DNA from: a virus
Taxonomy: Duplodnaviria; Heunggongvirae; Uroviricota; Caudoviricetes
IMG/VR virus record: IMGVR_UViG_2703718840_000006
Length of the DNA stretch: 17,364 nucleotides
Direction: 5' to 3' (one strand)
In this document: positions 1 through 17,364 of the stretch, piece after piece
Numbering within the stretch: position 1 is the first letter of the stretch
How the letters are laid out: the number at the start of each line of letters is the position of its first letter
Notes under the pieces: model-generated
The model's input: only the letters and a program-made list of their open reading frames with translations
Databases searched by the model: none
Told to the model about the DNA's origin: nothing
Translations under genes and position numbers: made by a program

Positions 1-897
1 CTATGACTTGCTGTTTTCAGTAAGAGTCTTATCATCCAAAGAATTTATTCTAGAAATTCTTTTTAACTCATTAAGATAATCAACCTCGTTTTCTAAGAAC
101 CAATGAAGAACTTTAGAATTGCCAAGTAATTTATTAATATATGACTGGATTATAACGAATTTCAACATATCTGAACCATACTCGGTTTGAAGCTTTTTCG
201 TTTCTTCCGAAGTTGTTGCCATTTCTTGTTCCAGACGAAGTATGGTTTTTTTTATGTCCTTTTTATAGGGAGTGTTTTTCCCTTTATTTACTATCATCGA
301 TGCCGGTGTTGCATCCAAGATGCTCATTGCAAATTTTTTACTATAATTATCAAAATTAATCATTGTACCGACTGCTTCAATTTGGCGAATTGGCTTCATT
401 TTCCTCAAAACGTCAAATGTAGCCTTAGGTATATGTTTATCAGAAAGTTTCGCAATTACACTTGGATCTATGCCGTTCATCACATTCGCTTTATCTTTTA
501 TGGCATCAACAGATATGCCCAAAGCAGCACTAAGTTTTTCAATTGATACTTTTGCCAGAGACTTAATTATCATTCTATGTTCTTCAACTACATTTATATG
601 ATTCACTTGTTTGTTAGGAGTGAAAGCATCATCTATGCTCGAAAGTATACATGGAGCTTTTTCTATACCTAAGTCTTTTAAAGCCTCAACCCTTAAATGG
701 CCATCAAGTATCTTAGTGACATCTTTATCTTTGTCATAGAATACTATTATTGGTTCAATAATACCTAAGCTTTCGATAGAGGTAACTATTTGATGATATT
801 TATGGCTTCGCTTTACGTTTTCTAATAATTCCTTAGATGGAATTAACTTATTAGTTTCCAGGTAAATAAAATTATCGCCAAAACGTATCTGAATCAT
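1..897 (-). CDS. ParB/Srx-family protein (ParB N-terminal domain plus HTH-like region); distal gene of a tandem ParB-like pair
   Basis: 298-aa ORF with stop at 1-3. ParB-box-like GHLRVEA within IIVFYDKDKDVTKILDGHLRVEALKDLG, then an HTH-like segment (SIEKLSAALGISVDAIKDK). Start overlaps the upstream ORF by 4 nt; AGAGG lies 8 nt upstream of the ATG. No adjacent ParA. Confidence 0.6.
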   Translation of the reverse strand: MIQIRFGDNFIYLETNKLIPSKELLENVKRSHKYHQIVTSIESLGIIEPIIVFYDKDKDVTKILDGHLRVEALKDLGIEKAPCILSSIDDAFTPNKQVNHINVVEEHRMIIKSLAKVSIEKLSAALGISVDAIKDKANVMNGIDPSVIAKLSDKHIPKATFDVLRKMKPIRQIEAVGTMINFDNYSKKFAMSILDATPASMIVNKGKNTPYKKDIKKTILRLEQEMATTSEETKKLQTEYGSDMLKFVIIQSYINKLLGNSKVLHWFLENEVDYLNELKRISRINSLDDKTLTENSKS

Positions 898-1790
898 TTT
901 AATACCTCTTTGTTTACTGGGGTTAATATCTGAGATGGTAGTTCTGAAAGATTCTCTTGTTCAAGTATATGTTGAAAGCTTTTATTCATCATTATGATGT
1001 TAAAAATCTCATTTACTATTAGTAGGTTGGTTTTTATGAATTTTGAGTTGTTATAAACAGATTTATGTTCAGCGATACTATTTTCATAAAGCTCAATCAA
1101 CTCCTCTGCAGTCATCCTTTTTGATGGTTTGTGATAATAAAATCCGGCTGCTTTTGCACCTTTATTCCCAACTGTTCTTTGATTTAGAATGTGTTTTATC
1201 TTTATAATGTCCCGACTTTTTATTAATTTTTTATCATATGCTTCGGTAAGAATATCTTGTGCTTCCTCAGTTTCACATCTTGCAAATTGCACTGCGAGAT
1301 ACAGAGGCAAATTACCCCGTTCGACTGCTGAGAGAAGTTTATGCTCTCCCTTATCAAGTAGCATATTAATACTGCTCACCCAGTTCGATGAATATCCAGT
1401 AATCTCACTTATTTCGGAGTCTGAAAGTCCTCTGATTTTCATGTCTTTAATCACCTGTAATAACTCATTAGAACGTGGTCTTCTCCTTGCAATGTTTTCA
1501 ACTAAACTCATAACGTAAGCATCTTCTTCTGATACATCTCTTATAATTGCTGGAATAATAGTTTCACCTAATGCAACGAGAGCCTCTATTCTCCCTTGAC
1601 CACAAATTAAAGCATATTTGAAATCGCCTTCATCAATAGCTCTTACGCTTATTGGCTTGCTTAATCCTCTTTTTTTTATGCTTTCCTTTATTTCTTCATG
1701 CACTACCTTATTTCTTGTTCGTGGGTTAAGAAATTTTATTTTTGCAATCTCAATTTGAATTATTGGGAATTCATTTTTTTCAGGCAGCAT
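894..1790 (-). CDS. ParB-family protein (ParB N-terminal domain, HTH, C-terminal extension)
   Basis: 298 aa. Motifs GQGRIEALVALG and LVENIARRRP in the N-terminal domain, followed by an HTH-like LSDSEISEITGYSSNWVSSINMLL. GAGGG lies 7 nt upstream of the ATG; overlaps the recombinase stop by 11 nt, suggesting translational coupling. Confidence 0.65.
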   Translation of the reverse strand: MLPEKNEFPIIQIEIAKIKFLNPRTRNKVVHEEIKESIKKRGLSKPISVRAIDEGDFKYALICGQGRIEALVALGETIIPAIIRDVSEEDAYVMSLVENIARRRPRSNELLQVIKDMKIRGLSDSEISEITGYSSNWVSSINMLLDKGEHKLLSAVERGNLPLYLAVQFARCETEEAQDILTEAYDKKLIKSRDIIKIKHILNQRTVGNKGAKAAGFYYHKPSKRMTAEELIELYENSIAEHKSVYNNSKFIKTNLLIVNEIFNIIMMNKSFQHILEQENLSELPSQILTPVNKEVLK

Positions 1791-3336
1791 ATAGTTCCCT
1801 CACTTTCATGCGAGTAATAATTTGTAGAAGTTTATCAAGATTATCAAATCTATAGAGATCTAATCGAATGTTGTTTGTTTCCGTCATGCACATTTTATTA
1901 TATTCGTTTTCAATCTTTGGTATGATATAAAAATCAAGAGGTGAAATATTTTGTGAATTCATTCGTATAACAATTGTTATGTCTGCTTTCTGTGAGTTAT
2001 CAAACCGGACTTTCCATCTAAGTTTACCTGATTTCATATGTATGCATTTAGTAACAAGGACGGAAATTAAAAACTCATCATTGATGTAAAGCATTGGGGC
2101 ATATTTATACTCGTCTATATGACAGTTACTTTTTAAAATTTCACCCTTAAAATCCTCAATTATCTCTGAGTAAAATGATCTTAGTGCTTCATTTATTTTG
2201 AGATAGCTGTAATCATGTTCTGGCTTATAACCAATCAAAGTATATGCTCTTAAAAGACCACCAAATCGGGTTCTATAAACAGAAGATGAAGGGCCTGTAT
2301 CATCTTCATCAATGATAAAGCCTGATAGTTTTCCATTAGATTCTAATTTTTGTTTTAGTTTTTCTAATAGATCTTCATTAGTCAAATGAATGGATCGGAG
2401 CTGAATTATTTCTTGAGCTTTATTGTATTTTTTCTTTGAAATAATAGGTTTATATGCCTTGTCACATCTAACCCATTCATGTTTGGGGTTTTTTACAAGC
2501 CTACTTTTTAATTTAGATGAGGTTTTGTTATATATGTTGTTTCCAATATATTTTTCATTTGTCAAAATTTGATGTATTTTTGCACGAGTCCATAATGTTC
2601 CATTTTCTGCAGGTATGTTCTGTTCATTTAATCTCTCAGCAATAATGAATTCTGGGACGTTATTATCTATAAAGAGATCATATATTCTATTTACAATTTT
2701 TATTTCATTTTTTGGTCCCGGAATTAATATTACCCTATCTGTTTGAATACTCTTTCTTTTGCGGAAACTCAATATTTCTTTAGCTATGCCATTTTCGTCT
2801 ACTAAAAGACGTCTCAGCCCATAACCAGCCATACCGCCTTGATGATAACCAAGCTTTATTAAATTTACTTGCCCTATAAATACCTTTTCAGATAGATTCC
2901 TGCTGTGATATGCAGCACTAGATCTTTTTATATTCAGTATAACAGAGGACTCTAAAGGGAAATCTTTAGTGGGTATAGGTTCGGAACAATATATAAGATC
3001 TACACCATTTCTCTCAAATAGAAAGGAATAATATGCCGCTTCATCACTATTTTGAAAACGACCAAAACGGCTCACATCATAAAATAATACAGCCTGTATA
3101 TCTATTTTCTTTTGTTCTACATCGCTAAGTAACTGCTGCAAAGAATGCCTGCCTACGATACTGACTCCGCTCTTACCTGCATCATCGTAGGTATAAGCGA
3201 TTTCCATATTGTTCTTTTCAGCATAATCTTTGATATATTCGGACTGATTATGTAAAGAATATTGCTGATGGTCGGTAGACATCCTCAAGTACTGCGCGAC
3301 CCTAACTCTATGATTTTTGTCATTTTCGCTAGCCAT
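1780..3336 (-). CDS. Large serine recombinase (resolvase catalytic domain plus recombinase domain, divergent C-terminus)
   Basis: 518 aa. N-terminal YLRMSTDHQ (catalytic Ser context) and DDAGKSG; recombinase-domain-like GYHQGGMAGYGLRR. No clear CxxC zinc ribbon seen in the C-terminal ~200 aa. GAGG lies 9 nt upstream of the ATG at 3336. Confidence 0.75.
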   Translation of the reverse strand: MASENDKNHRVRVAQYLRMSTDHQQYSLHNQSEYIKDYAEKNNMEIAYTYDDAGKSGVSIVGRHSLQQLLSDVEQKKIDIQAVLFYDVSRFGRFQNSDEAAYYSFLFERNGVDLIYCSEPIPTKDFPLESSVILNIKRSSAAYHSRNLSEKVFIGQVNLIKLGYHQGGMAGYGLRRLLVDENGIAKEILSFRKRKSIQTDRVILIPGPKNEIKIVNRIYDLFIDNNVPEFIIAERLNEQNIPAENGTLWTRAKIHQILTNEKYIGNNIYNKTSSKLKSRLVKNPKHEWVRCDKAYKPIISKKKYNKAQEIIQLRSIHLTNEDLLEKLKQKLESNGKLSGFIIDEDDTGPSSSVYRTRFGGLLRAYTLIGYKPEHDYSYLKINEALRSFYSEIIEDFKGEILKSNCHIDEYKYAPMLYINDEFLISVLVTKCIHMKSGKLRWKVRFDNSQKADITIVIRMNSQNISPLDFYIIPKIENEYNKMCMTETNNIRLDLYRFDNLDKLLQIITRMKVRELYAA

Positions 3337-3506
3337 GCACGAAACCTCATGGATGATTCAATACAATGTAGTGGATAAAATTGATCAAATTTCAACCGAA
3401 TTCAACTGTTTTATCATTGATTAGAGCGAATTTGGTAGATCTTCGAGGTGTATGATAATCGAGAAGAGATGTGAATTATTTAGCTGATATGACCGACAGC
3501 TTTCGT

Positions 3507-3556
3507 TATGTGGACTCAATGTCCCCATTTGTAAATGGCTATGCTTAGTCCACATA
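3507..3556. repeat. Nested inverted repeat (10-bp arms TATGTGGACT/AGTCCACATA around an inner CCATTT-GT-AAATGG palindrome)
   Basis: Read directly: perfect 10-bp arms at 3507-3516 and 3547-3556, inner palindrome at 3525-3538. Lies between the integrase stop and the recombinase start. Candidate protein-binding or recombination site; no U-tract, so not a canonical terminator. Confidence 0.4.
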
Positions 3557-3618
3557 GGTTAATGGTGTGATTATTAATTCTTTAACTAAATCAAGATAGT
3601 TAATCCATCATGGGAGAG

Positions 3619-4848
3619 TTATGCGGCAATAACTTTGCATTTTTGAGACGAAACATAGTCACTCCACCATTGCATGAGAACCACCCGTTCAGTGAGATAC
3701 TCTGCACGATTGTAGGCTGCAATTATTTCATCTTTCTTCGAGTGGGCAAGGGCGGCTTCTAAGACATCAGTCCTAAACTTGCCAGACTCCTCAGCAGCCG
3801 TTCTAGCAATGGATCGCATACCGTGAGCTACAAGCTCACCTCCGAAACCCATACGGATTATGGCCGCATTAGCTGTTTGTTCATGCATGTGATTGAGTGG
3901 AGCTTTGATACTGGGGAACACCCACTCTCTATGCCCGCTGATGACTTTCATTAAATCCAAAACTCGCAAAGCTTCTTTGCTCAGTGGAACTTTGTGAGGC
4001 TTCTTCATTTTCATAAACTCCGCCGGGATGTTCCACATGCCAGTTTCAATATCAATATCTGACCATCTTGTGCGAACAGCTTCACCTGGGCGAACCCATG
4101 TGAGAAGTTGCCACTCAATCAGTAGCCTTGTTTCCAAACGGATAGAAGCATTGTTTAGAGCAACCAAGAAGCGAGGGAGTTCGGAAGGGGGTAATGCTGG
4201 CATATTCTGTTTTTTTGGCTTGCTGAACCGTTGCCCCAGGTTGTCTGCCGGGTTGAATTCTATGAGTTCTTCTGTTGCTGCATAGCGGAAAATTTCATTC
4301 AGGCGGGATATGATGCGGCGAAGTGTTTCAAGGACACCTCGTTTTTCTATGGGTTCTAAATGCTGTTTAAGCATTTTAGGGCGAATCTCCTTAATTGGGG
4401 TATCACCCAATGTGGAAAAGATATTTCTCTCTAGGCTTCGCCAGATGTCGTTAGCATGATCTTGGGAGATGCCTGACGTTTTGACTTTCTCATCAAGCCA
4501 CTTCTTGGCTACTGCTTGAAATGTATGTTCCGTGGCATCTTTCAGTGCATTGGCTTTTTGGTTGTTATGAACTTGGGGGTCTATACCATTTGTAAGCAAC
4601 GACAAGTATTCATCACGTAAAGCTCGTGCCTTCGCAAGTGTAAGGTGAGGATAGGTTCCTAAGCTCACCTTAGTTCGCTTTTTGGTCACAGGCACTGCAT
4701 ATCTGAAATACCAATTTTTCTTCCCTCCCTTCGCCAGGGGAGCGATTCGCAACAGCAAACCATCGCCGTCAAAAAGGTTAACCTCTTTTTCGGCAGGTTT
4801 GGTGCTTTTGATTTCAGTGTCAGTGAGCTTCTTAGCGATTTTGGCCAT
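3619..4848 (-). CDS. P4-type tyrosine integrase (arm-binding N-terminal domain plus catalytic domain)
   Basis: Start chosen at the internal ATG (4846-4848, MAKIAKKLTDTEIK) with GAGGG upstream; the track ORF extends to 4929 with a non-canonical start. N-terminal KLTDTEIKSTKP...LFDGDGLLL...WYFRY is typical of P4-like integrases; C-terminal HGMRS and AAYNRAEY supply the HxxR and catalytic Tyr. Lies immediately downstream of the ssrA 3' fragment, same orientation. Confidence 0.85.
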   Translation of the reverse strand: MAKIAKKLTDTEIKSTKPAEKEVNLFDGDGLLLRIAPLAKGGKKNWYFRYAVPVTKKRTKVSLGTYPHLTLAKARALRDEYLSLLTNGIDPQVHNNQKANALKDATEHTFQAVAKKWLDEKVKTSGISQDHANDIWRSLERNIFSTLGDTPIKEIRPKMLKQHLEPIEKRGVLETLRRIISRLNEIFRYAATEELIEFNPADNLGQRFSKPKKQNMPALPPSELPRFLVALNNASIRLETRLLIEWQLLTWVRPGEAVRTRWSDIDIETGMWNIPAEFMKMKKPHKVPLSKEALRVLDLMKVISGHREWVFPSIKAPLNHMHEQTANAAIIRMGFGGELVAHGMRSIARTAAEESGKFRTDVLEAALAHSKKDEIIAAYNRAEYLTERVVLMQWWSDYVSSQKCKVIAA

Positions 4849-5014
4849 GTTTGGGACCCTCGATTTTAGGACCCATCTTCGTGGGTCCCATTCAGGGTGC
4901 CATAACTCGTAGTTCTCAGCAATTCTCACTAGACTACAATAGACGTAAAAAAGCCCGCAGAGCTTGTGCTGTGCGGGCTTAGTAGACTTTACTGAACTTC
5001 AGTACATCAATATT

Positions 5015-5047
5015 TGGTGGAGCTGGCGGGAGTTGAACCCGAGTCCG
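5015..5047 (-). ncRNA. ssrA: 3'-terminal fragment of tmRNA gene ssrA (T-arm, acceptor 3' strand, CCA); integration-site core copy, not a full gene
   Basis: Minus-strand read CGGACTCGGGTTCAACTCCCGCCAGCTCCACCA matches my recollection of the E. coli tmRNA 3' end (GGGTTCAACTCCCGCCAGCTCCACCA). The adjacent upstream sequence is AT-rich and unrelated to tmRNA, and would overlap the methyltransferase CDS, so only the terminal ~33 nt are present. Confidence 0.75.
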
Positions 5048-5119
5048 TATTTTTATAATTAGCTGAAATAAAACGATTAATACTAACCATTTTATTCTGC
5101 GGATCTTTTGCGGCTCCTT

Positions 5120-6019
5120 TTATGTCTGGATGTGGTCGTCAACACATCCTCTTTTAAATATAGGCGCTTTTACCTTAGTTGGATCATCTGTTTTAAAGAT
5201 TTTCAATCGTTCACTGAAGAACATTACCTCAGATCCTTTGTACCGATCTTGAGCACTGTAGTTTATTCCATATACTAATGATGATGTCTTATACATAGCT
5301 TGGATCTCAGGAGTGTTATCGTAAGAAACAATCCAAGGCGTTTTAATATTATTCTGTACGACTTTTGCAACCCTAACATGATCATCATGATCATAATGGT
5401 TGATATATAAACCTTTACCTTTTATGTAATAAGGTGGATCCAAATATGTTAATGAGTTTTGTGGCAATTGAATAACTATTTTTTTTATGAAATCAATTGC
5501 ATCCATGTTATATAAATCTATTCTGTGACGATTTTCTGATATTTTATGGATTCGAGAAATCAAATCACTCTTATTATAGCGAGCGTCAAGCTTCCATTTC
5601 CCTTCTTGATTTTTACCGCCAATTACACCACCTTTTAATATTCCAGAACGATTTGTTCTATTGAGAAAAAAGGTTGAGAAACCAATTGTTAAAAGATCAT
5701 GGTCTTTAGGATTATTAATTATATCTTTCTGCCTAAACCATTCATCCATTGTAACTTCTGTTCTTTCAATTAAAGAACATAATTGATCTGCATGATTTAA
5801 TACACTGTGCCAAAAAGCATAAACAGAAATATTAATATCATTAAGGATGATTTTTTCAGCTGCATTTAGATGTAACAGTTTCAATGCTAAACCAGCACCC
5901 CCAGCATATGGTTCGGCATAATGTATAGGCGAAAGATTATTTTCTTCAATAATCCGAAGCATGAAATTTGCAAGCTTGCCTTTACCGCCAGGATAGCGAA
6001 GTGGGGTGTTAAAACGCAT
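5120..6019 (-). CDS. Dam-family (D12 class) N6-adenine DNA methyltransferase
   Basis: 299 aa. Motifs in Dam order: LRYPGGKGK, YAEPYAGGAGLA (AdoMet-binding), FFLNRTNRSG, YLDPPYY (catalytic DPPY). GAGG lies 6 nt upstream of the ATG at 6019. Target sequence cannot be read from sequence. Confidence 0.85.
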   Translation of the reverse strand: MRFNTPLRYPGGKGKLANFMLRIIEENNLSPIHYAEPYAGGAGLALKLLHLNAAEKIILNDINISVYAFWHSVLNHADQLCSLIERTEVTMDEWFRQKDIINNPKDHDLLTIGFSTFFLNRTNRSGILKGGVIGGKNQEGKWKLDARYNKSDLISRIHKISENRHRIDLYNMDAIDFIKKIVIQLPQNSLTYLDPPYYIKGKGLYINHYDHDDHVRVAKVVQNNIKTPWIVSYDNTPEIQAMYKTSSLVYGINYSAQDRYKGSEVMFFSERLKIFKTDDPTKVKAPIFKRGCVDDHIQT

Positions 6020-6053
6020 ATGATACCTCTAAATGTCAGATCTAAAGTATATC

Positions 6054-6092
6054 AAAAAAAGGGCTTTATGGCCATCACATAAAACCCTTTTT
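6054..6092. terminator. Bidirectional intrinsic-terminator-like hairpin between the ATPase and methyltransferase genes
   Basis: A7 (6054-6060), stem GGGCTTTATG / CATAAAACCC (one mismatch) with 7-nt loop (6061-6087), then T5 (6088-6092). On the minus strand the hairpin is followed by a U7 run. Confidence 0.45.
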
Positions 6093-6098
6093 AATCAA

Positions 6099-7832
6099 TT
6101 AGTTATCTGACAGATATGATGAGATGGTAGCAGAATCGACACCATGTCCACTTATCATAATAACTTTAAGACTCTTTATTAGTTCATTCTTGAAGCTATC
6201 CGATTGCACAGGATTTTTCTCGACCCAATATCGATATGGGTTATCTTTAACTCGTCCTTTGACTTGGTCCTGAAATTGAGTCGTATGTGCAAAATCTTTA
6301 AACAGTTTTCTCACTCTCCCGCCATGATTTTTGTTAACTTTTTTATAATTATCTATAAGGATTTTTAAATCAATCGGAGCGTTACCAATCTTTAGCGTTG
6401 TAATTATGTCTTTAGCTGTTTTCATAAAAACAGATTTTGTAAATTTATTTTTATTTTCCCAATATGCATCATCAGGTGGTAAATTATATAAAAACTCAAA
6501 AATCATTTGGTCTGGAGGTAAGGTGCTTGGAAGCAAACATAAGTTTTTTTCTTTTTTGGCTTTTTTTGCATTAGCACTGTTGTCGTGAACAACATCACCG
6601 TCTAAGACGATCAAGCTTTTAGCTGTAAATTCTGGTATTTTTCTTGCCATTAAGTCAAGCATGGCAGAGCAGCTAATATTTATATTTCCTAATGGATTTA
6701 ATATTTTATTTATTTTTCGATCTGTTATCAATTGTTTGAAAAAGTCGAAACCTTCTTTGTCTTCAAAATATACATTTGCTTTTGGAAGACAAATGTCATC
6801 ATTAATTTTTACAGTTTCAACATGTAAATCAGCGTGGATATCTGTCCATGAAAGATTATTCTTTGTTTTAATATCTCCATATGTGTCTGTAAGATATATT
6901 GTTTTAAAGCTATCACTATCTTGTTTTGAACGATTATAGATATCCTCTATTATTAATGGAGAGTGCGAGGTCATGATTATTTGCAGATCGTATTGTTTTG
7001 CTGCTTTAGTTAGAATATTAATTAGCTCTAACTGTGCAGCAGGGAAAAGACCTGCATCGGCTTCATCAATTAACAATATTCCGCCATGATAATCAGAATA
7101 AGTTTCCTTCAATCTTTTAAATGAAAAAATTGCTTGGATTAATTGTCCAACATTATCTTCACCAACAGATACTGATTGGTGATCATAATTGTCACCATGG
7201 ACAACCATTGAATCGATAGTACCTTTTGTTGCTGTTACTGAGCTTCCATTGTTTTTTAGTAAGAGTTGGTTACTCATCATTCTGATTTCATCAGAATTTT
7301 CATTGATGTACTGAACATCCCGTGTTGAGTAATCAGTCCTTAATGTAATAGGAAGAAGTCGTGCTAAGCTTAAAAAAATAACAGGATGAGTAACGTTTCT
7401 ACTTTGGTTTTTTTCCGGTATTGAATCATTTCCCCTGACTACAGGCCTTGATTTATCTCTGTCACTGTAGCTGTATAAACCTAATGTTAGTTTTTCAAGA
7501 TGTTTGTTCGATGCACCATCATAGACACTAATTTTGACGTCCATTGAACCAGGAACATCAAATTGTTCTGAAAGCCTAAAATGTTCGCTGAAAGCTGACT
7601 TGAAGCTGCCATTTGTTAATGTTTTATATTGTGTTAAATCAGTCTCAGGGTTTTTGGTAAAGTCCTTTGTAAAGCTAAATATTTGGGCGATAATGCCAAG
7701 AATTGTGGATTTAGATGTGCCATTTTTACCACAAATAACAGTTAGGCGAGAACCAAACTCGATGTTTATATTTTTCAGTCCGCGAAACTTCACAACATTT
7801 ATATTTTTTAGTTTGGTAATTTGATTTGCCAT
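6099..7832 (-). CDS. ABC/SMC-type ATPase with TOPRIM-like C-terminal region (OLD-family or fused PARIS-like nuclease candidate)
   Basis: Walker A GKNGTSKST, Walker B ILLIDEAD, H-loop IMTSHSP. The C-terminal ~250 aa contain FEDKEG and LDGD acidic motifs about 55 residues apart, consistent with TOPRIM (not verified). Start placed at internal ATG 7832 (MANQITKLKNI; GGAG upstream; Walker A then sits at the usual distance); the track ORF starts at 7883 with no SD. Confidence 0.7.
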   Translation of the reverse strand: MANQITKLKNINVVKFRGLKNINIEFGSRLTVICGKNGTSKSTILGIIAQIFSFTKDFTKNPETDLTQYKTLTNGSFKSAFSEHFRLSEQFDVPGSMDVKISVYDGASNKHLEKLTLGLYSYSDRDKSRPVVRGNDSIPEKNQSRNVTHPVIFLSLARLLPITLRTDYSTRDVQYINENSDEIRMMSNQLLLKNNGSSVTATKGTIDSMVVHGDNYDHQSVSVGEDNVGQLIQAIFSFKRLKETYSDYHGGILLIDEADAGLFPAAQLELINILTKAAKQYDLQIIMTSHSPLIIEDIYNRSKQDSDSFKTIYLTDTYGDIKTKNNLSWTDIHADLHVETVKINDDICLPKANVYFEDKEGFDFFKQLITDRKINKILNPLGNINISCSAMLDLMARKIPEFTAKSLIVLDGDVVHDNSANAKKAKKEKNLCLLPSTLPPDQMIFEFLYNLPPDDAYWENKNKFTKSVFMKTAKDIITTLKIGNAPIDLKILIDNYKKVNKNHGGRVRKLFKDFAHTTQFQDQVKGRVKDNPYRYWVEKNPVQSDSFKNELIKSLKVIMISGHGVDSATISSYLSDN

Positions 7833-7890
7833 GTTTGTATCTTGCTCCGTAAAATGGCCACAAATTGTGGCCAATAGTTTCATGCTTGGA

Positions 7891-9057
7891 TTATATTGTT
7901 ATCTTCTTCAAGCTTGTTTGTCCATCATATTCCTTCAGATATGAGCCATAGTGCCTGAAAAGCATCTCCGGTCCTTTATGCCCCATTTGAGCTGCAAGCC
8001 AAAACAGGTTTGCTCCTCGGCTGATATGGCTGGTGGCGAATGTATGCCTGGTTTGATATGGATTTCTGTATCGAATACCTGCTTTCCGCAATGTTGGAAC
8101 CCATGCTTTTTTCCTGATTGCATCAGCACTTGCCCAAGGCTTATTGGTCTTTGGGTCTTCAAAGACAGTAGCATCCTTCATGAATGTAAATGGCTTCTGA
8201 TTTATCAGCGCCAACATTGCTTCTTCTGTCAGTTCAACTTTACGAGTACCTGCTTTTGTCTTTGTCCCTTTGATAACACCGACAACACTTGCGCTCTGGA
8301 CATGGGCAGTTTTTCCAACAAAGTCGATATCACGCCATCGAAGGGCACATAATTCAGAACTACGCAGGCCTGTATGTATAGCGAACCGGAACAGATTCTC
8401 CCATTGTTTGTTTCCGGCTGCTGCTAGTAATGCATCAACTTCTGCTGGTGATAGCGGATCAACCACGTAGCTGCTTTCTGCTTCTGACTTATCACTTTGG
8501 TAGCGCGAAGCAGTTACCAACGATACGGGGTTAATTTGAAGTACCCCATCGGTTACGGCTTCATCAAGTGCTGACCGCAGGAAAGATAACTGGTTGCGAA
8601 TTGTTTTTAAGGTCGTTTTCTGGCTTTGAATCCACGCTTTCAGGATTGCTGGTGTTAATTCACTTGCAGGGCAAATGTGGAGTGAGGCTAACGCACTACG
8701 GCATTTTTTATAACCACCAATCGTTGAGGGTGAGAGTTTTCTCGTTTCGCAGATTTCAAGGTATTCGTCCAAGTACATTTTTACCGTTTTGCCTGCAGCA
8801 GCATTACCAAAAATTTTCAAACGAGCAGAACGGGGAAAATATTCCGCATAAATGAATGTTCCCCTTTCGATCTTATTATGAATTTCGCCGAGTGTGCGCT
8901 CGGCGTATTTAATGTTCTTTGGTGTTACTTCCAGATTGGAAAGAGGCTCACGACATTTAACTCCTTTATAGGTGAAAGTTATATTGATCGTTTCGCCCTG
9001 GCGGTGTTTCCTGATTGTTACGCCGCGCGGTAGTTTGAGCAGTTTTGTCTGGCCCAT
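7891..9057 (-). CDS. int: Lambdoid-type tyrosine integrase
   Basis: 388 aa. C-terminal catalytic signature QTRHTFATSH...GH...RHYGSY. Preceded by an overlapping excisionase-like gene. Transcribed toward the ssrA-derived att side, as in lambda. Confidence 0.85.
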   Translation of the reverse strand: MGQTKLLKLPRGVTIRKHRQGETINITFTYKGVKCREPLSNLEVTPKNIKYAERTLGEIHNKIERGTFIYAEYFPRSARLKIFGNAAAGKTVKMYLDEYLEICETRKLSPSTIGGYKKCRSALASLHICPASELTPAILKAWIQSQKTTLKTIRNQLSFLRSALDEAVTDGVLQINPVSLVTASRYQSDKSEAESSYVVDPLSPAEVDALLAAAGNKQWENLFRFAIHTGLRSSELCALRWRDIDFVGKTAHVQSASVVGVIKGTKTKAGTRKVELTEEAMLALINQKPFTFMKDATVFEDPKTNKPWASADAIRKKAWVPTLRKAGIRYRNPYQTRHTFATSHISRGANLFWLAAQMGHKGPEMLFRHYGSYLKEYDGQTSLKKITI

Positions 9058-9224
9058 TTTGCAACCTCACTAAGATCAATCCACCTCTCCTTAACGCCTT
9101 CAACCTTTAAAACCTGAACACCTTCACGCCAAACACCGCGCTGTACACGTTTGTTTATTGCTTCAGGAGTTTCGCCAGTTTCTTTGCAATAAGTTGAGAT
9201 TGGAACACAATCGAGGTTCAGCAT
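9018..9224 (-). CDS. xis: Excisionase-like small DNA-binding protein (recombination directionality factor candidate)
   Basis: 68-72 aa; ATG at 9224 with GGAG 7 nt upstream (the track start at 9236 is GTG). Winged-helix-like pattern (ISTYCKETGETPEAINKRVQRGVW...WIDL); overlaps the int start, the classic xis-int arrangement. Family assignment by pattern only. Confidence 0.55.
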   Translation of the reverse strand: MLNLDCVPISTYCKETGETPEAINKRVQRGVWREGVQVLKVEGVKERWIDLSEVAKWARQNCSNYRAA

Positions 9225-9283
9225 ATGTTTCTCCACTTAGCCCGCTGCACACGGGCAGTAATATCAAATTCCAGTCCTGATAA

Positions 9284-9499
9284 TTAATTTTGTTCCCTGG
9301 TTGCTACCTGTTTTATTGGCCTGATGCTGTCCAGTAGCAGACGGCGACGCATGTTAGGTGCACCCCAACGGTAACCAGTCTTTTTGTCGTAGGATTCACA
9401 ACGTCCGGCAACCCAGGACGTTTCAGTGGAATGTAATTTCATCCGCTTTTCACCGTCTCGGGTGATAACAATTCCTGTATGAGTTTTTATCACGCTCAT
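9284..9499 (-). CDS. Hypothetical small phage protein (position of yfdT in KplE1-like operons)
   Basis: 71-aa ORF overlapping the upstream gene by 4 nt (operon context). No motif recognised. Confidence 0.45.
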   Translation of the reverse strand: MSVIKTHTGIVITRDGEKRMKLHSTETSWVAGRCESYDKKTGYRWGAPNMRRRLLLDSIRPIKQVATREQN

Positions 9500-9858
9500 T
9501 TCTTAGTCTCTGGTGCTTTCGGCATTACTGCCCAGTGAGTGATATTGACGTTTTCAAGGTCCCCGACCTGAAATGTCCACTGCCATTCTCCGGTTTCTTT
9601 TTGTCCCCAGGTGTACCAGAGAGAACGCCAGCCAATCAGCCAGCCTTCTCCGTTAGCATCAAATAACAGAACACTTTCATTTGCTGGAGGCAGTTCAGCT
9701 GACACTGGTATTATTTTGCTTTCCAGTGCCGCACATTTAGCTTCAAGCGCGTCGAATTTACGTACCAGGTACTCAGCATTTGTTTCGTTCACTTTCAGAT
9801 CTCGCGGTACACATTTCCCGCGAAGAAACCCTTCCATTTCGAAAACATTCATGCGCAT
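9496..9858 (-). CDS. DUF551-like phage protein (YfdS-like by size and synteny)
   Basis: 120 aa; Trp-rich C-terminus (GWLIGWRSLWYTWG...ITHWAVMP) resembling DUF551. Same size and operon position as E. coli yfdS, from memory. Confidence 0.5.
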   Translation of the reverse strand: MRMNVFEMEGFLRGKCVPRDLKVNETNAEYLVRKFDALEAKCAALESKIIPVSAELPPANESVLLFDANGEGWLIGWRSLWYTWGQKETGEWQWTFQVGDLENVNITHWAVMPKAPETKK

Positions 9859-10385
9859 TTGCGTAATTCCGATAATTCGTTAAAGCGTTTCATAAACATC
9901 CCGTAGGCATGGCCTGGAGCCAGTGGAATAACTTTGAACATCTCTGTTGCCGGGATACCTTCCAGTACAGGCCAGAAAGAGCCATCATCAAGCCCGAGAT
10001 CGCGGCGTTCGGTTGCCAGCATGATGAGATCGGCATATTTCACGGGCGTGCTCATAACCGGGGGTAACCCGTATTTCTCACGGATGACGACGTCTATTTT
10101 TTCTTCCATCCGTTTATAGTCAGGAAGAAGTCGTTTCAGTGGTGCGGGGATGTCCTGGCAATACGCTTCTGTTGCATCATGCATTAACGCTTCAAAAGCA
10201 AATTCCTGCGGCACCAGCTGGCTGCAAAGCACTGCATGCTGGGCGACACTGTAGAAGTGTGAAAGATGTCCTGCAAAGCGACAGATATTTGAAAGGGAAA
10301 CCGCGATATCGTTAATCACGATGTCGTCTTTATTTATCTTGTCATAATAAAAATGCTTCCCGGAAAAAGTTTTAATAAATGACAT
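9849..10385 (-). CDS. HD-domain phosphohydrolase (YfbR/YfdR-like 5'-deoxynucleotidase family)
   Basis: HD motifs (SHFYSVAQHAVL; LMHDATEAY). Start placed at ATG 10385 (MSFIK; GGAG 7 nt upstream), giving 178 aa, the size I recall for YfdR; the track ORF starts 9 codons earlier. Confidence 0.75.
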   Translation of the reverse strand: MSFIKTFSGKHFYYDKINKDDIVINDIAVSLSNICRFAGHLSHFYSVAQHAVLCSQLVPQEFAFEALMHDATEAYCQDIPAPLKRLLPDYKRMEEKIDVVIREKYGLPPVMSTPVKYADLIMLATERRDLGLDDGSFWPVLEGIPATEMFKVIPLAPGHAYGMFMKRFNELSELRKCA

Positions 10386-10512
10386 TTTGTTCTCCACGTA
10401 TATGCGCTGCACCGCGCTGAATTTTGGTTAAAGAAAACCCTCGCCATCAGGCGATTATTGAGTCAATTATGTTTCCATAAATGCCCCCGCAGGGGCATTT
10501 GCAGTAAGGAAA

Positions 10513-11337
10513 TCAGGCGGTAAAAGTACCAATAAAGGTTTCTACTTTGCTGTCTTTGAATTTCTCAACAAGCAGATCACGAAATTCGTTAGCCATTTCT
10601 TCCTGCACTGCTTCCAGCTGAATAATGCGCAGAACCAGTACCGGACGATCGCCAGTGATAATGCTGAGGCGTAATTTAAACGGACGTTCTTTCAGGCCTT
10701 CAAACGGAACGCATTTAAATTCAAATGCCACTGGCATAATGTCTTTGGTCTTCGCTTCGACAGATTCCATCAGGGAGCGTTTGCCGCTGAAGTCATTATC
10801 TTCAAAATCAGCGGTCTGGTTTGCTTCAATCGTGATTTTACGGACTGCCGCAGCCGCTTTTGTTGCCTGAATGGCGTCACCATTAGCATCAAAGCCCACA
10901 AGGTAGTCGGCCCAGTCTTCAATCCATTCTGCCAGTGACTTCTGGGAGTTACGCTCGCCGTTAACAGACAACAGGGCAGAGAACGGTGCTGTCTTTTTCA
11001 GTTTGAGAGTGGCAGTGTTATCTGCGTGACCTGGCTCATCAATAGTACCCAGGTTAAGCACACTGACGGCACGCATATTATCGGCATCGATAAAGCAGCG
11101 GGTGCCTTCATCTGCAAGATCTTTAGAATAACGGGTAAAGTCATCGATGCTGGCAGTGGAAAGCGCACCACGGAAACGGAAACGATTTAAATTAAATTTT
11201 TCCAGATCATGAATGCGGAAATTCTCAGGCAATGCCACAGCATCGGCACCAATCTTACTGATAATTTCATTAACACCCTGAGCAGAAATAAGGGCATGGA
11301 TTTGATTAATTGCGGTTGCGTCTAAGTTCTGAGACAT
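10513..11337 (-). CDS. DUF2303-like phage protein (YfdQ-like by size and synteny)
   Basis: 274-aa ORF, the size I recall for E. coli YfdQ, in the same operon order. No catalytic motif recognised. Confidence 0.6.
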
Positions 11338-11402
11338 AATAAGTCCTCACTATATAAAGATATTCAGTGATGAGATAAATAATCAGTTTATTAAGTATGA
11401 TA

Positions 11403-11765
11403 TTAACGACCTGCTGCGCGGAGTTTTCCGTCAGGTTCACCGGCAAGAGTCAGTAATTGTCCCTGGTCTTCCTGCAGAATAGTCAGGCGACCACCGCGAT
11501 TGACATACATCGGCGTTTCGGTGGTGTCTTCTTCGGAAATTTTCCCGCGGTTAGTCGGGCGAACATATGAGAGTTTGTGTTTGATTTTCACACGGTTCTC
11601 ATCAAATGGTTCGATTTCCAGGTTGAGTGAGACCTTACCTTTGGTTTTCGTGTTCATCACACCGGAAGCGACTTCACTGAGAACTGCGCCGATTTTTGTT
11701 TCAAATACGCCGCCGTCCAGCTCCCCGATAAATGCCTGCACATCAGTACTGCGTTCGCTAGCCAT
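11403..11765 (-). CDS. Hypothetical early-left phage protein (YfdP-like by size and synteny)
   Basis: Start set at the internal ATG (MASERSTDVQAF) with AGGAGC 7 nt upstream, giving 121 aa. The 197-aa track ORF has a Cys/Arg-rich N-terminal extension that overlaps the leader and looks non-genic. Confidence 0.55.
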   Translation of the reverse strand: MASERSTDVQAFIGELDGGVFETKIGAVLSEVASGVMNTKTKGKVSLNLEIEPFDENRVKIKHKLSYVRPTNRGKISEEDTTETPMYVNRGGRLTILQEDQGQLLTLAGEPDGKLRAAGR

Positions 11766-12373
11766 TTTGTTGCTCCTCATCATATCGACCCTGCAAGGCC
11801 GATTAGTTTCTCCACAAAACAGAGAAGAACACCTGCGGTGGCAGCCGCCCGGATGGATTGGGTTATGAGCCCGTCGTCCGGTGATGCTCTTCTCTGTTTT
11901 GTAAAAAGAGCGGTACCAGCCGGAAGCAAGTGTACAAACTGGTACCGCCAAAGCAGTGGCTGTTGTGGTGGGGTTGTCACTCAGGCGTATGGTCAACCTG
12001 ACAATCCGGTGTCCTCAACGGGGAAAGAGTAACCCCGCCATACTTACCGCCGCGCCATTTCGCGGATGACCACAACGCTGAGAGCACTTAGCCAGTTACG
12101 GCACCACACTTTGTCGCGGCTCCATAAATGCCCTCATCGTTGCACCCTGGTCTCTTCCCAGGCGTCAAACCGGATCGCCACGCTGGTTAGGCGTCTTATC
12201 AGCATCATCATTGACTTGCACATTCCGGCTACCTGGTTTGTTTGCCCTAGCAAGGAGTGGATTGTCCCCTTTAACGTCCCCAGACCGCTAACGACGCATG
12301 TGCCATACGCCGTGTTACAACCAAATTTTGTTAGTACCTTGTTTGTTGGTCTGGAAAGAAAGATAAAATGAAA

Positions 12374-12411
12374 TTGCGCGTTGTGCAAGTGCTTTGTTGC
12401 GGGATATGCAA
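12374..12411. promoter_or_regulatory. Candidate OL operators: two 15-bp TTGC-N7-GCAA sites, with probable leftward pL
   Basis: TTGCGCGTTGTGCAA (12374-12388) and TTGCGGGATATGCAA (12397-12411); the first is nearly identical to an OR site (TTGCGCGTTAAGCAA, 13180-13194). Just downstream of the cI terminator, as in lambdoid immunity regions. Confidence 0.45.
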
Positions 12412-12428
12412 TTTAATGGGTAATGAAA

Positions 12429-12446
12429 AGCCACCTTCGGGTGGCT
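12429..12446 (-). terminator. Intrinsic terminator downstream of cI
   Basis: Perfect 7-bp stem AGCCACC/GGTGGCT with TTCG tetraloop; on the minus strand it is followed by UUUUCAUU. Located 20 nt after the cI stop. Confidence 0.5.
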
Positions 12447-12466
12447 AATTGATGAGGAGGTAAGGG

Positions 12467-13159
12467 TTAATTGTGTCGCTTAAGGGTTTGTGACTGGCTG
12501 ATTAAGACCTTTCCAAAGACCATAAACCGGTGTTCATTTTCGCTGGTAATTCCCCATTCACGGTAAATCTGGTTATCAGAAATCACCAGTAGTTTGTCAG
12601 GTATCATTTGCAGTCGTTTGACATAAATTTTATCATCAAAACCAAATACATAGATACCATCTCCATCAAACTGATTGATACTGACATCAACGAAGATGAG
12701 ATCTCCTGGCTCAATGGTTGGACACATACTGTCCCCACGAACGTTGATAACTTTAATGTGATTGGCTGGTCGTCCGCCAAACATCGATACAGCATTATCA
12801 GTTCTGTATTCAATGGCATGAATCACATCAATGACATCACCGCCCTGGATAAGGCCATTTCCCGCACTGGCACTGACATCCAGCATTTCAATACGGAATA
12901 CATCCTTCACCTGCGCAACATCCTCACTAATACTGTTTTTACATACAGTATTACTTTTGAAGTCTGAGGTAAAGAGATCAGCAATATCAACACCTAAGCT
13001 CCTGGCAATATTACTCAGGGCTTGTTCAGTGAATTGTTTCTGCTTACCTGTTTCCAGGCGTGAGATATTCGCCGCATCCACTCCTATTGCTTCAGCGAGA
13101 TCGGCGATTTTCATGTTCTTCGCCTGGCGAAGTTGTCTGACTCGATTTCCTATGTTCAT
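12467..13159 (-). CDS. cI: CI-like phage repressor (HTH_XRE N-terminal domain plus S24 LexA-like autopeptidase domain)
   Basis: 230 aa. N-terminal HTH (IADLAEAIGVDAANISRLETGKQ); C-terminal S24 signature GDSMCPTI (Ser nucleophile) and downstream VKR (Lys). Divergent from a cro-like gene across an operator-rich 97-bp intergenic region. Confidence 0.9.
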   Translation of the reverse strand: MNIGNRVRQLRQAKNMKIADLAEAIGVDAANISRLETGKQKQFTEQALSNIARSLGVDIADLFTSDFKSNTVCKNSISEDVAQVKDVFRIEMLDVSASAGNGLIQGGDVIDVIHAIEYRTDNAVSMFGGRPANHIKVINVRGDSMCPTIEPGDLIFVDVSINQFDGDGIYVFGFDDKIYVKRLQMIPDKLLVISDNQIYREWGITSENEHRFMVFGKVLISQSQTLKRHN

Positions 13160-13256
13160 GCGTTTATTACATTTCTTTATTGCGCGTTAAGCAAATCAAC
13201 TTGCGCAAAATAGTTGCGTGAAATAATATGCTTATCACGCAATATGTGGAGGTTAT
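13160..13256. promoter_or_regulatory. OR-like divergent promoter/operator region between cI and cro
   Basis: TTGC-N7-GCAA site at 13180-13194, degenerate copy ATGCTTATCACGCAA at 13228-13242, palindrome TTGCGCAA at 13201-13208, inverted TTGCGTGA/TCACGCAA arms. Candidate pR: -35 TTGCGC (13201-13206), 17-bp spacer, -10 TAATAT (13224-13229). GGAGG RBS at 13248-13252 before the cro ATG. Confidence 0.55.
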
Positions 13257-13394
13257 ATGCAATCACCATTACGGAATGTGCGTAAAGCGCACGGATTTAC
13301 TTTGCAGCATGTTGCTGCGGGCGTTCAGGTCAATCCAGCGACGCTGAGTCGTATTGAAAGACAGGAACAAATTCCATCTACCGTCCATGAATGA
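13257..13394 (+). CDS. cro: Cro-like HTH protein, C-terminally truncated by a deletion junction
   Basis: 45-aa ORF not in the supplied track (too short). HTH_XRE-like segment FTLQHVAAGVQVNPATLSRIERQEQ. The ORF ends abruptly where lambda-G-like sequence begins. Confidence 0.55.
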   Translation: MQSPLRNVRKAHGFTLQHVAAGVQVNPATLSRIERQEQIPSTVHE

Positions 13395-13581
13395 AGCCGT
13401 TAAACAGATTGAGCAGGAAGTGCTTACCACCTGGCCCACGGAGGCAATTTCTCATGCTGAAAACGTGGTGTACCGGCTGTCTGGTATGTATGAGTTTGTG
13501 GTGAATGATGCCCCTGAACAGGCAGAGGACGCCGGGCCTGCAGAGCCTGTTTCTGCGGGAAAGTGTTCGACGGTGAGCTGA
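13387..13581 (+). pseudogene. G: Remnant of tail assembly chaperone G (C-terminal part only), fused to the truncated cro region
   Basis: Translation PSMNEAVKQIEQEVLTTWPTEAISHAENVVYRLSGMYEFVV...PVSAGKCSTVS matches my recollection of the lambda gpG C-terminus. ATG at 13387 overlaps the cro stop (ATGAATGA); no SD. N-terminal half of G is absent. Confidence 0.6.
13557..13563 (+). other. Programmed -1 frameshift slippery heptamer G GGA AAG (G-T frameshift site)
   Basis: GGGAAAG in the lambda X XXY YYZ register relative to the G-fragment frame (GCG GGA AAG). The downstream T-like ORF is in the -1 frame and overlaps by 19 nt. Confidence 0.6.
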
Positions 13582-13997
13582 GTTTTGCCCTGAAACTGGC
13601 GCGCGAGATGGGGCGACCCGACTGGCGTGCCATGCTTGCCGGGATGTCATCCACGGAGTATGCCGACTGGCACCGCTTTTACAGTACCCATTATTTTCAT
13701 GATGTTCTGCTGGATATGCACTTTTCCGGGCTGACGTACACCGTGCTCAGCCTGTTTTTCAGCGATCCGGATATGCATCCGCTGGATTTCAGTCTGCTGA
13801 ACCGGCGCGAGGCTGACGAAGAGCCTGAAGATGATGTGCTGATGCAGAAAGCGGCAGGGCTTGCCGGAGGCGTTCGTTTTGGCCCGGACGGGAATGAAGT
13901 TATCCCCGCTTCCCCGGATGTGGCGGACATGACGGAGGATGACGTAATGCTGATGACAGTATCAGAAGGGATCGCAGGAGGAGTCCGGTATGGCTGA
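13563..13997 (+). CDS. T: T portion of the tail assembly chaperone G-T frameshift product
   Basis: ORF in the -1 frame relative to the G fragment with no ATG of its own (track start is GTG). Sequence (FDGELSFALKLAREMGRPDWRAMLAGMSSTEYADW...GVRYG) matches my recollection of lambda gpT. Its stop overlaps an ATG GCT GAA CCG GTA (MAEPV) H-like start. Confidence 0.6.
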   Translation: MFDGELSFALKLAREMGRPDWRAMLAGMSSTEYADWHRFYSTHYFHDVLLDMHFSGLTYTVLSLFFSDPDMHPLDFSLLNRREADEEPEDDVLMQKAAGLAGGVRFGPDGNEVIPASPDVADMTEDDVMLMTVSEGIAGGVRYG

Positions 13998-14031
13998 ACC
14001 GGTACCCGGTGGTAATGGCTGCAGGGGCTGA
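13990..14031 (+). pseudogene. H: Five-codon remnant of the tape-measure gene H start (MAEPV) followed by out-of-context sequence and a stop
   Basis: ATG overlapping the T stop encodes MAEPV (lambda H begins MAEPVGDL in my recollection), then PGGNGCRG and a stop. Implies a deletion junction near 14005. Confidence 0.4.
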
Positions 14032-14239
14032 CTCAGGGCAGTGGGACGTTATGACATGGAGTGATGCTGATAATCAGCAGGTGAAACTGTCGATGACGGA
14101 ACTGGAGGAGCTGGCTGCAGCTATGGCGCAGGCGCAGGTTGATCGCAATAATGAGATTTATCGTCATCAGCGTGAAATGAAAGAGGAACTGAGCAATCTC
14201 CTGGATTTGAAGCAGGTTAGGGAGTTCAGTCCAGAATAA
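14009..14239 (+). CDS. Hypothetical ORF or gene fragment in the tail-fibre region (no ATG start, possibly a remnant)
   Basis: 76-aa track ORF with a non-ATG start, downstream of the H deletion junction. Helical-looking sequence with no recognised motif. May be the 3' end of a deleted gene. Confidence 0.3.
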   Translation: MVMAAGADSGQWDVMTWSDADNQQVKLSMTELEELAAAMAQAQVDRNNEIYRHQREMKEELSNLLDLKQVREFSPE

Positions 14240-14332
14240 GAAAAAACGTAGTACATCGTATTCAAGAGGATCTATGCTGGCATCGTAGCTGTTTTTAAAC
14301 AGTAAGTAGCCGTTGAAGGTCACAGGGGAAAA

Positions 14333-14695
14333 ATGCTCTTTGACTTGGCTTCCGGGGACGCACTATTTATCTCTGAACCAGGCCCATTAGCGGAAAATGT
14401 CACCTGGTTGTCGCCGGAAGGGGAATATCAGAAGTGGAACGGTACAGCCTGGGTGAAAGATGCAGAAGCAGAAAAACTATTCCGGATCCGGGAGGCGGAA
14501 GAAACAAAAAACAGCCTGATGCAGGTAGCCAGTGAGCATATAGCGCCGCTTCAGGATGCTGTAGATCTGGAGATCGCAACGGAGGAAGAAAATTCGTTGC
14601 TGGAAGCCTGGAAAAAGTATCGGGTGTTGCTGAACCGTGTTGATACATCAACTGCACCTGATATTGAGTGGCCGATAATTCCTGTAACATCATAG
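14333..14695 (+). CDS. tfa: Tail fibre assembly protein (lambda Tfa family, short form)
   Basis: 120 aa; ATG with AGGGGA upstream. Sequence [14 protein letters not shown]...[19 protein letters not shown]...[25 protein letters not shown] closely matches my recollection of the lambda Tfa C-terminal two-thirds. Confidence 0.8.
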
Positions 14696-14712
14696 TCATT
14701 ATTTATTTGTTT

Positions 14713-14743
14713 TGCTGACATGTTGTATACGACAACGTGTCAG
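14713..14743. terminator. 13-bp inverted repeat hairpin between convergent tfa and the HEPN gene (possible bidirectional terminator)
   Basis: GCTGACATGTTGT / ACAACGTGTCAGC arms (one G-T position) with a 5-nt loop. Flanking U-tracts are weak on both strands. Confidence 0.35.
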
Positions 14744-14807
14744 CAGTTTGACTGGTATTATAACGAATATATTGTAATGTTTTCTGGTGTTATTAATTGT
14801 TGTTTTA

Positions 14808-15761
14808 TTACCATATATCTATGGGTTTTGTTTTCTGCTCATCTAAACAAAATGCACAGATGTAAGCCCCCTTACTTCGGTTGTACTGAACCGTTTCTAA
14901 AGCAGAGTCAAGATGTTTACTATCAAAGTTCCAGCTTTTTTCCATAACAGAAACACATTTTCTGCAATAGAAACTTTCTTTTGAGTTAGTATCTCCTGAA
15001 TCATTTTTAGTGTAGCCAAAGAATTTTTTTGCTGATTCCTTTGAACATGCGGAAATGGCTGCAGTGAACTCATAATGAGTTTGAAGCATAGCCCATACAA
15101 TACCTGAAAATTCTTCATCCTCGTCTTCATCTAATCCTATATTAATGCCGCCAGAGGAATGTATTGCTTTATATTTATACCTATGCCATATCCAGTGTGC
15201 TGATTCAGTATTTAGATAGTTGTGAGCACGTACAACTGATGTGAAAATTAGCTCTGGCATTATATCTGTTTTTTTATCAACCGTATGCATAAAACGATTT
15301 CTTAGAATGCGCATACTATTAAACCAAGTAATAAAGTCATCAGGCAGTGATTTAGAGGCGAAAGTATTATATACTTTAATTAAATCTTGGGCGTCTAATG
15401 TGTGGAAGTCTGAAAATGAAATGTTACCTTCACTATCAGGTTTAGGTGTATTGCGAGTTGCATTCGTGATAAGTAGATAAGGTGATATTTCGACGATAAG
15501 TCCTTTTAGTCTGAATTCAATGGATTGAAGTATCAAATTAAAAGATGTAATCAATTTGGGTCTAGCAAATAACCAATAATGCTCTAAATTTTTAATATCT
15601 GATTCTGTATAGAATTCAGACGTTTTACAATAACTATTCCAAAGGTTTATATCTCTGTAATCATAAGCTAAATCGGCAATTTTTTCCCAAGCCTCATTTA
15701 CCATGTGGTCAGCCATTGTATAAAAATCAGTCTTTGTTGGAATGTCAGTTATCATTATCAA
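14808..15761 (-). CDS. HEPN-motif protein, Abi_2 (AbiD/AbiF)-like, with C-terminal CxxC...CxxC zinc ribbon
   Basis: 317 aa, AT-rich. Mid-protein ILRNRFMH matches the HEPN Rx4H motif and the Abi_2 RN..AH context. C-terminal CRKC-(28 aa)-CAFC. Own AT-rich upstream region. Confidence 0.5.
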   Translation of the reverse strand: MIMITDIPTKTDFYTMADHMVNEAWEKIADLAYDYRDINLWNSYCKTSEFYTESDIKNLEHYWLFARPKLITSFNLILQSIEFRLKGLIVEISPYLLITNATRNTPKPDSEGNISFSDFHTLDAQDLIKVYNTFASKSLPDDFITWFNSMRILRNRFMHTVDKKTDIMPELIFTSVVRAHNYLNTESAHWIWHRYKYKAIHSSGGINIGLDEDEDEEFSGIVWAMLQTHYEFTAAISACSKESAKKFFGYTKNDSGDTNSKESFYCRKCVSVMEKSWNFDSKHLDSALETVQYNRSKGAYICAFCLDEQKTKPIDIW

Positions 15762-15992
15762 TCTACCTTTGGGTCTTTATTGTTGTCTATCAAGATATAA
15801 TATTCAGGCTGGAGTGGCTAATGTTGATCTACTTATTTTCTCCCGGTAAGTCAGTTTATCGCGATATAAGCCGCATTTGATTTTGGCGACTATGGTCGTG
15901 TTAGGTATGTATCTGGCGTGTTACTGCGCCAGATTAAATATAAACCAATAATATTAAAGGGTGTTACTCTCTTGACAGATTTAGGGAACAAA

Positions 15993-16187
15993 TCACTCGT
16001 CAGCTGACTCCCAAGTATCTTTCAGAGTTTCCTGAACAAAAGTTTTAGCTGAATCTTTATCGGCGGTGCGCCTAACAGAAAAACCATCGTTGCTGGTGGC
16101 TTTTACGATCATCTCCACATCGTCATAATGCTCGCCAATGTATTGGGTTAATTCTTCCTTTAATGCGTCTACAGCGCCGTTTGGCAT
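15993..16187 (-). CDS. DinI-family protein (short form)
   Basis: 64 aa. [13 protein letters not shown] and the C-terminal TWESADE match the DinI pattern (AIDALAGEL...ETWESADDWF, from memory). In-frame stop 7 codons upstream excludes a longer form. Two LexA boxes upstream. Confidence 0.75.
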
Positions 16188-16241
16188 TTGGTCATTTTGT
16201 CTTTGGCTATGGAGATCTCAATACGCATAACATTTCTTTTG

Positions 16242-16289
16242 TACTGCGTTTGTAGACAGTATTATTCTTATCTGTGTAAATAAACAGTA
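16242..16289 (-). promoter_or_regulatory. Two LexA (SOS) boxes overlapping the dinI-like promoter
   Basis: TACTGCGTTTGTAGACAGTA (16242-16261; CTGC-N8-ACAG, one mismatch) and CTGT-N8-ACAG (CTGTGTAAATAAACAG, 16272-16287). On the minus strand a TTGATA -35-like hexamer sits directly upstream of the second box. 55-100 bp upstream of the start codon. Confidence 0.55.
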
Positions 16290-16470
16290 TCAAGACTTCG
16301 TTTTAGCTGCATAAGAAAAAAGAGATGGATACATTCGGAAAGATTTTGATGGTGGTAGGTTAAGTGAATAGCCTAAAGGTGTTTTACCCCAATTATTCCC
16401 CGGTATTTCTCCGCATAAAAAACAATCATAAAAACAACAGCCATAATAGGCTGGTTCTTAAGGGATTTTT

Positions 16471-16510
16471 GGTCCACGAGAGAATTTGAACCTCCGACCC
16501 CCGACACCCC
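16471..16510 (-). other. tRNA-like 3' fragment (T-arm plus acceptor 3' strand, no encoded CCA); possible attachment-site or mobile-element junction remnant
   Basis: Minus-strand read GGGGTGTCGGGGGTCGGAGGTTCAAATTCTCTCGTGGACC: T-loop TTCAAAT flanked by a 5-bp stem with two G-U pairs, then 7-nt acceptor strand plus discriminator. No complementary 5' acceptor strand upstream, and no match to any E. coli tRNA I can recall. Confidence 0.25.
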
Positions 16511-16531
16511 ATAATGGTGTAATTAATCAGG

Positions 16532-16900
16532 TTAAATATTTAGCAGATCCTCTACAATATCATTAAACCCAGATGCCTGTTTAGATACAGAATTGAATAA
16601 GTCTCTAAGTGCTTGTGTTTGCTCAAAAGTTTCCCAAAGTGTTTTATAACTTGGCGTTACAATTGCTAATACTAAGCCTTCCGCCCATGACCATTCATGT
16701 TCATCAAAATAGTAGCGATATTTTCTGCTGTATATAACAAAATCCTTTTCCTTATATTTAGCATGAAACACAACTTGAATTATATCCTGTGTACCATTAA
16801 CAAGGTTTTCAGGCGCATCAATTGCCATCCAATTTATCATTTTTTGGACAGTTAACTTATTTAATGAAACAATTAGCTTTGTGGTTTTATCGTTATGCAT
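16532..16900 (-). CDS. Hypothetical protein, second gene of a coupled two-gene operon
   Basis: 122-aa ORF; ATG 2 nt after the stop of the upstream ORF. AT-rich. No recognisable motif. Confidence 0.5.
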   Translation of the reverse strand: MHNDKTTKLIVSLNKLTVQKMINWMAIDAPENLVNGTQDIIQVVFHAKYKEKDFVIYSRKYRYYFDEHEWSWAEGLVLAIVTPSYKTLWETFEQTQALRDLFNSVSKQASGFNDIVEDLLNI

Positions 16901-16902
16901 AA

Positions 16903-17364
16903 TTAGTCCAGTTGCATATCTTTCACAATTTCGTTAACTCTTGAGTTGAGTATACTCAACTTCTCATAGAGCTTCCAGGCTTGGTCTTGGTCATTGATAT
17001 TAATGGAGATTTCTTTTCTTCGAAAGATTCCTTTGGGTTTGACTTCATCAAAAAATATATCAATCTTTGAGCGTTCCTTGGTTGGAAGCCTGCTGAAAAG
17101 GCTTTCAGTTAGCACTGCACACTCAGTAAACTCCTTACGTATAAATTCTTTCTGAGTAACCCAGTCTCCAATAGCATCATTTATCAATGAGGCTTTTTTT
17201 TGAAGATTGCTATGGATTTCAGGTATTCGAACCTTGTTTCTGAGAGTGGCCTTCAATGAACGCGTCGTAAAAAAAAGTTTTACAGTTACAACAAAACCGA
17301 CAATACCCGCTAGGGAGGATATGTCAGTTACCGTCTGTGATAGGGGCCAAGTCAGGATATCCAT
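16903..17364 (-). CDS. Hypothetical membrane-anchored protein (N-terminal TM helix); 5' end at the window edge, may be partial
   Basis: 153-aa ORF whose ATG is the last three bases of the window. Hydrophobic segment ISSLAGIVGFVVTVKLFF near the N-terminus, then a charged soluble domain. Confidence 0.45.
   Translation of the reverse strand: MDILTWPLSQTVTDISSLAGIVGFVVTVKLFFTTRSLKATLRNKVRIPEIHSNLQKKASLINDAIGDWVTQKEFIRKEFTECAVLTESLFSRLPTKERSKIDIFFDEVKPKGIFRRKEISININDQDQAWKLYEKLSILNSRVNEIVKDMQLD

Follow-up and report, generated by a model that had tools for sequence, protein, structure and literature searches.

The window, by which we mean the whole 17,364-nucleotide stretch of viral DNA that was analysed (IMG/VR record IMGVR_UViG_2703718840_000006; host E. 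coli), begins with three genes on the minus strand. ORF analysis of positions 1-3336 identified a large serine recombinase (LSR) of 518 amino acids and two ParB/RepB proteins of 298 amino acids each, designated ParB-A and ParB-B. The features of this trio and of the adjoining region are as follows.

1780..3336, minus strand: LSR gene, 518 aa; catalytic domain, recombinase domain and predicted family-specific C-terminal domain
894..1790, minus strand: ParB-A gene, 298 aa; ParB N-terminal domain, then RepB-type HTH/C-terminal region
1..897, minus strand: ParB-B gene, 298 aa; divergent ParB/Srx-type N-terminal domain (DGHLR motif), strong RepB C-terminal region
1780..1790, minus strand: overlap of the LSR stop and the ParB-A start, 11 nt, ATGCTGCCTGA, with GAGG upstream; read from the sequence
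894..897, minus strand: overlap of the ParB-A stop and the ParB-B start, 4 nt, ATGA; read from the sequence
3337..3618, minus strand: spacer between integrase and LSR, presumed promoter/operator, 282 nt; holds a 50-bp imperfect palindrome at 3507-3556
3619..4929, minus strand: P4-type tyrosine integrase of the trio-bearing ssrA islet (NF007246, 3e-133; Pfam Arm-DNA-bind_3, Phage_int_M, Phage_integrase)
5015..5042, minus strand: ssrA 3'-end repeat, the attachment-site copy bounding the islet (exact 28-nt match, 0 expected by chance)

The stop codon of ParB-B occupies positions 1-3 of the window. Each internal ATG is preceded, 6-8 nt on its 5' side, by a GAGG Shine-Dalgarno motif lying within the preceding gene, and the GC content is 31-35% over the trio versus 44-46% in the integrase gene. 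The sequence-only reading had described an AT-rich block of three overlapping minus-strand genes with Shine-Dalgarno sequences inside the preceding genes, and had assigned them to a serine recombinase and two ParB-type proteins. The ORFs, overlaps and base composition agreed with this description, the motifs that it quoted (YLRMSTDHQ, GQGRIEA, GHLRVEA and ENIARRRP) were all found in the translations, and the HMM searches returned Pfam Resolvase, Recombinase, ParB_N and RepB.

The genes of LSR, ParB-A and ParB-B were adjacent, in the same order and on the same strand, in about 75 of 80 species genomes, and the LSR homologues in the species genomes with the trio had 43-47% identity. The order was kept in Alpha-, Beta- and Gammaproteobacteria, Acidobacteriota, Planctomycetota, Myxococcota and Bdellovibrionota, covering at least six phyla. 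Comparison of two E. coli variants gave dN/dS values of 0.04-0.10 for all three genes, each of which is thus under purifying selection. Because order and strand recur in such distant genomes and the dN/dS values are this low, the arrangement is not due to chance. LSR-RepB/ParB fusion proteins of 773-813 amino acids were also found, in four clusters at 52-70% identity; no further ParB gene was present near the fusion genes, so that the fusions stand alone. The conserved order across phyla and these fusions bear out the earlier suggestion that the tight coupling marks a single unit. Related modules with 82-93% DNA identity had a single stretch in common, which began near the LSR start and ended about 170-230 nt beyond ParB-B; the sequences on both flanks were unrelated. 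A literature search on serine recombinase plus ParB and on the pAtC58 loci found no description of the trio, the sole mention being incidental (a Stx2l prophage neighbour), and no Rfam entry describes it. Judged from these sequence comparisons, the trio is an ancient, widespread and previously uncharacterised unit.

The LSR matched Pfam Resolvase (PF00239, 7.7e-22) and Recombinase (6e-22), the latter domain (PF07508) following the αE helix. The catalytic residues Y16, R18, S20, D87, R90 and R93 were invariant among 49 homologues; the protein is thus a recombinase with all catalytic residues kept and is predicted to be active. Its best PHROG match was an integrase family (2.7e-69), and the family itself comprises more than 1300 clusters at 50% identity (E below 1e-30). 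In ordinary serine integrases, recognition of the outer half of the att site and control of synapsis are the tasks of a zinc-ribbon/coiled-coil domain. Residues 313-518 of the LSR gave no Pfam match, just one Cys was conserved among the 49 homologues, and in an alignment-based structure model the C-terminal ~200 amino acids folded into short helices, a single helix of 26 residues and a beta-rich domain. The LSR thus lacks the zinc-ribbon/coiled-coil domain, as the sequence-only reading, which saw no obvious zinc ribbon, had suggested, and a family-specific helical and beta-rich domain of about 200 residues stands in its place. In this respect, and in its invariable linkage and occasional fusion to ParB/RepB proteins, it differs from large serine recombinases and serine integrases such as phiC31, Bxb1, A118, SPbeta SprA, TnpX and CcrAB; to our knowledge, no characterised LSR needs ParB/RepB proteins. 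The concept of separate DNA-binding partners that set site choice or direction is the same as for the Sin or beta recombinase with HU/Hbsu and for an LSR with its recombination directionality factor, whereas the partners in the trio are dedicated ParB-family proteins of the same operon, conserved across phyla, on which the LSR may depend.

ParB-A matched Pfam ParB_N (1.6e-13) and RepB (8.5e-08), scored above the cutoff of TIGR00180, and had Spo0J, ParB, Noc and KorB as its closest solved structures. ParB-B matched RepB (2.7e-24), with a ParB_N score of 25.9 bits, just under the Pfam cutoff of 26.3 bits, and had about 30% identity to ParB-A over 63 amino acids only. Among 66 homologues, the GxGR and ENxARR motifs of ParB-A (GQGR and ENIARR) were conserved, the position of the GERR box being occupied by GQGR in ParB-A and by a diverged DGHLR in ParB-B. 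The two proteins thus share the ParB N-terminal fold and the HTH/RepB region with ParABS and RepABC systems (Spo0J, ParB, RepB), Noc and KorB, and ParB-A keeps the GxxR-type and ENxxR-type motifs of the ParB-family CTP switches. Unlike ParABS and RepABC, the trio is without ParA/RepA and RepC and with no parS identified; unlike these systems, Noc and KorB, it contains two divergent tandem paralogues whose operon partner is a recombinase. The region beyond the left edge of the window in E. coli held IS3, ileY, ygaQ, glaH and core genes with no ParA, and a single deviant-Walker-A ORF was found across 80 homologous loci. The trio is conserved as a unit, and ParA was found neither past the window edge nor near the homologues, so that neither of the outcomes which the sequence-only reading had named as refuting it was observed. 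The trio is not a ParABS partition system.

In E. coli, the trio was present in 660 of 5426 complete genomes (~12%), always chromosomal and in a single copy per genome. Its position behind a P4-type integrase at an ssrA scar, noted earlier, was corroborated by the NF007246 match and the exact 28-nt repeat; the window holds no full tmRNA, and ssrA adjoins the same integrase in other genomes. Other records annotate the integrase as 409 amino acids, which would place its start at 4848. Integration is explained by the intact tyrosine integrase together with the ssrA repeat, and the trio is therefore passenger cargo of the islet in E. coli rather than its integration machinery. A related copy, with 94% DNA and 96% protein identity, lay internal to a second E. 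coli island, at argW, flanked by RloB/AAA_15, DUF6119 and radical-SAM/HxsD genes, and the 3' 560 bp of the integrase gene had been carried along with the trio into this island. The two E. coli locations go back to the tyrosine integrase and to homologous exchange rather than to activity of the LSR. One hit (H97), considered as an empty site with integrase and spacer lacking the trio, was rejected owing to an IS2 insertion just 5' of the LSR start. The E. coli trio is sometimes knocked out by IS elements.

The palindrome at 3507-3556 matched at 18 of 24 arm positions and was the best in 5.2 kb, above all 30 shuffles. Since the argW copy (94% identity) differs from it by 10 uncompensated changes, it was rejected as an att site or operator. 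The scans gave this one weak, non-conserved candidate and no paired att/res recombination sites, and the repeat and palindrome scans found no repeated palindrome family resembling parS or res in or around the trio.

The reading that we prefer, with a probability of roughly 0.45, is that the trio forms a self-contained module for site-specific recombination, which is assisted by the ParB proteins and travels as cargo on mobile elements. The conserved GxGR and ENxARR motifs suggest that ParB-A may be a CTP-binding clamp. Together with ParB-B it would bind a specific DNA site, where the two proteins may recruit or license the LSR through the family-specific C-terminal domain of the latter; the LSR would then cut and rejoin DNA at the ParB-bound site. 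Most likely, the DNA carrying the module would be moved, resolved or rearranged as a result, and the unit would thus behave as a portable cassette. Counted for this reading are the unit conservation, the LSR-ParB fusions, the invariant catalytic residues, the low dN/dS, the cassette-like shared stretch, the missing ParA, the plasmid and viral-contig-end settings described below and the PHROG integrase match. Counted against it are the lack of an att pair or parS-like site and the poor conservation of the sole palindrome candidate, as well as the single copy in E. coli at two locations explained without the LSR and a neighbourhood as rich in defence genes as that of genuine defence systems.

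The last point leads to a serious rival, which we consider possible rather than probable, namely that the trio defends the cell against phages or plasmids, or excludes them, as a system not described before. The ParB-like proteins would recognise incoming DNA or load onto it, and the effector would be the recombinase, which would break or scramble that DNA or trigger abortive infection. In the window, the trio is the sole cargo of its integrase islet, in tandem with an element carrying PD-Lambda-5 at the same ssrA hotspot, and it resembles such integrase-bounded E. coli defence islets in combining an integrase with compact AT-rich cargo at a tRNA/tmRNA hotspot in a similar neighbourhood. The flanks of the argW copy fit the same pattern. 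Elsewhere, the trio was mostly surrounded by defence genes, by plasmid DNA or by the ends of prophages; in other phyla, both flanks included Mokosh, DISARM DrmD, pAgo+SIR2, Hma, BrxH and methyltransferases, as well as AbiE, SoFic, GajB, Cas1 and RES. The trios of prophages occupy the end position typical of morons, and the distribution is patchy, horizontally spread, single-copy and sometimes IS-inactivated. However, none of the three proteins matched a defence model in PADLOC v2, in which the LSR and ParB-A had no match at all and the match of ParB-B to a methyltransferase model was confined to the ParB_N part of that model. In this the trio differs from the known islets. In addition, we know of no characterised defence system with a serine recombinase as effector, and guilt by association is weak for the trio because recombinases are themselves common residents of defence islands.

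In the alphaproteobacterial trios, a structured RNA of about 110 nt with strong covariation lay directly 3' of ParB-B. It had no credible Rfam match (the sole hit was to P2 sRNA on the other strand, E 0.77), ARAGORN found nothing that would make it a tRNA or tmRNA fragment, and the motif represents a new structured RNA. The covariance model did not find it in the E. coli, beta, gamma and Agrobacterium copies of the trio, and no alternative conserved DNA was found downstream of the RNA-less copies. An integron-like array with the element flanking cassettes was rejected, as two direct copies occurred in only one locus (L024) of the 91 whose downstream sequence exceeded 3 kb; a second two-copy case, L218, looks like an assembly palindrome. 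Rather unlikely, in our estimation, is a DNA-manipulating machine in which ParB-family nucleotide-switch clamps would replace the DNA-reading domain of the LSR and guide the recombinase to its substrate, with the structured RNA as a fourth component in Alphaproteobacteria, and with which the cell or its mobile elements would attack or exclude invading DNA or else capture and move adjacent cargo.

The viral and plasmid settings bear on two further explanations. Among 61 trio-bearing IMG/VR loci, the trio lay less than 4 kb from the end of the viral contig in about 45, next to tail or lysis genes, and the 5' side of the LSR faced the contig end in about 35. A divergent small HTH-like gene was located 5' of the trio in at least 46 of 80 loci, and a scan of the 123 nearest upstream ORFs gave a tyrosine integrase match for only 2. 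These observations speak for an explanation in which the LSR would be the integrase of the carrier prophage or genomic island, with the ParB proteins serving as directionality or regulatory factors or keeping the excised circle in the cell. This explanation is improbable, however: the integrase role in E. coli is filled by the tyrosine integrase and its ssrA repeat, the argW copy is internal to its island, phage structural genes rarely adjoin the trio among the 80 species genomes, and a curated phage collection contained one match only. Nor do the related modules have a flank in common, as they should if an integrase were fixed at one end of a coherent element. A stability module of the ordinary plasmid type, with multimer resolution by the recombinase and ParB-based partition, is very unlikely despite the RepB and ParB_N domains of both ParB proteins and the homologues on 67 plasmids, including pAtC58, given that ParA is missing in E. 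coli and near the homologues, that all 660 E. coli copies are chromosomal, that the plasmids are mostly megaplasmids (expected to have their own partition genes) on which the trio sits among AbiE and Fic genes, that the recombinase belongs to the large serine recombinases, having a recombinase domain, and not to the small resolvases, and that res or parS repeats were not found.

Serine integrases are major genome-engineering tools, and the zinc-ribbon/coiled-coil domain is generally held responsible for where and in which direction they recombine. If the trio is a ParB-assisted recombination module, pairing with or fusion to ParB proteins in place of the lost LSR domain would represent a novel way of targeting and controlling a recombinase, and ParB-family switches would gain a new job outside chromosome and plasmid segregation. 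Since the unit spans only 3.3 kb and roughly every eighth complete E. coli genome contains it, it is directly testable. Should it prove to be a defence system, a recombinase-based mechanism would be added to bacterial immunity.

The trio at the left end of the window encodes a large serine recombinase (LSR) followed by two ParB-type proteins (ParB-A and ParB-B). ORF and junction reading bore out the sequence-only reading of three minus-strand genes with an 11-nt overlap (LSR/ParB-A), a 4-nt overlap (ParB-A/ParB-B), and GAGG upstream of each internal ATG, inside the preceding gene. The proposed order of a serine recombinase and two ParB-type proteins agreed with Pfam, which assigned Resolvase and Recombinase domains to LSR and ParB_N and RepB matches to each of the others, the ParB_N match of ParB-B (25.9 bits) being slightly under the 26.3-bit cutoff. 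NCBIfam recognized solely the generic ParB/RepB/Spo0J domain in the trio. The block was also AT-rich, as had been noted, with a GC content of 31-35% versus 44-46% in the adjoining P4-type integrase gene, behind which it lies near the ssrA repeat.

Features of the window
1-897, minus strand: ParB-B, ORF of 298 aa
894-1790, minus strand: ParB-A, ORF of 298 aa
1780-3336, minus strand: LSR, ORF of 518 aa
3619-4929: P4-type tyrosine integrase, preceding the trio
5015-5042: ssrA 3'-end repeat, 28 nt
5120-7883: PD-Lambda-5 defence pair, between the ssrA repeat and the lambda-type integrase
7891-17364: decayed lambdoid prophage
7891-9057: integrase of the lambdoid prophage
12467-13159: CI-like S24 repressor of the prophage
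13563-13997: tail T fragment of the prophage
14333-14695: tail-fibre assembly gene of the prophage
14454-14652, plus strand: Rfam IS009 RNA match

The trio was conserved as a unit elsewhere. An exhaustive profile search (E < 1e-30) gave 1348 clusters of the LSR family at 50% identity, and most members were 500-545 aa long and alignable end to end, including the C-terminal region. Eighty loci of species-representative genomes, retrieved with an alignment of 49 homologues, came from Alpha-, Beta-, and Gammaproteobacteria, Acidobacteriota, Planctomycetota, Myxococcota, Bdellovibrionota, and one Clostridia MAG. LSR (43-47% identity), ParB-A (33-38%), and ParB-B (30-38%) were adjacent in this order and on the same strand in about 75 of the 80, the exceptions being contig ends and three degraded loci. 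ParB-A and ParB-B are distant paralogues (30% identity over 63 aa); the GxGR and ENxARR motifs were kept in the former and DGHLR in the latter. Outside of the module, no genes were conserved in the 80 loci except small upstream genes. A divergent gene of ~110-140 aa with an HTH-like motif (WTGASERTAKNWLAG..GPSGEHLIAL) was located upstream of LSR in at least 46 of the 80, and was replaced by a zinc-finger-like gene of ~150 aa in 12 beta, gamma, and Acidobacteria loci. Neither gene belonged to a Pfam family, and the E. coli copy carried neither of them.

Elements of related loci
L024:7463-7849, minus relative to the trio: divergent small gene
L100:8532-8939: divergent small gene
L096:7333-7788: zinc-finger-like gene
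L059:9371-9500, L068:11353-11482, and ~170 other loci (alignments A4 and A5): structured RNA-like element
L024:11332-11462 and L024:16364-16495: copies of a 200-nt unit, both starting exactly at GGGGA

The residues Y16, R18, S20, D87, R90, and R93 of LSR were invariant across the family, so the recombinase should be catalytically active. The suggestion that it has no zinc ribbon held, since residues 313-518 had no Pfam match and the alignment-based AlphaFold model (pLDDT 89) placed short helices, one 26-residue helix, and a beta-rich domain after the catalytic domain, the long αE helix, and the recombinase domain. Single polypeptides of 755-813 aa joining LSR to ParB/RepB were found among the family representatives; P0175, P0270, P0271, P0272, P0222, and P0251 measured 764-813 aa. 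Four fusion clusters (52-70% mutual identity) carried precomputed Pfam Resolvase, Recombinase, and RepB domains, and in both contexts read (L304:5451-7892 and L305:407-2764) the fusion gene stood alone, with no other ParB gene nearby. Together with the translational coupling of the conserved operon, these conserved fusions argue for a physical complex of LSR and ParB. Among proteins of ~1057-1089 aa, P0121 and P0122 each contained two tandem LSR copies of the family, and P0273, P0284, P0288, and P0291 were annotated with the zinc-finger Pfam domain PF13824.

In many alphaproteobacterial loci, a non-coding element of ~110 nt, conserved above the level of coding DNA, was located directly 3' of the ParB-B stop. 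ARAGORN found no tRNA or tmRNA in it, and Rfam 15 gave no credible match, solely P2 sRNA on the opposite strand with an E value of 0.77. RNAalifold predicted five helices with compensatory changes in 9 of 26 pairs. Across 101 copies, 97.9% of the cells were paired versus 26-41% with the partners slid, and double changes occurred in 14 of the 26 pairs, values that no shuffle equalled. When metagenomes were scanned blind for a 25-base pattern taken from the element, 80 loci were readable, 75 of which had enough upstream sequence; ParB-B was directly upstream in 67 of these and in 2 borderline cases (at least 90%), leaving six orphan copies without the trio (L108, L117, L141, L146, L168, and L169). 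In L024, a 200-nt unit comprising the RNA and downstream hairpins occurred twice in direct orientation (~88% identity between the copies), on either side of a 1162-aa ORF with no Pfam match and a PIN_12 gene; such arrays were absent from the other loci. The element was absent from the window, and the covariance model did not find it in the E. coli, beta, gamma, or Agrobacterium copies.

In the species genomes, the nearest downstream genes included methyltransferases, Mokosh, DISARM DrmD, pAgo+SIR2, Hma, BrxH, Cas1, RES, and PLD, and the upstream genes included SoFic, AbiE, GajB-like helicases, WYL proteins, and some housekeeping genes. Homologues were carried by 67 plasmids, with the trio of pAtC58 lying between AbiE and Fic genes, while curated phages gave a single match in an unverified record. 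IMG/VR held at least 128 relatives; among the 80 loci kept, the full trio was present in 61, of which ~45 were no more than 4 kb away from the end of a viral contig, and tail and lysis genes often adjoined it on the opposite strand. In modules with 82-93% DNA identity, the common stretch began near the start of LSR or 0.5-1.8 kb before it and ended 170-230 nt past ParB-B. Judging from these boundaries and settings, the unit acts like a portable cassette and is found where accessory or defence cargo and recombination modules live. That the trio is itself a defence or exclusion system is a reading these neighbours invite, and we regard it as a serious alternative, though less likely than not.

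The window belongs to the E. coli chromosome. The 3.6-kb block was present in 660 of 5426 complete genomes, in one copy per genome and chromosomal in every case; IS1, IS2, or IS5 interrupted the operon in some strains. The defence pair to the right consists of a D12-class methyltransferase (PADLOC PD-Lambda-5_B, 6e-124) and an AAA_15/AAA_21 ATPase, and the prophage, which also holds DUF551 and DUF2303 genes, has its own integrase, which makes the ssrA site a tandem series of integrase-bounded elements. The E. coli unit is cargo of the P4-integrase islet, neither the islet integrase nor a partition system, and it is improbable that LSR is what integrates the prophage or island carrying it. To the left of the window edge, one complete genome contained a ~160 bp spacer, IS3, tRNA-Ile (ileY), a ygaQ-type pseudogene, and glaH, with no ParA and no more island genes; a ParA-type Walker A motif occurred in 1 ORF in all 80 species-genome loci, so the claimed lack of a ParA partner stood, and a plain plasmid stability module is very improbable.

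In the lineage of the window, IS3 cuts the islet ~160 bp past ParB-B. The Enterobacter ssrA islet had 1.7 kb of AT-rich, gene-free DNA there (L308:10337-12078; no ORF >73 aa, no Rfam match), then a UvrA-like ABC ATPase and two ThiF/E1-like genes. A second trio copy (94% DNA and 96% protein identity) adjoined yfdC in another E. coli island (L010:2848-20000), flanked by RloB/AAA_15, DUF6119, and two radical-SAM genes with HxsD; DUF1508 was also present. The DNA common to both copies ran from window position 4177, in the 3' part of the ssrA-type integrase gene, to 48 bp beyond the ParB-B stop, leaving a 3' remnant of that gene directly upstream of LSR in the yfdC island. The unit thus reached this island with a remnant of its own integrase. 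dN/dS between the copies was 0.105, 0.070, and 0.044 for LSR, ParB-A, and ParB-B. In the integrase-LSR spacer, positions 3507-3556 formed an imperfect palindrome of 50 bp around a 2-nt centre; it was the top-scoring of 5.2 kb and exceeded 30/30 shuffles, and it showed uncompensated divergence in the 94%-identical argW copy.

As judged from its sequences, the trio is a conserved, selected three-gene unit with an apparently active LSR that lacks a zinc-ribbon/coiled-coil domain and with two ParB/RepB partners; it also occurs in fused forms, has no ParA, and is spread over mobile elements and defence islands in the manner of a cassette. The ParB proteins would recognize DNA on behalf of the recombinase and control it, with ParB-A possibly working as a CTP switch. 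Contact may be made via the special C-terminal domain of LSR, upon which the unit would perform site-specific recombination. No recombination site was identified. We tentatively give this ParB-directed recombinase, with a role in mobility, resolution, or rearrangement, a probability of about 45%. Pfam, NCBIfam, PHROGs, PADLOC, and Rfam contained no description of the unit or the RNA, and in the literature searched we found no description of the unit, the sole mention being incidental, as a prophage neighbour. The trio is best placed among the serine-recombinase systems, as a variant not previously described, and the chance that it is more unusual than this is a real one.

Follow-up and report, generated by a model that had tools for sequence, protein, structure and literature searches.

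A tandem mosaic at the tmRNA gene of Escherichia coli: a probable pairing of an integrative island with a defective lambdoid prophage

The 17,364-nucleotide stretch of DNA analysed here (the window) is accessory DNA downstream of the Escherichia coli tmRNA gene (ssrA), a hotspot, and very probably represents two mobile elements in tandem, an integrative island and a defective lambdoid prophage (Table 1). Intact ssrA lies ~180 bp past the right end of the window, and in NZ_CP031653 the window DNA is followed by ssrA-smpB, with a type I RM system ahead of it on the glaH side. The first-pass annotation had attributed the alternating composition to several independent acquisitions; a stack of horizontally acquired modules is upheld, though it was probably built by two integrations of elements that were already mosaic.

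Table 1. Features of the window from left to right, with strand, supporting matches and GC content
Feature	Position	Strand	Remarks
ParB_N + RepB-C protein 1, 298 aa	1..897	-	Pfam RepB 2.7e-24, ParB_N 1e-05; 32.3% GC, GC3 28%
ParB_N + RepB-C protein 2, 298 aa	894..1790	-	Pfam ParB_N 1.6e-13, RepB 8.5e-08; NCBIfam parB_part; 33.7% GC
Large serine recombinase, 518 aa	1780..3336	-	Pfam Resolvase + Recombinase, each ~1e-22; 32.7% GC
AT-rich spacer	3337..3618		35.1% GC; holds GC change point 3605
P4-type tyrosine integrase, 409 aa (annotated start)	3619..4848	-	Pfam Arm-DNA-bind_3, Phage_int_M, Phage_integrase; NCBIfam NF007246 3e-133; 45.8% GC
GC-rich hairpin, then T-run	4951..4981	-	-20.4 kcal/mol, z = -5.2
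ssrA 3'-end scar	5015..5046	-	31/32 nt identical to tmRNA end, 27 nt perfect
Prophage att arm beside core, AT-rich	5047..5119		~75% similar to CFT073 prophage arm (comparison of window 5014-5121 with L006 4301-4408)
D12-class (Dam-like) N6-adenine DNA methyltransferase (MTase), predicted, cassette gene 2	5120..6019	-	Pfam MethyltransfD12 1.8e-19; PADLOC PD-Lambda-5_B 6.3e-124; 33.3% GC
OLD-family ABC-ATPase + Toprim nuclease-like, predicted, 577 aa, cassette gene 1	6099..7832	-	Pfam AAA_15, AAA_21; phrog_3940 1.8e-200; 33.0% GC
Second tyrosine integrase, Arm-DNA-bind_2 type, 388 aa	7891..9057	-	Pfam; 44.5% GC
Small gene overlapping integrase start	9018..9224	-	In relatives, hypothetical protein WP_001331174
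Early-left genes: 71-aa hypothetical, DUF551, YfdR (5'-deoxynucleotidase), YfdQ (DUF2303), YfdP	9284..11765	-	Pfam; RefSeq annotation of relatives; 46-50% GC
CI-like repressor, HTH + Peptidase_S24	12467..13159	-	Pfam Peptidase_S24 6.5e-19, HTH families
Cro-like gene, truncated after 133 nt	13257..13389	+	Left edge of large internal prophage deletion
Tail gene fragments	13390..14310	+	Minor tail protein T 13563-13997; DUF4376 tail-fibre end 14009-14239; Pfam
Tail fibre assembly gene (tfa), 3' two-thirds	14311..14695	+	Pfam Caudo_TAP 2.1e-42; matches nt 201-585 of full gene
Hairpin between convergent tfa and hyp317	14713..14745		-23.7 kcal/mol, z = -5.4
hyp317, 315-aa protein, uncharacterised family	14808..15755	-	Invariant R-N-x3-H motif + two CxxC pairs; 33.8% GC
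DinI-like gene	15993..16228	-	Frameshifted pseudogene by annotation in relatives; 44.6% GC
Fossil tRNA-Pro (proL)-type attachment site	16428..16519	-	3' ~52 nt of tRNA-Pro(GGG)-like sequence + ~40 nt proL downstream sequence
122-aa hypothetical (hyp122)	16532..16900	-	Phage accessory gene adjoining attP; 32.5% GC
153-aa hypothetical (hyp153)	16903..17364	-	Last prophage gene before intact ssrA; 39.0% GC

Composition and block boundaries

The GC content of the whole window is 40.0%, and that of its successive blocks is 32.8% (1-3400), 44.8% (3401-5049), 33.1% (5050-7880), 47.0% (7890-14700) and 35.9% (14701-17364). The alternation of AT-rich and balanced blocks, originally judged by eye, was thereby confirmed (heterogeneity test across the five blocks, chi-square 303, p = 2.5e-64), and the GC and codon-usage check suggested at that stage, once run, gave significant block differences. 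GC3 separates the blocks more sharply than GC does, being 25-28% in the recombinase, both ParB genes, the MTase, the ATPase, hyp317 and hyp122, and 40-63% in both integrases and the prophage genes. Codon bias, pooled per block with 25 flanking core genes of BL21 as reference, was 0.62 for recombinase-ParB, 0.44 for the P4-type integrase, 0.65 for MTase-ATPase, 0.28 for the prophage backbone and 0.56 for the right-hand genes.

The balanced blocks, previously described as typical of both phage and core DNA, look phage-like rather than core-like in composition, because their GC content (45-47%) is close to that of a complete related phage (49.4%) and lower than the local core average (51.7%). Block 7890-14700 ranges from 41% to 57% across 500-bp windows, with the highest GC of the whole window, up to 57%, in the tail fragments, and the right-hand block is also uneven (Table 1).

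Change points were located as local maximum-likelihood positions with 2-lnL support intervals, with likelihood gains of 30-84 nats. They fell at 3605 (3586-3685), near the P4-type integrase stop at 3619; at 5048 (5030-5066), beside the ssrA scar; at 7943 (7897-7980), near the second integrase stop at 7891; and at 14675 (14586-14702), near the tfa stop at 14695. The boundaries proposed at the scar, the second integrase and tfa therefore stand, and only the first had to be moved, from 3400 to about 3605; the shifts in composition thus fall at genuine junctions of recombination or attachment, and the hairpin between tfa and hyp317 is real.

No complete genome in the collection matched the full window, and none covered more than 76% of it, as might be expected of an assembly chimera of unrelated contigs. 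Such a chimera, or a chance fluctuation in composition, nevertheless has a negligible probability, given the chi-square result and the gains at the change points. Moreover, two complete chromosomes match 1-13389 in colinear order (98.5% over 13.4 kb), one of which also matches 14311-17364 colinearly at that locus (98.8%), and the mismatch with complete genomes is accounted for by a deletion within the prophage: between 12332 and 14311 the best-matching complete genome, strain 410, holds ~15 kb vs ~2 kb in the window.

Island and prophage at the ssrA locus

The scar separating the prophage from the island is, on its match to the tmRNA end, best read as a displaced att site, and the hairpin just downstream of it is the terminator that the island supplies behind ssrA. 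Island and prophage are mutually independent, because other genomes hold other combinations: BL21(DE3) carries ssrA-int-recombinase-ParB-ParB without the prophage, the P4-type integrase adjoining intact ssrA; CFT073 has the prophage family and lacks the island; and in NCCP15734 the same prophage and cassette adjoin a different, true P4 satellite.

The recombinase-ParB operon had been regarded as foreign cargo on the integrase, a claim that its distribution contradicts, since the two travel together. An intact int/recombinase junction was counted in 626 genomes, as against 620 operon carriers and ~643 genomes with this int allele, and a 5.84-kb int-recombinase-ParB-ParB unit is found at ssrA in Klebsiella, Enterobacter and Salmonella with 97-98% DNA identity. 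The gene of ParB-like protein 1 is conserved with the integrase across genera, and homologues of the serine recombinase in Klebsiella, Enterobacter, Salmonella, Citrobacter and Cronobacter are 96-100% identical. Because the junction is kept and the same unit recurs across genera, integrase and recombinase-ParB module constitute a fixed backbone (~5.8 kb) and not swappable cargo; the cargo of the island varies beyond a common sharp junction left of the window, in E. coli and three other genera. The island's distal end falls beyond the limits of the window. Divergence changes stepwise at the int/recombinase spacer (95.9% vs 98.8-99.5%), which suggests that the integrase half and the recombinase-ParB half had different histories at an earlier stage, with unequal substitution rates as an alternative.

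The second integrase is that of the lambdoid prophage, and its final ~15-55 nt are exchanged along with the cargo; the small gene overlapping its start is in the excisionase position, from which that function may be presumed. From about 9450 to 13380 the prophage is 97% identical to phage mEp460 and PhiR40_1, and in mEp460-type phages with the same adjacent genes the int-xis module is missing. Homology with two fuller prophages (L001 and L002) stops at 13389. The prophage is defective, having lost most replication, lysis, head and tail genes; cro is cut at 13389 and tfa at 14311, with tail fragments between them.

Accessory genes flanking attP

The ATPase-MTase cassette, which the first-pass annotation took for foreign cargo, is supported as exchangeable cargo on the prophage by comparison of related loci. 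It occurs in 85 genomes vs ~412 with this second integrase, and elsewhere three other AT-rich gene sets (31.7%, 37.0% and 32.1% GC, with integrases at 44-45%) take its place in the int-att interval. Homology breaks at the cassette edges, at 5046 and 7906-7946, and in cassette-less genomes it starts at 7906-7946. The pair of ATPase and D12 MTase is also found adjoining cI in Pseudomonas aeruginosa prophages, between holin and Q in Yersinia enterocolitica prophages and after int in Citrobacter phage phiNP. Sequence and fold are the basis of the functions predicted for the cargo genes, e.g., OLD-type ATPase/nuclease and Dam-like methylase: the top full-length Foldseek matches of the ATPase model (AlphaFold2, pLDDT 89.5) were the OLD nuclease 6p74 and GajA, and residues E357, D358, D411 and D413 are invariant.

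Of 5426 genomes, only 13 have the right-hand genes, likewise proposed as accessory cargo, in complete form. In NZ_CP148393, a complete circular relative of 44.6 kb, they lie between attP and tfa (int, ParA and two hypothetical genes, attP core, hyp153, hyp122, dinI, hyp317, tfa, tail genes), which supports their reading as phage-borne accessory genes. The block itself is composite, split in two by the fossil proL attachment site. The motifs of hyp317 resemble a HEPN motif and a zinc ribbon, and its AlphaFold2 model (pLDDT 88.7) gave no significant fold match in the PDB.

Separate insertion of three AT-rich pieces from low-GC donors into a chromosome with resident integrase and prophage backbones would be consistent with the GC and GC3 differences of 12-20 points, the sharp boundaries, the presence of the cassette in only about a fifth of genomes with the second integrase and the rarity of complete right-hand genes. 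This course of events is improbable, however: wherever the recombinase-ParB operon occurs the integrase is there too, and the two pass between genera together, and the cassette (phiNP) and the right-hand genes (NZ_CP148393) arrive with the phage, because they already occupy those positions in free or complete phage genomes. A single recent low-GC donor is further opposed by the cassette's GC content, which tracks the host, at 47.5% in P. aeruginosa (flanks 59-64%) vs 33-34% in Enterobacterales. Because in all hosts examined, Pseudomonas included, the cassette has a GC content 9-18 points lower than that of its flanks, which span 42% to 64%, its AT-richness points to no single low-GC donor; the offset persists in whatever host.

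The same constant offset, the AT-richness of all four cargo sets at the int-att hotspot and the stable co-inheritance of the AT-rich recombinase-ParB module with its integrase would also fit a general bias of accessory and defence genes, each element having evolved as one unit; candidate causes are mutational bias, H-NS silencing selection and relaxed codon adaptation. This possibility is doubtful in view of the replacement of cargo between 5046 and ~7940, the fossil proL site at 16519/16520, the lack of int-xis in mEp460-type phages with shared neighbouring genes and the divergence step at the int/recombinase spacer. A general bias thus probably fails as a complete account, and probably explains why the cargo stays AT-rich.

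Known systems and assembly of the window

Mobile elements at the tmRNA gene are reportedly the subject of Williams's 'Traffic at the tmRNA gene' of 2003. Such tandem elements share with the window the use of the ssrA 3' end by several integrase families, the stacking of prophages, satellites and islands, and a displaced partial ssrA copy between elements; there is no essential difference, the combination here being an int-recombinase-ParB island with an mEp460-like defective prophage. The ssrA site is hotspot #9 of Hochhauser et al. 2023 (PMC10121019). Lambdoid 'morons' and prophage defence hotspots (Vassallo et al. 2022, PMC9519451) likewise show AT-rich accessory genes beside att and downstream of tail-fibre genes, swapped between otherwise similar prophages. 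In the window the hotspot occupies the interval between int and attP in a lambdoid phage that integrates at ssrA; those of P2 (old/tin) and P4, as relayed in PMC10568477 (Rousset et al. 2022), are positioned elsewhere.

PD-lambda-5 is a two-gene prophage system of a ParB/HEPN protein and a methyltransferase, termed 'compacted RM+Abi' (Vassallo et al. 2022, PMC9519451). The cassette is also prophage-borne and made of two genes, and its MTase matches PADLOC PD-Lambda-5_B over the full length, but the partner is an ABC-ATPase with Toprim (OLD-like) instead of ParB/HEPN, and PD-Lambda-5_A was not matched among the best 25 PADLOC hits. With OLD nucleases (P2 Old, T. scotoductus OLD 6P74, Gabija GajA) the ATPase shares an N-terminal ABC ATPase, a C-terminal Toprim and invariant acidic Toprim residues, and it differs in its constant Dam-like methylase neighbour; the four OLD classes are single genes, or occur with a UvrD-like helicase, a retron, or as split AriA/AriB (PMC10568477). 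Like CP4-57/P4-like satellites at E. coli ssrA, the island has a P4-type integrase adjoining ssrA and transcribed away from it, but here the next genes encode a serine recombinase and two ParB-like proteins, and none of the P4 satellite genes psu, delta, sid and primase was found in the window or its left flank.

We infer two host-level events and their order. Modules would have been combined by recombination inside the mobile-element pool, and the chromosome would then have gained them via two site-specific integrations, with deletions afterwards. The island (1-5014), comprising the P4-type integrase and then the fixed AT-rich module of serine recombinase and two ParB-like genes, would have been at ssrA when the prophage (5047-17364 and ~180 bp beyond) entered the same ssrA 3' end, displaced it and left the 32-nt scar; the prophage is placed later because, as a rule, the last element to arrive is the one that adjoins the intact tRNA-type gene. 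The AT-rich stretches of the prophage are accessory genes at the two classic cargo positions flanking attP, namely att-int, with the OLD-type ATPase/nuclease and Dam-like methylase cassette, and tfa-att, with the HEPN-like protein, the dinI-like pseudogene and the two small hypothetical genes; the stretches of 45-47% GC are those of the integrases and the lambdoid backbone. What the host received was most likely two mosaics assembled beforehand and not several separate pieces, and the resulting mosaic of stacked elements at ssrA is of an ordinary, already documented kind.

Computed composition and module borders

Megablast against 5,426 complete E. coli genomes placed the window at the ssrA-smpB locus. 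In strain UK_Dog_Liverpool, the intact tmRNA gene and smpB begin 182 nt past the DNA equivalent to the last base of the window, and a type I restriction-modification (RM) system precedes the equivalent DNA on the glaH side. Scans for tRNA and tmRNA genes and for Rfam families found no intact tRNA or tmRNA within the window. The sole Rfam match, IS009 (220 bits, full length), lies wholly inside the tfa coding sequence and is probably conserved prophage coding DNA, not an independent sRNA gene.

The AT-rich and balanced blocks described in the first-pass annotation were confirmed by computed GC, GC3 and codon usage. GC content was 32.8% (1-3400), 44.8% (3401-5049), 33.1% (5050-7880), 47.0% (7890-14700) and 35.9% (14701-17364), with 40.0% for the whole window, and the five blocks were significantly heterogeneous (homogeneity test, chi-square 303, p = 2.5e-64). 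GC3 was 25-28% in the serine recombinase, both ParB genes, the methylase, the ATPase and the right-hand genes hyp317 and hyp122, and 40-63% in both integrases and the prophage genes; pooled codon usage, with 25 flanking BL21 core genes as reference, agreed with this pattern.

One change point was fitted per pair of adjacent blocks, with 2-lnL support intervals (see table). The borders coincided, as proposed, with integrase stop codons, the ssrA-like scar and the end of tfa, except that the first lies about 200 nt to the right of position 3400, where it had been drawn. The balanced blocks had been likened to both phage and core DNA; they are near the complete related phage (49.4%) but, at 45-47%, fall under the local core mean of 51.7%. 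The right-hand block was not uniform, its genes being uneven in GC (hyp317 33.8%, dinI-like 44.6%, hyp122 32.5%, hyp153 39.0%), and the long central block itself varies from 41% to 57%.

Features of the window and fitted GC change points
Feature	Position	Strand	Remark
ParB_N/RepB-C protein genes	1-897 and 894-1790	minus	
Large serine recombinase	1780-3336	minus	
GC change point	3605		interval 3586-3685; nearest, P4-type integrase stop codon, 3619
P4-type tyrosine integrase	3619-4848	minus	
ssrA-like scar	5015-5046	minus	
GC change point	5048		interval 5030-5066; nearest, ssrA-like scar
D12 adenine methylase	5120-6019	minus	
AAA_15/21 ATPase	6099-7832	minus	
Second tyrosine integrase	7891-9057	minus	Arm-DNA-bind_2 type
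GC change point	7943		interval 7897-7980; nearest, second integrase stop codon, 7891
Small xis-position gene, then DUF551, YfdR, YfdQ, YfdP		minus	
CI-like repressor	12467-13159	minus	
cro-like gene	from 13257		cut at 13389
Tail-gene fragments and 3' two-thirds of tfa		plus	
Rfam IS009 match	14454-14652		
GC change point	14675		interval 14586-14702; nearest, tfa stop codon, 14695
Hairpin	14713-14745		strong; 3' of tfa
315-aa protein (hyp317), dinI-like pseudogene, 122-aa and 153-aa proteins	right end	minus	hyp317, 14808-15755; dinI-like gene, 15993-16228
proL-like segment	16428-16519		
Hairpin	16438-16453		in proL-derived downstream part

In a repeat search, no block proved to be flanked by long direct or inverted repeats, and no insertion sequence or transposon ends were found around the ATPase-methylase cassette. 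Promoter-like sites (44, with 47.4 expected) and terminator-like sites (18, with 13.4 expected) did not exceed shuffled sequence, and hairpins were used individually, not as site totals. The GC contrast marks module borders; it neither counts nor dates acquisitions, because one AT-rich block is a fixed backbone and another is freely exchanged cargo.

Two tandem elements at the tmRNA gene

The scar, which reads GGACTCGGGTTCAACTCCCGCCAGCTCCACCA on the minus strand, matches the end of ssrA at 31 of 32 nt, with a perfect 27-nt core (5015-5041) that recurs with one mismatch in the attP of a circular relative. It is a displaced ssrA end that separates an island (1-5014) from a defective lambdoid prophage (5047 onward). 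In the window, 167 nt separate the P4-type integrase from the scar; in BL21, this integrase adjoins intact ssrA. The limits of the prophage are the scar on one side and intact ssrA on the other. A direct repeat was thus seen at both boundaries of the prophage; the distal repeat of the island, outside the window, was not found.

The two elements occur separately. BL21(DE3) carries ssrA-int-recombinase-ParB-ParB-IS1-glaH and no more, the state without the prophage, and CFT073 lacks the island and has, at ssrA, a member of the same prophage family. NCCP15734 bears the same prophage and cassette beside a true P4 satellite that encodes another integrase and a Hachiman system, while in GN4143 a cassette 90% identical stands beside yet another P4-type integrase. 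Island and prophage are therefore independent. Since the prophage adjoins the intact gene, it most likely arrived second.

The island shares with P4-like satellites its P4-type integrase (NF007246, 3.3e-133; Arm-DNA-bind_3). The satellite core genes psu, delta/ogr, sid, alpha primase-helicase and cnr/epsilon are absent from the window and from the left flank in BL21 and in two fuller related loci (L001, L002), and are present in the unrelated NCCP15734 satellite.

The compositional blocks had been taken as several independent acquisitions. The window does contain modules that originated separately and meet at att sites and gene ends, but the number acquired by this chromosome was probably over-counted: at the host level there were probably two integrations of pre-assembled mosaics, followed by decay. 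Such mixtures of prophages, satellites and islands have been documented before at the tmRNA locus, which is a hotspot for them (Williams 2003; PMC10121019), so the finding is ordinary and the overall pattern already known. By itself, the compositional observation is of small importance: it leads back to this hotspot and to AT-rich accessory genes of the kind that prophages and islands commonly carry, and hundreds of sequenced E. coli, among them BL21(DE3), 042 and CFT073, contain the DNA concerned. In practice it serves as a map, in which the scar, a cargo hotspot and a fossil proL site delimit the modules precisely.

Prophage remnant and right-hand genes

The prophage keeps the lambda gene order in truncated form (int, xis-like, yfdRQP, cI, partial cro, tail T fragment, tfa); L002 and the circular record NZ_CP148393 (L008) show that order in full. 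About 12.3 kb is left, compared with 44.6 kb in the complete relative, and the genes for replication, lysis and head are missing, as are Q and most tail genes, so that this is not a complete inducible genome. Homology to fuller copies ends at 13389 and restarts at 14311, within a region of deletion scars (13257-14695) where the cro-like gene is cut after 133 nt and the first 200 nt of tfa are gone. L002 has a copy with 100% identity to the dinI-like gene, and there it is annotated as a pseudogene with a frameshift. The fragments of tail protein T and of a DUF4376 fibre end derive from another lambdoid tail region.

From about 9450 to 13380, the prophage is 97% identical to phage mEp460 and PhiR40_1-type phages. 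The int-xis module (7891-9450) is missing from those phages despite the 97% identity of the adjoining early-left and immunity genes, which makes the integration module, too, a unit open to exchange.

NZ_CP148393.1 (44,611 bp) is labelled plasmid pZ1323HEC0010-3; it has complete lambdoid gene content and order and an ssrA-type attP, with a ParA-family gene filling the int-attP cargo slot. The record probably represents a prophage, excised or replicating, whose assembly came out circular, and not a true plasmid. Its gene order, int - cargo - attP core - hyp153 - hyp122 - dinI - hyp317 - tfa - stf - lom - J, places the right-hand genes between attP and the tail-fibre genes. They are therefore phage accessory genes, in keeping with their initial description as accessory cargo. 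The whole right-hand block was found in 13 of the 5,426 genomes, as was its hyp122-hyp153 part.

This block is composite, being split by a segment (16428-16519) for which every E. coli genome has a match, at 84-92%, in its proL (tRNA-Pro GGG) region. The segment comprises a tRNA-Pro-like 3' part of about 52 nt, with a 2-nt deletion in the acceptor strand, and about 40 nt of proL downstream sequence that holds a hairpin. In strain 2020N21-246, the tfa-hyp317-dinI segment ends in a real tRNA-Pro beside yejM, and the window is homologous up to 16519, a point 52 nt into the tRNA; L008, the complete circular phage, carries the same proL-type site. An ancestor that integrated at proL left this segment as a fossil attachment site, which lies about 1 kb from the working ssrA-type attP and indicates that a proL-specific integration module was replaced by an ssrA-specific one.

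The family of hyp317 is uncharacterised, with members in Enterobacterales, Acinetobacter, Pseudomonas, Vibrio and cyanobacteria. It has an invariant R152-N153-x3-H157 (32 homologues) and two CxxC pairs, and the structure model of hyp317 is confident and all-helical up to residue 246. Searches of Pfam, NCBIfam, PADLOC and PHROG gave no match. The HEPN label of the first-pass annotation is plausible and fits the Rx4-6H motif in an all-alpha domain, but it remains unproven because a PDB fold search gave no significant match (best E = 0.09), with HEPN proteins (7bxo_F, Csm6) only at E > 2.

Exchangeable cassette, island backbone and candidate defence functions

The cassette behaves as exchangeable cargo, as had been proposed. 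It was found in 85 of the 5,426 genomes, as a single chromosomal copy each time, and its adjoining integrase in about 412. In genomes without the cassette, homology begins 15-55 nt inside the 3' end of the integrase, at the site of the GC change point; on the other side, it stops exactly at the att core (5045/5046), and an arm of about 75 nt is weakly conserved. The int-att interval is filled elsewhere by other AT-rich cargo: one 780-bp gene in VTB96816v (31.7% GC), two genes in CFT073 (37.0%), and a ParA-family gene with two hypothetical genes in the circular phage record (32.1%), beside integrases of 44-45% GC. Homologues of the ATPase (50-88% identity) occur in Enterobacterales, Vibrionaceae, Pseudomonas and Halomonas. 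The D12 methylase is the next gene in every context examined and the prophage position differs: beside cI in P. aeruginosa, in the holin-Q interval in Y. enterocolitica, and after int in Citrobacter phage phiNP. As a conserved two-gene cassette of prophages in several gammaproteobacterial genera, the pair lies 9-18 GC points under its flanks in each host (47.5% vs 59-64%; 33% vs 42-49%; 34% vs 45-52%).

The recombinase-ParB operon had likewise been regarded as layered cargo, and here the proposal failed. The block is present in 655 genomes (620 nearly complete) among the same 5,426, the P4-type integrase allele in about 643 at >=90% identity, and the int/recombinase junction is intact in 626. 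H223, the sole apparent case of the integrase allele without the recombinase, was rejected, as IS2 sits between the two genes. Recombinase homologues 96-100% identical in protein sequence occur in Klebsiella, Enterobacter, Salmonella, Citrobacter and Cronobacter, and the three genera inspected show (smpB-)ssrA-int-recombinase-ParB-ParB with identical spacing. Because this backbone travels with its integrase across genera, composition alone misclassifies the recombinase-ParB block.

The shared backbone measures 5.84 kb and is 97-98% identical across genera. It has a common end at TTCTTTTCTAACCGAAGGGAAGAAAAG, a 7-bp inverted repeat about 795 bp left of window position 1, and the end nucleotide is the same in E. 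coli, Klebsiella, Enterobacter and Salmonella loci (L001:14206, L003:5206, L019:13130, L020:13162). Beyond it lies unrelated cargo: an RM system of type I or of type ISP, HNH_5/DUF5677/DUF6602 in Salmonella, or, in Klebsiella and Enterobacter, two ThiF proteins together with a UvrA-like ATPase. This end could be a site-specific cargo junction, perhaps acted on by the serine recombinase.

Identity between the window and Klebsiella, Enterobacter, Salmonella and SH21PTE31 is 98.8-99.5% in the recombinase-ParB part, about 96% in the spacer and integrase, and about 84% in the int-upstream/att region. This divergence step falls at the compositional boundary and, as a sequence pattern, is consistent with an older recombination of an integrase module with a recombinase-ParB module. 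The possibility that recombinase-ParB is a known defence system was rejected, with no PADLOC matches except that of a ParB_N to an MTase domain.

As regards the cassette, its methylase matched PADLOC PD-Lambda-5_B (PDLC04018) at 6.3e-124 over positions 1-283 of 291. PD-lambda-5 is an experimentally validated prophage system of a ParB/HEPN protein and a methyltransferase, described as 'compacted RM+Abi', whose cloning required an mrr-deleted host (PMC9519451). Only component B, the Dam-like methyltransferase, was matched here; no match to component A (ParB/HEPN) stood among the best 25 PADLOC hits, and the partner, unlike that of PD-lambda-5, combines an AAA_15/AAA_21 ATPase with a C-terminus resembling Toprim. 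The best PADLOC matches of this ATPase (PtuA, AriA, GajA; 3.8e-20 or weaker) were partial, covering the ABC-ATPase part, and its full-length match was phrog_3940, of unknown function. In 30 homologues, the motifs GKNGTSKST and LLIDEADAGL of the AAA_15/AAA_21 N-terminus (Pfam) are invariant or nearly so, and E357/D358 and D411-x-D413 are invariant, consistent with a Toprim active site.

A sequence search of solved structures matched only the P-loop and signature regions, so the Toprim assignment needed a structure model. The AlphaFold2 model (pLDDT 89.5) had as best full-length Foldseek matches the Thermus OLD nuclease 6p74 (1.1e-11) and GajA (3e-11), at low TM-scores of about 0.3 that leave the domain arrangement uncertain. 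The modelled protein is likely an OLD-family nuclease, with an N-terminal ABC ATPase, a C-terminal Toprim domain and predicted nuclease activity. Most likely, an OLD-type ATP-dependent nuclease would attack invading DNA, and the methylase would mark host and prophage DNA.

The pair lies outside the four recognised OLD classes, and its effector differs from that of PD-lambda-5; a 2023 review of OLD classes gives no methylase-associated class (PMC10568477). In the part of the literature covered, a weak negative in both cases, no description was found of an OLD and methyltransferase system or of an ssrA island with a serine recombinase and ParB. That the OLD-type cassette and the int-serine recombinase-ParB-ParB unit should both be undescribed is conceivable, if rather unlikely.

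The cassette and the recombinase-ParB backbone are the only parts of this locus that might repay experiments. The OLD-type ATPase/Toprim and its Dam-like methylase might together form a putative restriction-like defence system of a distinct kind, widespread and carried by prophages, in which a cognate adenine methylase would keep an OLD nuclease off self DNA. The int-serine recombinase-ParB-ParB unit might be the common backbone of a family of islands that target ssrA and move among enterobacterial genera; at a sharp junction just outside the window, about 0.8 kb past the ParB genes, defence cargo would be loaded or exchanged by the serine recombinase.

Follow-up and report, generated by a model that had tools for sequence, protein, structure and literature searches.

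The DNA analysed here, a 17,364-nucleotide stretch from a virus (IMGVR_UViG_2703718840_000006) that we refer to as the window, very probably records two integrative elements that lie in tandem at the tmRNA gene (ssrA) of E. coli, where an island came first and a phage followed, with defence-type cargo. The arrangement is ordinary and well documented, and the locus cleanly illustrates a process that is well understood. That tmRNA genes host such arrays is textbook biology, as with Fels-2 and a P4-type island in Salmonella LT2, and tandem arrays of islands at tRNA and tmRNA genes are reportedly the subject of Williams' 2003 'Traffic at the tmRNA gene'. The features of the window are as follows, with their basis in parentheses:

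1–897 and 894–1790, minus strand: two ParB/RepB-like proteins, left-island cargo (Pfam ParB_N/RepB)
1780–3336, minus strand: large serine recombinase, left-island cargo (Pfam Resolvase and Recombinase)
3619–4848, minus strand: CP4-57/P4-type tyrosine integrase of the left island (Pfam, NCBIfam PRK09692)
4947–4980, minus strand: intrinsic terminator on the island side (hairpin and U-run)
5015–5047, minus strand: displaced 3' fragment of ssrA, forming the core of the attachment site nearer int (ssrA match, Rfam, phiNP core)
5048–5119, minus strand: phage arm of the attachment site (multi-phage alignment of core flanks)
5120–6019, minus strand: D12-class (Dam-like) N6-adenine DNA methyltransferase, cargo (Pfam MethyltransfD12, PADLOC)
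6099–7883, minus strand: ABC-type ATPase with a putative Toprim-like C-terminal half (OLD/GajA-like), cargo (Pfam, Foldseek)
7891–9057, minus strand: phiNP-type tyrosine integrase (Pfam, identity to phiNP Int)
9018–9236, minus strand: excisionase (phrog_2917, 1.6e-45)
9284–13159, minus strand: prophage early region with DUF551, YfdR-like, YfdQ/DUF2303 and YfdP-like genes (Pfam, strain 410 RefSeq annotation, synteny with phiNP and LLS)
12467–13159, minus strand: CI-type repressor, which closes the early region
13354–14695, plus strand: tail-gene fragments joined directly to the immunity region (PHROGs)
14808–17364, minus strand: ssrA-proximal prophage end (99.5% identical to strain 410 DNA abutting ssrA)
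14808–15761, 16532–16900 and 16903–17364, minus strand: three ORFs without family matches in this prophage end
16470–16512, minus strand: tRNA-Pro 3' fragment (BLAST to annotated tRNA-Pro genes)

When the window was searched with the final 33 nt of E. coli ssrA (CGGACGCGGGTTCAACTCCCGCCAGCTCCACCA) there was a single match, at 5015–5047 on the minus strand, with one mismatch (T for G at window position 5042); no match arose in any of 200 shuffles. The Rfam tmRNA model (RF00023) scored 24.7 bits by cmscan (E = 1.3e-6) against a gathering score of 47, its alignment being confident over the last ~33 nt at the 3' end only, and ARAGORN found neither a tmRNA gene nor a tRNA gene in the window. A tmRNA gene should have a complete tRNA-like domain (both acceptor strands and the T-arm), a tag frame, pseudoknots and a score at or above the gathering threshold, a combination that 5015–5047 does not have. 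Because the Rfam alignment is confident for the 3' end only and ARAGORN finds no gene, 5015–5047 is a 3' fragment of ssrA and not a gene. This agrees with the original prediction, all of whose coordinates proved correct, and which had read the last ~33 nt of tmRNA here from sequence alone and noted that anything upstream would overlap the methyltransferase; the 330 nt upstream that a full ssrA would need are indeed occupied by the phage arm and the methyltransferase coding sequence (5120–6019).

The identity of the right-hand element was revealed by Citrobacter phage phiNP (OR565852), the attP and attB of which were shown experimentally to be the 25-bp 3' end of ssrA and were verified in MG1655 lysogens (PMC6456863). 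Window 5015–5039 is exactly this 25-bp core (TGGTGGAGCTGGCGGGAGTTGAACC), with which the phiNP record both begins and ends. The integrase at 7891–9057 has an Arm-DNA-bind_2 (DUF3596) N-terminus and a Phage_integrase domain in Pfam searches, and is 93.6% identical to phiNP Int (388 aa), 87.9% to that of Klebsiella phage Kp4866-6 (OK490421) and 86.4% to that of Escherichia phage LLS (PQ299149), in all three of which the ssrA 3' end adjoins int. An Arm-DNA-bind_2 N-terminus with a tyrosine recombinase domain, high identity to phiNP Int and an adjacent 25-bp core were taken to define the phiNP-type ssrA-targeting integrases, and the window protein has all of these; its identity to phiNP Int and the junction structure suggest that it targets the ssrA 3' end, in keeping with the proposal that the right-hand int uses ssrA as attB. 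An excisionase is annotated in phiNP at the place equivalent to 9018–9236, and methyltransferase, ATPase, integrase and excisionase are all encoded on the minus strand and transcribed toward the fragment, which bears out the predicted int-xis pair with an ATPase–methyltransferase cassette between it and the core.

The likeness to phiNP extends to the order xis-int-ATPase-MTase-attP and a conserved arm motif, and to the outcome of integration, which in phiNP regenerates ssrA and leaves a 3' duplicate; in MG1655(phiNP), next to CP4-57, this duplicate ends up before a P4-type integrase, as it does in the window. However, phiNP is a complete, inducible 44.9-kb phage, whereas the window prophage is a defective remnant of ~12.5 kb, and the two also differ in the immunity region, in the ssrA-proximal accessory genes and in the position of the core-adjacent mismatch. 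The tail-gene stretch at 13354–14695, with PHROGs matches to minor tail/tail assembly, tail fibre and tail-fibre-assembly fragments, is where, in a BLAST of the window against strain 410, the alignment passes directly from locus 28923 to 43985, and this internal deletion makes the prophage defective. The remnant has no replication or lysis genes and is without most structural genes, and it retains int, xis, the repressor and the cargo. The tRNA-Pro-like fragment near its ssrA-proximal end (16470–16512) was not recognised by Rfam.

The second copy of the core and the right junction were read in relatives, the best complete E. coli genome (of 5426) covering 76% of the window. Strain 410, 99.6% identical over window positions 1–12332, has a single tmRNA gene (record 35540–35902), which lies in the same orientation on the right-hand side of the prophage, at a distance of 25.6 kb from the fragment. 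In both of the near-identical E. coli genomes 410 and 042 the intact ssrA is on the right, and in the close relatives an intact ssrA with the tag ANDENYALAA stands at the opposite end of the prophage. Over its last 965 nt the window is identical at 964 of 965 positions to DNA ending 183 nt from strain 410 ssrA, from which the attachment site and ssrA 3' end are predicted to lie ~183 nt past the window end; the 16.6 kb to the left of the window held nothing tmRNA-like. The expectations that intact ssrA would be found to the right, accompanied by a second 3' core copy, and that none would lie immediately to the left were thus borne out in the relatives. Fragment and regenerated ssrA of strain 410 share a 27-nt identity block (CGGGTTCAACTCCCGCCAGCTCCACCA), and at the position matching window T5042 the regenerated gene has G, so that by sequence comparison the T reads as phage-derived. 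As the strain 410 gene keeps this G, the exact crossover position is one that we infer, 3' of 5042 and within the 27-nt block.

A seven-way alignment of the core flanks, an approach that had been recommended for defining attL and attR, gives a Campbell structure: the window junction consists of phage arm, core and island trailer, the strain 410 junction of ssrA body, core and the other phage arm, and the LLS attP has the same core between both phage arms, with the mismatch T5042 on the phage side. A regenerated tDNA with a displaced fragment is the mark of an integrated element, arrays have one integrase per member, and the tmRNA gene is the most enriched integration target (PMC4383910); a list of ssrA-integrated elements is also available (PMC10107115). 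A regenerated target, a displaced 3' fragment in the same orientation and an internal integrase near one end are all found for the right-hand phage element, as read in relatives (the window ends 183 nt before ssrA). The locus does not differ in principle from such Islander-type arrays; here one displaced fragment survives, and because there is only one, a strict call of this type delimits the phage and not the left island.

Within the phage arm there is an AT-rich inverted repeat (5066–5097), and GATCCGCAG (5097–5105) and GGAGCCGC (5110–5117) are candidate arm-type Int sites. The motif AARGvGCCGYAAARGAKCCGCAG keeps a constant spacing to the core in the window, JJ1886, phiNP and Kp4866-6, with or without cargo between int and att; a palindrome, GGAGCCGCGGCTCC, occurs in the other arm of strain 410, LLS and phiNP. 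In LLS the attP is annotated as a 'tmRNA pseudogene', and the other arm is a match to the one that is ssrA-proximal in strain 410, but the int side, unlike that of the window, is without the conserved arm motif; the candidate arm-type sites are likewise missing there and therefore may not be general.

To the left of the fragment, the integrase at 3619–4848 (409 aa in the RefSeq annotation, the longest ORF reaching 4929) has the Pfam domains Arm-DNA-bind_3, Phage_int_M and Phage_integrase, scores 444.3 bits against NCBIfam PRK09692 (cut-off 434) and is 48% identical to K-12 IntA of CP4-57. A P4/CP4-57-type integrase was defined by Arm-DNA-bind_3, central and catalytic domains, a score above the cut-off and a position just downstream of same-orientation tDNA, and 3619–4848 conforms in each respect, as had been predicted for a P4-type integrase immediately left of the core in a CP4-57-like arrangement. 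In the phage-free strain WCHEC020031 the same protein (WP_001062342.1) is encoded directly downstream of an intact ssrA, and ParB/RepB-like and serine recombinase proteins identical to those of the window (1–3336, GC 31–34%) adjoin it. The left island thus resembles CP4-57 in having an integrase ~170–200 nt downstream of ssrA in the same orientation, and resembles CP4-57/P4-type islands in supplying the trailer and terminator and in the common integrase domain architecture; it is unlike CP4-57 in its cargo of a serine recombinase and two ParB-like proteins, joined in relatives by a type I R-M system, in its trailer sequence, and in that a distal att fragment is not detectable. Searches for the latter in the 21 kb left of the fragment in strain 410 (23-mer with ≤3 mismatches, 14-mer with ≤1, and the T-deleted variant expected for P4-type islands), together with a direct-repeat scan, found nothing above chance, and the island accordingly does not show a displaced ssrA fragment of its own at a distal end. 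In strain 410 it is interrupted by IS1 and IS2, and with these IS elements and no distal repeat the island is decayed. The original prediction had both elements sharing one attachment core; this stands for the phage, with its 25-bp phiNP core, while for the island, since no distal ssrA fragment was found, original integration at ssrA by the same core is suggested by position and integrase family only.

The hairpin at 4947–4980 (−22.6 kcal/mol, z = −5.35) has a U-run after it; it is the counterpart of the K-12 ssrA/CP4-57 terminator and serves as the ssrA terminator in phage-free strains. In the window it would instead end the int-ATPase-MTase transcription unit.

In the history that we propose, a CP4-57-like island would first have come to lie directly downstream of ssrA, supplying the trailer and terminator of the gene. 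A phiNP-type temperate phage would then have entered when Int recombined its attP, which includes a copied ssrA 3' end, with the final ~27 nt of ssrA (T-arm to CCA). The regenerated ssrA, with a bacterial 5' part, a phage-borne 3' end and a phage terminator, would now lie just to the right of the window, and the original 3' end would have been displaced to the int-proximal junction at 5015–5047, where it abuts the old terminator and the island integrase. Later loss of replication, lysis and most structural genes would have left the cryptic ~12.5 kb remnant.

The map alone does not fix the order of these events, since it would look the same if an island had used the 33-nt fragment for its attB, and it could be argued that a phiNP-like phage first entered an island-free ssrA and that the P4-type island later inserted into the displaced fragment. 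JJ1886 (ST131) carries the phage and cargo at ssrA without any island, and the fragment contains CGCCAGCTCCACCA, a short 3'-terminal core type listed for P4-type ssrA elements (PMC10107115). Against this, the phage-empty junction predicted for the empty site, ssrA fused to the island trailer, is present in 973 of the 5426 complete E. coli genomes, many of them 100% identical to what removal of the phage should leave, while the tandem junction occurs in 21; the island is decayed and without a distal repeat; and phage of this type was found in several different downstream contexts, which fits recent and repeated phage arrival. We consider the reverse order unlikely. The empty-site comparison that the original prediction had called for therefore favours the insertion order it proposed, island before phage, by parsimony and not as proof.

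The fragment itself might be read in two other ways. It could have an RNA function of its own, either as a tRNA-like 3' end (GGAGC plus T-arm) on the methyltransferase operon transcript or as an IsrM-like sRNA: 5015–5119 folds with a 5' GGAGC paired to the acceptor 3' strand and a T-arm (−25.2 kcal/mol, z = −3.05), cmscan aligned GGAGCCG as the acceptor 5' strand, and the Salmonella IsrM model (RF02763) matches 4947–5084 with E = 4e-11. However, both scores are far under the gathering thresholds (tmRNA 24.7 against 47, IsrM 49.2 bits against 376), which also removes the region from the IsrM family, and the IsrM match, the 3' part of which contains the 4947–4980 terminator, comes from the ssrA-like tail and the terminator only, with 203 central model positions missing. 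GGAGC gives way to AGCGCC in phiNP and reappears as a palindrome in the opposite arm, a pattern that better fits protein-binding arm sites, and use as a recombination substrate fully accounts for the conservation of the core, leaving an RNA function quite improbable. Least credible is that the fragment is no att duplicate but the relic of an ssrA destroyed by deletion or rearrangement, with no intact tmRNA gene nearby. The window does lack an intact tmRNA gene, but all close relatives have one at the other prophage end, the right end of the window is almost completely identical to DNA that abuts it, the fragment has the same boundary as the phiNP core defined by experiment, and a conserved phage arm stands upstream of the fragment; we regard this explanation as very improbable indeed. 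The fragment is thus best taken as the displaced 3' end left by phage integration.

The cargo between the phage arm and int was harder to classify. The methyltransferase matched the PADLOC profile PD-Lambda-5_B (PDLC04018) at 6.3e-124, residues 1–282 aligning with positions 1–283 of 291, is 89% identical to an unannotated phiNP ORF, with a DPPY motif visible in the alignment, and matches the adenine methyltransferase of PDB 7m6b (8e-17). Its neighbour (RefSeq start at 7832) is 87% identical to the phiNP 'AAA family ATPase', matches Pfam AAA_15, AAA_21, AAA_23 and SMC_N, and has GKNGTSKST and LLIDEAD visible in the alignment; the N-terminal ABC ATPase with Walker A/B and signature motifs that characterises the OLD family is present. 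Searched by sequence against PDB chains it matched PtuA and OLD over the ATPase motifs only. Foldseek searches with its AlphaFold model (pLDDT 86) gave Gabija GajA and Thermus scotoductus OLD as best matches over the full length (E ~1e-11), with a TM of only ~0.3. Residues E374/D375 and D428-x-D430 are invariant in 25 homologs, and Pfam gave no match, including to Toprim or DUF4435, in the C-terminal 266 aa; the Toprim assignment of this half is thus a putative one, drawn from the fold search and the invariant residues only. The ATPase appears to share with the OLD family (P2 Old, Gabija GajA, retron Eco8 effector) the N-terminal ABC ATPase and a C-terminal E plus DxD, but its partner is a methyltransferase, compared with a UvrD-like helicase, a reverse transcriptase or AriB in the known systems.

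PD-lambda-5 of ECOR7 is described as a compact RM+Abi-like prophage system (Vassallo et al. 2022) and like the window pair is prophage-borne and consists of two genes, one for a Dam-like methyltransferase. Component B is present in the window, but the partner is an ABC ATPase (AAA_15/21) with a putative Toprim-like domain and not the ParB/HEPN protein that is component A (Vassallo 2022, supplementary table), and we rejected filing the cargo as PD-lambda-5. The best 25 PADLOC matches of the ATPase were to PtuA, GajA, AriA and similar proteins, with no PD-Lambda-5_A among them; no PADLOC system model includes this ATPase or covers the pairing of an OLD-like ATPase with a PD-lambda-5_B-like methyltransferase, and searching the literature for defence systems that combine OLD with a methyltransferase turned up nothing specific.

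The pair has a GC content of 31–36%, compared with 45–47% for the phage backbone, and is kept as a unit elsewhere, in other phage slots (next to cI in phages of Pseudomonas, and between Q and holin in those of Yersinia), in P4-like satellites and in a conjugative element. The original prediction had considered the cargo between att and int unusual; this was not upheld, as phiNP has equivalent cargo, and the slot varies: sister prophages carry other genes or none there, in LLS it holds a single unrelated ORF, and in Kp4866-6 it is empty. The ATPase–methyltransferase pair is accessory phage cargo in a variable slot. Most likely it would act as a restriction-modification-like superinfection-exclusion cassette, in which an OLD-type ATPase-nuclease is checked by, or discriminates through, Dam-like methylation. 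We see roughly even chances for the combined proposal that 5120–7883 is an uncharacterised two-gene anti-phage system (an OLD/GajA-like ATPase-Toprim nuclease plus a Dam-like methyltransferase), i.e., PD-lambda-5 with the ParB/HEPN effector swapped for an OLD-type one, that moves as a unit, and that the int-attP slot of phiNP-like phages is a defence hotspot on a par with the P2 and P4 ones.

For annotation, these results help to place the prophage boundaries, and the displaced ssrA fragment should not be called a pseudogene of concern; that the cryptic remnant still carries int and xis is likewise a point for correct annotation. The only mildly new item at the locus is the mobile ATPase–methyltransferase pair: cargo in the int-attP slot of phiNP-like phages is interchangeable, and the pair can reasonably be considered a candidate for a new defence module of a restriction-like kind. 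As for the host, ssrA in this lineage would be a chimera with a 3' end and terminator supplied by the phage, and therefore excision or decay of the remnant could affect tmRNA, an effect reported for CP4-57 (PMC10107115).

A single copy of the terminal 33 nt of E. coli ssrA is present in the window, on the minus strand at 5015–5047. It departs from ssrA at 5042 alone, where T replaces G, and no comparable match arose in 200 shuffles. The Rfam tmRNA model, whose gathering score is 47, reached 24.7 bits and gave a confident alignment of the 3' end only, and ARAGORN reported neither a tmRNA nor a tRNA gene anywhere in the window; what is present is thus a 3' piece of ssrA, as the original prediction had stated. 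The upstream space that a full-length ssrA needs is occupied by a phage arm and a methyltransferase CDS. The surrounding features are as follows:

3619–4848, left of the fragment: P4-type integrase with Arm-DNA-bind_3, Phage_int_M and Phage_integrase domains
4947–4980, left of the fragment (downstream in the ssrA sense): strong terminator hairpin (-22.6 kcal/mol, z = -5.4)
5120–6019, minus strand, pointing at the fragment: D12-class methyltransferase (MTase)
6099–7883, minus strand, pointing at the fragment: AAA_15/21 ATPase
7891–9057, minus strand, pointing at the fragment: right-hand integrase with an Arm-DNA-bind_2 N-terminus
9018–9236, minus strand, pointing at the fragment: excisionase (phrog_2917)
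12467–13159: CI-type repressor
13354–14695: tail-gene fragments, the sole content after the repressor until the ssrA-proximal end resumes

The left integrase passes the NCBIfam PRK09692 cut-off (444 bits; cut-off 434) and is 48% identical to IntA of the K-12 element CP4-57, which is likewise positioned after ssrA. The Rfam model for Salmonella IsrM also matched window 4947–5084 (minus strand; E = 4e-11; 49 versus 376 bits), the match being confined to the ssrA-tail-like segment and the terminator. The island-side ssrA trailer in the window differs little from the final ~75 nt of IsrM at its 3' end, which suggests that the Salmonella IsrM locus lies at a homologous junction between an ssrA fragment and a P4-type island.

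The right-hand integrase shares 93.6% identity with its counterpart in Citrobacter phage phiNP, 87.9% with that in Klebsiella phage Kp4866-6 and 86.4% with that in Escherichia phage LLS, and in all three phages the ssrA 3' end adjoins int. The attachment site of phiNP was determined by experiment, in work that included MG1655 lysogens, as the 25-bp ssrA 3' end, 5'-TGGTGGAGCTGGCGGGAGTTGAACC-3', with ssrA regenerated on integration (PMC6456863). The published string corresponds exactly to window 5015–5039, and this identical core, together with the similarity to the phiNP integrase, upholds the proposal that the lambdoid int may use ssrA as attB. As CP4-57 follows ssrA in MG1655, the MG1655(phiNP) lysogens are in effect a laboratory-made version of the arrangement in the window.

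The window DNA is that of E. coli; strain 410 (NZ_CM132960) matches it at 99.6% identity across 1–12332. In strain 410 a type I restriction-modification (R-M) system, IS elements and glaH come before the ParB genes found at the start of the window, with no tmRNA gene among them, and to the right the prophage extends as far as smpB-ssrA. This ssrA is intact (tag ANDENYALAA) and in the same orientation as the fragment, in agreement with the expectation of an intact gene to the right; neither an intact ssrA on the left nor the lack of a second core on the right, the findings that would have spoken against it, was observed. The two ORFs at the window end (16532–17364) are those abutting ssrA in strain 410 and, because the final 965 nt of the window match this ssrA-adjacent DNA at 964 positions, the 3' end of a 363-nt minus-strand ssrA would be predicted at ~17547 in window coordinates, 183 nt past the window end. 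Within this ssrA-proximal prophage end, just downstream of a 122-aa ORF, we also observed the 3' half of a tRNA-Pro (16470–16512, minus strand; GGG anticodon loop to CCA end) that neither ARAGORN nor Rfam reported, and whose identity to annotated tRNA-Pro genes is ~94%, with matches in all 5426 E. coli genomes; it probably represents the relic attachment site of another element and points to mosaic ends.

A seven-way alignment of junctions and attachment sites, including those of the window, strain 410 and LLS, revealed a Campbell structure: the window junction consists of a phage arm, the core and the island trailer; at the ssrA-proximal end of the strain 410 prophage the core is flanked by the ssrA body and the second phage arm; and the attP of the isolated phage LLS has the same core between both phage arms. 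The block invariant across the alignment is 25 nt, GGTTCAACTCCCGCCAGCTCCACCA, while the identity of the window to ssrA covers 27 nt, ending at T5042. Since the regenerated ssrA of strain 410 carries G at the equivalent position, the T at 5042 is, by this comparison, phage-derived, and we infer that strand exchange would have occurred 3' of it, in the T-arm/acceptor region. On the int side, ~65 nt from the core, lies the motif GGAGCCGC-N5-GATCCGCAG (5096–5117, minus strand), which is conserved with or without cargo and in Kp4866-6 is found at or just past the int ORF 3' end; it is absent on the int side of the LLS attP. The other phage arm contains a perfect palindrome, GGAGCCGCGGCTCC, and an ssrA-proximal arm ATCATGATTGG...GGAGCCGCGGCTCC is predicted between ssrA and a 153-aa ORF. 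The motif and the palindrome, with related positions at L002 11010–11030, L004 8200–8220 and L006 125–145, are candidate arm-type Int binding sites. In ST131 strains (JJ1886; L007 5586–5740) the displaced ssrA fragment borders a decayed version of the second phage attachment arm, with GGAGTCGCGACTCC replacing GGAGCCGCGGCTCC, and this is succeeded by a terminator and then glaH, with no island; this decayed arm is either a relic of an earlier phiNP-like occupant, or the phage arm descended from the native ssrA trailer.

The map alone is compatible with the phage having arrived before the island, an order that we regard as very unlikely. A query in which intact ssrA was fused to window 5014–4500, representing the phage-deleted junction, was looked for in 5426 complete E. 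coli genomes; 973 contained it with at least 80% query coverage, many of these at an identity of 100%, whereas the tandem junction (query window 4500–5600) was present in 21; further genomes beyond these are tandem with a phage that holds other cargo. The phage-free strain WCHEC020031, for example, has smpB, ssrA and then identical island proteins. The island of strain 410 is also decayed, carrying IS1 and IS2, and no distal ssrA fragment of it was detected in that strain. In JJ1886/ST131 the same phage with the same cargo is at ssrA with no island. Taken together, these observations favour the order first proposed, in which the island is old and widespread and the phage came later, more than once. 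The left island itself has, at window 1–3336 (minus strand; GC 31–34%), a gene for a large serine recombinase and, after it, a tandem pair of ParB/RepB-like genes, none of the three matching a PADLOC model; in relatives (L001 8970–15005) a type I R-M system interrupted by IS elements follows this trio.

In the window the right element is a cryptic remnant of ~12.5 kb that has kept int, xis, repressor and cargo; it measures 25.6 kb in strain 410, and phiNP is 44.9 kb long. Two Rfam sRNA matches were noted within it. A full-length match to 'IS009' (14454–14652, plus strand; 220 bits, E = 2e-54) lies inside a tail-fibre-assembly gene fragment (14333–14695, phrog_105) and looks like tfa coding sequence rather than an independent sRNA locus; a weak STnc100 match (10342–10521, minus strand; 22 bits, E = 0.36), which covers the start of a yfdR-like gene at its 5' end and the intergenic region before a yfdQ-like gene, is probably due to chance.

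The cargo has counterparts in phiNP, where the same two genes are in the same place (ATPase 87% and MTase 89% identical), the MTase gene being unannotated in the phiNP record. The contents of this int-core slot vary between sister phages and prophages: H1827/12 has one unrelated 259-aa ORF (L016 5580–6359), LLS has another unrelated ORF, LLS_31 (L004 7218–8033), in 13C1079T three ORFs run in the opposite direction, one of them for a STAS-like domain protein (L017 5699–7569), and in Kp4866-6 the slot is empty. The GC content of the cassette is 31–36% versus 45–47% for the phage backbone. On these sequences the slot appears to behave like a moron or defence hotspot. A full-length match (6e-124) links the MTase to the PADLOC model PD-Lambda-5_B; PD-lambda-5 itself is a prophage system with experimental validation, characterized as compact RM+Abi (PMC9519451), and its assay needed an mrr-deleted K-12 strain. 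However, as the A component of PD-lambda-5 is ParB/HEPN and the MTase partner here is an ABC ATPase, we rejected this assignment. The AlphaFold model of the ATPase (pLDDT 86), whose Walker A residue is K53, aligned best with GajA of Gabija and the OLD nuclease of Thermus scotoductus, both over the full length, and residues E374/D375 and D428-x-D430 were invariant across 25 homologues; as Pfam finds no match in the C-terminal half, its identification as Toprim is only probable.

Homologues at 50–66% identity are likewise paired as ATPase and MTase elsewhere: beside cI in P. aeruginosa prophages, between Q and holin in Yersinia prophages, in P4-like satellites of E. coli, of which one occupies the same ssrA-glaH locus, and in a Salmonella conjugative element. 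The two genes thus behave as a self-contained module for defence or exclusion would, and could act through a methylation-discriminating OLD-type nuclease. A copy 80% identical was also observed in E. coli GCA_034683825.1 (L018 4188–6870), at the cargo end of a P4-like satellite with a Prim-Pol/DUF927 primase, AlpA and a P4-type integrase; this satellite adjoins glaH-lhgO-gabD, the same neighbourhood downstream of ssrA occupied by a different kind of element.

The locus is an ordinary one and its arrangement is already known, prior work reportedly including Williams 2003, 'Traffic at the tmRNA gene'. Regeneration of tRNA and tmRNA genes by integrating elements with displacement of a 3' fragment is established, as are tandem arrays in which each member has its own integrase and the status of the tmRNA gene as the most enriched target (PMC4383910); the ssrA-borne elements of E. 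coli and Salmonella have been listed (PMC10107115). Some novelty lies in the cargo cassette only, and we give roughly even chances to the pair of ATPase and MTase being a defence system of an OLD-type/MTase kind not yet described, housed in an int-attP hotspot of phages.

Follow-up and report, generated by a model that had tools for sequence, protein, structure and literature searches.

What is an ATPase gene doing beside an adenine methyltransferase gene at the very end of a prophage, and do the two act together? The question is raised by a 17,364-nucleotide stretch of Caudoviricetes DNA (IMG/VR record IMGVR_UViG_2703718840_000006; hereafter, the window), in which both genes lie on the minus strand between a prophage tyrosine integrase (7891..9057, minus strand; Pfam Arm-DNA-bind_2 and Phage_integrase) and a 25-bp copy of an ssrA attachment site. 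An initial annotation of this DNA, made from the letters alone, proposed a modification-linked defence module, and offered as an alternative that the genes are independent morons, one of them an orphan phage Dam.

The host element is a degraded prophage, the end of which is marked by the att core. The phiNP attP sequence (PMC6456863), which is the 3' end of ssrA (TGGTGGAGCTGGCGGGAGTTGAACC), matches positions 5015..5039 of the plus strand exactly, where no match is expected by chance, and Rfam recognizes a partial tmRNA at 5015-5117; the ssrA-derived scar had thus been read correctly. The cassette is also AT-rich as described, with a GC content of 0.31-0.35 across 5001-7500 against 0.43-0.47 across 8001-11000 on the integrase side, and the integrase stop (7891) lies 7 nt from the ATG of the longest ATPase reading frame, as originally counted. 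Citrobacter phage phiNP has the same order of integrase, cassette and att site, and the interval between int and att is a typical moron position.

The downstream gene (5120..6019, minus strand) encodes a D12-class N6-adenine DNA methyltransferase of 299 aa. It matches PF02086 in Pfam (E 1.8e-19) and, over its full length, the PADLOC model PD-Lambda-5_B (PDLC04018; E 6.3e-124, 411 bits), residues 1-282 of 299 being aligned with profile positions 1-283 of 291. The motifs YPGGK, EPYAGGAG, NRTNRSG and DPPY are all found in the translated frame; the AdoMet motif EPYAGGAG is encoded at 5891-5914 and the catalytic DPPY at 5429-5440, and both are invariant in the methyltransferases compared, DPPY across 14 relatives. 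It does not qualify as an orthodox Dam (GATC) ortholog, scoring 55.1 bits against TIGR00571, for which the cutoff is 114.85.

The upstream gene can be read as 6099-7883, giving 594 aa, but the PGAP annotation of strain 410 begins at a MANQ start at 7832, giving 577 aa. A relative with 78% protein identity does not conserve the ATG at 7883, and a conserved hairpin lies between the two candidate starts; hence, the shorter product (6099..7832, minus strand) is the likely one. The initial annotation was right to place both genes on one strand with a gap of about 80 bp, which measures 79 nt, but that strand is the minus strand and the ATPase start moves from 7883 to 7832. More than 1100 full-length homologs of the protein were found.

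Residues 1-305 (6918..7832, minus strand) form an ABC ATPase head of the OLD/SMC type, recognized by Pfam AAA_15, AAA_21 and AAA_23. Walker A (CGKNGTSKST), Walker B (ILLIDEAD) and H-loop (TSHSP) motifs are present as reported, and in an alignment of 30 sequences the Walker A residues G35-S42 (7707-7730), the Walker B/D-loop L253-G261 (7050-7076), a signature-like segment S222-Q230 and the H-loop histidine H290 are invariant, so that the N-terminal ATPase carries the Walker, signature and H-loop elements of the OLD family. Its sequence matches in the PDB are the heads of PtuA, Thermus OLD (6p74), AriA and Rad50, and SMC proteins are matched too.

Residues ~345-450 (6483..6800, minus strand) constitute a Toprim-like core, delimited by the alignment, a PADLOC model and an AF2 model. 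The acidic motifs YFEDKEG and LDGD are both present, with 54 residues from E to DxD; in the 30-sequence alignment N353, Y355, E357, D358, D411-x-D413 and the motif LPxxLPPDQ are invariant, the codons for E357 being at 6762-6764 and those for D411-x-D413 at 6594-6602. The PADLOC model ATPase-Toprim_I-B aligns to residues 258-452, from Walker B into the Toprim region, and the AF2 model of the core has a pLDDT of 85-87. When the whole fold is compared, GajA, Thermus OLD and retron Eco8 come out best; for the Toprim-like region, the best matches, which are weak, are to the OLD C-terminal region, AriB and Eco2. With the C-terminal domain taken in isolation, OLD C-terminal regions are placed first, at scores that are not significant. 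The profiles Toprim_OLD and DUF4435 in Pfam find no match in the protein, searches of Pfam, PADLOC and PDB sequences return nothing for the C-terminal 272 residues, either alone or in 18 family members, and no PADLOC model (E<=1) matches the middle or C-terminal parts searched alone. The claimed union of ABC ATPase and TOPRIM is supported in consequence for the ATPase, and moderately, from invariant acidic residues and modelled fold, for the Toprim part.

Beyond this core lies a helical domain of residues 451-577 (6102..6482, minus strand), defined by the alignment and belonging to no named family. W458, R508, F511, K512, N531 and P532 are invariant within it, and it has no sequence match in Pfam or the PDB. 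Second-tier relatives match only profile positions ~2-160 and show no detectable match to residues 451-577. Relatives of ~500-550 aa drawn by the C-terminal-domain profile do match the HEC-04 and ATPase-Toprim_I-B models, one of them (P0193) matching HEC-04. HEC-04, the closest validated relative of the effector, is connected to it by this indirect route; compared directly, the HEC-04 profile (PDLC04149) gives the window protein a weak 57 bits, its best stretch being residues 25-70 rather than the full length.

Whether the two genes belong together was asked of 80 loci from several phyla, seeded on the ATPase alone; the initial annotation had named such a survey beforehand as one test of its proposal, which would fall if homologs never co-occurred. 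The methyltransferase is found in 78 of the 80, usually 0-100 nt downstream, and the remaining two loci are cut off by the ends of their contigs, so that every complete locus (78/78) has it and the refuting outcome is decisively contradicted. In 71 of the 78 it is directly downstream on the same strand. Linked loci come from Proteobacteria, Bacteroidota, Mycobacterium, Listeria and Acidobacteria, and linkage persists where protein identity is just 43-50%. In most non-enteric loci the intergenic gap, as estimated from an estimated methyltransferase start, is 0-20 nt (median 2 nt). Both genes are frameshifted in two loci (L003 and L081), and in a third (L060) the methyltransferase is frameshifted near residue 30 and the ATPase is intact. 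No third conserved gene was found at the 78 loci, the best flanking cluster reaching 20. As is usual for restriction-modification (RM) systems, then, a methyltransferase stands beside a nuclease-like gene and is inherited with it.

The genes might nonetheless be merely co-transferred, the methyltransferase serving an anti-restriction or regulatory role and the ATPase-Toprim protein being a self-sufficient defence like HEC-04, IbfA or P2 Old. Effector relatives without a methyltransferase do exist (P0181; HEC-04 and IbfA were tested singly), and a further point in favour is that the 79-nt spacer of the window holds a terminator-like hairpin and a promoter-like site. The former is a putative intrinsic terminator or attenuator, a strong stem-loop with flanking A and U runs at 6056..6092 on the minus strand (dG -25.9 kcal/mol, z -4.95; none of 200 shuffled sequences was equally stable); the latter is a TGn-TATACT sequence found by promoter scan at 6074..6046, upstream of the methyltransferase gene and overlapped by the stem-loop. 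Against separate functions stand the unbroken linkage at low identity, the mostly minimal gaps and the joint decay of both genes in two loci. A second survey, seeded on methyltransferases of this family in phage contigs, points the same way: 52 of 60 have an effector partner, most of the other eight being cut or decayed, and no partner of either type accompanies any of 20 outgroup D12 methyltransferases. We therefore consider separate functions very improbable; independent morons or an orphan Dam are ruled out by the two surveys, and functional linkage of the genes is strongly supported.

A linked pair need not be a defence. It might serve prophage maintenance or chromosome biology, for instance by coupling an SMC-like ATPase to an epigenetic regulator, or stabilise the element through post-segregational killing; the resemblance of the head to Rad50 and SMC would fit the former, and RM-like pairs do also behave as addiction modules. 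The company that the pair keeps argues otherwise. Besides the phiNP-like position it occupies an e14-like int-att junction at icd and an ICE, and a distant variant occupies the P2 hotspot, all of these being known positions of defence morons; about a quarter of the loci adjoin genes with N6_N4 methylase, ResIII and helicase domains, and for both genes the nearest relatives with experimental validation are systems of phage defence. A role outside defence is, in our judgement, very unlikely.

The methyltransferase leads directly to one of these systems. PD-lambda-5, from E. coli ECOR7, has been validated by experiment as a defence of broad range (Vassallo et al. 2022; PMC9519451); it shares the methyltransferase family, and is likewise a two-gene, prophage-borne system in which the effector adjoins the methyltransferase. 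Its effector, PD-Lambda-5_A, has a ParB-like N-terminus and a HEPN domain, whereas that of the window is an unrelated ABC ATPase-Toprim-like protein; PD-lambda-5 proper is excluded, given that no PD-Lambda-5_A model is among the 25 best PADLOC matches of the ATPase and that true PD-Lambda-5_A proteins reach 248-558 bits when compared likewise. Among the 60 phage-contig methyltransferases, the partner is of the ParB/HEPN type in 31 and of the ATPase-Toprim type in 19, and two have both. Three-gene operons of ATPase-Toprim, PD-Lambda-5_A and PD-Lambda-5_B also exist. In the methyltransferase tree the two partner types are intermingled, and different effectors accompany methyltransferases that are 93% and 82% identical. 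On sequence grounds, the window pair is an effector-swapped relative of PD-lambda-5, and because near-identical methyltransferases pair with unrelated NTPase-nuclease effectors, we infer that the methyltransferase is the hub. The initial annotation could name no defence architecture of this kind. The pair indeed has no name in PADLOC 2.0, NCBIfam or Pfam, and no description of an OLD/Toprim or HEC-04 protein paired with a methyltransferase, or of the pair in phiNP, was found in the searchable literature, an earlier computational mention being possible; it is not wholly unnamed, since its methyltransferase belongs to the PD-Lambda-5_B family of the validated PD-lambda-5.

The effector invites comparison with several further systems. 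OLD-family proteins (P2 Old, Thermus and Burkholderia OLD, GajA, and the retron Eco8/type I-B effector) have the same order of ABC ATPase, Toprim and helical region, but the partner in the window is a methyltransferase, where they have a reverse transcriptase or a helicase (GajB, UvrD) if any; no GajB-like helicase adjoins the window ATPase, whose neighbours are the integrase and the methyltransferase, and none is conserved among the 78 loci. PARIS, carried by phages and satellites, also combines an ABC ATPase (AriA) with a Toprim/DUF4435 nuclease (AriB), separately or fused as AriAB; as described, it is triggered by Ocr and lacks a methyltransferase. The PADLOC AriAB model finds its best stretch in just residues 24-85 of the window protein, and an AriB-type Toprim/DUF4435 domain was not detected there by profile. 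Gabija, PARIS, Septu, retron effectors, Menshen and MADS were all ruled out, their similarity being that of generic ATPase heads (<=70 bits) and their defining partners being absent. HEC-04 and IbfA are single-gene ABC ATPase-TOPRIM defences that act alone, whereas the window family is obligately linked to a methyltransferase and has an additional conserved helical C-terminal domain of ~125 residues; the E-to-DxD spacing of HEC-04 is 56 residues against the 54 found here. Defence by HEC-04 depends on its Walker A lysine and on its E/D/D site (Payne et al. 2024 preprint). Type II and III RM systems resemble the pair in setting an adenine methyltransferase beside an NTP-dependent nuclease-like protein, and the swapping of effectors would fit the Type III arrangement, in which Mod supplies recognition. 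The window effector differs from RM nucleases in that it lacks an SF2 motor and any domain of the PD-(D/E)XK, HNH, GIY-YIG or PLD type; to our knowledge, neither ABC ATPases nor Toprim catalytic domains are used by any restriction enzyme.

We put at about even chances a reading in which ATPase and methyltransferase form a single RM-like anti-phage module, built on a hub methyltransferase whose NTPase-nuclease effectors are interchangeable. In such a module the Dam-class enzyme would mark the DNA of its lysogen with N6-methyladenine. The product of the upstream gene would be the effector, in which an ABC ATPase, dimerising on ATP, is joined to a putative Toprim-type, metal-dependent nuclease and the helical C-terminal domain, and it would attack nucleic acid without the methyl mark, presumably DNA rather than tRNA. 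From the hub would come self/non-self information, perhaps along with target recognition, which is the part that Mod plays for Res in Type III systems, leaving the effector as an exchangeable cutting module. Two observations count against this reading: PD-lambda-5 gives its best protection against T-even phages, on which most RM systems fail (PMC9519451), and at L060 an intact ATPase stands beside a frameshifted methyltransferase.

The principal alternative is one of guarding and abortive infection, in which a latent, toxic ATPase-Toprim nuclease, perhaps cutting tRNA or other RNA, is restrained by the methyltransferase until the latter is disturbed by an infecting phage, whose DNA mimic, SAM-degrading enzyme or methyltransferase inhibitor would act as an anti-restriction or anti-methylation factor; the nuclease would then kill or arrest the infected cell. 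PrrC-EcoprrI offers the precedent, an ABC-ATPase/HEPN anticodon nuclease held latent by a Type I RM enzyme; like the window pair it ties an ABC ATPase-nuclease to DNA modification, and unlike it has a HEPN nuclease, a three-subunit partner and no Dam-class methyltransferase. In PARIS, the Toprim nuclease AriB cuts tRNA and not DNA when Ocr is sensed (PMC12839542), and the phenotype of IbfA (R64 and pUA1135 ibfA) is abortive-infection-like, while HEC-04 was reported to be toxic upon induction (Payne et al. 2024 preprint). Because HEC-04 and IbfA defend without a methyltransferase and AriB cuts tRNA, the effector may not read DNA methylation at all. Vassallo et al. termed PD-lambda-5 itself a compacted 'RM+Abi' system (PMC9519451). 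Furthermore, the short gaps in most loci are reminiscent of toxin-antitoxin pairs, and exchange of effectors on a 93%-identical methyltransferase would be easy if they merely dock. Yet the two-gene form has no separate restriction component, so that the methyltransferase would be bait alone, and we know of no Dam-class methyltransferase that is a target of Ocr-type mimics. Pure bait would have little need of the invariant DPPY and AdoMet motifs or of genome methylation. The latter is probably real, for PD-lambda-5 could be cloned only in a host with the mrr region deleted (PMC9519451), and its methyltransferase is on that account taken to be active. We regard guarding as a reasonable, though distinctly less favoured, explanation.

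Returning to the RM-like module, it may be the founding example of a multi-phylum RM class, in which a Dam-like hub for recognition and self-marking carries an interchangeable NTPase-nuclease cassette, PD-lambda-5 being a ParB/HEPN-armed sibling and the three-gene loci doubly armed; for this wider proposal our expectation falls somewhat short of even. One methyltransferase lineage would then tie PD-lambda-5, the single-gene HEC-04 and IbfA, and an unnamed multi-phylum pair, hitherto regarded as distinct, into a modular family. Near-identical methyltransferases with unrelated effectors also provide a natural experiment, which could distinguish a methyltransferase that recognizes targets, as in Type III systems, from one that is guarded, as in PrrC or PARIS. 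Should the Toprim enzyme prove to be a methylation-sensitive DNase, it would represent a new catalytic class among restriction enzymes.

Of 5426 complete E. coli genomes, 85 carry the cassette in exactly this form, strains 042 and JJ1886 among them, and its current annotation amounts to 'AAA family ATPase' and 'DNA adenine methylase'. Defence inventories probably undercount it, because PADLOC 2.0 models the methyltransferase but not the effector. A methylome study of ST131 lists for JJ1886 an accessory methyltransferase, M.Eco1886ORF14565P, for which it gives no motif and which is a candidate for the cassette gene. Separately, the sequence TGGCCA was noted as a candidate recognition or operator site.

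An adenine methyltransferase and an ABC ATPase-Toprim protein, both apparently catalytically intact, travel together in mobile elements as one inherited unit. In the window, the ORF list places the methyltransferase (299 aa) at 5120–6019 and the long form of the ATPase (594 aa) at 6099–7883, both on the minus strand and 79 nt apart; the stop of the integrase gene (7891–9057, 388 aa) is 7 nt from the start of the long ATPase ORF. Every ATPase and methyltransferase motif quoted in the initial annotation was found in these ORFs, and the contrast it drew between an AT-rich cassette and its integrase is real, GC content being 0.31–0.35 across the cassette and 0.43–0.47 in the integrase and early region. 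It had also proposed an ssrA-derived att scar, which was borne out: positions 5015–5039 are an exact copy of the 25-bp attP of Citrobacter phage phiNP, itself the 3' end of ssrA (PMC6456863), and a partial tmRNA is recognised there by Rfam. This puts the cassette between the int gene and the att site of a phiNP-like prophage. Rfam also reported a match to the IsrM sRNA at 4947–5084 (minus strand), its 49 bits falling far short of the gathering score of 376; the match spans the 3' end of ssrA and, downstream, the terminator AAGCCCGCACAGCACAAGCTCTGCGGGCTTTTTT, and is probably shared ssrA-flank sequence rather than a real IsrM gene. We take the ATPase gene to be 6099–7832, because PGAP calls a 577-aa protein with its start at 7832, because the ATG upstream of this MANQ start is not kept in a relative with 78% protein identity, and because a conserved hairpin separates the two starts.

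That the two genes might be independent morons, the alternative first raised alongside a modification-linked module, is refuted by their near-constant linkage across taxa. A survey of one genome per species, seeded with ATPase peptide patterns only, retained 80 loci, and the methyltransferase is present in 78 of them (tblastn); in the remaining two (L039, L054) the contig edge falls just past the ATPase. It is directly downstream and on the same strand in 71 loci, the estimated intergenic gap being mostly 0–20 nt outside enterics and pseudomonads. Represented among the loci are Gamma- and Betaproteobacteria, Geobacter, Bacteroidota, Mycobacterium, Listeria and an acidobacterium, with identities of 43–56% for the ATPase and 38–63% for the methyltransferase. 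No conserved third gene was found around the pair among the surveyed loci; in about a quarter of them the pair stands in a defence island, beside helicase, N6_N4 methylase and ResIII domain genes. Both genes are frameshifted in two decaying loci (L003, L081). At a further locus, L060 (Diaphorobacter aerolatus, 7724–8613), the methyltransferase homolog is frameshifted near residue 30 and the ATPase is one intact frame, which could be explained by a sequencing error or an alternative start, or by a nuclease naturally tolerated without the methyltransferase.

The methyltransferase had been assigned to the Dam family. It is indeed a D12-class N6-adenine enzyme (PF02086) with invariant catalytic motifs, but it scores under the cutoff for Dam proper and instead matches PADLOC PD-Lambda-5_B over its full length (E 6e-124, 411 bits). 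PD-lambda-5, listed as ‘ParB/HEPN, methyltransferase’, gave broad protection and was cloned in a host with the mrr region deleted; it was described as an RM+Abi system in compacted, prophage-borne form (Vassallo et al. 2022). Divergent copies of the methyltransferase in E. coli genomes adjoin differing partners. In an ICE and at an e14-like int-att junction at icd the partner is a same-family ATPase; in the P2 hotspot it is either a distant ATPase-Toprim relative (26% identity, same motifs) or PD-Lambda-5_A, the latter being the partner in a lambdoid prophage as well. More distant ATPase-Toprim proteins are similarly associated: P0193 is encoded 17 nt downstream of a PD-Lambda-5_B gene, and P0198 and P0268 come first in operons of three genes, the other two being PD-Lambda-5_A-like and PD-Lambda-5_B.

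A second survey, seeded with the methyltransferase in IMG/VR and defining the family by at least 38% identity to the window enzyme, yielded 60 loci. The partner is of the ParB/HEPN type only in 31 and of the ATPase-Toprim type only in 19, with both types in 2 and neither in 8 (four cut by contig ends, two with truncated methyltransferases); neither partner type stands beside any of 20 outgroup D12 methyltransferases. A neighbour-joining tree of the methyltransferases interleaves the partner types. The enzymes of L127 (576-aa ATPase-Toprim) and L128 (476-aa ParB type) are 93% identical and those of L119 and L130 82% identical. Two unrelated NTPase-nuclease effectors share this methyltransferase lineage as their hub. 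Fused ParB-ABC ATPase proteins bridging both types may exist, since PADLOC model PDC-M38A (PDLC04607, 715 positions), an untested candidate, matches the window ATPase head in its C-terminal part (profile positions 379–695) and, in its N-terminal part (profile positions ~82–200), the ParB-like N-termini of PD-Lambda-5_A-like proteins. The metagenome contigs bearing the P0193 pair (L088–L091) are a dense defence island, with genes for an AAA_15/AAA_21 ATPase (431 aa) and a 141-aa partner upstream (L088, 1166–2883) and a 979-aa PLD/DEAD/ResIII/DUF3427 protein downstream.

The upstream protein has an ABC-type ATPase head (Pfam AAA_15, AAA_21, AAA_23), and its PADLOC and NCBIfam matches to PtuA, AriA, GajA, NsnB and HEC-04 are generic head matches of at most 70 bits; the ATPase-Toprim_I-B model, for the retron type I-B effector, aligns to residues 258–452 and so reaches the C-terminal half. 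The family comprises more than 1100 matches, with full-length conservation over ~575 aa. In an alignment of 30 sequences (50–88% identity) the ABC motifs, N353, Y355, E357, D358, D411-x-D413, LPxxLPPDQ and several residues of the last helical domain are invariant. AlphaFold confidence is high (pLDDT 87 over the whole protein and 85.5 over its C-terminal domain), and a full-length Foldseek search ranked GajA (Gabija), Thermus OLD and the OLD-type effector of retron Eco8 high, interspersed with PtuA heads. A search of 1.8 billion representative proteins with a C-terminal-domain profile gave 471 relatives, the second tier being ABC-ATPase proteins of ~490–550 aa in which the match is confined to the Toprim-like part; the Toprim regions of some of these match the HEC-04 or ATPase-Toprim_I-B models. 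HEC-04, of which IbfA is a plasmid homolog, is a validated single-gene ABC ATPase-TOPRIM defence requiring its Walker A lysine and E319/D375/D377; its E-to-DxD spacing is 56 residues, compared with 54 in the window protein. The earlier reading as ATPase plus TOPRIM stands in its ABC head, and its TOPRIM part is moderately favoured by the invariant E357/D411/D413 and the GajA/OLD fold ranks; the C-terminal domain has no match among Pfam or PDB sequences. We regard the protein as an OLD/HEC-04-type ATPase-Toprim enzyme, with moderate confidence in the Toprim assignment.

In operation, the methyltransferase would mark self DNA and the effector would attack unmarked nucleic acid. At 93% identity two methyltransferases almost certainly have the same specificity, and a separate, matching recognition in each of two unrelated effectors is therefore unlikely. 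Recognition might come from the methyltransferase, in the manner of Type III systems, or the effectors might be sequence-nonspecific and licensed or guarded by it, as in PrrC-EcoprrI or PARIS. We favour a restriction-modification-like system, to which we give about an even chance, given the invariance of the methyltransferase catalytic motifs and the need of PD-lambda-5 for a host without the mrr region. The main rival, a guard or abortive infection system, we hold to be less likely; the behaviour of HEC-04, IbfA and PARIS and the strong activity of PD-lambda-5 on T-even phages speak for it.

No model for the ATPase-Toprim effector family or its methyltransferase pairing was found in PADLOC 2.0, NCBIfam or Pfam, and GenBank/PGAP names the proteins ‘AAA family ATPase’ or ‘ATP-dependent nuclease’, and ‘DNA adenine methylase’. 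Nor was a description of the pairing found in the searchable literature, Krishnan et al. 2020, which may mention ABC-anchored restriction-modification-like systems, lying outside that search. Both genes of the pair have validated relatives, and larger RM+Abi relatives were hinted at by Vassallo et al.

The spacer between the two genes (6020–6100, minus strand) forms two stable hairpins (total dG −25.9 kcal/mol, z −4.95), the first strong and terminator-like with A and U runs on its flanks, the second with the methyltransferase gene's ribosome-binding site, GAGG, base-paired in it; they overlap a promoter-like TGn-TATACT site. This arrangement of stem-loop and promoter-like site suggests that the methyltransferase may be separately transcribed in the enteric version. 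Between the stop of the integrase gene and the start of the ATPase gene (7855–7875, minus strand) there is a near-perfect palindrome, TTGGCCACAATTTGTGGCCA, with TTTT after it; it is kept in phiNP and L099 and might act as an operator or as the terminator of the integrase gene. TGGCCA recurs in the spacer preceding the methyltransferase gene (window 6069) and in the matching spacers of Citrobacter, Pseudomonas and Nitrosospira loci (L005–L008, L012), three of the five sites in the window falling within the palindrome region and that spacer; its role may be that of an operator, of a methylation target or of a −35-like element.

A tandem second island at the duplicated ssrA att (1–4929) is likewise AT-rich (GC ~0.32 over 1–3000) and encodes a P4-type integrase (3619–4929), a 518-aa large serine recombinase (1780–3336) and two adjacent ParB/RepB-like proteins of 298 aa each (1–897, 894–1790); further along, E. 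coli strain 410 (L001) carries a Type I restriction-modification system. On the other side of the cassette, a CI-like repressor (12467–13159, HTH and Peptidase_S24) almost directly precedes the tail genes, namely a tail protein T fragment (13563–13997) and a tail-fibre assembly gene (14333–14695), so the prophage is a remnant from which most replication and morphogenesis genes have been deleted; its right-hand part differs in strain 410. On the minus strand of the AT-rich block at 14808–17364 (GC 0.34–0.40) lie ORFs of 317, 122 and 153 aa, the third reaching the window end; the three match nothing in Pfam or PADLOC and are possibly further morons or defence genes.

Follow-up and report, generated by a model that had tools for sequence, protein, structure and literature searches.

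A conserved terminator-like hairpin and a predicted methylase promoter between the two genes of an OLD-like ATPase–methylase cassette in a phiNP-like prophage

Phage morons are self-contained units of promoter, gene, and terminator that are found in prophages. Among the restriction-modification (R-M) systems in which the restriction gene (R) precedes the methylase gene (M), the Eco29kI genes partly overlap, the methylase is supplied by a separate M promoter inside the R coding sequence, and no terminator between R and M has been described (PMC3113576). The M gene of EcoRI has its own PM1,M2 promoters, and these are subject to interference by an antisense RNA initiated at the 3′ end of R (PMC3141266). 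PD-lambda-5 consists of a methylase and a ParB/HEPN protein (Vassallo et al. 2022, PMC9519451). OLD proteins have been divided into classes 1–4 in a 2023 review, in which no methylase-linked class is described (PMC10568477). The phage phiNP has a 25-bp attachment core in ssrA, and the gene pair considered here appears among its predicted gene functions only as "ATPase, fitness" (PMC6456863). A literature search for an AAA_15 ATPase together with an adenine methyltransferase in an anti-phage context found nothing.

We analyzed the window, a 17,364-nt stretch of DNA from a Caudoviricetes virus (IMG/VR record IMGVR_UViG_2703718840_000006), in which an OLD-like ATPase gene and a methylase gene are separated by a hairpin. 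A sequence-only reading had described this hairpin as an A7–10-bp stem–T5 structure resembling a terminator, and the letters are as described. In our main reading, to which we assign a probability of roughly 0.7, the hairpin is a Rho-independent terminator on the coding strand fused to a sigma-70 promoter of the methylase gene, and the two genes form one cassette but are transcribed separately. The coordinates of the features are summarized in Table 1.

Table 1. Features of the ATPase–methylase junction, with positions in the window.
Feature	Position	Strand	Remark
OLD-like ATPase gene	6099–7832	-	Upstream gene of the pair; ABC-type ATPase domain, then Toprim-like C-terminal domain
Hairpin, plus-strand reading	6054–6092	+	A7 6054–6060, GGGCTTTATG 6061–6070, loop GCCATCA 6071–6077, CATAAAACCC 6078–6087, T5 6088–6092
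A5 run before the stem	6088–6092	-	Could lengthen the helix through base pairs with U residues 1–5 of the tail
Putative terminator stem, 5′ arm GGGUUUUAUG	6078–6087	-	
Loop UGAUGGC, 7 nt	6071–6077	-	
Putative terminator stem, 3′ arm CAUAAAGCCC	6061–6070	-	
U7 tract of the putative terminator	6054–6060	-	Also the promoter-proximal part of the predicted promoter spacer
-35-like hexamer TGGCCA	6069–6074	-	Spans the loop and the top of the 3′ arm
Extended -10 TGaTATACT (predicted)	6046–6054	-	TG 6054–6053, hexamer 6051–6046
Second, weaker hairpin pairing the methylase Shine-Dalgarno sequence	6021–6054	-	Clade-specific; significance doubtful
Methylase Shine-Dalgarno sequence AGAGG	6026–6030	-	6 nt before the ATG
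D12-class (Dam-like) N6-adenine DNA methyltransferase gene	5120–6019	-	299 codons; downstream of the ATPase gene

The gene pair, its distribution, and its genomic context

The methylase matched Pfam MethyltransfD12 (1.8e-19) and PADLOC PD-Lambda-5_B (PDLC04018, E = 6.3e-124), and it was approximately 52% identical to the methylases of PD-lambda-5-type loci. With regard to the ATPase, the open frame of 594 codons covers positions 6099–7883, and the conserved start is the ATG at 7832, based on the RefSeq start and a conserved AAGG Shine-Dalgarno sequence. The protein matched Pfam AAA_15, AAA_21, AAA_23, and SMC_N, and the Walker A motif GKNGTSKS, which includes K36, was invariant among the homologues. 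No Pfam match was obtained for the C-terminal half, and the sequence profile matched only ATPase motifs in the PDB. An AlphaFold2 model built with 40 homologues had a mean pLDDT of 89, and its best full-length Foldseek matches were GajA of Gabija (8sm3_A, 1.3e-11) and the Thermus OLD nuclease (6p74, 3.2e-11). Residues E357/D358 and D411xD413 were invariant in 40 ATPase homologues, as would be expected for a Toprim domain. The sequence and the model together point to an OLD-like protein and a putative nuclease.

A scan of one genome per species yielded 80 loci encoding relatives of the ATPase in Proteobacteria, Bacteroidota, Mycobacterium, and Listeria, and a homologous methylase gene lay directly after the ATPase gene on the same strand in 72 of the 80, across phyla. 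The two genes overlapped in 19 of these 72 loci and were 1–8 nt apart in 36, and a spacer of 55–138 nt was found in only 10; betaproteobacterial relatives showed a 2-nt junction. The 72/80 pairing and the tight arrangement in 55 of the 72 therefore indicate that the pair is conserved as a cassette and is normally organized as a translationally coupled operon. The hairpin had earlier been taken to bear on whether the two genes form a single functional system; the conserved pairing lends no support to doubt on this point. The long spacers were found mainly in gammaproteobacterial copies, several of which lie inside prophages or ICEs; these copies include phiNP-type and e14-type prophages, an ICE, and Pseudomonas and Acinetobacter loci. 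Considering that most pairs are overlapping or 1–8 nt apart, the spacer that carries the predicted terminator and promoter is therefore a derived trait of gammaproteobacterial mobile elements. Among 5,426 complete E. coli genomes, 85 carried the pair. Strains 042 and JJ1886 are E. coli hosts of the cassette.

In the window, the pair is located between the integrase gene (7891–9057) and the right end of a phiNP-like prophage. The phiNP attachment core corresponds to the 3′ end of ssrA at 5015–5039, where the prophage ends. A terminator hairpin at 4945–4980, which we take to be the native ssrA terminator, lies beyond the core. A second island follows beyond ssrA, with a P4-type integrase (3619–4929), a serine recombinase (1780–3336), and two ParB/RepB-like genes (1–1790). 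The succession of attachment core, hairpin, and P4-type integrase island therefore indicates that two mobile elements are integrated in tandem at ssrA, and the second island differs between strains (loci L001 and L002). The Citrobacter phage phiNP (OR565852.1) has the same pair with 86% nucleotide identity; its methylase open reading frame (L099, 126–1007, 293 codons) is intact and downstream of the ATPase gene and is unannotated in the GenBank record. Remnants of the integrase 3′ end were observed upstream of the ATPase gene in L101, L102, and L105, even where the locus is without an integrase gene, and the cassette seems to be ancestrally tied to a phiNP-type integrase and to outlive prophage decay.

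Several further observations were made around the pair. The window is a mosaic relative to E. coli GN4143 (L001): identity is 97–99% over the methylase gene, the spacer, and the final 200 nt of the ATPase gene, approximately 85% over the bulk of the ATPase gene together with the integrase 3′ end, and 97–100% over the rest of the integrase gene. The divergent block spans about 6300–8100 of the window and suggests recombination or diversifying selection on the effector. The same methylase family occurs elsewhere with PD-Lambda-5_A (L005 and L006) and, in the P2 hotspot locus L007, in reverse order with a 25%-identical ATPase. In Enterovibrio norvegicus (L107, 2501–6709), the gene after the ATPase homologue is a methylase gene in convergent orientation, directly adjoining a 506-codon gene of the opposite strand, and this arrangement may represent a PD-lambda-5-like pair beside an orphan ATPase. 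A second conserved dyad, UGGCCACA-AUU-UGUGGCCA followed by UUUUA, is found at 7855–7873 on the minus strand, between the integrase stop (7891) and the ATPase start (7832). Covariation is seen between its arms, which read TGACCAC/ATGGTCA in Klebsiella and GTTAC/GTAAC in L105. The dyad has TGGCCA in common with the -35-like hexamer of the methylase and could be an integrase terminator or an operator. In the prophage region, 14454–14652 on the plus strand matched IS009, an E. coli sRNA family in Rfam, over its full length (220 bits).

The hairpin and its conservation among relatives

The gap that contains the hairpin is 79 nt long (6020–6098), one less than the 80 bp first given, and the helix starts 6 nt past the ATPase stop codon in the sense orientation on the same strand. 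The minus-strand reading is the relevant one because both flanking genes are on the minus strand; in the sense RNA, the A5 run, the 5′ arm, the loop, the 3′ arm, and the U7 tract follow in this order. The 10-bp stem contains one non-Watson-Crick position, which is a C·A mismatch on the plus strand and a G·U pair on the minus strand. With an A/U content of 60%, the stem has only four G-C pairs, three of them at the base. The energy of the core hairpin was -11.2 kcal/mol on the minus strand versus -8.2 kcal/mol on the plus strand. With the A/U extension, the values were -16.9 kcal/mol (z -5.0) and -14.4 kcal/mol (z -4.8), respectively, and none of 200 shuffles was equal.

We scanned both strands of the window for terminators under strict settings (stem of at least 8 bp with at least three G-C pairs, loop of 3–8 nt, and at least six T in the next 8 nt). 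Two sites were obtained versus 0.41 expected from shuffles, and the minus-strand hairpin was one of the two. A general terminator scan of the window did not list the hairpin at 6054–6092; we think that the stem was perhaps extended through the A/U pairs, which shortened the tail. The hairpin is unique within the window, with no other copy of its sequence, and a dispersed repeat or a known RNA family was rejected based on the lack of a second window copy, of separate matches in E. coli genomes, and of any Rfam match in the ATPase–methylase gap. The earlier description as terminator-like agrees with these data: every sequence feature of an intrinsic terminator is present and, as shown below, the stem co-varies among relatives. 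By these features, the element at 6054–6092 is a canonical intrinsic (Rho-independent) terminator of putative activity.

The spacers of relatives with ATPases 61–99% identical to that of the window were collected, and 14 distinct sequences were aligned. The spacer was 79–85 nt long in the relatives with ATPases 61–88% identical, with the hairpin at the same place. The stem sequences differ among the relatives, such as GGCAUUAUGA/UCAUGAUGCC in L104 and GGCGAUUAU/AUAAUCGCC in L108. Nevertheless, 87.9% of the cells were paired over the 14 relatives, and compensatory double changes were found at 6 of the 10 stem pairs. The covariation score of the stem was 0.34, versus 0.118 ± 0.028 in shuffles (0 of 500 reached 0.34) and at most 0.173 in a control with slid partners. 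RNAalifold predicted the terminator helix, and no other, from the spacers of the relatives. The 8 nt after the stem contained a median of seven T in the 14 relatives (U8 in L001), although this conservation is confounded with the role of the U-tract as an A/T-rich promoter spacer. The A-run was poorly conserved, with a median of four A in the 7 nt before the stem. These results indicate that the hairpin is real and evolutionarily conserved, and that it is a predicted transcription stop signal at the end of the ATPase gene.

The hairpin had also been read as a terminator on either strand. That claim does not hold, since only the minus strand, on which both genes lie, has the U7 tract and a fully paired stem, and the A-run is not conserved. 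The plus-strand reading of the hairpin is weaker and not conserved. On the aligned sequences, the terminator element would thus be directional, and the either-strand reading applies only to the clade of the window itself. In L106, L108, and L110, the promoter motif described below is still present although the hairpin or its tail has decayed; the terminator is therefore less constrained than the promoter.

The predicted methylase promoter and the alternative explanations

A promoter scan picked up TGGCCA and TATACT separated by 17 nt, with the TG of an extended -10 (6074–6046, minus strand). The distance from the end of the -10 hexamer to the methylase ATG is 26 nt in the window and 26–28 nt in the relatives. 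The -10 positions T1, A2, A4, and T6 were invariant in the alignment, and TG was present in 13 of the 14 sequences, whereas the n position varied freely; this is the pattern that would be expected of a working extended -10. TGGCCA matches the -35 consensus at only four of six positions, and L001 and L008 have TGTCCA, with three of six. A systematic search found TGGCCA at 17–18 nt from the -10 in the window, L099–L103, L105, L108–L110, L003, L010, and the Pseudomonas loci L011 and L012, the last two with TGGCCA-17-TAAACT. L003 and L010 share the promoter geometry, although their ATPases are 54% identical and their hairpins are unrelated in sequence, and TGGCCA-17/18-TGnTAnAnT is kept across lineages with unrelated hairpin sequences (L003, L010, L104, and L108). 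The promoter is thus, on the aligned motifs, the more widely conserved half of the predicted terminator-promoter module. These results strongly suggest a separate sigma-70 promoter for the methylase, in agreement with one of the two possibilities raised by the sequence-only reading. As the -35 is in the hairpin loop and the U-tract is inside the 17-nt spacer, the terminator and the promoter therefore form one compact module.

The methylase also has its own Shine-Dalgarno sequence, as had been noted, and its GAGG was invariant in 14 of 14 relatives. Sequestration of this sequence by the second hairpin, such that only promoter-derived transcripts could be translated, was considered and rejected as a general feature. 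In the window clade, the predicted probability that the Shine-Dalgarno sequence is unpaired was 0.05 in read-through RNA versus 0.22 in promoter-derived RNA. The direction of this difference was inconsistent across the 14 relatives, and the helix had only 69% of cells paired with little covariation. Two short motifs were also rejected. Three of the five TGGCCA copies in the window sit in the two regulatory gaps of the cassette, but TGGCCA as a site for the methylase or a regulator is not conserved as a motif, being replaced in relatives by TGTCCA, TGACCA/TGGTCA, or GTTAC/GTAAC. The spacer also contains a GATC (AGATCT), which L008 and phiNP lack.

The predicted terminator is built directly onto the methylase promoter, and the two genes are therefore probably transcribed separately. 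A polymerase coming from the ATPase gene would make the stem-loop and the U7 tract and release its transcript 6–45 nt after the stop codon. The methylase promoter would use the same DNA, with its -35 in the loop, the 3′ arm and the U-tract as its 17-nt spacer, and the extended -10 directly after; the predicted transcription start is approximately 20 nt before the methylase ATG. In a lysogen, the methylase would be expressed from a short transcript of its own and shielded from the signals that drive the ATPase gene. The likely reason would be that the protective methylase is kept on regardless of effector transcription, as in R-M systems with R before M. We speculate that, during lytic growth, polymerase that starts at the early leftward promoter and is modified for antitermination might continue through the hairpin. 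Actual termination and initiation, their efficiencies, and the biological reason are what we infer from the sequence. The terminator features and the suggested methylase promoter therefore make differential expression of the two genes a reasonable inference, and to this extent the original interpretation stands; its either-strand reading and its doubt about a single system do not.

The hairpin may instead be a partial terminator within a simple operon, an attenuator that sets the ATPase:methylase ratio, with the methylase expressed mainly from read-through RNA and the promoter-like motif inactive. Most relatives are tightly coupled operons, the terminator stem is A/U-rich, and the window contains no more consensus promoter matches than shuffles do (44 versus 47.4), all of which would suit such an arrangement. 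We nevertheless consider it unlikely, because the position, spacing, and critical bases of the promoter motif are maintained in lineages whose hairpins differ. Furthermore, efficient terminators typically show a stem closed by three G-C pairs and followed by U7, and an attenuator would shift the balance from the protective methylase toward the effector, which is the more hazardous way round.

A second alternative is that the inverted repeat serves as an operator in the DNA: a regulator acting as a dimer, which could be the methylase or the ATPase itself, would bind the dyad over the -35 and autoregulate the methylase promoter, and the RNA structure would be incidental. Autoregulation by the methylase at promoter dyads has precedent in some R-M systems. 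Here, the dyad and the -35 overlap, TGGCCA recurs in a second dyad located upstream of the ATPase gene, and the hairpin of the Pseudomonas relatives is formed around TGGCCA without a U-tract. An operator would, however, conserve the sequence of its half-sites, whereas the arms vary freely with pairing kept, including nine G·U cells, which are mismatches in DNA. The U-tract is conserved in the enterobacterial clade, and a search for a DNA-binding regulator domain in the ATPase and the methylase detected none in either protein. An operator is thus quite improbable.

We regard it as very improbable that the hairpin is a terminator in both directions, or a plain insulator, and would also block antisense (plus-strand) transcription coming from the methylase side. 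With A5 and U7 on either side of the stem in the window, the plus strand folds too, but its stem carries the C·A mismatch and is followed by only T5, the A-run is not conserved among relatives, and both neighboring genes are on the minus strand, with no convergent gene from the methylase side. A functionless chance palindrome, or a scar at the recombination junction of two gene modules, is scarcely credible even though the methylase family has other partners in L005, L006, and L007, considering the stem covariation, the positional conservation, the fact that the hairpin sequence is not a dispersed repeat, and the identity profile against GN4143, which places the breakpoints near 6300, inside the ATPase gene, and near 8100, not at the hairpin.

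A terminator fused to the methylase promoter thus remains the preferred reading, and it describes how an R-M-like cassette is wired in phiNP-type prophages: the effector probably ends at its own terminator, and the methylase probably starts at its own promoter. The cassette looks like an uncharacterized R-M-like defense system with exchangeable effectors. We tentatively propose, as a possibility that we hold to be rather less than even, that an OLD-type ATPase-Toprim protein and a PD-lambda-5_B-family methylase form such an anti-phage system, and that in gammaproteobacterial temperate phages and islands its ancestral, translationally coupled operon has been rewired by a compact terminator-promoter module that makes the methylase constitutive. 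If this is true, the methylase would be independent of effector transcription, which would allow, for example, safe lysogenization of an unmethylated host. The locus would then be a concrete and testable case, with exact coordinates, of the regulatory rewiring of a defense cassette after its move into mobile elements. The element itself is an ordinary kind of gene control and the hairpin has low novelty; the OLD-like nuclease and methylase cassette is the more interesting object and merits a separate study.

Comparison with known systems

The hairpin resembles canonical Rho-independent terminators of E. coli and its phages in its G-C-closed stem base, 7-nt loop, uninterrupted U7 tract, and position just past the stop codon, and also in its upstream A-run that is able to extend the helix. 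It differs from them in its stem, which is 60% A/U, and in being merged with a predicted promoter, whose -35 is in the loop and whose spacer contains the U-tract.

The cassette resembles morons in that accessory genes lie between the integrase gene and the attachment site, a hairpin follows each gene, and the methylase has its own predicted promoter. Unlike morons, the two genes are one conserved cassette that is elsewhere a tightly coupled operon.

Like PD-lambda-5, the cassette has two genes, is prophage-borne, and includes a PD-Lambda-5_B methylase. The partner is an OLD-like ATPase and not the ParB/HEPN protein PD-Lambda-5_A, which was not among the best 25 of the 115 PADLOC matches of the ATPase; true PD-Lambda-5_A proteins scored 4e-74 in L005 and 5e-168 in L006. 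The cassette is not PD-lambda-5 because the methylase partner in that system is the ParB/HEPN protein. This hairpin is also absent from the PD-lambda-5-type loci: the genes of L005 are convergent with a shared hairpin between them, and L006 has a palindrome without a U-tract.

The predicted N-terminal ABC-type ATPase and Toprim-like C-terminal domain are the arrangement of OLD-family nucleases, including GajA of Gabija. Unlike Gabija, the neighboring gene encodes a D12 methylase and not the UvrD-like helicase GajB, and likewise neither a retron nor AriB accompanies the ATPase. PADLOC has no dedicated family for an OLD-like ATPase and methylase cassette, which fits none of the four OLD classes of the 2023 review (PMC10568477).

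The layout resembles that of Eco29kI and EcoRI, with the nuclease-type gene first, the methylase second on the same strand, and a methylase promoter of its own, here predicted; in such a layout, protection is independent of effector transcription. Unlike Eco29kI and EcoRI, the cassette described here, in which restriction is putative, has a dedicated 79-nt spacer that holds both the predicted terminator and the predicted promoter.

Follow-up and report, generated by a model that had tools for sequence, protein, structure and literature searches.

The closest described counterpart of the locus analysed here is the yfdP-yfdS segment of the Escherichia coli K-12 prophage CPS-53/KplE1 (b2359-b2362), which goes on with yfdT, ypdJ and torI and has intS at the far end of the prophage; a 'yfdPQ' transcription unit is listed for K-12, and the yfdO/yfdP spacer is a target of the host regulator SrsR (PMC9181523). 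[quoted passage not shown] The same study reported that YfdP is dispensable for the replication phenotype, that YfdR has a weak 5'-dNMP phosphatase activity with low nucleotide affinity, that deletion of yfdQ confers weak sensitivity to MMS and H2O2, and that deletion of yfdQRST gives no initiation phenotype, and its authors allowed for an overexpression artefact (PMC4776307). The logic was likened to that of lambda P, which binds DnaA domain III, and of Bacillus subtilis SirA, which binds domain I and, like YfdR, uses the residue equivalent to DnaA Phe46, a small protein blocking the host initiator in each case (PMC4776307). Lambda P and SirA have no sequence or fold relation to YfdR, an HD phosphohydrolase that, unlike them, works in vivo only together with YfdQ and either YfdS or YfdT; the likeness is one of working and not of family. 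Beyond K-12, a 2025 survey found the yfdP/yfdQ/HD trio to be common in early-left operons of lambdoid phages (PMC12315714), and the complete phages phiNP (Citrobacter), ST64B (Salmonella; sb35-sb37) and LLS (E. coli; gp37-39) share one plan consisting of a cI-like repressor, a long leader, yfdP, yfdQ, an HD gene, xis and int.

We compared these systems with a 17,364-nt stretch of viral DNA (the window), in which all features described below lie on the minus strand. The first-pass annotation, made from the letters alone, had noted five overlapping or closely spaced genes, and this arrangement was confirmed: yfdP (11403-11765; 120 aa; Pfam PF27127, phrog_204), yfdQ (10513-11337; 274 aa; DUF2303, phrog_210), yfdR (9849-10385; 178 aa from ATG; HD-domain phosphohydrolase, phrog_318), yfdS (9496-9858; 120 aa; C-terminal DUF551 domain, phrog_583) and orf71 (9284-9499; 71 aa; basic, pI 10.4; phrog_1226) are separated by 65, 127, -10 and -4 nt, respectively. 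The sizes given for the last four (274, 178, 120 and 71 aa) were right, whereas the first protein has 120 residues rather than 121, its ORF of 363 nt including the stop codon. The longest yfdR ORF starts at a GTG and would encode 187 aa, compared with 178 aa from the ATG. Shine-Dalgarno-like GAGGAG, GAGGA and GGAGAA precede yfdP, yfdQ and yfdR, respectively.

Alignment by blastp to the K-12 MG1655 proteins revealed strong full-length similarity, with identities of 98.3% for YfdP, 99.3% for YfdQ, 97.8% for YfdR and 98.3% for YfdS (118 of 120 residues), all four matches at E 1e-88 or better and in the same gene order and spacing as in CPS-53/KplE1. The proposal, made from sizes and order, that these are yfdP, yfdQ, yfdR and yfdS was thus upheld by the very comparison that could have overturned it, and judged from these alignments the genes are the already known K-12 cassette. 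Downstream of yfdS the two prophages part: in the window, orf71, xis and a neighbouring integrase gene follow, unlike in K-12. The 71-aa gene does not belong to the K-12 module, the gene at that place in K-12 being the unrelated yfdT, with which orf71 shares only a 19-aa chance match (E 6.8, blastp). DUF551 (PF04448) in YfdS was a borderline pass (22.1 bits vs a cutoff of 22.0, residues 50-117; Pfam), PDB sequence searches returned no match for YfdS or YfdP, NCBIfam held no model for the cassette proteins, and PADLOC, whose models cover defence and not anti-defence, had no family for YfdP, YfdQ, YfdR, YfdS or orf71.

At the DNA level, positions 9505-11784 are colinear with CPS-53 yfdP-yfdS over 2280 nt at 97.1% identity. 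Homology begins just 19 nt ahead of yfdP and stops at 9505, so that the last two residues of yfdS diverge from K-12. Codon differences between the two cassettes comprise 39 synonymous and 12 nonsynonymous changes, and the yfdPQRS genes are therefore under purifying selection. The layout int-xis-orf71-yfdSRQP-cI recurs across many genomes of E. coli. In 80 viral contigs whose YfdQ is 100% identical, the flanks occur in many different combinations; what had been described as a module recombined onto another integration module is indeed joined to a different xis-int, but such free shuffling makes the junction a case of ordinary lambdoid mosaicism rather than a special event.

The excisionase gene (9018-9236; 72 aa from GTG, annotated in RefSeq as 68 aa from ATG; phrog_2917, E 1.6e-45) and a tyrosine integrase gene of the phiNP type (7891-9057; 388 aa; Pfam Arm-DNA-bind_2, Phage_int_SAM_5 and Phage_integrase) are co-oriented, overlap by 40 nt and close the early-left operon at its distal end. 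In this adjacent, co-oriented layout the pair is lambda-style, as had been claimed, and it is not the IntS/TorI module of KplE1: the best blastp match of the integrase to IntS was 31% identity over just 39 aa, and the excisionase had no match to TorI. The lambda label does not extend to the arm-binding domain, which Pfam assigns to Arm-DNA-bind_2 (PF12167) with no lambda-type N-terminal domain; on this domain assignment the integrase would fall outside the lambda Int family proper. Its closest relative found was the integrase of phiNP, the xis-int segments of the two being 85% identical in DNA over 1810 nt. This functional Citrobacter phage has a close layout at 66-85% DNA identity, and it also shares with the window an AAA ATPase gene after int. 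The phiNP yfdQ-yfdR coding stretch is ~66% identical to that of the window in DNA (YfdQ, 59% in protein), and between the HD gene and xis phiNP carries a methyltransferase and an exonuclease gene in place of yfdS and orf71.

The prophage in the window is defective (cryptic), having lost everything from mid-cro up to the tail genes, including the genes for replication, lysis and head, and no att repeats were found within the window; the cassette ORFs are intact despite this deletion. We consider it probable that the region represents the PL-type early-left operon of a defective lambdoid prophage with a mobile cassette whose likely function is takeover of the host at DNA replication. Since the replication, lysis and head genes are lost, takeover can no longer serve phage growth in this prophage. 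Intact ORFs under purifying selection in such a remnant could alternatively mean that the cassette has been domesticated, being kept for tolerance of oxidative or DNA-damage stress by the host via slower initiation and not for phage use, and both the raised H2O2 sensitivity reported upon deletion of CPS-53, yfdQ or yfdS and the binding of SrsR to the K-12 yfdO/yfdP spacer (PMC9181523) fit this idea. We regard domestication as decidedly unlikely: the window keeps phage-type control (cI, operators and a phage leader) and does not have the SrsR-bound spacer of K-12, and the cassette is equally intact in functional phages, so that its conservation needs no host benefit.

Upstream of yfdP, a cI-controlled promoter and a structured leader take, in the window, the place of the SrsR-bound spacer of K-12. 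The cI-like repressor gene (12467-13159) encodes a helix-turn-helix domain and an S24 self-cleaving peptidase (Pfam HTH_3 and Peptidase_S24; phrog_4, phrog_6201) and is followed by an intrinsic terminator, a terminator-like hairpin with a T-run (12429-12446). Two left operators of the 16-nt ATTGCGCGTTGTGCAA type (12373-12411) overlap the putative PL promoter; copies of this repeat family (D1) are located at 12373-12388, 12396-12411 and 13179-13194, the last within the cI/cro spacer, so the family is common to that spacer and to the region upstream of the leader. The operon is under cI-type control. The promoter itself (~12360-12388), for which a -35 TTGCAC, a 17-nt spacer and a -10 TATCTT were read by eye and which a consensus promoter scan did not report, is placed here only putatively. 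Two further terminator-like hairpins punctuate the operon. One, in the leader (11910-11949; sequence and RNA fold), is formed by GGCGGUACCAG and CUGGUACCGC followed by UCUUUUU, and a T-run at this position is kept in most related leaders; the other, formed by UCGCCUGAUGGCGA and GGGUUUUCUU (10441-10454), lies in the 127-nt yfdQ-yfdR spacer and is consistent with the 'yfdPQ' transcription unit of K-12 (PMC9181523). The 700-nt gap contains no credible ORF for an N-like gene.

Within the leader, a three-way-junction RNA of ~100 nt (11809-11907) consists of a 25-bp outer stem, a core stem-loop and a variable hairpin, and RNA folding placed a small hairpin with a UGCAG loop (11785-11802) ~20 nt before the yfdP ribosome-binding site; the fold of 11766-11965 had an MFE of -87 kcal/mol with a z of -6.5. 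The leader RNA is common to the window, phiNP and ST64B, and its identity to phiNP (85%) contrasts with the 66-68% of the neighbouring coding DNA. In 17 diverse copies of the leader 95.2% of cells were paired and 6 pairs carried compensatory changes, compared with 41-55% paired and at most 1 compensatory pair in a control with the pairing partners slid. Equivalent small hairpins, with covarying stems and (G)UGCAG loops, are held by related leaders. At least 120 viral contigs carry an exact copy of the core GACGGGCUCAUAACCCAAUCCA (11854-11875), within which lies the anticodon arm of the initiator tRNA; CGGGCTCATAACCC of the leader is identical to E. coli metZ. Rfam gave no minus-strand match for the leader even at E up to 5, and a literature search for the core sequence string returned no match. 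The leader is a conserved folded RNA, supported by covariation and present in no RNA family library, and is the only new item at this locus.

Two known kinds of RNA resemble the leader in part. With HK022 put it shares its nature as a structured cis RNA and its place in the early leader of a lambdoid phage that lacks an N gene there, but put is a two-hairpin RNA of ~70 nt whereas the leader has three helices, and an identification with put was rejected on the absence of the core from the HK022 PL/PR region. The likeness to tRNA lies in the core, which copies the initiator-tRNA anticodon arm, and in free-standing variants whose acceptor-like stem ends in NCCA and which lie next to real tRNAs in Klebsiella phages; the variant in Klebsiella phage RCIP0034 was reported by neither ARAGORN nor Rfam. 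That the leader itself is a tRNA or tRNA remnant was likewise rejected, with ARAGORN (no tRNA in the window) and the Rfam tRNA model both negative and three helices rather than a cloverleaf. As a tentative proposal, which we hold to be a fair way short of probable, the leader may represent an undescribed class of structured RNA of enterobacterial lambdoid phages that controls or protects YfdP-YfdQ expression and that forms, together with these two proteins, an unstudied phage system. The routes under this proposal may include processing by RNase III or RNase P, binding to the ribosomal P-site, to IF3 or to MetRS, or diversion, as a decoy, of anticodon nucleases directed at the initiator tRNA.

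Among the proteins, YfdR provides the link to host replication. The HD motifs seen at first in the third gene are present as H50 and H69-D70, and HD families were matched in PHROGs (phrog_318, E 3e-109), in the PDB (HD protein 2gz4, E 6.5e-13) and in Pfam, where the YfbR-like and HD_3 matches were both below thresholds. With E. coli YfbR, a 5'-deoxynucleotidase, YfdR shares the HD motif, this weak Pfam match and the RefSeq product name 5'-deoxynucleotidase; its score against the YfbR equivalog model (NCBIfam NF003009) was 19.3 bits vs a cutoff of 122, and a much lower affinity for nucleotides has been reported for it (PMC4776307). The description of the module as functionally uncharacterised does not hold, given the DnaA binding of K-12 YfdR and the inhibition of oriC initiation by multicopy yfdQ, yfdR and yfdS or yfdT (PMC4776307); these activities were shown by others, on overexpression, with K-12 proteins that align to those of the window at 98-99% identity. 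The first-pass annotation had suggested that the HD enzyme could alter nucleotide pools and that the module may serve host takeover or act against host defence. An anti-defence module, in which YfdR depletes or reshapes nucleotide or signalling-nucleotide pools and YfdP-YfdQ counters a host immune system as its sponge or inhibitor, would suit the early, accessory, mosaic position that is typical of counter-defence genes, the large homo-oligomers common among sponges and the capacity of HD enzymes for nucleotide degradation. The nucleotide-pool idea is weakened by the low affinity for nucleotides reported for YfdR (PMC4776307). Against an anti-defence module, no experimental or homology link to a known anti-defence protein was found, and YfdP-YfdQ is kept at uniform length across hosts with very different defence repertoires, unlike fast-evolving inhibitors. 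The analyses run gave an anti-defence role no support, PADLOC with its defence models returning no match although it is not an anti-defence library, and we think such a role very unlikely.

YfdP and YfdQ form the most widely conserved part of the cassette. YfdQ matched PF10065 (DUF2303) at 309.7 bits vs a threshold of 26.6 over residues 7-272 of 274 (Pfam), and it matched the PDB entry 9o7m ('YfdQ Protein'; E 1.2e-44), a solved relative with 36 YfdQ chains; a fold search in a library that did not contain 9o7m gave no match. In the AF2 model of YfdP (pLDDT 72), one helix is accompanied by three long antiparallel strands and a conserved tail (residues ~70-105). Neither protein received a biochemical activity from any fold or family match. 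YfdQ homologues fall into 1798 clusters, of which the best 150 are mostly single-domain proteins of ~265-280 aa with few shorter fragments and contain no domain fusion that would hint at function; database proteins combining PF27127 and PF10065 were rejected as true fusions, being 99% identical truncated or fused calls and most likely frameshift artefacts. A search for related loci with a YfdQ alignment retrieved E. coli prophage copies of 99-100% identity and nothing more distant; these served for the count of flank combinations, and the distant gene context was taken from annotated phage records. In seven divergent phages (ArgO145, phiNP, two Vibrio phages, and Xanthomonas, Halomonas and Acinetobacter phages) a YfdP homologue immediately precedes YfdQ or is separated from it by one small ORF, and these two are the evolutionarily conserved core pair. 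The HD gene beside them is not conserved outside enterobacterial phages. As YfdP is dispensable for the replication phenotype although no other protein accompanies YfdQ so faithfully, the core function of the pair may differ from that phenotype.

One such function could be in recombination, with YfdP-YfdQ, with or without YfdR, as an accessory device for DNA recombination or repair (an oligomer handling DNA ends or ssDNA) and the DnaA effect as a side effect of overexpression. Where its neighbours carry names, the pair lies next to SSB, exonuclease, RecT or DnaQ-like genes, Ref being a further such neighbour, and this holds for several of the phages checked; of lambdoid phages, 22% lack a recognisable Rec module, and the yfdP/yfdQ/HD cluster is found in some of them (PMC12315714). 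The weak MMS and H2O2 sensitivity reported for the yfdQ deletion (PMC4776307), the many invariant Arg and the invariant His, Glu and Asp of YfdQ, and its large homo-oligomer (36 chains in 9o7m), as with annealing proteins, point the same way. ArgO145, on the other hand, has the pair in addition to a complete Gam-RecT-Exo-SSB set, from which the survey argues against a recombination role (PMC12315714); YfdQ is acidic (pI 4.97, net charge about -10), and the fold search showed no similarity to Rad52, RecT, Erf, Gam or any nuclease. On balance, a recombination device is unlikely.

Returning to takeover, the mechanism that we favour would run as follows. The cI-like self-cleaving repressor would hold the two-operator promoter (~12360-12411) until its cleavage, presumably induced by the SOS response, allows leftward transcription to start; the transcript would comprise, in order, a ~590-nt untranslated leader, yfdP-yfdQ, a weak terminator, yfdR-yfdS-orf71 and xis-int. 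From it YfdR would bind DnaA domain I at Phe46, competing there against DiaA and DnaB; with the help of YfdQ and YfdS it would shut down oriC initiation during phage replication. YfdQ, which sits in DNA-metabolism neighbourhoods, probably builds large homo-oligomers whose fold has no counterpart elsewhere. The yfdPQRS genes are the same mobile cassette as in CPS-53, exchanged between lambdoid phages by way of short junctions, of which one lies 19 nt ahead of yfdP and the other in the last yfdS codons. Takeover during real induction is put forward here conditionally, as are the promoter position and the SOS trigger; the need of the phenotype for multicopy expression, and the failure of YfdP-YfdQ to keep the HD gene outside enterobacterial phages, count against takeover.

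The junction flagged as new is routine mosaicism, and the re-identified cassette, which most E. coli genomes carry, adds little as it was flagged. Two gaps are brought into view: a YfdP-YfdQ pair that spans phages of Escherichia, Vibrio, Xanthomonas, Halomonas and Acinetobacter, with YfdQ having no known fold relatives, and a strongly structured, covarying leader that imitates the anticodon arm of the initiator tRNA and is missing from Rfam. If the tentative proposal on the leader is true, the "known" yfd cassette would be the visible part of an unstudied phage system.

Alignment to the K-12 MG1655 CPS-53 (KplE1) region revealed that the minus-strand cassette consists of close copies of four K-12 genes: by blastp, the products of yfdP (11403–11765, 120 aa), yfdQ (10513–11337, 274 aa), yfdR (9849–10385, 178 aa counted from the ATG) and yfdS (9496–9858, 120 aa) were 98.3, 99.3, 97.8 and 98.3% identical to their K-12 counterparts, respectively. 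The first-pass annotation had recognized yfdP–S from gene sizes and order, and at 97.8–99.3% protein identity this assignment is near certain. The five-gene array that it described is also present, with products of 120, 274, 178, 120 and 71 aa (the first had been noted as 121), the last being encoded by orf71 (9284–9499, minus strand). Intergenic spacings from yfdP to orf71 were, in order, 65, 127, −10 and −4 nt, and good ribosome-binding sites precede yfdP, yfdQ and yfdR. At the DNA level, positions 9505–11784 formed a single colinear block, 97.1% identical to K-12, that reaches from 19 nt ahead of the yfdP ATG to two codons short of the yfdS stop. Relative to the K-12 cassette, the codons carried 39 synonymous versus 12 nonsynonymous changes; judged from sequence, the cassette ORFs are genuine genes that evolve under purifying selection.

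The genes following yfdS differ from those of K-12. The orf71 product is basic, belongs to a phage protein family without known function and showed no similarity to YfdT in blastp. It is followed by an excisionase gene (phrog_2917, E 1.6e-45) that overlaps by 40 nt the gene for a tyrosine integrase of 388 aa that contains Arm-DNA-bind_2, SAM-like and catalytic domains. Comparison with the K-12 proteins revealed no relatedness of the excisionase or integrase to TorI or IntS, and whereas intS and torI lie at opposite prophage ends in CPS-53, xis and int overlap here. The same cassette was therefore correctly described as sitting on a different integration module.

The novelty of that recombined arrangement, however, had been overstated, since the same layout recurs in many E. 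coli genomes and its flanks are mosaic. Megablast matched the stretch from int through xis, orf71, yfdSRQP and the gap to cI to numerous complete E. coli genomes at 98–99% identity; there, RefSeq labels the genes as site-specific integrase, hypothetical proteins, yfdR 5′-deoxynucleotidase, YfdQ family protein, YfdP and XRE regulator. The functional Citrobacter phage phiNP has a similar order (cI-like gene, long gap, sb37 (YfdP), DUF2303, sb35, further genes, xis, int, AAA ATPase), with 85% DNA identity in xis-int. Among 80 IMG/VR contigs whose YfdQ is 99–100% identical to that of the window, yfdP-Q-R was almost constant and yfdS was present in about half; downstream flanks were of K-12 type (yfdT with or without torI), window type (orf71-xis-int) or other, upstream flanks were of window type (gap and cI) or K-12 type (yfdO side), and many combinations occurred. 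On these sequence comparisons, the junction is ordinary, a product of textbook lambdoid mosaicism rather than a special event. The cassette itself is already known, LLS, ST64B, phiNP and ArgO145 having been named as carriers of the cluster (PMC12315714).

Immediately after int lies a low-GC (32%) two-gene cargo on the minus strand (5120–7883), encoding first an AAA_15/AAA_21 ATPase of 594 aa, which in PADLOC best matched PtuA, AriA and GajA-type ATPases (E about 1e-20), and second a Dam-like methyltransferase matching PD-Lambda-5_B (E 6e-124). The int-then-ATPase adjacency is also found in phiNP. The cargo is probably a phage-borne defence system, its ATPase being at most a candidate PD-Lambda-5_A.

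The prophage carrying the cassette is a deleted, cryptic remnant, as indicated by a cut cro-like ORF joined to tail-gene fragments: homology of this ORF, which starts at 13258, to intact relatives stops at 13380, and fragments of minor tail protein T, a DUF4376 protein and the tail-fibre assembly protein Tfa follow at 13563–14695. Replication, lysis and head genes are missing, as are most genes for the tail; the immunity region and the whole early-left arm are kept. On the left, homology to another lysogen ends at about 5000, where the prophage abuts a separate integrated element (1–4929) encoding, all on the minus strand, a P4-type tyrosine integrase (3619–4929), a large serine recombinase (1780–3336) and two ParB/RepB-like proteins (1–1790); another lysogen has the T3SS effector genes espK and espN in its place. 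An Rfam IS009 sRNA model matched 14454–14652 on the plus strand (220 bits, E 2e-54), within the ORF for the tail-fibre assembly protein. Three low-GC minus-strand ORFs without a Pfam match (14808–15761, 317 aa; 16532–16900, 122 aa; 16903–17364, 153 aa) lie right of the tail fragments and may be prophage-end cargo.

Upstream of the cassette, a 230-aa repressor with HTH and S24 peptidase domains (12467–13159) is followed by an intrinsic terminator (12429–12446). Just downstream of the latter are two operator-like 16-nt sequences of the ATTGCGCGTTGTGCAA type (12373–12388 and 12396–12411); a third copy (13179–13194) lies in the repressor/cro spacer within a larger inverted array. We infer a PL-type promoter at about 12360–12388, from which the 5′ leader to yfdP would span ~590 nt; no credible ORF was found in this leader. 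A terminator-like hairpin between yfdQ and yfdR (10441–10454) fits the "yfdPQ" unit listed for K-12 (PMC9181523). On the minus strand, (G)UGC(A)G loops cap short, GC-rich hairpins at 10404–10417, 10483–10496 and 11786–11801; these recur ~15–20 nt ahead of the yfdP and yfdR ribosome-binding sites and immediately after yfdQ. In some viral contigs that lack yfdPQ, the leader continues straight into the post-yfdQ hairpin and yfdR. This suggests that the hairpins either flag the boundaries between modules or act as signals for processing or translation.

Analysis of the leader revealed a conserved, structured RNA. Positions 11846–11951 were 85% identical to phiNP, whereas adjacent coding DNA was only 66–68% identical, and the 200 nt before yfdP folded at −87 kcal/mol (z = −6.5). 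The RNA (11785–11949, minus strand) comprises a terminator-like hairpin, a three-way junction (11809–11907) in which an outer stem of 25 bp meets a variable hairpin and an inner stem capped by the loop GACGGGCUCAUAACCCAAUCCA, and a small UGCAG-loop hairpin before the yfdP ribosome-binding site. An exact 22-nt core was present in at least 120 IMG/VR contigs and in 35 species-representative genomes, mostly Enterobacterales; among 92 viral copies with 1.5 kb of sequence following them, it preceded YfdP–YfdQ in 63, YfdR directly in 13 and other genes in 16. Across 17 diverse copies, 95.2% of cells formed standard pairs and six pairs (20 cells) showed compensatory double changes, the tested structure being derived from one of the 17 sequences; with slid partners, 41–55% of cells paired and at most one pair showed compensatory changes. 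K-12 CPS-53, unlike the window, lacks this RNA.

Within the core, CGGGCTCATAACCC exactly reproduces the anticodon arm of the E. coli initiator tRNA metZ. ARAGORN rejected the leader RNA as a tRNA, no Rfam family matched even at permissive thresholds, and the core string had no match in the literature searched. HK022 put was also considered and rejected, as the core is absent from the HK022 put region. The leader RNA may be processed by RNase III or RNase P, control translation, mediate antitermination or act as a decoy for nucleases directed at initiator tRNA. A free-standing variant of ~70 nt, with the same core and a covarying inner stem, differs in its outer stem, which is acceptor-like and ends in NCCA (ACCA or GCCA); the variant lies directly after genuine tRNA genes, downstream of the Q antiterminator, in Klebsiella phages RCIP0034 (L092, about 2508–2577) and ST11-VIM1phi8.1 (L097) and in IMG/VR loci such as L104, L141 and L145. 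Reported by neither ARAGORN nor Rfam, it may be an unusual tRNA-like RNA. The uncatalogued leader RNA modestly raises the overall interest.

YfdP and YfdQ form a pair distributed far beyond this cassette. tblastn found YfdQ matches in 184 phage records, including Stx, cdtI, Vibrio, Xanthomonas, Halomonas, Thalassomonas and Acinetobacter phages. Of seven divergent records inspected, six have a YfdP homolog directly upstream of YfdQ, and in Vibrio vB_VpP_1 one small ORF intervenes; hhalign probabilities were 98.5–100% for the six records other than phiNP, in which the gene ahead of YfdQ is sb37, as the YfdP homolog is called in ST64B. Because an HD gene does not always accompany the pair, P–Q is taken to be the conserved core, with R and S as enterobacterial additions. 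Exhaustive HMMER scanning gave 1798 clusters of YfdQ relatives at 50% identity, the best 150 being mostly single-domain proteins of ~265–280 aa with a few shorter fragments. AlphaFold models of the acidic YfdQ (pI 4.97; pLDDT 78) and of YfdP (pLDDT 72) had no convincing match among solved folds in a library (cut-off April 2026) without PDB 9o7m. That entry, "YfdQ Protein" (36 identical chains, E 1.2e-44), is the sole solved relative and is nearly identical in sequence to YfdQ from Xanthomonas phage Olaya; the literature searched contained no publication describing it. Named neighbours include SSB, exonuclease, RecT, Ref and DnaQ-like genes. A part for the pair in recombination is possible, but ArgO145, carrying P–Q in addition to a full Rec module, argues against it. 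An anti-defence function, which the first-pass annotation had offered for the cassette, gained no support from any of the analyses run. The pair, still unexplained, adds modestly to the overall interest.

The description of the module as functionally uncharacterised proved too strong, since the K-12 proteins, supplied in multicopy, block initiation and YfdR binds DnaA (PMC4776307). Plasmid-borne yfdP–T suppresses hda-185 over-initiation; yfdP is dispensable, the minimal set being yfdQ and yfdR with either yfdS or yfdT. This set also blocks initiation in the wild type and in strains with dnaAcos, seqA, DARS or diaA backgrounds; YfdR binds DnaA directly, requiring Phe46 of domain I, and extracts inhibit oriC replication in vitro (PMC4776307). 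Its authors compared the effect with lambda P and cautioned that deletion had no phenotype and that overexpression might mislead (PMC4776307). YfdR carries the HD signature (H50, H69-D70) and has an HD structural relative, 2gz4; its reported nucleotide affinity is low (PMC4776307), and assignment as a YfbR orthologue was rejected (19 bits versus a cutoff of 122). YfdS has a borderline DUF551 domain, a portable domain that occurs in some Ea22 variants too. We therefore favour reading the cassette as a repressor-controlled takeover operon, best documented for blocking host initiation via DnaA, a mechanism that is moderately supported.

Follow-up and report, generated by a model that had tools for sequence, protein, structure and literature searches.

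A predicted DicF/sRNA-17-type small RNA among conserved RNA structures in the probable early-left leader of a lambdoid prophage

DicF (RF00039), a small RNA of the Qin dicBF operon, occurs as a 190-nt species whose 5' end is formed by RNase III and as a 53-nt species formed by RNase E, both of which derive from the operon transcript, no internal promoter having been found (PMC10448788). A second prophage RNA, sRNA-17, of 193 nt, has been defined by 5'/3' RACE and northern analysis in E. coli K1 RS218, within a prophage of the mEp460 type, where its deletion raises yfdP about 95-fold; its authors reported neither a relationship with DicF nor RNA structures flanking it (PMC7719688). The put element of phage HK022 is an RNA of about 70 nt with two stems, present in left and right copies, downstream of PL and PR, and acting in cis through the beta-prime zinc-binding domain to render RNA polymerase resistant to terminators. 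The locus described here resembles each of these systems in part, and its centre is an RNA of the DicF/sRNA-17 kind, a processed prophage small RNA.

The stretch of DNA analysed, hereafter the window, comprises 17,364 nucleotides of a viral genome (IMG/VR record IMGVR_UViG_2703718840_000006), and the prophage concerned is lambdoid, of the mEp460/SfV/CPS-53 type. Leftward of its repressor gene lie yfdP and then yfdQ (DUF2303). Between yfdP and the repressor gene, over 11766-12466, no credible gene is found; the gap in question (11766-12373) belongs to this interval, and the features around it are the following.

12467-13159, minus strand: repressor-like gene, HTH and Peptidase_S24 (Pfam).
12421-12446, minus strand: intrinsic terminator that follows the cI-like repressor gene, with AGCCACC-CGAA-GGTGGCT ahead of TTTTCATT (terminator scan).
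12360-12411, minus strand: putative OL/pL, with -35 TTGCAC (12388-12383), a spacer of 17 nt and -10 TATCTT (12365-12360).
11403-11765, minus strand: yfdP, opening gene of the early-left operon (ORF list; PGAP on a 99.7% identical locus).

A pattern search for the palindrome TTGC-N7-GCAA returned three sites in the whole window against 0.57 expected, at 12374-12388, 12397-12411 and 13180-13194, thus on both sides of the repressor gene. This placement is as expected for operators and supports reading the first two as OL and the third as OR; the restriction of the sites to the flanks of the repressor gene also bears out the proposal, made from the letters of the DNA in a sequence-only reading, that pL/OL lies at the edge of the gap. 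The putative pL hexamers overlap the first operator and would place the transcription start near 12353, giving a leader of about 590 nt, although this promoter is not among the sites picked out by a consensus scan. The earlier description of the gap as GC-rich also held, with a G+C content of 0.53-0.58 over 11700-12300 against 0.37-0.46 in the flanks. On the other side of the repressor gene, in the rightward early operon, 14454-14652 (plus strand) gives a full-length Rfam match to IS009 (RF02111, 220 bits), at the position held by a Rha-family gene as judged by homology to strain CH4797.

The gap is non-coding. In an E. coli chromosome that matches it at 99.7% identity, PGAP leaves the interval from yfdP to the repressor gene unannotated; no ORF in the gap has a Pfam match, and the ORFs are short and mutually overlapping. 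Their overlap had been noted in the sequence-only reading, together with the statement that all use non-ATG starts; the former stands, while the latter does not, as an ORF of 101 aa at 12066-12371 (plus strand) begins with ATG. This ORF also lacks a Pfam match and is not conserved. It may nevertheless be asked whether the gap encodes one or more small proteins, be it this 101-aa ORF, the ORFs of mEp460 and SfV, or an N-terminal extension of yfdP, given that the ORFs exist and that some phage records annotate "hypothetical proteins" across the gap. Such a coding function is highly improbable, since in addition to the missing Pfam and PGAP calls the ORF lengths range from 0 to 99 aa among homologues, codon periodicity is absent, substitutions are compensatory within helices, and hairpins (P3 of module A and the inner hairpins of module C, both described below) vary in length. 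In module C, variability at the three positions of a 3-base period is 0.239, 0.228 and 0.245. A conserved protein-coding gene, which would have spoken for a different reading, was thus found neither by Pfam or PGAP nor by ORF conservation or 3-base periodicity.

RNA structure is evident instead. On the minus strand, 11760-11960 folds at -90 kcal/mol against -59.7 +/- 4.4 for shuffled sequences (z = -6.8), and the whole leader gives z = -4.2 against shuffles. Similarity searches split the gap into pieces, each with its own distribution, which in the direction from pL to yfdP on the minus strand are termed modules C, B, T1 and A. Folding and covariance analysis, as suggested with the first reading, revealed compensatory changes in all four modules across genera and phage families, and in modules A, B and C G-U pairs greatly outnumber C-A combinations when the minus strand is read. 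Every module is therefore under minus-strand selection for RNA base-pairing. No Rfam family matches the gap in the window or in seven homologous leaders at the gathering score or at E <= 10, the hits of these searches being limited to tRNAs, int-alpA in phage Tyrion and, outside the gap, IS009 in the window. ARAGORN reports neither tRNA nor tmRNA in the window, and a full-text literature search with conserved strings of modules A, B and C found no paper. Modules A and C are accordingly conserved RNA structures absent from Rfam. Strings resembling UGCUCUU and GGCGGUA were considered as boxA or RfaH-ops elements and rejected, their bases covarying as helix strands without conservation of sequence.

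The centre of the leader is formed by module B and the terminator T1.

11962-12076, minus strand: module B, a 115-nt domain (homology to Qin, covariation).
12076-12070 with 11968-11962, minus strand: module B closing stem, GUUGUGG with CCACAAC.
12065-12050, minus strand: inner hairpin CCGCG/CGCGG of module B, whose other inner hairpins are GGGG/CCCC and UUGUCA...UGACAA, the latter with the conserved loop GGUUGACCAUACGCCUGAG.
11903-11950, minus strand: T1, a DicF-like intrinsic terminator, UUUGGCGGUACCAG ... CUGGUACCGC UCUUUUU (perfect inverted repeat).
11948-11939 with 11919-11910, minus strand: T1 stem, with the U-tract at 11909-11903.
11904-12077, minus strand: predicted DicF-type long-form small RNA of 174 nt, consisting of module B, a linker (11961-11951) and T1.

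Both inverted repeats singled out in the sequence-only reading fall within these features: GCGGTACCAG/CTGGTACCGC is a perfect repeat of 10 nt (11910-11919 and 11939-11948), and CCGCG...CGCGG lies at 12050-12065. The former is the 10-bp, G+C-rich stem of T1, with a hairpin energy of -21.2 kcal/mol and a U-tract behind it; a consensus terminator scan missed it because of its 19-nt loop. Module B was compared over 29 diverse copies, in which pairing extends to 98% of cells, both partners have changed in 10 of 23 pairs, and G-U occupies 51 cells against 2 for C-A.

The relationship with DicF is close. Nucleotides 12076-11954 are 88.6% identical over 123 nt to the segment of K-12 Qin that ends just before dicF, and the Rfam DicF match in Qin (76.7 bits) directly follows this module-B-like segment, so that the same domain of about 115 nt precedes in both cases. 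Both are found in a repressor-controlled leftward operon of a lambdoid prophage, with a Rho-independent terminator starting UUUGGCGG, and the long form of DicF begins 1-2 bases before GUUGUGG, as would that of the window; counting 190 nt back from the terminator U-tract in Qin leads to the same GGTTGTGG motif. DicF differs in the linker and the hairpin loop, the parts expected to pair with targets, the position that reads UUUGGCGGUAUCAGUUUUAC...GCCGCCCUUUUU in DicF being UUUGGCGGUACCAGUUUGUAC...CUGGUACCGCUCUUUUU in the window. Its downstream partner is dicB rather than module A and yfdP, while the RNA of the window occupies a leader position, without upstream genes and with module C before it. 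The Rfam DicF model does not match the window at the gathering score, nor 11650-12500 at E <= 10, and the sequence is not one that is filed as DicF itself.

The relationship with sRNA-17 is also one of shared ends. The sRNA-17 primers (PMC7719688, Table S2) match the window at 11904-11935 and, with CGTTGTGG, at 12077; the primer sites span 194 nt in mEp460 and 174 nt (12077-11904) here. The 3' hairpin and U-tract of the gap are thus those at which, according to RACE, sRNA-17 of a sister prophage ends, and the 5' motif CGUUGUGG and the closing stem are likewise common to the two. Their loci correspond as well, sRNA-17 lying between a cI-like gene and yfdP with module C upstream and module A downstream. 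What differs is the interior, of which about 100 nt in sRNA-17 form an unrelated module, and hence the length (193 nt against 174 nt); the alignment with mEp460 falls into two pieces that together take in only 85% of the query. The copy in the window would fall in the "degenerative" class of sRNA-17 of the original authors (PMC7719688).

Taken with the fold z-scores and the compensatory changes, the sRNA-17 3' end and the homology to the DicF precursor uphold the earlier suggestion of a structured leader or small RNA, and module B with T1 constitutes the positional and sequence counterpart of both the 190-nt DicF species and the 193-nt sRNA-17. Copies differ from one another in the linker that leads from module B to the hairpin and in the hairpin loop, so that the family gives the impression of a fixed precursor domain to which interchangeable functional ends are attached. 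With regard to targets, RNAduplex predictions of the small RNA against the ftsZ leader are to be read in the light of the fact that even true DicF is not separated from shuffles by this procedure. By inspection, the DicF stretch CAGUUUUACUCC is replaced here by CAGUUUGUACAC, and the anti-Shine-Dalgarno ACUCC is thereby lost; ACUCC, which faces the ftsZ ribosome site in our own DicF-ftsZ alignment, is missing from the window.

The same unit is found in phage P1, where module B and a terminator lie right behind the ban promoter, partly under the annotation "dicF-like region". The ban leader resembles the window in the order of module B and intrinsic terminator after a repressor-controlled promoter, and P1 also possesses module C; it departs from the window in having module C 2 kb downstream, a different type of terminator hairpin and no module A. 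In the P1 sequence (AF234172), module B and the terminator occupy 230-375, of which the "dicF-like region" label covers only part, and module C occupies 2501-2685, between trnI and ban, in a stretch without annotation.

Upstream of module B, the leader is taken up by the largest of the modules.

12073-12326, minus strand: module C, about 250 nt, just after pL (covariation, 47 copies).
12313-12291, minus strand: hairpin H1.
12233-12215, minus strand: 19-mer GGUAGCCGGAAUGUGCAAG, which was the search pattern.
12194-12191 with 12183-12180, minus strand: stem S1 of an H-type pseudoknot.
12188-12185 with 12171-12168, minus strand: pseudoknot stem S2, AACC with GGUU.
12162-12146, minus strand: hairpin H5.
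12142-12129 with 12086-12073, minus strand: terminal long stem.

Module C was aligned from 47 copies with pairwise identity below 90%, in which the 19-mer GGUAGCCGGAAUGUGCAAG is invariant by selection, having served as the search pattern. Compensatory changes are found in H1, in the P2 stem (a long-range helix of GC..UCUGG with CCAGG..GC), in S1, in S2 and in H5, and the terminal long stem is also listed among five helices backed in this manner. In the pseudoknot, CACC/GGUG is swapped jointly for AACC/GGUU. G-U pairs are frequent with almost no C-A, and one hairpin carries the loop GAAGAGA. Module C starts within tens of bases of the pL -10 here and in other lambdoid loci. Beyond these it is found between trnI and ban in P1, in the 5' leader of tRNA-Arg in Uetakevirus, and after tRNA-Ile in a P1-like plasmid; across 149 unique copies it is followed by modules B and A in 40, by tRNA-Arg in 26 and by the sRNA-17-type module in 19.

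At the boundary between modules C and B, the 3' strand of the terminal C stem ends CGUUG, and GUUG (12076-12073) also opens the closing stem of module B, so that it may pair either with 12139-12142 (module C stem) or within 11962-11968 (module B stem) and the two stems are mutually exclusive. It is exactly at this boundary that the 5' ends mapped for sRNA-17 and for 190-nt DicF lie, which suggests that an RNase III cut in the C stem frees module B. The sharing of GUUG could in this manner represent a processing-driven switch.

In the original interpretation of sRNA-17, an ArcA-controlled promoter is proposed inside what is module C here (PMC7719688). The small RNA would then be transcribed independently under ArcA regulation, and 12080-12326 would be promoter DNA rather than RNA. 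The level of sRNA-17 is ArcA-dependent, the stretch was used as the "PsRNA-17" fragment, and the RNA was detected in an LB-grown lysogen (PMC7719688), when pL should be repressed. However, 12080-12326 shows deep conservation as an RNA structure, its changes being compensatory and its G-U pairs specific to one strand, it is present in P1 and Uetakevirus with no such small RNA after it, and the consensus scan shows no promoter-like site within it. The qRT-PCR amplicon of the same authors, running from 12326 to the small RNA, spans the supposed promoter, and transcription must then start further upstream, at pL or from the repressor gene; for DicF, too, an internal promoter was not found (PMC10448788). 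An independent ArcA-regulated promoter is hence regarded as unlikely.

A different function for the leader would be processive antitermination by RNA, with module C or module A acting in cis on the polymerase so that it passes T1 without N, in the manner of HK022 put or Bacillus EAR. As had been read from the DNA at the outset, the ORF list shows no N-like gene between pL and yfdP, and yet the leader holds T1, a strong intrinsic terminator; a new type of RNA antiterminator, for which module C is the best candidate, would explain how the polymerase passes it. Module C has a conserved pseudoknot, lies close behind the pL -10 in lambdoid loci, much as put RNAs lie just downstream of PL (PMC9378689), and precedes tRNA-Arg and a gene in Uetakevirus and ban in P1. 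Set against this, module C is mid-operon in P1, and a terminator of this kind is passed, or tolerated, in both P1 and Qin with no module C upstream. As to put itself, the likeness consists in a cis element within the early leader of a lambdoid phage that has no N-type gene there, while the leader, of about 590 nt and four modules, is unlike put in size and architecture. The PL-nun region of HK022 shows no similarity to it, blastn of the leader against the HK022 nun-cI-cro region giving nothing better than E = 0.89, and no part of the leader has a second copy elsewhere in the window, the best match being at E = 0.43; the rightward promoter is thus without a second downstream copy, in an operon covered to 17364. 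The specific proposal of an element of the HK022 put type was consequently not upheld, and antitermination by RNA in general appears rather improbable here.

Downstream of T1, the leader ends in module A and a hairpin that precedes the first gene.

11809-11909, minus strand: module A, a three-way junction (alignment A2, 31 sequences).
11907-11903 with 11813-11809, minus strand: P0, the T1 U-tract with GGAGA.
11902-11883 with 11833-11814, minus strand: P1, a 20-bp stem.
11881-11849, minus strand: P2, an arm.
11848-11835, minus strand: P3, a hairpin of varying length.
11773-11803, minus strand: P4 hairpin (11803-11784, loop UGCA), then the yfdP Shine-Dalgarno GAGGAG (11778-11773) (fold).
11860-11873, minus strand: P2 tip CGGGCUCAUAACCC, which matches the anticodon stem-loop of E. 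coli tRNA-fMet exactly over 14 nt.

In alignment A2, comprising 31 non-redundant sequences, 93.7% of the cells in module A are paired and 13 of 39 pairs are changed on both sides; none of 500 shuffles reaches the observed covariation, and slid controls pair in only 40-55%. P4 likewise shows compensatory changes (alifold columns 150-153 with 165-168). A search of reference genomes seeded with YfdP found about 130 nt upstream of yfdP homologues to be conserved in about 15 genera. The genes directly after module A are of the YfdP type, RdgC, or a YfbR-like HD protein, and this variety of first genes makes an operon-level role more likely than a yfdP-specific one. A T-run lies just upstream of module A in 109 of 111 loci; the simple criterion of a hairpin abutting the T-run was scored by 42 of the 109 and was dropped as evidence. 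A small upstream ORF starting from GUGGAGAAA was considered and discarded, indels of 1 and 2 bases breaking its frame among homologues.

Several further observations concern this region. The loops of P3 (11839-11844) and P4 (11792-11795) often read UUGCAG or UGCAG, containing the self-complementary UGCA, and a P3-P4 loop-loop contact is conceivable, with no covariation seen on inspection of A2. In Phytobacter prophages (L019, 2722-2800; L024, 1186-1264), the terminator hairpin ahead of module A has a tRNA-Ile gene as its immediate upstream neighbour, from which it follows that real tRNA genes can occupy this leader. Enterobacterial DNA of the yfdP type also occurs on a 240-nt contig of a Fredinandcohnia assembly and on a contig of a Chryseobacterium assembly (L014 and L023), where it is probably contamination of the assemblies.

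The tip of the P2 arm resembles an initiator tRNA. CGGGCUCAUAACCC covers three G-C pairs and the loop CUCAUAA, and three G-C pairs mark initiator tRNAs. For an exact 14-mer match, about 0.015 chance matches to any tRNA are expected, and this is the only exact copy in the window. The identical stretch is displayed at the apex of a hairpin within an untranslated 5' leader, and beneath its G-C pairs, unlike in tRNA-fMet, the next two positions are mismatched; the E. coli tRNA-fMet sequence used for comparison was taken from PMC8887418. ARAGORN and the Rfam tRNA model were both negative for a tRNA cloverleaf in the window. The variation of the tip was studied in a set gathered by a pattern from another part of module A, which avoids selecting on the tip itself, and in which CAU is kept in about 93% and the loop AA is UC in about 30%. 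The resemblance to initiator tRNA is thus common, though not universal, in the module A family. Pairing of the CAU loop with the downstream start codon was examined and set aside, nothing consistent being found beyond the AUG when RdgC-type and holin-type genes are included.

In another phage, a cut-down module A with the same tRNA-like tip (L128, 11780-12170, plus strand) lies in a late-operon leader: a Q antiterminator gene is followed by a TTGACA/TATGTT promoter and a pair of intrinsic terminators, then by the element, and finally by an S-type holin. The holin context recurs in L069, and L139 and L141 carry the same variant element.

From these features a further, doubtful possibility arises, namely that modules A and C are undescribed phage RNA families dealing with the tRNA or translation-initiation machinery of the host. 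The tip of module A, presented in the 5' leader of the opening gene of long phage operons, could be a decoy or sensor for a nuclease of the tRNA-fMet anticodon loop such as VapC; it could alternatively gate translation as an operator, through occupancy of the 30S P site or binding of MetRS. The tRNA-mimicking mRNA operators, such as that of thrS, offer a comparison. Module C, which is found in the company of tRNA genes and small-RNA precursors in lambdoid phages, P1 and Uetakevirus, could serve as an antiterminator independent of put or as a platform for processing.

The reading preferred here, and considered likely, is that the gap is an untranslated pL leader on the minus strand, built from the independently conserved modules C-B-T1-A and acting through processing. 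Transcription from pL, or read-through from the repressor gene, would make module C first. RNase III would then cut the terminal stem of module C 1-2 bases before GUUGUGG (about 12077), freeing GUUGUGG to close module B, and a 3' end formed at T1 (about 11904) would yield an RNA of the DicF type, about 174 nt long, with possible further trimming by RNase E. T1 would also limit transcription into yfdP and the genes beyond. Module A would fold only in read-through transcripts, as its helix of 25 bp (P0 and P1) includes the T1 U-tract; this helix is a likely second RNase III site, at which small RNA and mRNA would be parted, and the helix and P4 would jointly set the translation of the first gene. 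A cut in the module A helix has its analogies in DicF processing and in the lambda N leader, and we infer the RNase III and RNase E cleavages, the efficiency of termination at T1 and the effect of module A on yfdP by analogy. Against the scheme stand the negative result with the Rfam DicF model, the linker and loop that differ from those of DicF, the different interior of sRNA-17 and the promoter proposed for it, and also the fact that P1 and Qin carry the unit of module B and terminator without module C, which is consequently not required for making such RNAs.

This reading explains a long gap left blank by annotation in about a thousand complete E. coli genomes and likewise in numerous phages of Shigella, of Salmonella and of the Shiga-toxin kind. 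In very well-studied phages, among them P1, it brings to light three RNA structures with strong covariation and no Rfam entry, one of which bears the initiator-tRNA look-alike. The recently reported, virulence-linked sRNA-17 is tied to classical DicF, with a prediction of how sRNA-17 is made. DicF-type RNAs appear as a modular family, in which a conserved precursor domain is combined with an exchangeable pairing region and hairpin, and this offers a route to more prophage regulators of host genes.

Follow-up and report, generated by a model that had tools for sequence, protein, structure and literature searches.

Putative CI/Cro operators with the consensus TTGCG-N5-CGCAA flank the repressor gene of a defective ST64B/SfII/mEp460-type prophage

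Which ligand reads the short inverted repeats that lie on both sides of the repressor gene in this prophage, and do they set the immunity specificity of a lambdoid switch? An initial annotation had described a shared TTGC-N7-GCAA motif flanking cI, had taken its copies for the CI binding sites that define the immunity of this prophage, and had proposed a search for the motif in the whole window (the complete stretch of 17,364 nucleotides that was analysed) and in related prophages. All the strings that it quoted were recovered at their positions when the window sequence was checked.

The gene enclosed by the repeats is the following.

12467..13159, minus strand: cI repressor, 230 aa; Pfam HTH_3 and Peptidase_S24, PHROG transcriptional repressor / CI-like repressor

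The HTH_3 and related Pfam matches cover residues 3-64, and the Peptidase_S24 match has E = 6.5e-19. The autopeptidase residues (A99-G100, S144 within GDSM, and K181) are invariant in an alignment of 14 sequences, and the motifs appear complete for RecA-stimulated cleavage. The AF2 model can be used for the N-terminal domain only (pLDDT 70-88, against a whole-model mean of 50.9); the helices of this domain span residues 3-13, 18-25, 29-37, 45-55 and 59-63, the HTH being formed by 18-25 and 29-37 with the recognition helix AANISRLET at residues 29-37. Among solved structures there was no close relative of cI, just generic HTH and UmuD matches, and the N-terminal domain matched the 434-repressor-derived chain dh434 (1sq8) with E = 2e-4. 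By sequence family and model, the DNA-binding domain would be of the 434 type (XRE/HTH_3), with five helices and the HTH at helices 2-3. Relatives of the protein form 1172 clusters at E <= 1e-10, and in phage records the homologues are annotated as cI and their neighbours as Cro. Relatives are encoded on 445 viral contigs, in many of which cI is 100% identical to that of the window; the scan of viral contigs gave near-identical copies only, and informs micro-variation rather than diversity.

The exact motif TTGC-N7-GCAA occurs three times in the 17.4-kb window, at 12374, 12397 and 13180, against 0.57 expected matches, and the three copies are confined to about 190 nt of non-coding DNA on both sides of cI. 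It was claimed initially that the motif flanks cI, and exact copies were indeed found there only. The degenerate copies that had also been mentioned are present as well, ATGCTTATCACGCAA with one mismatch and GTGCGTAAAGCGCAC with a perfect TGCG-N5-CGCA core, its outer bases being G/C. The best reading of the consensus is a 15-bp dyad, TTGCG-N5-CGCAA. The putative sites are listed below with their PWM scores.

12374..12388, unstranded: OL1, the distal left site, TTGCGCGTTGTGCAA; exact motif match, 17.4 bits, present in diverse relatives
12397..12411, unstranded: OL2, the cI-proximal left site, TTGCGGGATATGCAA; exact motif match, 16.2 bits
13180..13194, unstranded: OR site O21, TTGCGCGTTAAGCAA; exact motif match, 15.7 bits
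13228..13242, unstranded: OR site O69, ATGCTTATCACGCAA; one mismatch, 14.7 bits
13278..13292, unstranded: O119, a possible third site on the OR side, GTGCGTAAAGCGCAC; 10.8 bits, within cro codons 8-12, 50 bp from O69

The PWM was trained on 58 sites from relatives and none from the window; since these training sites were picked by motif similarity at the conserved positions, the test is not fully independent. The five sites are its top matches in the window, the sixth-ranked match scoring 8.9 bits, and the score at 13278 lies inside the chance range of the shuffles. The motifs could in principle be there by chance, or by shared ancestry without function: at least three exact matches were reached in 3 of 200 shuffles, a trio of 4-N7-4 palindromes with whatever arm in common inside 1 kb (an unbiased test) in 21 of 300, and many of the relatives are close kin. 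The evidence of the window by itself is only moderate and these statistics are modest; the case for operators rests on the comparative data.

For the comparison 8 phage records and 17 genomes were used, ranging from Escherichia to Proteus and Phaseolibacter. The search proposed initially gave no exact copy elsewhere in the window, and the layout was found again in more than 25 relatives belonging to Escherichia, Shigella, Salmonella, Klebsiella, Citrobacter, Pantoea and Proteus. On the OR side all 25 have one site at +21 and another at +69, counted from the cI ATG, with an octamer, TTGCGCAA, at offset 42, and most of them have one more site at about 119. On the OL side two or three sites, 22-24 bp apart, follow the cI terminator in 22 of the 25; sal3 and C. 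amalonaticus have one site, Pseudescherichia and Phaseolibacter none near the terminator. The window cI shares 70-100% protein identity with the aligned members from E. coli/Shigella, ST64B and Klebsiella, and the DNA of the immunity region is 69-98% identical to that of related phages. Within the OR region of 15 lineages the conservation is 0.95 for the arms of O21, 0.97 for the arms of O69 and 1.0 for the octamer, against 0.67 for the centres and 0.53 for the neighbouring spacer. The arms are fixed even in lineages where cI is just 39-75% identical, and the recognition helix of cI is near-invariant over the relatives that carry the layout. Micro-variation follows the same rule: both OL sites occur in 79 of 80 viral contigs whose cI is at least 99% identical, and in the sites found among these 80 all arms are intact, variation being restricted to positions 5-11. 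In the complete, 44.5-kb genome of mEp460 the four best PWM matches are the homologous four sites.

Arms that do not change where the centres and adjoining spacers have diverged and cI has fallen to 39-75% identity, positions that are constant relative to the cI ATG and the terminator, and the recovery of the same four sites as best matches in an independent 44.5-kb phage genome are all contrary to chance or to ancestry without function. This reading is contradicted by the comparative data and can be regarded as effectively refuted, hardly any probability being left to it.

On the left side the following elements were recognized.

12360..12365, minus strand: candidate pL -10 (TATCTT), 17 nt from TTGCAC, proposed from the sequence
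12429..12446, minus strand: cI intrinsic terminator from a terminator scan, hairpin AGCCACC-CGAA-GGTGGCT followed by TTTTC

The right half of OL1 (12383-12388, TTGCAC on the minus strand) is also the candidate pL -35, so the conserved TTGCAC-17-TATCTT would read out of the distal OL site, which agrees with the original suggestion that OL overlaps a leftward promoter driving the yfdP operon. The predicted start of pL is at about 12353, reading leftward toward yfdP. The -10 position is kept in the relatives from E. coli, Shigella, Citrobacter, Klebsiella, Kluyvera and Buttiauxella, and ST64B has TAATTT where the others have the pL -10 hexamer. OL1 and OL2 are 23 bp apart from centre to centre (22-24 bp in relatives). 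A hairpin with T-run occupies the position of the cI terminator in nearly all relatives examined, and the SfII record annotates a terminator there. Between pL and yfdP stands an untranslated leader of about 590 nt containing a terminator-like hairpin at 11910-11948. No plausible minus-strand ORF for an N-type antiterminator was found between 12353 and yfdP, and the PGAP annotation of a related strain has nothing between pL and yfdP; N, or an equivalent antiterminator, is therefore not the first function of the pL operon. According to the SfIV paper (PMC3851460), N is missing from SfII-type phages. The ORFs at 12066-12371 (plus) and 12134-12388 (minus) match no Pfam or PHROG family and were rejected as probably non-coding; of the former, the 80 viral contigs yielded 41 intact, full-length copies, and its start codon is unconserved in the majority of these.

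On the right side the region between cI and cro contains the following.

13166..13171, minus strand: candidate pRM -10 (TGTAAT); ATTACA near-invariant (0.98) over 15 lineages
13201..13208, plus strand: invariant octamer TTGCGCAA, identical in 15 of 15 lineages
13224..13229, plus strand: candidate pR -10 (TAATAT), 17 nt from TTGCGC
13257..13394, plus strand: truncated cro, 45 aa, HTH_3; the HTH is retained (helix PATLSRIER) and the C-terminal half lost

The right half of O21 (13189-13194, TTGCTT on the minus strand) is at the same time the candidate pRM -35, and all the relatives examined have the site at +20 to +22 relative to the cI ATG. The assignment of pRM remains that of a candidate, made by analogy with lambda pRM. 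As its -10 is only 6 nt from the cI ATG, a leaderless cI mRNA is predicted, and no Shine-Dalgarno sequence was found upstream of cI. The first six bases of the octamer (TTGCGC) form the candidate pR -35, in line with the earlier description of a palindrome overlapping a candidate pR, and a TA..AT hexamer occupies the pR -10 position in all relatives. The octamer resembles a pair of half-sites that overlap, or else the left part of a weak 'O42' site; a one-mismatch 15-mer begins at this point in several lineages, and in the window the right half of the 15-mer is absent (TTGCGCAAAATAGTT). From its predicted start at about 13236, pR would be followed by the cro Shine-Dalgarno sequence GGAGG (13248-13252) and the ATG at 13257. 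O69, which lies at +68 to +70 in all relatives and 48 bp from O21 (centre to centre), takes in the final 2 nt of the pR -10 as well as the predicted +1, and its leading A can be attributed to this overlap with the hexamer. A TTGCG-N5-CGCAa/t site at offset 119-121 is found in 13 of 17 diverse relatives, a conservation that could come partly from the coding constraint of cro (L/V-R-K-A/S-H/Q).

The pR, pL and pRM hexamers are weak matches to the consensus, the -35 elements having 3/6, and a generic promoter scan did not call any of the three. The scanner called a minus-strand TCCACA-16-TATTAT promoter, which was rejected: its -35 is in the Shine-Dalgarno region of cro and it is unconserved in relatives. 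A CII-type box, TTGC-N6-TTGC, at 13303-13316 (plus) in cro was likewise discarded as pRE on account of its wrong orientation and its lack of conservation in the Citrobacter relatives.

The same palindromes might instead work as RNA, forming small hairpins, terminators or attenuators, and a generic scan does report plus-strand hairpins resembling terminators at 12374-12388 and 13277-13293. The stems, however, are just 4-6 bp, the arms are identical at every site, which is not required of hairpins, the centres vary without need for pairing, and the T-runs after the sites are unconserved in relatives. Furthermore, two of the sites are upstream of the predicted starts, over -35 hexamers, and would be untranscribed from the promoters that they accompany. 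We consider an RNA function very improbable.

The features expected of a lambdoid switch are largely present. A two-domain repressor gene and a small HTH Cro gene diverge, cro being truncated here; repeated dyads appear to lie over divergent promoters in the gap between them, as far as conserved hexamers indicate promoters; and a second operator cluster beyond cI seems to cover an early-left promoter. We therefore read the motifs as the CI/Cro operators of a lambdoid immunity switch in a defective prophage of the ST64B/SfII/mEp460 type, with a probability of about 0.87. The original proposal that they are CI sites defining the immunity of this prophage is sustained in its first part, since position, dyads, arms, promoter overlap and layout fit CI/Cro operators. 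Its second part needs amendment: arms and recognition helix are common to the cI of many genera, which points to a broad specificity class and not to a specificity particular to this prophage.

The dyads may bind protein and nevertheless have a main ligand other than CI, namely Cro alone, the protein at the YmfL/CII position or a recruited host regulator. Cro has a helix, PATLSRIER, resembling the one used for recognition in cI; such a likeness would be expected of two proteins that share their sites, and sequence alone cannot separate these two ligands; TTGC is also the lambda CII half-site as quoted in PMC2629481. On the other hand, the sites have survived in a remnant that keeps an intact cI next to a truncated cro and without ymfL, the N7-spaced motifs are inverted and not direct TTGC-N6-TTGC repeats, and, unlike those of a host regulon, the sites are restricted to the immunity region both in the window and in mEp460. 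Fels-1 bears on the question too. Its repressor is a distant homologue (37% identity over the N-terminal domain; the Fels-1 record notes similarity to ST64B) and its dyads are similarly placed, with two at pR, a single one near pRM and another past the cI terminator, but its arms are TATGT-N7-ACATA and its two pR sites are adjacent (18 bp). The architecture is thus kept while the arms change, and this in the host genus Salmonella shared with ST64B, so the palindromes track the repressor lineage and not a host factor. A main ligand other than CI is accordingly judged improbable, though less so than an RNA function. Fels-1 can be seen as a natural specificity-switch control. A clean covariation of helix 3 with the half-site was sought and failed: Fels-1 and the Cronobacter phage ENT47670 have nearly identical helices 3 and different arms, a change of specificity for which helix 3 is not a sufficient explanation.

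Taking the dyads as CI/Cro operators, the locus resembles lambda in the divergence of cI (HTH plus LexA-like S24 autopeptidase) and cro, in the odd-length dyads that lie in the cI-cro gap and beyond cI and overlap the candidate pR, pRM and pL, in the predicted leaderless cI mRNA from pRM, and in the 23-bp spacing of the OL pair. The lambda operators are 17-bp, TATCACCGCCAGTGGTA-like sites. The 15-bp TTGCG-N5-CGCAA is unrelated to them in sequence, OL has two sites, pL is not followed by an N gene, and the HTH of the repressor belongs to the 434/XRE and not to the lambda cI type. The triplet of lambda OR, with its tandem operators spaced by about 23-24 bp, was not found; OR here consists of two strong intergenic sites 48 bp apart, the octamer and the site in cro. 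Since 48 bp is about 4.6 helical turns, lambda-style adjacent cooperative binding would be ill-suited to this arrangement, and no OR2-type activation geometry is evident because the pRM-proximal site covers the pRM -35.

The five-helix XRE/HTH_3 DNA-binding domain is like that of phage 434 and P22 c2. The 434 operator is ACAA-N6-TTGT, and the base-contacting residues of its repressor are Gln28, Gln29, Ser30 and Gln33. Short conserved arms around a variable centre that is not contacted are a shared feature, whereas the half-site TTGCG, the odd 15-bp length and the layout of the sites differ from 434, and A29, A30, N31 and R34 stand here at the presumed equivalents of its base-contacting positions. 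The same repressor family, operator layout and yfdP/yfdQ/yfdR operon are found in ST64B, SfII, mEp460, Stx2a_1447/WGPS2, phiNP and Klebsiella prophages. Cro of the relatives has 74-87 aa. The copy in the window is distinguished from the ST64B/SfII/mEp460 group as a remnant: collinearity with mEp460 stops at 13383, cro is cut at codon ~42 and joined to tail-gene debris, which makes the prophage defective, and ymfL, rha, replication, Q, lysis and head genes are absent.

In the mechanism that we propose, repressor dimers would recognise the 15-bp dyads through the helix AANISRLET of the 434-like five-helix HTH. Occupation of the sites at 12374 and 12397 would shut pL, the head of the early-left operon yfdP-yfdQ-yfdR-yfdS, and the 13228 site, over the -10/+1 of pR (TTGCGC-17-TAATAT), would block cro transcription. 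The 13180 site would supply the -35 of pRM (TTGCTT-17-TGTAAT), from which a leaderless cI mRNA would be made, probably under negative autoregulation. The octamer at the pR -35 and the 13278 dyad in cro probably serve as auxiliary or weak sites. Repression would be lifted when RecA stimulates cI to cleave itself, and in relatives whose cro is intact the Cro protein would occupy these operators too. With cro truncated, the remnant could still give immunity and an SOS-inducible left operon, but no lytic programme. The LexA SOS box (CTGT-N8-ACAG) was considered for the dyads only because the C-terminal domain of cI is LexA-like, and was rejected, TTGCG-N5-CGCAA having no CTG...CAG arms.

A further and more doubtful possibility, which we think unlikely though worth stating, is that OR works unlike that of lambda: with dyads at about -49, 0 and +49 from the pR start and the octamer at the -35 element, repression and autoregulation might depend on the wrapping or looping of about 100 bp, in concert with the OL pair at a distance of 0.8 kb, instead of adjacent cooperativity. 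Since practically no change in arms and recognition helix is seen between Escherichia and Proteus, prophages of this family, decayed remnants like the present one included, could give unusually broad cross-genus immunity, including immunity against Stx2a-converting phages with the same cI.

In the literature on ST64B, SfII, CPS-53, mEp460, the ymfK operators and the motif we did not find a published description of these operators, nor did the search yield binding, footprint or transcript work on this repressor; the records of ST64B/SfII/mEp460-type phages annotate cI and Cro but not operators. Rfam returned nothing in 11850-13300 even at E <= 1, its sole match in the window being IS009 at 14454. 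The arrangement is of the textbook type in a decayed E. coli prophage, ordinary in kind, and leaves the understanding of such switches unchanged. What it offers is a testable operator consensus, together with a promoter map, for a prophage repressor that is very common in enterobacteria and whose family includes the Stx2a-converting phages, the serotype-converting phage SfII and the Salmonella phage ST64B. The remnant, with cI and operators intact and cro dead, is predicted still to give immunity to phages of these three kinds and to retain SOS-inducible control of the yfdP-yfdS operon, and by means of the consensus OR and OL can be annotated in thousands of genomes.

The window is a segment of an E. 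coli-type chromosome with a decayed lambdoid prophage, whose gene order is as follows.

7891-9057, minus strand: integrase
9284-11765, minus strand: small early genes, then yfdS-, yfdR-, yfdQ- and yfdP-like genes
12467-13159, minus strand: cI repressor of 230 aa with HTH_3 and Peptidase_S24 domains
13257-13394, plus strand: cro-like HTH ORF, divergent from cI, 45 aa in the window
13557-13563: GGGAAAG slippery site of the lambda-like tail G gene
13563-13997: tail T (PF06223), joined downstream of the truncated cro

About 700 nt between the yfdP-like gene and the repressor gene are free of any credible gene. Phage mEp460 is collinear with the window over 9452-13383 (95.6%), and since its homology and that of the other relatives ends at the same point, 13383, Cro is cut to 45 aa. 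At the breakpoint (13383/13384) the truncated cro runs into what is the 3' part of a pair of lambda-like tail genes, G and T. A related strain carries a full cro-ymfL-rha-...-Q-lysis series at this locus, adjoining ssrA, and its whole ymfL-rha-replication-Q-lysis-head block is deleted in the window. In the tail-fibre debris right of the truncated prophage core there is a full-length Rfam match to RF02111 (IS009) at 14454-14652 on the plus strand (220 bits, gathering score 117).

Each string quoted in the initial annotation was found at its position, and the proposed sharing of TTGC-N7-GCAA by both sides of cI was borne out, with 12374 and 12397 on one side and 13180 on the other. These are the only exact copies in the 17,364 bp (0.57 expected; at least three were reached in 3 of 200 shuffles), and all are confined to the non-coding DNA on the borders of cI, roughly 190 nt in total. 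Among the one-mismatch copies ATGCTTATCACGCAA at 13228 stands out; the others are dispersed over the window and unremarkable. In an unbiased test, where a 4-N7-4 palindrome with any arm had to occur three times within 1 kb, 21 of 300 shuffles reached such a trio, thus the window alone gives moderate, non-decisive support. A symmetrised weight matrix was built on 58 sites from relatives, with the window and its close kin left out (consensus TTGCG(T/A)AWT(A/T)CGCAA). Its top five matches in the window were 12374 (17.4 bits), 12397 (16.2), 13180 (15.7), 13228 (14.7) and 13278 (10.8), followed by a sixth of 8.9 bits, and a scan of the complete mEp460 genome (44.5 kb) gave the top four ranks to the four homologous sites. 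The initial annotation had named a similar frequency of the motif elsewhere as contrary to its proposal, and by this ranking no such frequency is seen: the top ranks in the window all belong to sites that flank cI or lie in cro.

Identity across the immunity region is 97-98% with PhiR63_1, 1720a-02, Stx2a_1447/WGPS2 and mEp460 and 90% with SfII; it falls to about 75% with ST64B and to about 70% with Klebsiella prophages and Citrobacter phage phiNP. All eight phage loci have two dyads 22-24 bp apart right after the cI terminator, 53-81 nt past the cI stop; counted from the cI ATG, one further dyad lies at 21 nt and another, ATGC-N7-GCAA, at +69. An additional dyad, at +119 within cro, is present in ST64B, phiNP and the Klebsiella phages. 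A genome scan with cI alignment added 17 loci whose cI identity ranges between 97% and 39%; the genera represented are Shigella, Citrobacter, Kluyvera, Pseudescherichia, Klebsiella, Buttiauxella, Trabulsiella, Pantoea, Mixta, Proteus and Phaseolibacter. Every one of these loci has kept the sites at +20 to +22 and +68 to +70; most had the site at +119 to +121, and most had two or three post-terminator sites. In a gap-free alignment of 15 lineages the dyad arms reached a conservation of 0.95-0.97, the dyad centres 0.67 and the adjoining spacer 0.53, while the octamer TTGCGCAA at +42 reached 1.0 and ATTACA at +7 to +12 reached 0.98. This contrast of arm and centre across deep lineages makes pure chance or neutral shared ancestry a most improbable source of the sites. 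Of 80 viral contigs sharing at least 99% cI identity with the window, 79 had both post-terminator (OL) sites; the TTGC and GCAA arms were intact in every OL site found there, variation being limited to positions 5-11.

The N-terminal domain of the repressor was modelled with five helices (pLDDT 70-88), of which those at 18-25 and 29-37 form the HTH. Helix 3, AANISRLET(GKQK), is near-invariant in every lineage with TTGCG arms, and the Cro helix PATLSRIER resembles it, as would be expected of two proteins with common target sites. More distant homologues serve as a natural control: Yersinia phage YenM_30.14 and Cronobacter phage ENT47670 have TGCG-N5-CGCA dyads in the equivalent positions. By comparison, Salmonella phage Fels-1, whose repressor is 37% identical over the N-terminal domain, keeps the dyad placement with TATGT-N7-ACATA arms instead; its candidate operators are ATGTATTTTATACAT near pRM, two adjacent ones at pR and one past the cI terminator. 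Judged by these distant homologues, the palindromes go with the lineage of the repressor rather than with the host. Helix 3 of Fels-1 is almost identical to that of ENT47670, yet the dyads of the latter are ATGCG-N5-CGCAT, hence specificity must involve residues beyond helix 3. The comparison of helix 3 with the arms falls short of a clean proof of covariation; the pair would be useful for mapping specificity determinants.

It seems improbable that the sites serve another ligand, be it Cro alone, some other regulator of the phage or a factor of the host, because they persist where only cI is intact, are inverted repeats as opposed to direct repeats of the CII type, and are absent elsewhere in the window and in the rest of the mEp460 genome. 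With some refinements, the layout, the arm and centre contrast and the tracking of the repressor lineage argue for the earlier reading as CI operators, and on this sequence evidence we put the probability that the sites are CI/Cro operators at about 0.87.

Three promoters were proposed from conserved hexamers, and the individual assignments are likely, though held with less confidence than the operators.

TTGCGC 13201-13206, 17 nt, TAATAT 13224-13229, plus strand: candidate pR, predicted +1 at about 13236
TTGCTT 13194-13189, 17 nt, TGTAAT 13171-13166, minus strand: candidate pRM
TTGCAC 12388-12383, 17 nt, TATCTT 12365-12360, minus strand: candidate pL, predicted start near 12353

The -35 hexamer is provided by an operator half-site at pL and pRM and by the invariant octamer at pR. 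A generic promoter scanner called none of the three, since these hexamers match at only 3 of 6 positions. The 13228 dyad begins within the pR -10 and spans the predicted +1, and this overlap explains its first base, A instead of T. Only six bases, with no Shine-Dalgarno sequence, separate the pRM -10 from the cI ATG, so a leaderless cI message is predicted, as is the cI message from lambda pRM. Two weak terminator-like calls would fit a reading of the palindromes as RNA hairpins, but one arm sequence is common to all sites, and two sites precede the transcription starts of the very promoters that they overlap, which leaves this reading very improbable. As operators, the sites double as or overlap promoter elements, hence repressor at 13228 would block pR, at 12374 and 12397 pL, and at 13180 would down-regulate pRM. 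Since A99-G100, S144 and K181 are invariant in the cI alignment, SOS-triggered self-cleavage would be expected to lift repression; with its truncated cro the element could be derepressed and would be unable to commit to lytic growth.

The immunity region is of the standard lambdoid kind, and its repressor has a 434-type HTH. Lambda OR has three tandem sites, whereas OR of this family has two strong dyads, 48 bp apart in every lineage, with the invariant TTGCGCAA between them (it opens a one-mismatch 15-mer in some lineages, not in the window) and a third dyad 50 bp beyond, inside cro. In the sub-clade of the window this third site (13278) is GTGCGTAAAGCGCAC, with a perfect core and changed outer bases; as a score this low can arise by chance and coding constraint may contribute, it is only a possible operator. 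OL here, also in contrast to lambda, has two sites, and no N-like gene was found downstream of pL. That the 48-50-bp spacing and the octamer reflect repression by wrapping or looping, or that immunity extends across genera owing to the fixed arms, is rather doubtful. The phage records compared annotate no operators, though the homologous genes are named cI and Cro, and our literature search returned no paper on these operators; in a review-type statement on a different repressor, such specificities were said often to remain unknown (PMC12315714).

From the predicted pL start to the yfdP ATG extends an apparently untranslated leader of about 590 nt (11766-12353, minus strand), where no N-like ORF was found and PGAP annotation is absent in a related strain. 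Its first 80 nt form a closed two-hairpin fold (z = -3.0), not obviously conserved in SfII; one possibility is that the leader holds a put-like RNA that lets early-left transcription pass. A terminator-like hairpin (GCGGTACCAG...CTGGTACCGC and a T-run) lies upstream of yfdP at 11903-11948 (minus strand). An sRNA of 193 nt, sRNA-17, was reported from an mEp460-like prophage of E. coli K1 RS218 (PMC7719688, supplementary alignment); one of its ends is matched by 11905-11966, and about 62 nt of it are kept in the window. By the coordinates of that paper sRNA-17 is probably encoded on the pL strand, with its end at this hairpin. Immediately upstream of yfdP, about 59 nt are enclosed by a perfect 15-bp inverted repeat (11814-11828 and 11888-11902, ACAAAACAGAGAAGA and TCTTCTCTGTTTTGT), in a region conserved with ST64B at the DNA level. 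ST64B-type relatives (loci L003, which is ST64B, L004, which is phiNP, L093, L096 and L098) share, from Salmonella to Pantoea, the leader element AGCGAACAGGCAGGACGCCCACGAAGTAGCCGCC, which is strongly conserved and lies about 20-30 nt past the pL -10; the leader of the window differs. Inside the element a small GGC...GCC hairpin becomes GGCG-AAA-CGCC in Citrobacter FP75, and the element may act as an RNA signal of the nut or put type. A 101-aa ORF (12066-12371, plus strand), annotated as a hypothetical protein in mEp460, ends 3 nt before the first OL site; it matched no Pfam or PHROG family, its ATG is an Ile codon in most of 41 intact full-length copies from the 80 viral contigs, and it is probably not a gene.

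Left of the integrase, positions 1-7883 hold a separate island on the minus strand, with two ParB-like genes, a large gene of the serine-recombinase family, a gene with an integrase domain, a Dam-type methylase and an AAA ATPase (names from the annotation of the related strain UK_Dog_Liverpool); these resemble mobile elements arranged in tandem at the ssrA locus.

Follow-up and report, generated by a model that had tools for sequence, protein, structure and literature searches.

The stretch of DNA analyzed here (the window, 17,364 nt) raises the question of how the front of a cro-like regulatory gene came to lie directly before the back half of a lambda-type tail gene, with a slippery site, a complete T frame and a few codons of the tape-measure gene behind it, and of whether this arrangement can still give rise to a product. 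Our analysis indicates that the window most probably contains a lambdoid prophage at ssrA that has become cryptic, at least two events of illegitimate recombination at short homologies having reduced it.

The remnant and its intact relatives

The features of the locus are listed in Table 1. At its right end the window runs collinear with the DNA located just before ssrA in E. coli UK_Dog_Liverpool (NZ_CP031653.1), and by this synteny attR and ssrA lie just beyond the window, with ssrA approximately 200 bp past its right end. Taken together with the attL copy at the other side, this collinearity means that the remnant spans from position 5014 to just past the window end. It thus measures approximately 12.5 kb, in place of approximately 47 kb. 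The DNA to the left of attL is a separate island, integrated in tandem.

Table 1. Features of the remnant, given as positions of the 17,364-nt window.
Feature	Positions	Strand	Description
attL	5014-5047		34-nt copy of the ssrA 3' end, left prophage border; 33/34 in BLAST of the UK_Dog_Liverpool ssrA 3' end
Cargo, attL-int interval	5120-7883	-	D12-class adenine methylase (5120-6019) and AAA_15/AAA_21 ATPase (6099-7883) (Pfam)
Tyrosine integrase	7891-9057	-	Intact, 388 aa; Pfam Arm-DNA-bind_2 and Phage_integrase
Early-left operon	9018-11996	-	yfdR, yfdQ and yfdP-type genes and small ORFs, kept (ORF list)
CI-like repressor	12467-13159	-	Intact, 230 aa; Pfam HTH and S24 peptidase
cI-cro intergenic control region	13160-13256		Imperfect 31-nt inverted repeat at 13178-13244
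cro'	13257-13394	+	45 codons and TGA: 41 native codons plus 1 base, then four foreign codons (TVHE)
Junction J1	13380-13381		cro nt 124 (codon 41) joined to lambda G codon 75
G'	13381-13581	+	G codons 75-140 and stop; own start and Shine-Dalgarno lost; first in-frame ATG (codon 77) at 13387
Slippery heptamer G GGA AAG (-1; lambda G/GT)	13557-13563	+	In register with the G' frame (GCG GGA AAG), X XXY YYZ
T frame	13563-13997	+	Complete, -1 frame; Pfam Phage_tail_T; accessible only via frameshift from G'
H'	13990-14031	+	Five native tape-measure codons (MAEPV), eight out-of-frame DUF4376 codons (PGGNGCRG), TGA
Junction J2	14003-14004		TA shared by H (..CCGGTA/GGCG) and the DUF4376 gene (..CCTTTA/CCCGG)
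DUF4376'	14005-14239	+	Last ~78 of the 188 codons of a tail-fibre-region gene (C-terminal part), not in the H' frame
Tail fibre assembly gene remnant	14333-14695	+	120 aa; Pfam Caudo_TAP; homology to the 1303 prophage stops at 14674

In line with the original prediction of a cryptic prophage that keeps its immunity, early-left and integration functions, CI immunity, a full-length int and the early-left genes are retained, together with a defence-like cargo and attL. The repressor was identical in 230 of 230 residues to WP_001311077 of E. coli 1303, and the same region is annotated as cI in PhiR63_1 and mEp460, whereas the integrase shared 385 of 388 residues with that of UK_Dog_Liverpool. The early-left operon was collinear, at 97-99% identity, with annotated genes of the prophages of E. 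coli 1303 (L003) and UK_Dog_Liverpool (L004). As for the cargo, PADLOC matched the methylase to PD-Lambda-5_B (E=6e-124) and gave PtuA/AriA/GajA-type matches for the ATPase; judged from these matches, the pair resembles the PD-lambda-5 defence system.

The inverted repeat between cI and cro is read as predicted operators with divergent promoters, the latter assigned by homology only. This control region differed from that of the intact prophage by 1 mismatch in 97 nt. A consensus promoter scan of 13160-13256 gave no match on the plus strand, i.e., in the direction of cro, and a single one on the minus strand (13250-13223); with 3 matches in all, the scan was not above chance. A terminator scan was no more informative.

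All features tested for a cryptic lambdoid prophage were present: att repeats at a known site, an integrase (Int, 388 aa) along with an immunity region (cI-cro region 98.7% identical to PhiR63_1 and 97.1% to mEp460), and the loss of essential genes. By sequence, the immunity region is of the PhiR63_1/mEp460 type and the tail genes of the lambda type. Replication, cell lysis and virion building are all lost, and the remnant is stuck in the chromosome.

The extent of the losses was determined by comparison with an intact, collinear lambdoid prophage of approximately 46.6 kb at yjjG/prfC in E. coli 1303 (NZ_CP009166.1, 4870728-4917316; L003), which carries V-G-T-H of lambda type; to the right of these lie a DUF4376 gene of 188 codons and, after it, a gene for tail fibre assembly. 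Three blocks of the window were collinear with it: 12069-13380 with L003 8664-9976, 13381-14004 with 32543-33166, and 14003-14674 with 44870-45541, the last at 100% identity. Compared to this prophage, 22,566 bp are missing between cro and G and 11,705 bp between H and the DUF4376 gene (approximately 34 kb together), and neither the ORF list nor the alignment gave a window counterpart of L003 9977-32542 or 33167-44871, so that the genes for replication, lysis and morphogenesis are gone. This collinearity supports the view, put forward from the sequence at the outset, that at least two internal deletions took out the head genes and most of the tail genes as well as those for replication and lysis.

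Both prophages have the same CI, the same Cro family, lambda-type G-T-H, the DUF4376 gene (100% over 672 nt) and the same gene order. In contrast to the remnant, however, the 1303 prophage is complete, uses another integrase and attachment site, and has a G-T segment that is only 97.8% identical. With its other att site and a segment-wise identity of 97.8-100%, it is a model of the ancestor and not the ancestor itself. UK_Dog_Liverpool, on the other hand, harbors the same ssrA prophage, collinear with window positions 1-11970, 12069-13380 and 14311-17364 at 98.6-99.0% identity; attL, int, the early-left genes, cI and the right arm to ssrA are common to both. Unlike in the window, cro and the early-right genes are intact there, and one other deletion runs from a truncated lysozyme gene to the tail fibre gene, leaving no G-T remnant. 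This different deletion indicates that the same element decayed along separate paths. Related copies of the ssrA prophage were also observed in E. coli strains 042 and HS.

The two junctions and the fragment between them

As predicted, the cro-like frame stops after 45 codons (MQSPLRNV...IPSTVHE), compared to 86 aa in the intact Cro homologue (WP_001191669), and it covers only positions 1-37 of the 55-position Pfam HTH_3 profile. Over its first 41 codons it matches an HTH protein of 86 residues encoded beside the divergent CI-like repressor, a pair annotated as cI and Cro in the functional PhiR63_1 and mEp460; L36Q is a private change of the truncated copy. At J1, cro (...CCATCTA) is joined to G (CCGTCCATG...). 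In a three-way alignment of the 1303 cro, the 1303 G and lambda G, the parents had 0 nt of exact overlap and only patchy similarity (.T..CG.CC), with 12 of 24 flanking positions matching. An identical J1 was present in two further loci (L006 and L007). Three extra bases aligned at J1 with phage 434 stemmed from BLAST extension through mismatches and were dismissed as microhomology.

Alignment to lambda G, T and H (J02459; G 9711-10133, T 10115-10549, H from 10542), which the original prediction had named as its check, allowed both junctions to be mapped to the nucleotide. Window positions 13381-14004 (624 bases) were 98.9% identical to J02459 9933-10556 and 99.8% identical to mEp332, and comprise the whole of T together with lambda G from codon 75 onwards and the first five codons of H. 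The C-terminal half of lambda gpG that had been recognized in a second frame was indeed found, with 64 of 66 residues identical to lambda G and a match to positions 75-125 of the 126-position Pfam Phage_TAC_2 profile. The heptamer GGGAAAG was also present and in the X XXY YYZ register, as claimed; G does not end there, however, since five further codons lead to its TGA at 13579-13581. As GGGAAAG occurred in the window at chance frequency (2 found vs. 2.08 expected), the evidence for a slippery site is the homology and not the motif. This heptamer, G GGA AAG, is named for lambda G/GT in Table 1 of PMC3296357. The anticipated T-like frame in -1 encodes a protein identical to lambda T in 144 of 144 residues. 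The exact T protein is a common wild-type allele; 60,992 blocks in the assembly collection carry it, too many for the look-up to be informative. Finally, the T stop (13995-13997) overlaps the ATG of the predicted MAEPV, the N-terminus of H, behind which unrelated residues and a stop follow.

At J2, H (...GAACCGGTA) is joined to the DUF4376 gene (CCCGGTGG...) over a TA that was found in both parents by overlapping BLAST segments and by alignment. The overlap thus amounts to 2 nt, and 8 of 24 flanking positions matched. An identical J2 was present in one further locus (L011). DUF4376' is 100% identical to E. coli 1303 and covers positions 43-96 of the 106-position Pfam DUF4376 profile, the native protein having 188 aa. 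The original prediction was silent on the DUF4376 gene as the right partner of H, on the ssrA location and on the independent recurrence of both break points described below. An Rfam IS009 match was observed within the tail fibre assembly gene remnant.

No IS, att-like sequence or long repeat was found at J1 and J2, and no repeats link the partners. Din-family invertases recombine at a 26-bp crossover site built of AAACC-NN-GGTTT half-sites, the strands being exchanged at its central dinucleotide. A crossover of this type (Pin/Gin/Cin) at J2 was rejected, since the partners ACCGGTA/GGCG and CCTTTA/CCCGGTGG have no such half-sites and the break falls away from the center of a site. Overlaps of 0 and 2 nt without IS, att or long repeats are signatures of short-homology illegitimate recombination, and J1 and J2 are best read as such joins, i.e., MMEJ-like deletions.

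Junctions, parental sequences and collinearity, as well as the intact CI, Int and T, were observed directly. From these we infer an event at J1 that would have fused nt 124 of cro with codon 75 of G, at the cost of approximately 22.6 kb: the remainder of cro, Q, the genes for replication, lysis and the head, and the tail genes up to mid-G. The event at J2 would have joined H codon 5 to the middle of the DUF4376 gene over the shared TA, with the loss of approximately 11.7 kb comprising H to J as well as lom and the tail fibre gene. Both joins are presumably the work of a RecA-independent, MMEJ-like process acting on short and imperfect homologies, and the two events were probably separate. The 624 bp of G'-T-H' are a mere leftover between the two deletions. 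That G'-T is undecayed would point only to recent deletions, as an identity of 99.8% to the live phage mEp332 carries no signal of selection on it.

Occurrence, linkage and recurrent break points

The complete cro'::G'-T-H'::DUF4376' arrangement was found in 0 of 5,426 complete RefSeq E. coli genomes. Exact junction strings gave no match in the collections genome_contigs, viral_contigs and metagenome_contigs, and exact look-up of the 76-aa and 75-aa junction ORFs returned none on record. Look-up of the exact 45-residue cro' product identified E. coli MPEC4839, whose contig 77 is identical to window positions 11408-13450, and run SRR3492230. In MPEC4839, J2 is located on contig 102, identical to window positions 13909-14556; upstream of it come a full-length G and a piece of V, and the G-T allele there differs from that of the window by 10 SNPs. 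Contig 102 therefore implies that G'-T is repeated in that strain, and either it is a path through the repeat or J2 resides in another prophage copy there. Since a second assembly with J1 and J2 on one contig was not found, their linkage rests on the window and the synteny of its two flanks.

These contigs leave room for J1 and J2 being real but not linked as shown, either through the route of an assembler across a G'-T repeat from a second lambdoid prophage or through homologous recombination between two singly deleted prophages. Consistent with such a reading, the J1 contig of MPEC4839 ends 70 nt into G', the Logan contig carrying J1 ends 30 nt past the junction, and the J2 contig reads V'-G(full)-T-H5::DUF4376' with the other allele. 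Against it, both flanks of the window belong to one ssrA locus by synteny with UK_Dog_Liverpool, the G'-T allele of the window is a natural one, almost the same as that of mEp332, and contig 102, being part of a short-read draft, may itself be mis-routed. An origin by recombination would, moreover, leave the same two illegitimate junctions. We therefore regard an absence of linkage as unlikely.

A search with intact Cro revealed approximately 35 different N-terminal Cro fusions, the break points of which were clumped: 7 partners followed S41 (cro nt 122-124), 8 followed Y63/P64 (nt 186-192), 4 followed E80, and 5 were found at R47/L48, while none of the approximately 35 broke in codons 49-62 or 65-77 except by homopolymer frameshifts. 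At the DNA level, four independent junctions have ...AATTCCATC-TA, followed by G (the window and MPEC4839), DUF968 (SRR5642118), tfa (E. coli H736) or RusA (GCA_030002235.1). Similarly, the right end of J2 was reused to the nucleotide in GCA_005401785.1, with Nu1 codon 14 as the left partner, and an 11-nt deletion (SRR24464863) and another boundary were at most 10 nt from the same site. With at least four DNA-verified partners at the cro break and Nu1 at the DUF4376 break, these sites look like deletion hot spots, and their recurrence hints at a process less random than chance breakage. A scan of IMG/VR with a cro 17-mer added nothing in this respect, as 118 loci were all native downstream and one chance match lay in unrelated DNA (L131). 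Proteins annotated as 'partial' DUF4376 and the many truncated Cro fusions show such decay to be common in this phage family.

The overlaps at the recurrent junctions mostly contain TA, and the left partners read TA-T-CCGG, TA-T-CCGT and TA-T-CG. Further, (N)CCG(G/T) stands at the start of the retained right-hand DNA in 5 of 10 TA junctions, compared to 3% of the TA sites in the intact prophage, a pattern recognized post hoc and from look-ups that favour similar junctions. The simplest reading is an imperfect microhomology of 5-7 nt with a GC-rich core; the pattern itself we give as unexplained and not as a mechanism. That lambdoid prophages of this family break repeatedly at a small number of short sites (in cro, nt 122-124 and 186-190; in DUF4376, TTTA/CCCGG), with TA at the crossover and (N)CCG(G/T) adjoining, so that the scars are not random, is a tentative generalization and a rather doubtful one.

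Recurrence also bears on whether a single complex event, e.g., replication template switching with two jumps, made J1 and J2 together and kept the 624 bp as an internal island. The closeness and collinearity of the scars, the minimal homology at both and the lack of an unambiguous single-scar intermediate among the strains found would fit this. However, each break point recurs alone in other strains with other partners and can thus arise independently, and contig 102 of MPEC4839, if correct, would be a J2-only intermediate, which makes one joint event improbable compared to two separate deletions. The same clumping could be taken as the mark of an enzyme with a sequence preference, be it a nuclease, a topoisomerase or an activity of transposase or restriction type, by which lambdoid prophages would be cut at sites resembling TA(N)CCG(G/T) and left with semi-specific rather than random scars, as the different right partners at cro nt 122-124 and 186-192, the reuse of the J2 right end with Nu1 and the enrichment of (N)CCG[GT] starts might suggest. 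The post hoc nature of the pattern and the bias of the look-ups weigh against an enzyme, as do the equally good fit of imperfect microhomology, the right partner of J1, which is without TA, and the mismatch with every known site considered (Chi, Din invertase, IS5, Mu). In addition, illegitimate recombination in E. coli is already known to have hot spots of deletion end-points, to judge from the reference list of PMC11372144. Cutting by such an enzyme hence seems a poor bet, and we retain short-homology joining as the preferred reading.

Several specific causes of the breaks were discarded. The only two copies of Chi (GCTGGTGG) are at 8029 and 16092, and the orientation of the Chi-like CCCGGTGG at J2 is wrong for protection of the retained side. 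Neither Din invertase sites, IS5 YTAR targets, Mu CYSRG targets nor an att core fit the sequences, no IS is present at the junctions, and DNA folds at the break points gave no significant hairpins (z = -1.4 to -1.7 at three sites, +0.4 at the fourth). Should a specific activity nonetheless cause the recurrent breaks, the inactivation of E. coli prophages would be partly programmed and not accidental; candidates would include a prophage- or host-encoded nuclease, a topoisomerase, and lesion-induced template switching during SOS induction.

Possible expression of G'-T and comparison with known systems

Whereas cro' has a strong GGAGG, G' is without a Shine-Dalgarno sequence before ATG 13387 (G codon 77, within ATGAATGA). 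Because this ATG lies 5 nt before the cro' stop, termination-reinitiation is conceivable. A reinitiated, frameshifting G'-T peptide, as suggested in the original prediction, would fit the sequence, in that the slippery site and the T frame are intact; possible products would be a G' of 64 residues and traces of a G'-T of 203 residues, probably without consequence. The case for such a peptide is weakened by the missing Shine-Dalgarno sequence and by the likely repression of the promoter by CI: with CI intact and the control region almost unchanged, transcription on the cro side should be repressed except after SOS.

It could still be imagined that G'-T was retained as useful, in that SOS would activate the PR-like promoter and cro'-G'-T, and a T-domain protein without the N-terminal half of G would upset tail assembly of a superinfecting lambdoid phage. 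The intact T frame and slippery site, a T protein unchanged from lambda and the position of the codon 77 ATG relative to the cro' stop are compatible with this, and the yield of lambda drops when the gpG:gpGT ratio is lowered, i.e., with too much GT (PMC3296357). In lambda, however, the frame is kept in approximately 96% of cases and frameshifting gives only approximately 4% GT (PMC3296357), and here even G' would have to be translated without a Shine-Dalgarno sequence. Further, the identity to a live phage gives no sign of selection, G-T is wholly lost in relatives at the same locus, and the scar is rare. A retained use of G'-T thus appears highly improbable, and we keep to the reading of G'-T-H' as a leftover.

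The remnant represents a clean, fully mapped case of a lambdoid prophage that was disarmed and yet keeps immunity, integrase and defence cargo. As such it is useful for annotation, in which cro', G', T, H' and DUF4376' ought to be labelled pseudogene fragments instead of genes. The stranded G'-T also offers a natural test case of a programmed frameshift signal fed only by translational coupling. If the recurrence of the cro and DUF4376 breaks were confirmed by a census, fragile sites that shape prophage domestication would have been located.

Short-homology illegitimate recombination in E. coli is known from the aberrant excision of lambda (Spi- assay), which is MMEJ-like and suppressed by RecQ and SSB (PMC11372144). 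Recombination of this kind is also independent of RecA and kept down by exonucleases. The junctions described here resemble it in their overlaps of 0-4 nt, the lack of long repeats and the hot-spot behaviour. They differ from events selected in the laboratory in that they were fixed in natural strains and are known here from sequence, which carries no genetic requirements.

With regard to the lambda G/GT chaperone and its programmed -1 frameshift at G GGA AAG (Levin et al. 1993, as cited in PMC3296357), the fragment agrees at 98.9% over 624 bp, with the same heptamer and register, the complete T protein and the T stop over the H start. The heptamer lies in the G frame near the G stop, and the T domain is open in -1, overlapping the end of G. 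In contrast to lambda, however, the first 74 codons of G, including the ribosome-binding site and the start, are absent, so that there is no complete G domain, and the place between V and a full H is lost: V is missing, a truncated cro and not the late operon lies upstream, and H ends after 5 native codons. G'-T is therefore homologous to the lambda frameshift cassette, yet it fails as a functional unit for want of V and H, of a start of its own and of the N-terminal half of G.

The cryptic lambdoid prophages of E. coli K-12 (Rac, DLP12, Qin and e14), and CP4-57 at ssrA, are likewise decayed by deletion, keep an integrase, some regulators and scattered fragments of tail pseudogenes, and form no particles. 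None of the K-12 elements is known to keep a G'-T frameshift cassette fused to cro, and the remnant differs from them in its break points and gene content. The locus is a further instance of ordinary, well-known prophage decay, but one in which both break points recur independently across strains.

Recurrent break points in cro and G

The break point in cro at J1, the junction of truncated cro (cro') with codon 75 of the lambda-type tail gene G, lies directly after ..AATTCCATC-TA and was reused in other loci (L027, L039-L042 and L006, the last of which carries the same junction as the window). At least four independent right partners of this break point were confirmed at the DNA level, namely G, DUF968, tfa and RusA, and three further ones were deduced at the protein level. 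Eight fusions make up a second cluster in cro, at nt 186-192 (between TTCTTTA and TCCGG). Further, codon 36 of cro' carries a private T-to-A change (L36Q) common to the window and E. coli strain MPEC4839. This change is missing from the intact copies that were compared (those of E. coli 1303 and CH4797) and from the three remaining cro junction loci confirmed at the DNA level.

Three more rearrangement ends, all lying within about 10 nt of one another and adjoining AACCGGCGCG, were observed in the G gene near lambda 9868-9880 (L013, L014 and L016). Their left partners were distinct (H', DUF1398-side sequence and terminase A'), and in L013 (GCA_900479535.1) Z-U-V-G-T-H' is present as a tandem triplication.

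Truncation of the DUF4376 gene and the Rfam IS009 match

The DUF4376 break point of J2, where codon 5 of the tape-measure gene H joins the middle of a tail-fibre-region gene, was found again at the same nucleotide in GCA_005401785.1, with codon 14 of a lambda-type Nu1 as left partner. Within 10 nt of this site, one 11-nt deletion and one other boundary were detected, and the site itself lies within a weak quasi-palindrome, CCTTTACC-CGGT-GGTAATGG. In a protein search, 'partial' DUF4376 proteins of 60-128 aa formed more than 100 clusters from E. coli and Shigella (P0001-P0120). Truncation of this tail-fibre-region gene is thus very frequent.

The Rfam IS009 match in the window (220 bits vs. a gathering score of 117) lies wholly within the tail fibre assembly gene remnant, and the family probably models the tail fibre assembly coding sequence itself.

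Flanking island and defence-like cargo

Coordinates of features in the window
Feature	Position	Location	Content
Separate island	1-4929	left of attL (5014-5047)	two ParB-like genes, 518-aa recombinase, 436-aa integrase-domain protein
Methylase-ATPase pair	5120-7883	between attL and int	D12-class adenine methylase, adjoining 594-aa AAA_15/AAA_21 ATPase
L36Q change	13363	cro' codon 36	
cro break point	13377-13381	J1	
DUF4376 break point	14003-14012	J2	
IS009 match	14454-14652		

The island left of attL appears to reflect tandem integration at the ssrA-derived site. In other strains' prophages, an EcoRII-type restriction-modification module and a GIY-YIG nuclease gene adjoin the deletion scar; the L039 prophage with this module has a window-type cI-cro, and that of L014 shares only an integrase of the same type, its immunity region being different. 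In the window, the methylase and ATPase genes form a defence-like cargo retained in the prophage remnant, and the methylase matched PD-Lambda-5_B, a profile of the PD-lambda-5 defence system, over its full length (E=6e-124).

Follow-up and report, generated by a model that had tools for sequence, protein, structure and literature searches.

Near the right end of the window, the whole 17,364-nucleotide stretch of viral DNA (IMGVR_UViG_2703718840_000006) that was analysed, an AT-rich open reading frame lies beside a truncated tail-fibre assembly gene, and the locus raises the question of what this frame encodes and what its product does for the element that carries it. An earlier note, made from the sequence alone, had proposed a HEPN-motif, Abi-like protein with a C-terminal zinc ribbon, a candidate abortive-infection RNase.

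The gene and its boundaries

The frame is present on the minus strand at 14808-15761, as the earlier note had described it, with a GC content of 0.34 and a third-position GC content (GC3) of 0.27. It encodes 317 aa if a TTG at 15761 is used as the start. This TTG is the alternative, adding two residues to a 315-aa protein; the ATG two codons past it, at 15755, is the start in all homologs and in RefSeq WP_000627053.1 (315 aa), for which an identical 948-nt CDS is annotated, and homolog N-termini read MI(T/I)DIP in an alignment of 27 homologs reaching down to 46% identity (alignment A1). Of the two, the ATG is the probable start. Residue numbers given here are those of the 317-aa frame used for the structure model; two is subtracted for the 315-aa protein. 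The gene and its immediate flanks are as follows.

14713..14745, no strand assigned: hairpin with a 13-bp stem, within the 112-nt spacer that separates the stop codons of the convergent tail-fibre assembly gene (tfa) and the gene under study
14808..15755, minus strand: coding sequence of the candidate HEPN and zinc-module protein, 315 aa including the start, with a TAA stop codon at 14808-14810
15756..15992, minus strand: AT-rich upstream intergenic region of 237 bp, presumed to hold the promoter and ribosome binding site

An AAAGG lies 10 nt before the ATG at 15755, and a promoter scan gave a weak σ70-like match at 15789-15760; the number of promoter-like matches near the gene was not above shuffle expectation. 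The hairpin in the spacer folds with z = -3.95 on the minus strand and -3.14 on the plus strand, none of 200 shuffles being as stable. A consensus terminator scan called nothing next to the gene, having missed this hairpin because a U-tract is absent, and the hairpin may be a non-canonical transcript-end structure shared by the two genes.

Intact orthologs occur in Salmonella, Proteus, Leclercia, Pectobacterium and Acinetobacter. Among orthologs from six genera internal stops are absent and dN/dS is 0.07-0.24 where dS is unsaturated, and ortholog GC stays at 0.31-0.37 irrespective of the composition of the host genome. The gene is real, under constraint, horizontally mobile and stand-alone.

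Prophage setting

The surroundings of the gene in the window consist of the following features.

1..897 and 894..1790, minus strand: tandem ParB-like genes, the first weakly matching the N-terminal part of a type II methyltransferase model
1780..3336, minus strand: serine recombinase, 518 aa, at the left end of the window
3619..4929, minus strand: integrase-like gene, at the left end of the window
5120..6019, minus strand: Dam-like methyltransferase, 299 aa, a full-length match to PADLOC PD-Lambda-5_B (E 6e-124)
6099..7883, minus strand: AAA ATPase, 594 aa, with partial matches only, to PtuA/GajA/AriA-type ATPases (E ~1e-20)
7891..9057, strand not given: prophage integrase
13563..13997, strand not given: fragment of a minor tail protein T gene
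14009..14239, strand not given: fragment of a tail-fibre C-terminus
14333..14695, plus strand: truncated tfa, its C-terminal two thirds (Caudo_TAP, E 2e-42)
15993..16187, minus strand: DinI-like remnant upstream of the gene (Pfam DinI, E 9e-14; phrog_189)
16532..16900, minus strand: AT-rich hypothetical gene of 122 aa (hyp122), next to ssrA
16903..17364, minus strand: AT-rich hypothetical gene of 153 aa (hyp153), separated from hyp122 by a 2-bp gap

The tfa remnant, which faces the gene in the convergent arrangement noted earlier, covers positions 87-203 of the 239 in Caudo_TAP/phrog_105; an intact tfa of 585 nt is found in E. coli HS and in UK_Dog_Liverpool. In the latter the same DNA makes up the right-hand end of an ssrA-inserted lambdoid prophage, with the order int, yfdRQP, cI/cro, replication and Q genes, lysis genes, tail fibre and tfa, after which come the gene under study (convergent), the DinI-like pseudogene, a pair of small hypothetical genes and ssrA. 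RefSeq annotates the DinI-like gene as a frameshifted pseudogene. E. coli HS holds a more decayed version of the ssrA prophage. A 44.6-kb circle, NZ_CP148393.1 (L069), deposited as the non-mobilizable plasmid pZ1323HEC0010-3, carries an integrase and yfdPQR and has the order J, lom, tail fibre, tfa, the gene under study, two small genes, three more genes and int. It is evidently the circular or excised genome of this lambdoid phage and not a plasmid, and its gene order therefore places the gene in the equivalent of the non-essential b region of lambda.

The prophage in the window is a mosaic remnant, in which deletions located between cro and the tail-fibre end have removed the replication and lysis genes and almost every structural gene. 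Identity with intact phage resumes only at 14311, and 13381..14310, the segment holding the two tail-gene fragments, is without a high-identity match to intact phage. The gene itself is intact amid this decay. The two small hypothetical genes beside ssrA, which also travel with the circular phage genome and are thus phage cargo too, had no matches in Pfam, PADLOC or PHROGs.

The methyltransferase/ATPase pair lies immediately past the prophage integrase, and on its account the same ssrA hotspot probably holds a second defence locus; PD-Lambda-5_A was absent from the best 25 matches of the 594-aa ATPase. The genes of 1..4929, all on the minus strand, resemble a portion of a further integrative element lying alongside the prophage.

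Conserved motifs and predicted structure

Four features within the protein bear on its assignment.

15213..15734, minus strand: predicted HEPN domain, residues ~10-183, from the AlphaFold2 model
15285..15302, minus strand: catalytic-type motif R154-N155-R-F-M-H159 (Rx4H), preceded by an invariant R151
15516..15518, minus strand: Glu82, a conserved acidic residue in helix 2 (QSIEFRLKG)
14847..14966, minus strand: putative C-terminal zinc-binding module, zinc-ribbon-like, C266-x2-C269, 32 residues, C302-x2-C305

The mid-protein ILRNRFMH to which attention had first been drawn was found at residues 152-159, giving R154-x4-H159. Among 20,000 composition-preserving shuffles of the protein, Rx4H arose in 30% and Rx4-6H in 65%, so that the bare Rx4H is weak evidence; RNxxxH arose in 2% and a paired CxxC-10..40-CxxC in 0.01%. 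Support for a putative HEPN motif rests instead on conservation. In A1, R151, R154, N155, M158, H159, E82, all four cysteines and many N-terminal residues are invariant. In a second alignment of 60 relatives with 22-66% identity to the query (alignment A2), nine columns in all are invariant, four of them those of R..RN...H and two those of the first CxxC, while the second CxxC and E82 are each at least 90% conserved. The residues of the RxxxxH motif are thus essentially invariant in both alignments; the family signature is RxxRNxxxH (R151, R154, N155, H159), and 186 of the 189 family sequences contain R..RN...H. E82 would be the acidic residue expected beside a HEPN active site. The two C-terminal CxxC pairs that had been described are also there, CRKC at 266-269 and CAFC at 302-305, but the spacer between them measures 32 residues rather than 28; together the four cysteines would be expected to bind zinc.

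An AlphaFold2 model built from the 27 sequences of A1 (pLDDT 88.1, pTM 0.86) contains a four-helix HEPN core; of the two outcomes named in the earlier note as refuting its proposal, a structure lacking that core and RxxxxH residues that vary among homologs, neither was seen. Its helices span residues 10-47, 67-92, 141-159 and 169-183, with an insert at 93-140, between helices 2 and 3, that comprises short strands and a helix at 124-134. R154-H159 fall at the C-terminal end of helix 3, E82 lies within helix 2, and pLDDT is 77-94 over the C-terminal cysteine module. The predicted structure shows the HEPN fold and topology. Foldseek searches with the model gave no significant match, the best E values being 0.14 in the PDB and 0.24 in BFVD. 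The best structural matches of the protein included the HepT-type HEPN toxins of MNT-HEPN pairs (5yep_B, 7ae2_A, 8xdj_A). The sole match in a profile search of PDB sequences, the TRIM31 RING at E 2.6, is spurious. The protein is very likely a HEPN protein, and as such it would be expected to act as an RNase. HEPN nucleases are generally dimeric, and by analogy this one probably is as well.

Database searches and the Abi_2 proposal

The protein had no match in Pfam, PADLOC or NCBIfam at E ≤ 10, the Swt1-like HEPN model of Pfam (PF18731, HEPN_Swt1) included, and none in PHROGs at E ≤ 0.001. When the 60 relatives were scanned individually, weak matches appeared to three models: HEPN_Swt1, the only Pfam HEPN model that the family touches, in 5 of 60 (E ≤ 0.01; best E 9.1e-5); PADLOC DUF3644 in 17; and PADLOC HEC-08 in 16 (best E 1.9e-5). 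A literature search on the accession WP_000627053.1 found no mention.

These scans bear on the kinship first suggested for the protein, that of a classic AbiD/AbiF-type Abi_2 abortive-infection protein. An RNxxxH-type HEPN motif is indeed common to both, and HEPN_Swt1, which the five relatives weakly touch, was grouped with Abi2 in the 2013 classification (PMC3710099); the few weak matches would point to kinship at the superfamily level at most. No Abi_2 or other Abi model of Pfam or PADLOC, however, matched either the protein at E ≤ 10 or the 60 relatives at E ≤ 0.01, and the architecture with a Cys4 tail matches that of HEC-08 instead. Abi_2 membership was rejected as very improbable, whereas the reservation that had accompanied the proposal, that the zinc ribbon might mark a distinct HEPN family, has held. 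The label 'abortive infection' can be applied to this protein, as to HEC-08, only conditionally.

Relationship to HEC-08

HEC-08 (Hma-embedded candidate 8, PADLOC PDLC04162), from E. coli ECOR52 (WP_150698383.1), is a defence protein with HEPN and zinc-ribbon parts whose nearest structure is SO_3166; some coliphages plaque less in its presence, and mutation of H128 removes the effect (Payne et al., bioRxiv 10.1101/2024.01.29.577857). The tested sequence was taken from the supplement of that paper and compared with the protein both singly and as an alignment of 35 HEC-08 sequences (alignment A3).

By BLASTP the similarity is not significant (E 0.14), the best segment being one that pairs the two motifs, and the protein has no match to the PADLOC HEC-08 HMM at E ≤ 10. 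Neither protein has a match in the current Pfam release. Profile comparison by hhalign gave E 1e-4 for A2 against the single HEC-08 sequence and, for A2 against A3, a probability of 95.5% with E 1.3e-8 over 213 collinear columns. The aligned span runs from helix 2 (QSIEFRLK on TAVEILLK) through RNxxxH and into the first Cys4 module. H159 (H157 in the 315-aa frame) pairs with H128 of HEC-08 in BLASTP and in both hhalign runs, and E82 aligns with the invariant E56 of HEC-08 in TAVEILLK.

Ishtar served as a negative control. The Ishtar proteins, encoded by ist1/ist2 of Acinetobacter baumannii, are HEPN proteins that clear plasmid RP4, and their genes occur beside defence genes, within integrons and on P4 satellites (bioRxiv 10.64898/2026.07.06.735840). 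Sixteen Ishtar-family sequences gave 0.8% and E 0.07 against A2 and nothing against HEC-08, and since this control is without significant similarity, the link to HEC-08 is specific. Taken together, the profile alignments show a specific homology with collinear architecture, which makes the protein a distant relative of HEC-08.

Many RefSeq entries for HEC-08 homologs, proteins of ~366 aa with HEPN and zinc ribbon, are named 'hsdR' (P0191-P0307), probably a misleading carry-over from the surrounding type I restriction-modification (R-M) loci.

Distribution and neighbours

Near-identical copies of the gene are carried by 15 of 5,426 complete E. coli genomes. A locus search seeded with A1 found 55 loci in ~185,000 species-representative genomes, in Gamma-, Beta-, Alpha- and Deltaproteobacteria, Cyanobacteria, Chloroflexi, Chlorobi and Planctomycetes, with further loci in Bacillota, Coriobacteriia, Verrucomicrobia and Spirochaetes. 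A word-indexed search returned 40 close clusters; an exhaustive profile search of clusters at 50% identity returned 597 at E ≤ 1e-3 and 469 at E ≤ 1e-10. The family is a separate, sizeable branch, with its own N-terminus and a minimal tail, that annotation and defence-finding resources do not see.

The contexts of the gene are varied. The Proteus homolog directly follows a prophage integrase; the Acinetobacter homolog stands in a prophage early region, with same-strand early and replication genes around it; the Pectobacterium homolog forms a small islet by fis-dusB, with a P4-like integrase alongside in one strain; the Salmonella homolog adjoins EcoRII/Dcm on a conjugative element; and the Leclercia homolog adjoins an AAA_15/AAA_23 ATPase. 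Plasmids account for 19 records, 13 of them conjugative.

These contexts allow the gene to be considered as one that serves the phage itself, its product cleaving or binding specific transcripts, of the host or of the phage, to aid the phage's own cycle rather than to confer immunity. As true phage cargo it travels with the circular phage genome, and the place of the Acinetobacter homolog, among replication genes read in the same direction, would suit such a role. Its prophage position nevertheless varies between the b region, the flank of the integrase and the early region; copies outside phages, whether on plasmids or in chromosomal islets, are just as frequent; and its absence from PHROGs and, by tblastn, from 50,697 phage genomes is unlike that of a gene with a phage life-cycle function. 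A phage-serving RNA-processing or regulatory factor is therefore an improbable reading.

The carriage by conjugative plasmids bears on a second possibility, an anti-plasmid or inter-element effector that would destroy RNAs on which an incoming plasmid depends, replication primers for example, and would not be directed against phages. Competition between plasmids is plausible for the 13 conjugative carriers, and Ishtar offers a precedent as a single-gene HEPN protein with an uncharacterised C-terminal domain in the genomic settings named above; the family also has an Acinetobacter branch. The kinship with Ishtar amounts, on the other hand, to generic HEPN similarity in the hhalign control; six signature peptides of the family were all missing from the Ishtar homolog tables, and Ishtar is without a Cys4 module. 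HEC-08, the nearest tested relative, was scored against phages. Identity with Ishtar was rejected on the hhalign result and the missing peptides, and an anti-plasmid role in general is unlikely.

A neighbouring antitoxin or partner, the search for which had been proposed with the original reading, was not found. At 53 loci from species genomes the nearest ORF on each side was taken, and among the 101 neighbour proteins scanned no Pfam or PADLOC family occurred in more than two. Defence genes were among these neighbours (HEC-01A/B, GajA/AriA-type ATPases, PDC-S21, mad3, NACHT-associated domains and a KAP NTPase), but because many others are housekeeping genes, the association with defence is only suggestive. 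No small upstream ORF is conserved in eight homologous loci; 42-aa ORFs upstream of the Salmonella and Leclercia homologs are mutually unrelated. An MNT antitoxin gene is absent from the neighbourhood in the E. coli, Pectobacterium, Acinetobacter, Salmonella, Proteus, Leclercia and plasmid contexts, and the DinI remnant, hyp122 and hyp153 are absent beside the homologs in all other contexts examined.

These neighbourhoods weigh on the proposal of a solo toxin or addiction module, in which growth arrest would stabilise the carrier prophage or plasmid, through post-segregational killing or stress-induced dormancy, under control that is built in or supplied by a host factor. HepT-type toxins among the best structural matches, the intact gene in a heavily decayed prophage and its occurrence on large plasmids near VapBC are what such a module might show. 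Against it stand the want of an MNT or other adjacent antitoxin in any context examined, of a recurrent neighbour family and of a conserved small upstream ORF, as well as the motif RNRFMHTV in place of the RX4HXY of HepT, and an unneutralised toxin is hard to maintain. Like the anti-plasmid role, it is unlikely.

Proposed function

The reading preferred here is that of a stand-alone HEPN RNase with a zinc module, acting as phage-borne single-gene immunity; in full, as a defence gene, it is somewhat favoured. The protein, with its HEPN domain and one Cys4 module, would be cargo in the non-essential segment of an ssrA-integrated lambdoid phage that separates the tail-fibre genes from the attachment site, and would provide single-gene immunity to the lysogen, as in its remote homolog HEC-08. 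It may be produced constitutively and held inactive. When another phage infects, or another mobile element enters, the HEPN site would cleave RNA and replication of the invader would be blocked. The active site would consist of R154, N155 and H159, aided by E82, probably in a homodimer, and the C-terminal region with its putative zinc module may bind nucleic acid or sense the trigger. The outcome could be abortive or could follow from selective RNA targeting.

A bolder form of this reading is tentative and less likely than not. In it the protein would be the founding example of a separate, uncurated immune family of ~600 clusters (50% identity) in more than 10 phyla, in which a family-specific N-terminal extension and a single zinc module that senses the invader directly gate a minimal HEPN RNase, which temperate phages and conjugative plasmids would wield against rival elements, and whose triggers and RNA targets would be unlike those of HEC-08.

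If the immunity reading is true, several hundred clusters of 'hypothetical protein' that defence-finding tools miss would join single-gene RNase immunity. The protein would then offer a compact relative of HEC-08, with one zinc module, in which to learn how zinc-ribbon tails control HEPN nucleases. The locus would be an instance of a gene of this sort in the b region of a lambdoid phage, kept intact as the surrounding prophage decays. Current ideas would not be overturned, because HEPN nucleases are already well known in bacterial immunity.

Comparison with known systems

The HepT toxins of MNT-HEPN pairs (DUF86; SO_3166, PDB 5YEP) are proteins of ~130 aa with an MNT antitoxin partner and the motif RX4HXY. 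The protein described here has 315 aa, no partner and a zinc module, and HTV follows in RNRFMHTV, where the family consensus after the histidine is xV with no conserved tyrosine. With neither an MNT gene nor the HxY motif, identity as a HepT/MNT toxin-antitoxin system was rejected. Abi_2 proteins (AbiD/AbiD1/AbiF, PF07751), which act in abortive infection, are likewise single HEPN proteins borne by mobile elements and share an RN..H-type motif, but lack the zinc ribbon. Ishtar proteins are also monogenic, patchily distributed and linked to mobile elements, with an N-terminal HEPN domain of the DUF4145/DUF3644 type; they differ in their size of 160-260 aa, in the motif RNxxEHxY and in an uncharacterised, beta-rich C-terminal domain.

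The EC042_2821/DUF3644 family has been described as HEPN proteins with a conserved Rx4-6H that are fused to zinc ribbons and found in R-M contexts or operons, the prototype EC042_2821 also having wHTH and restriction-endonuclease-fold domains (Anantharaman et al. 2013, PMC3710099). By this description Rx4-6H and a zinc ribbon are common to both, the wHTH and endonuclease-fold domains are absent from the present protein, and the DUF3644 model matches some of its relatives but not the protein itself.

The closest comparison is with HEC-08. Both are single-gene systems in which an N-terminal HEPN domain is followed by one or more C-terminal Cys4 zinc-ribbon-like modules; the RxxRNRxxH motif and the helix-2 glutamate are common to them, and the HepT toxin SO_3166 is the best PDB analogue of each. 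They differ in the number of Cys4 modules, one (two CxxC pairs) here against about four (eight CxxC pairs, ~18 cysteines) in HEC-08, in the position of the motif histidine (157/159 against 128), and in ~75 conserved N-terminal residues (MIxDIPTKxDF...NEAWEK) that do not align with HEC-08. The settings differ as well, prophage b region, plasmids and islets against the inside of Hma or type I R-M loci. Across the family CxxC pairs number mostly 2-4. The enterobacterial and Acinetobacter branch, the present protein included, ends after the first Cys4 module, and most of the distant members have an extra C-terminal cysteine cluster (...CxxC...VxRxxCxxxxCxxNV...CLxC), with 3-4 CxxC pairs; zinc-module number is therefore variable inside the family, and not only in the comparison with HEC-08. 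Single-protein HEPN nucleases with a zinc-ribbon tail that act in defence had already become known through HEC-08 and the 2013 HEPN census, and the gene is most likely an uncatalogued, phage-carried immunity gene rather than a new kind of system.
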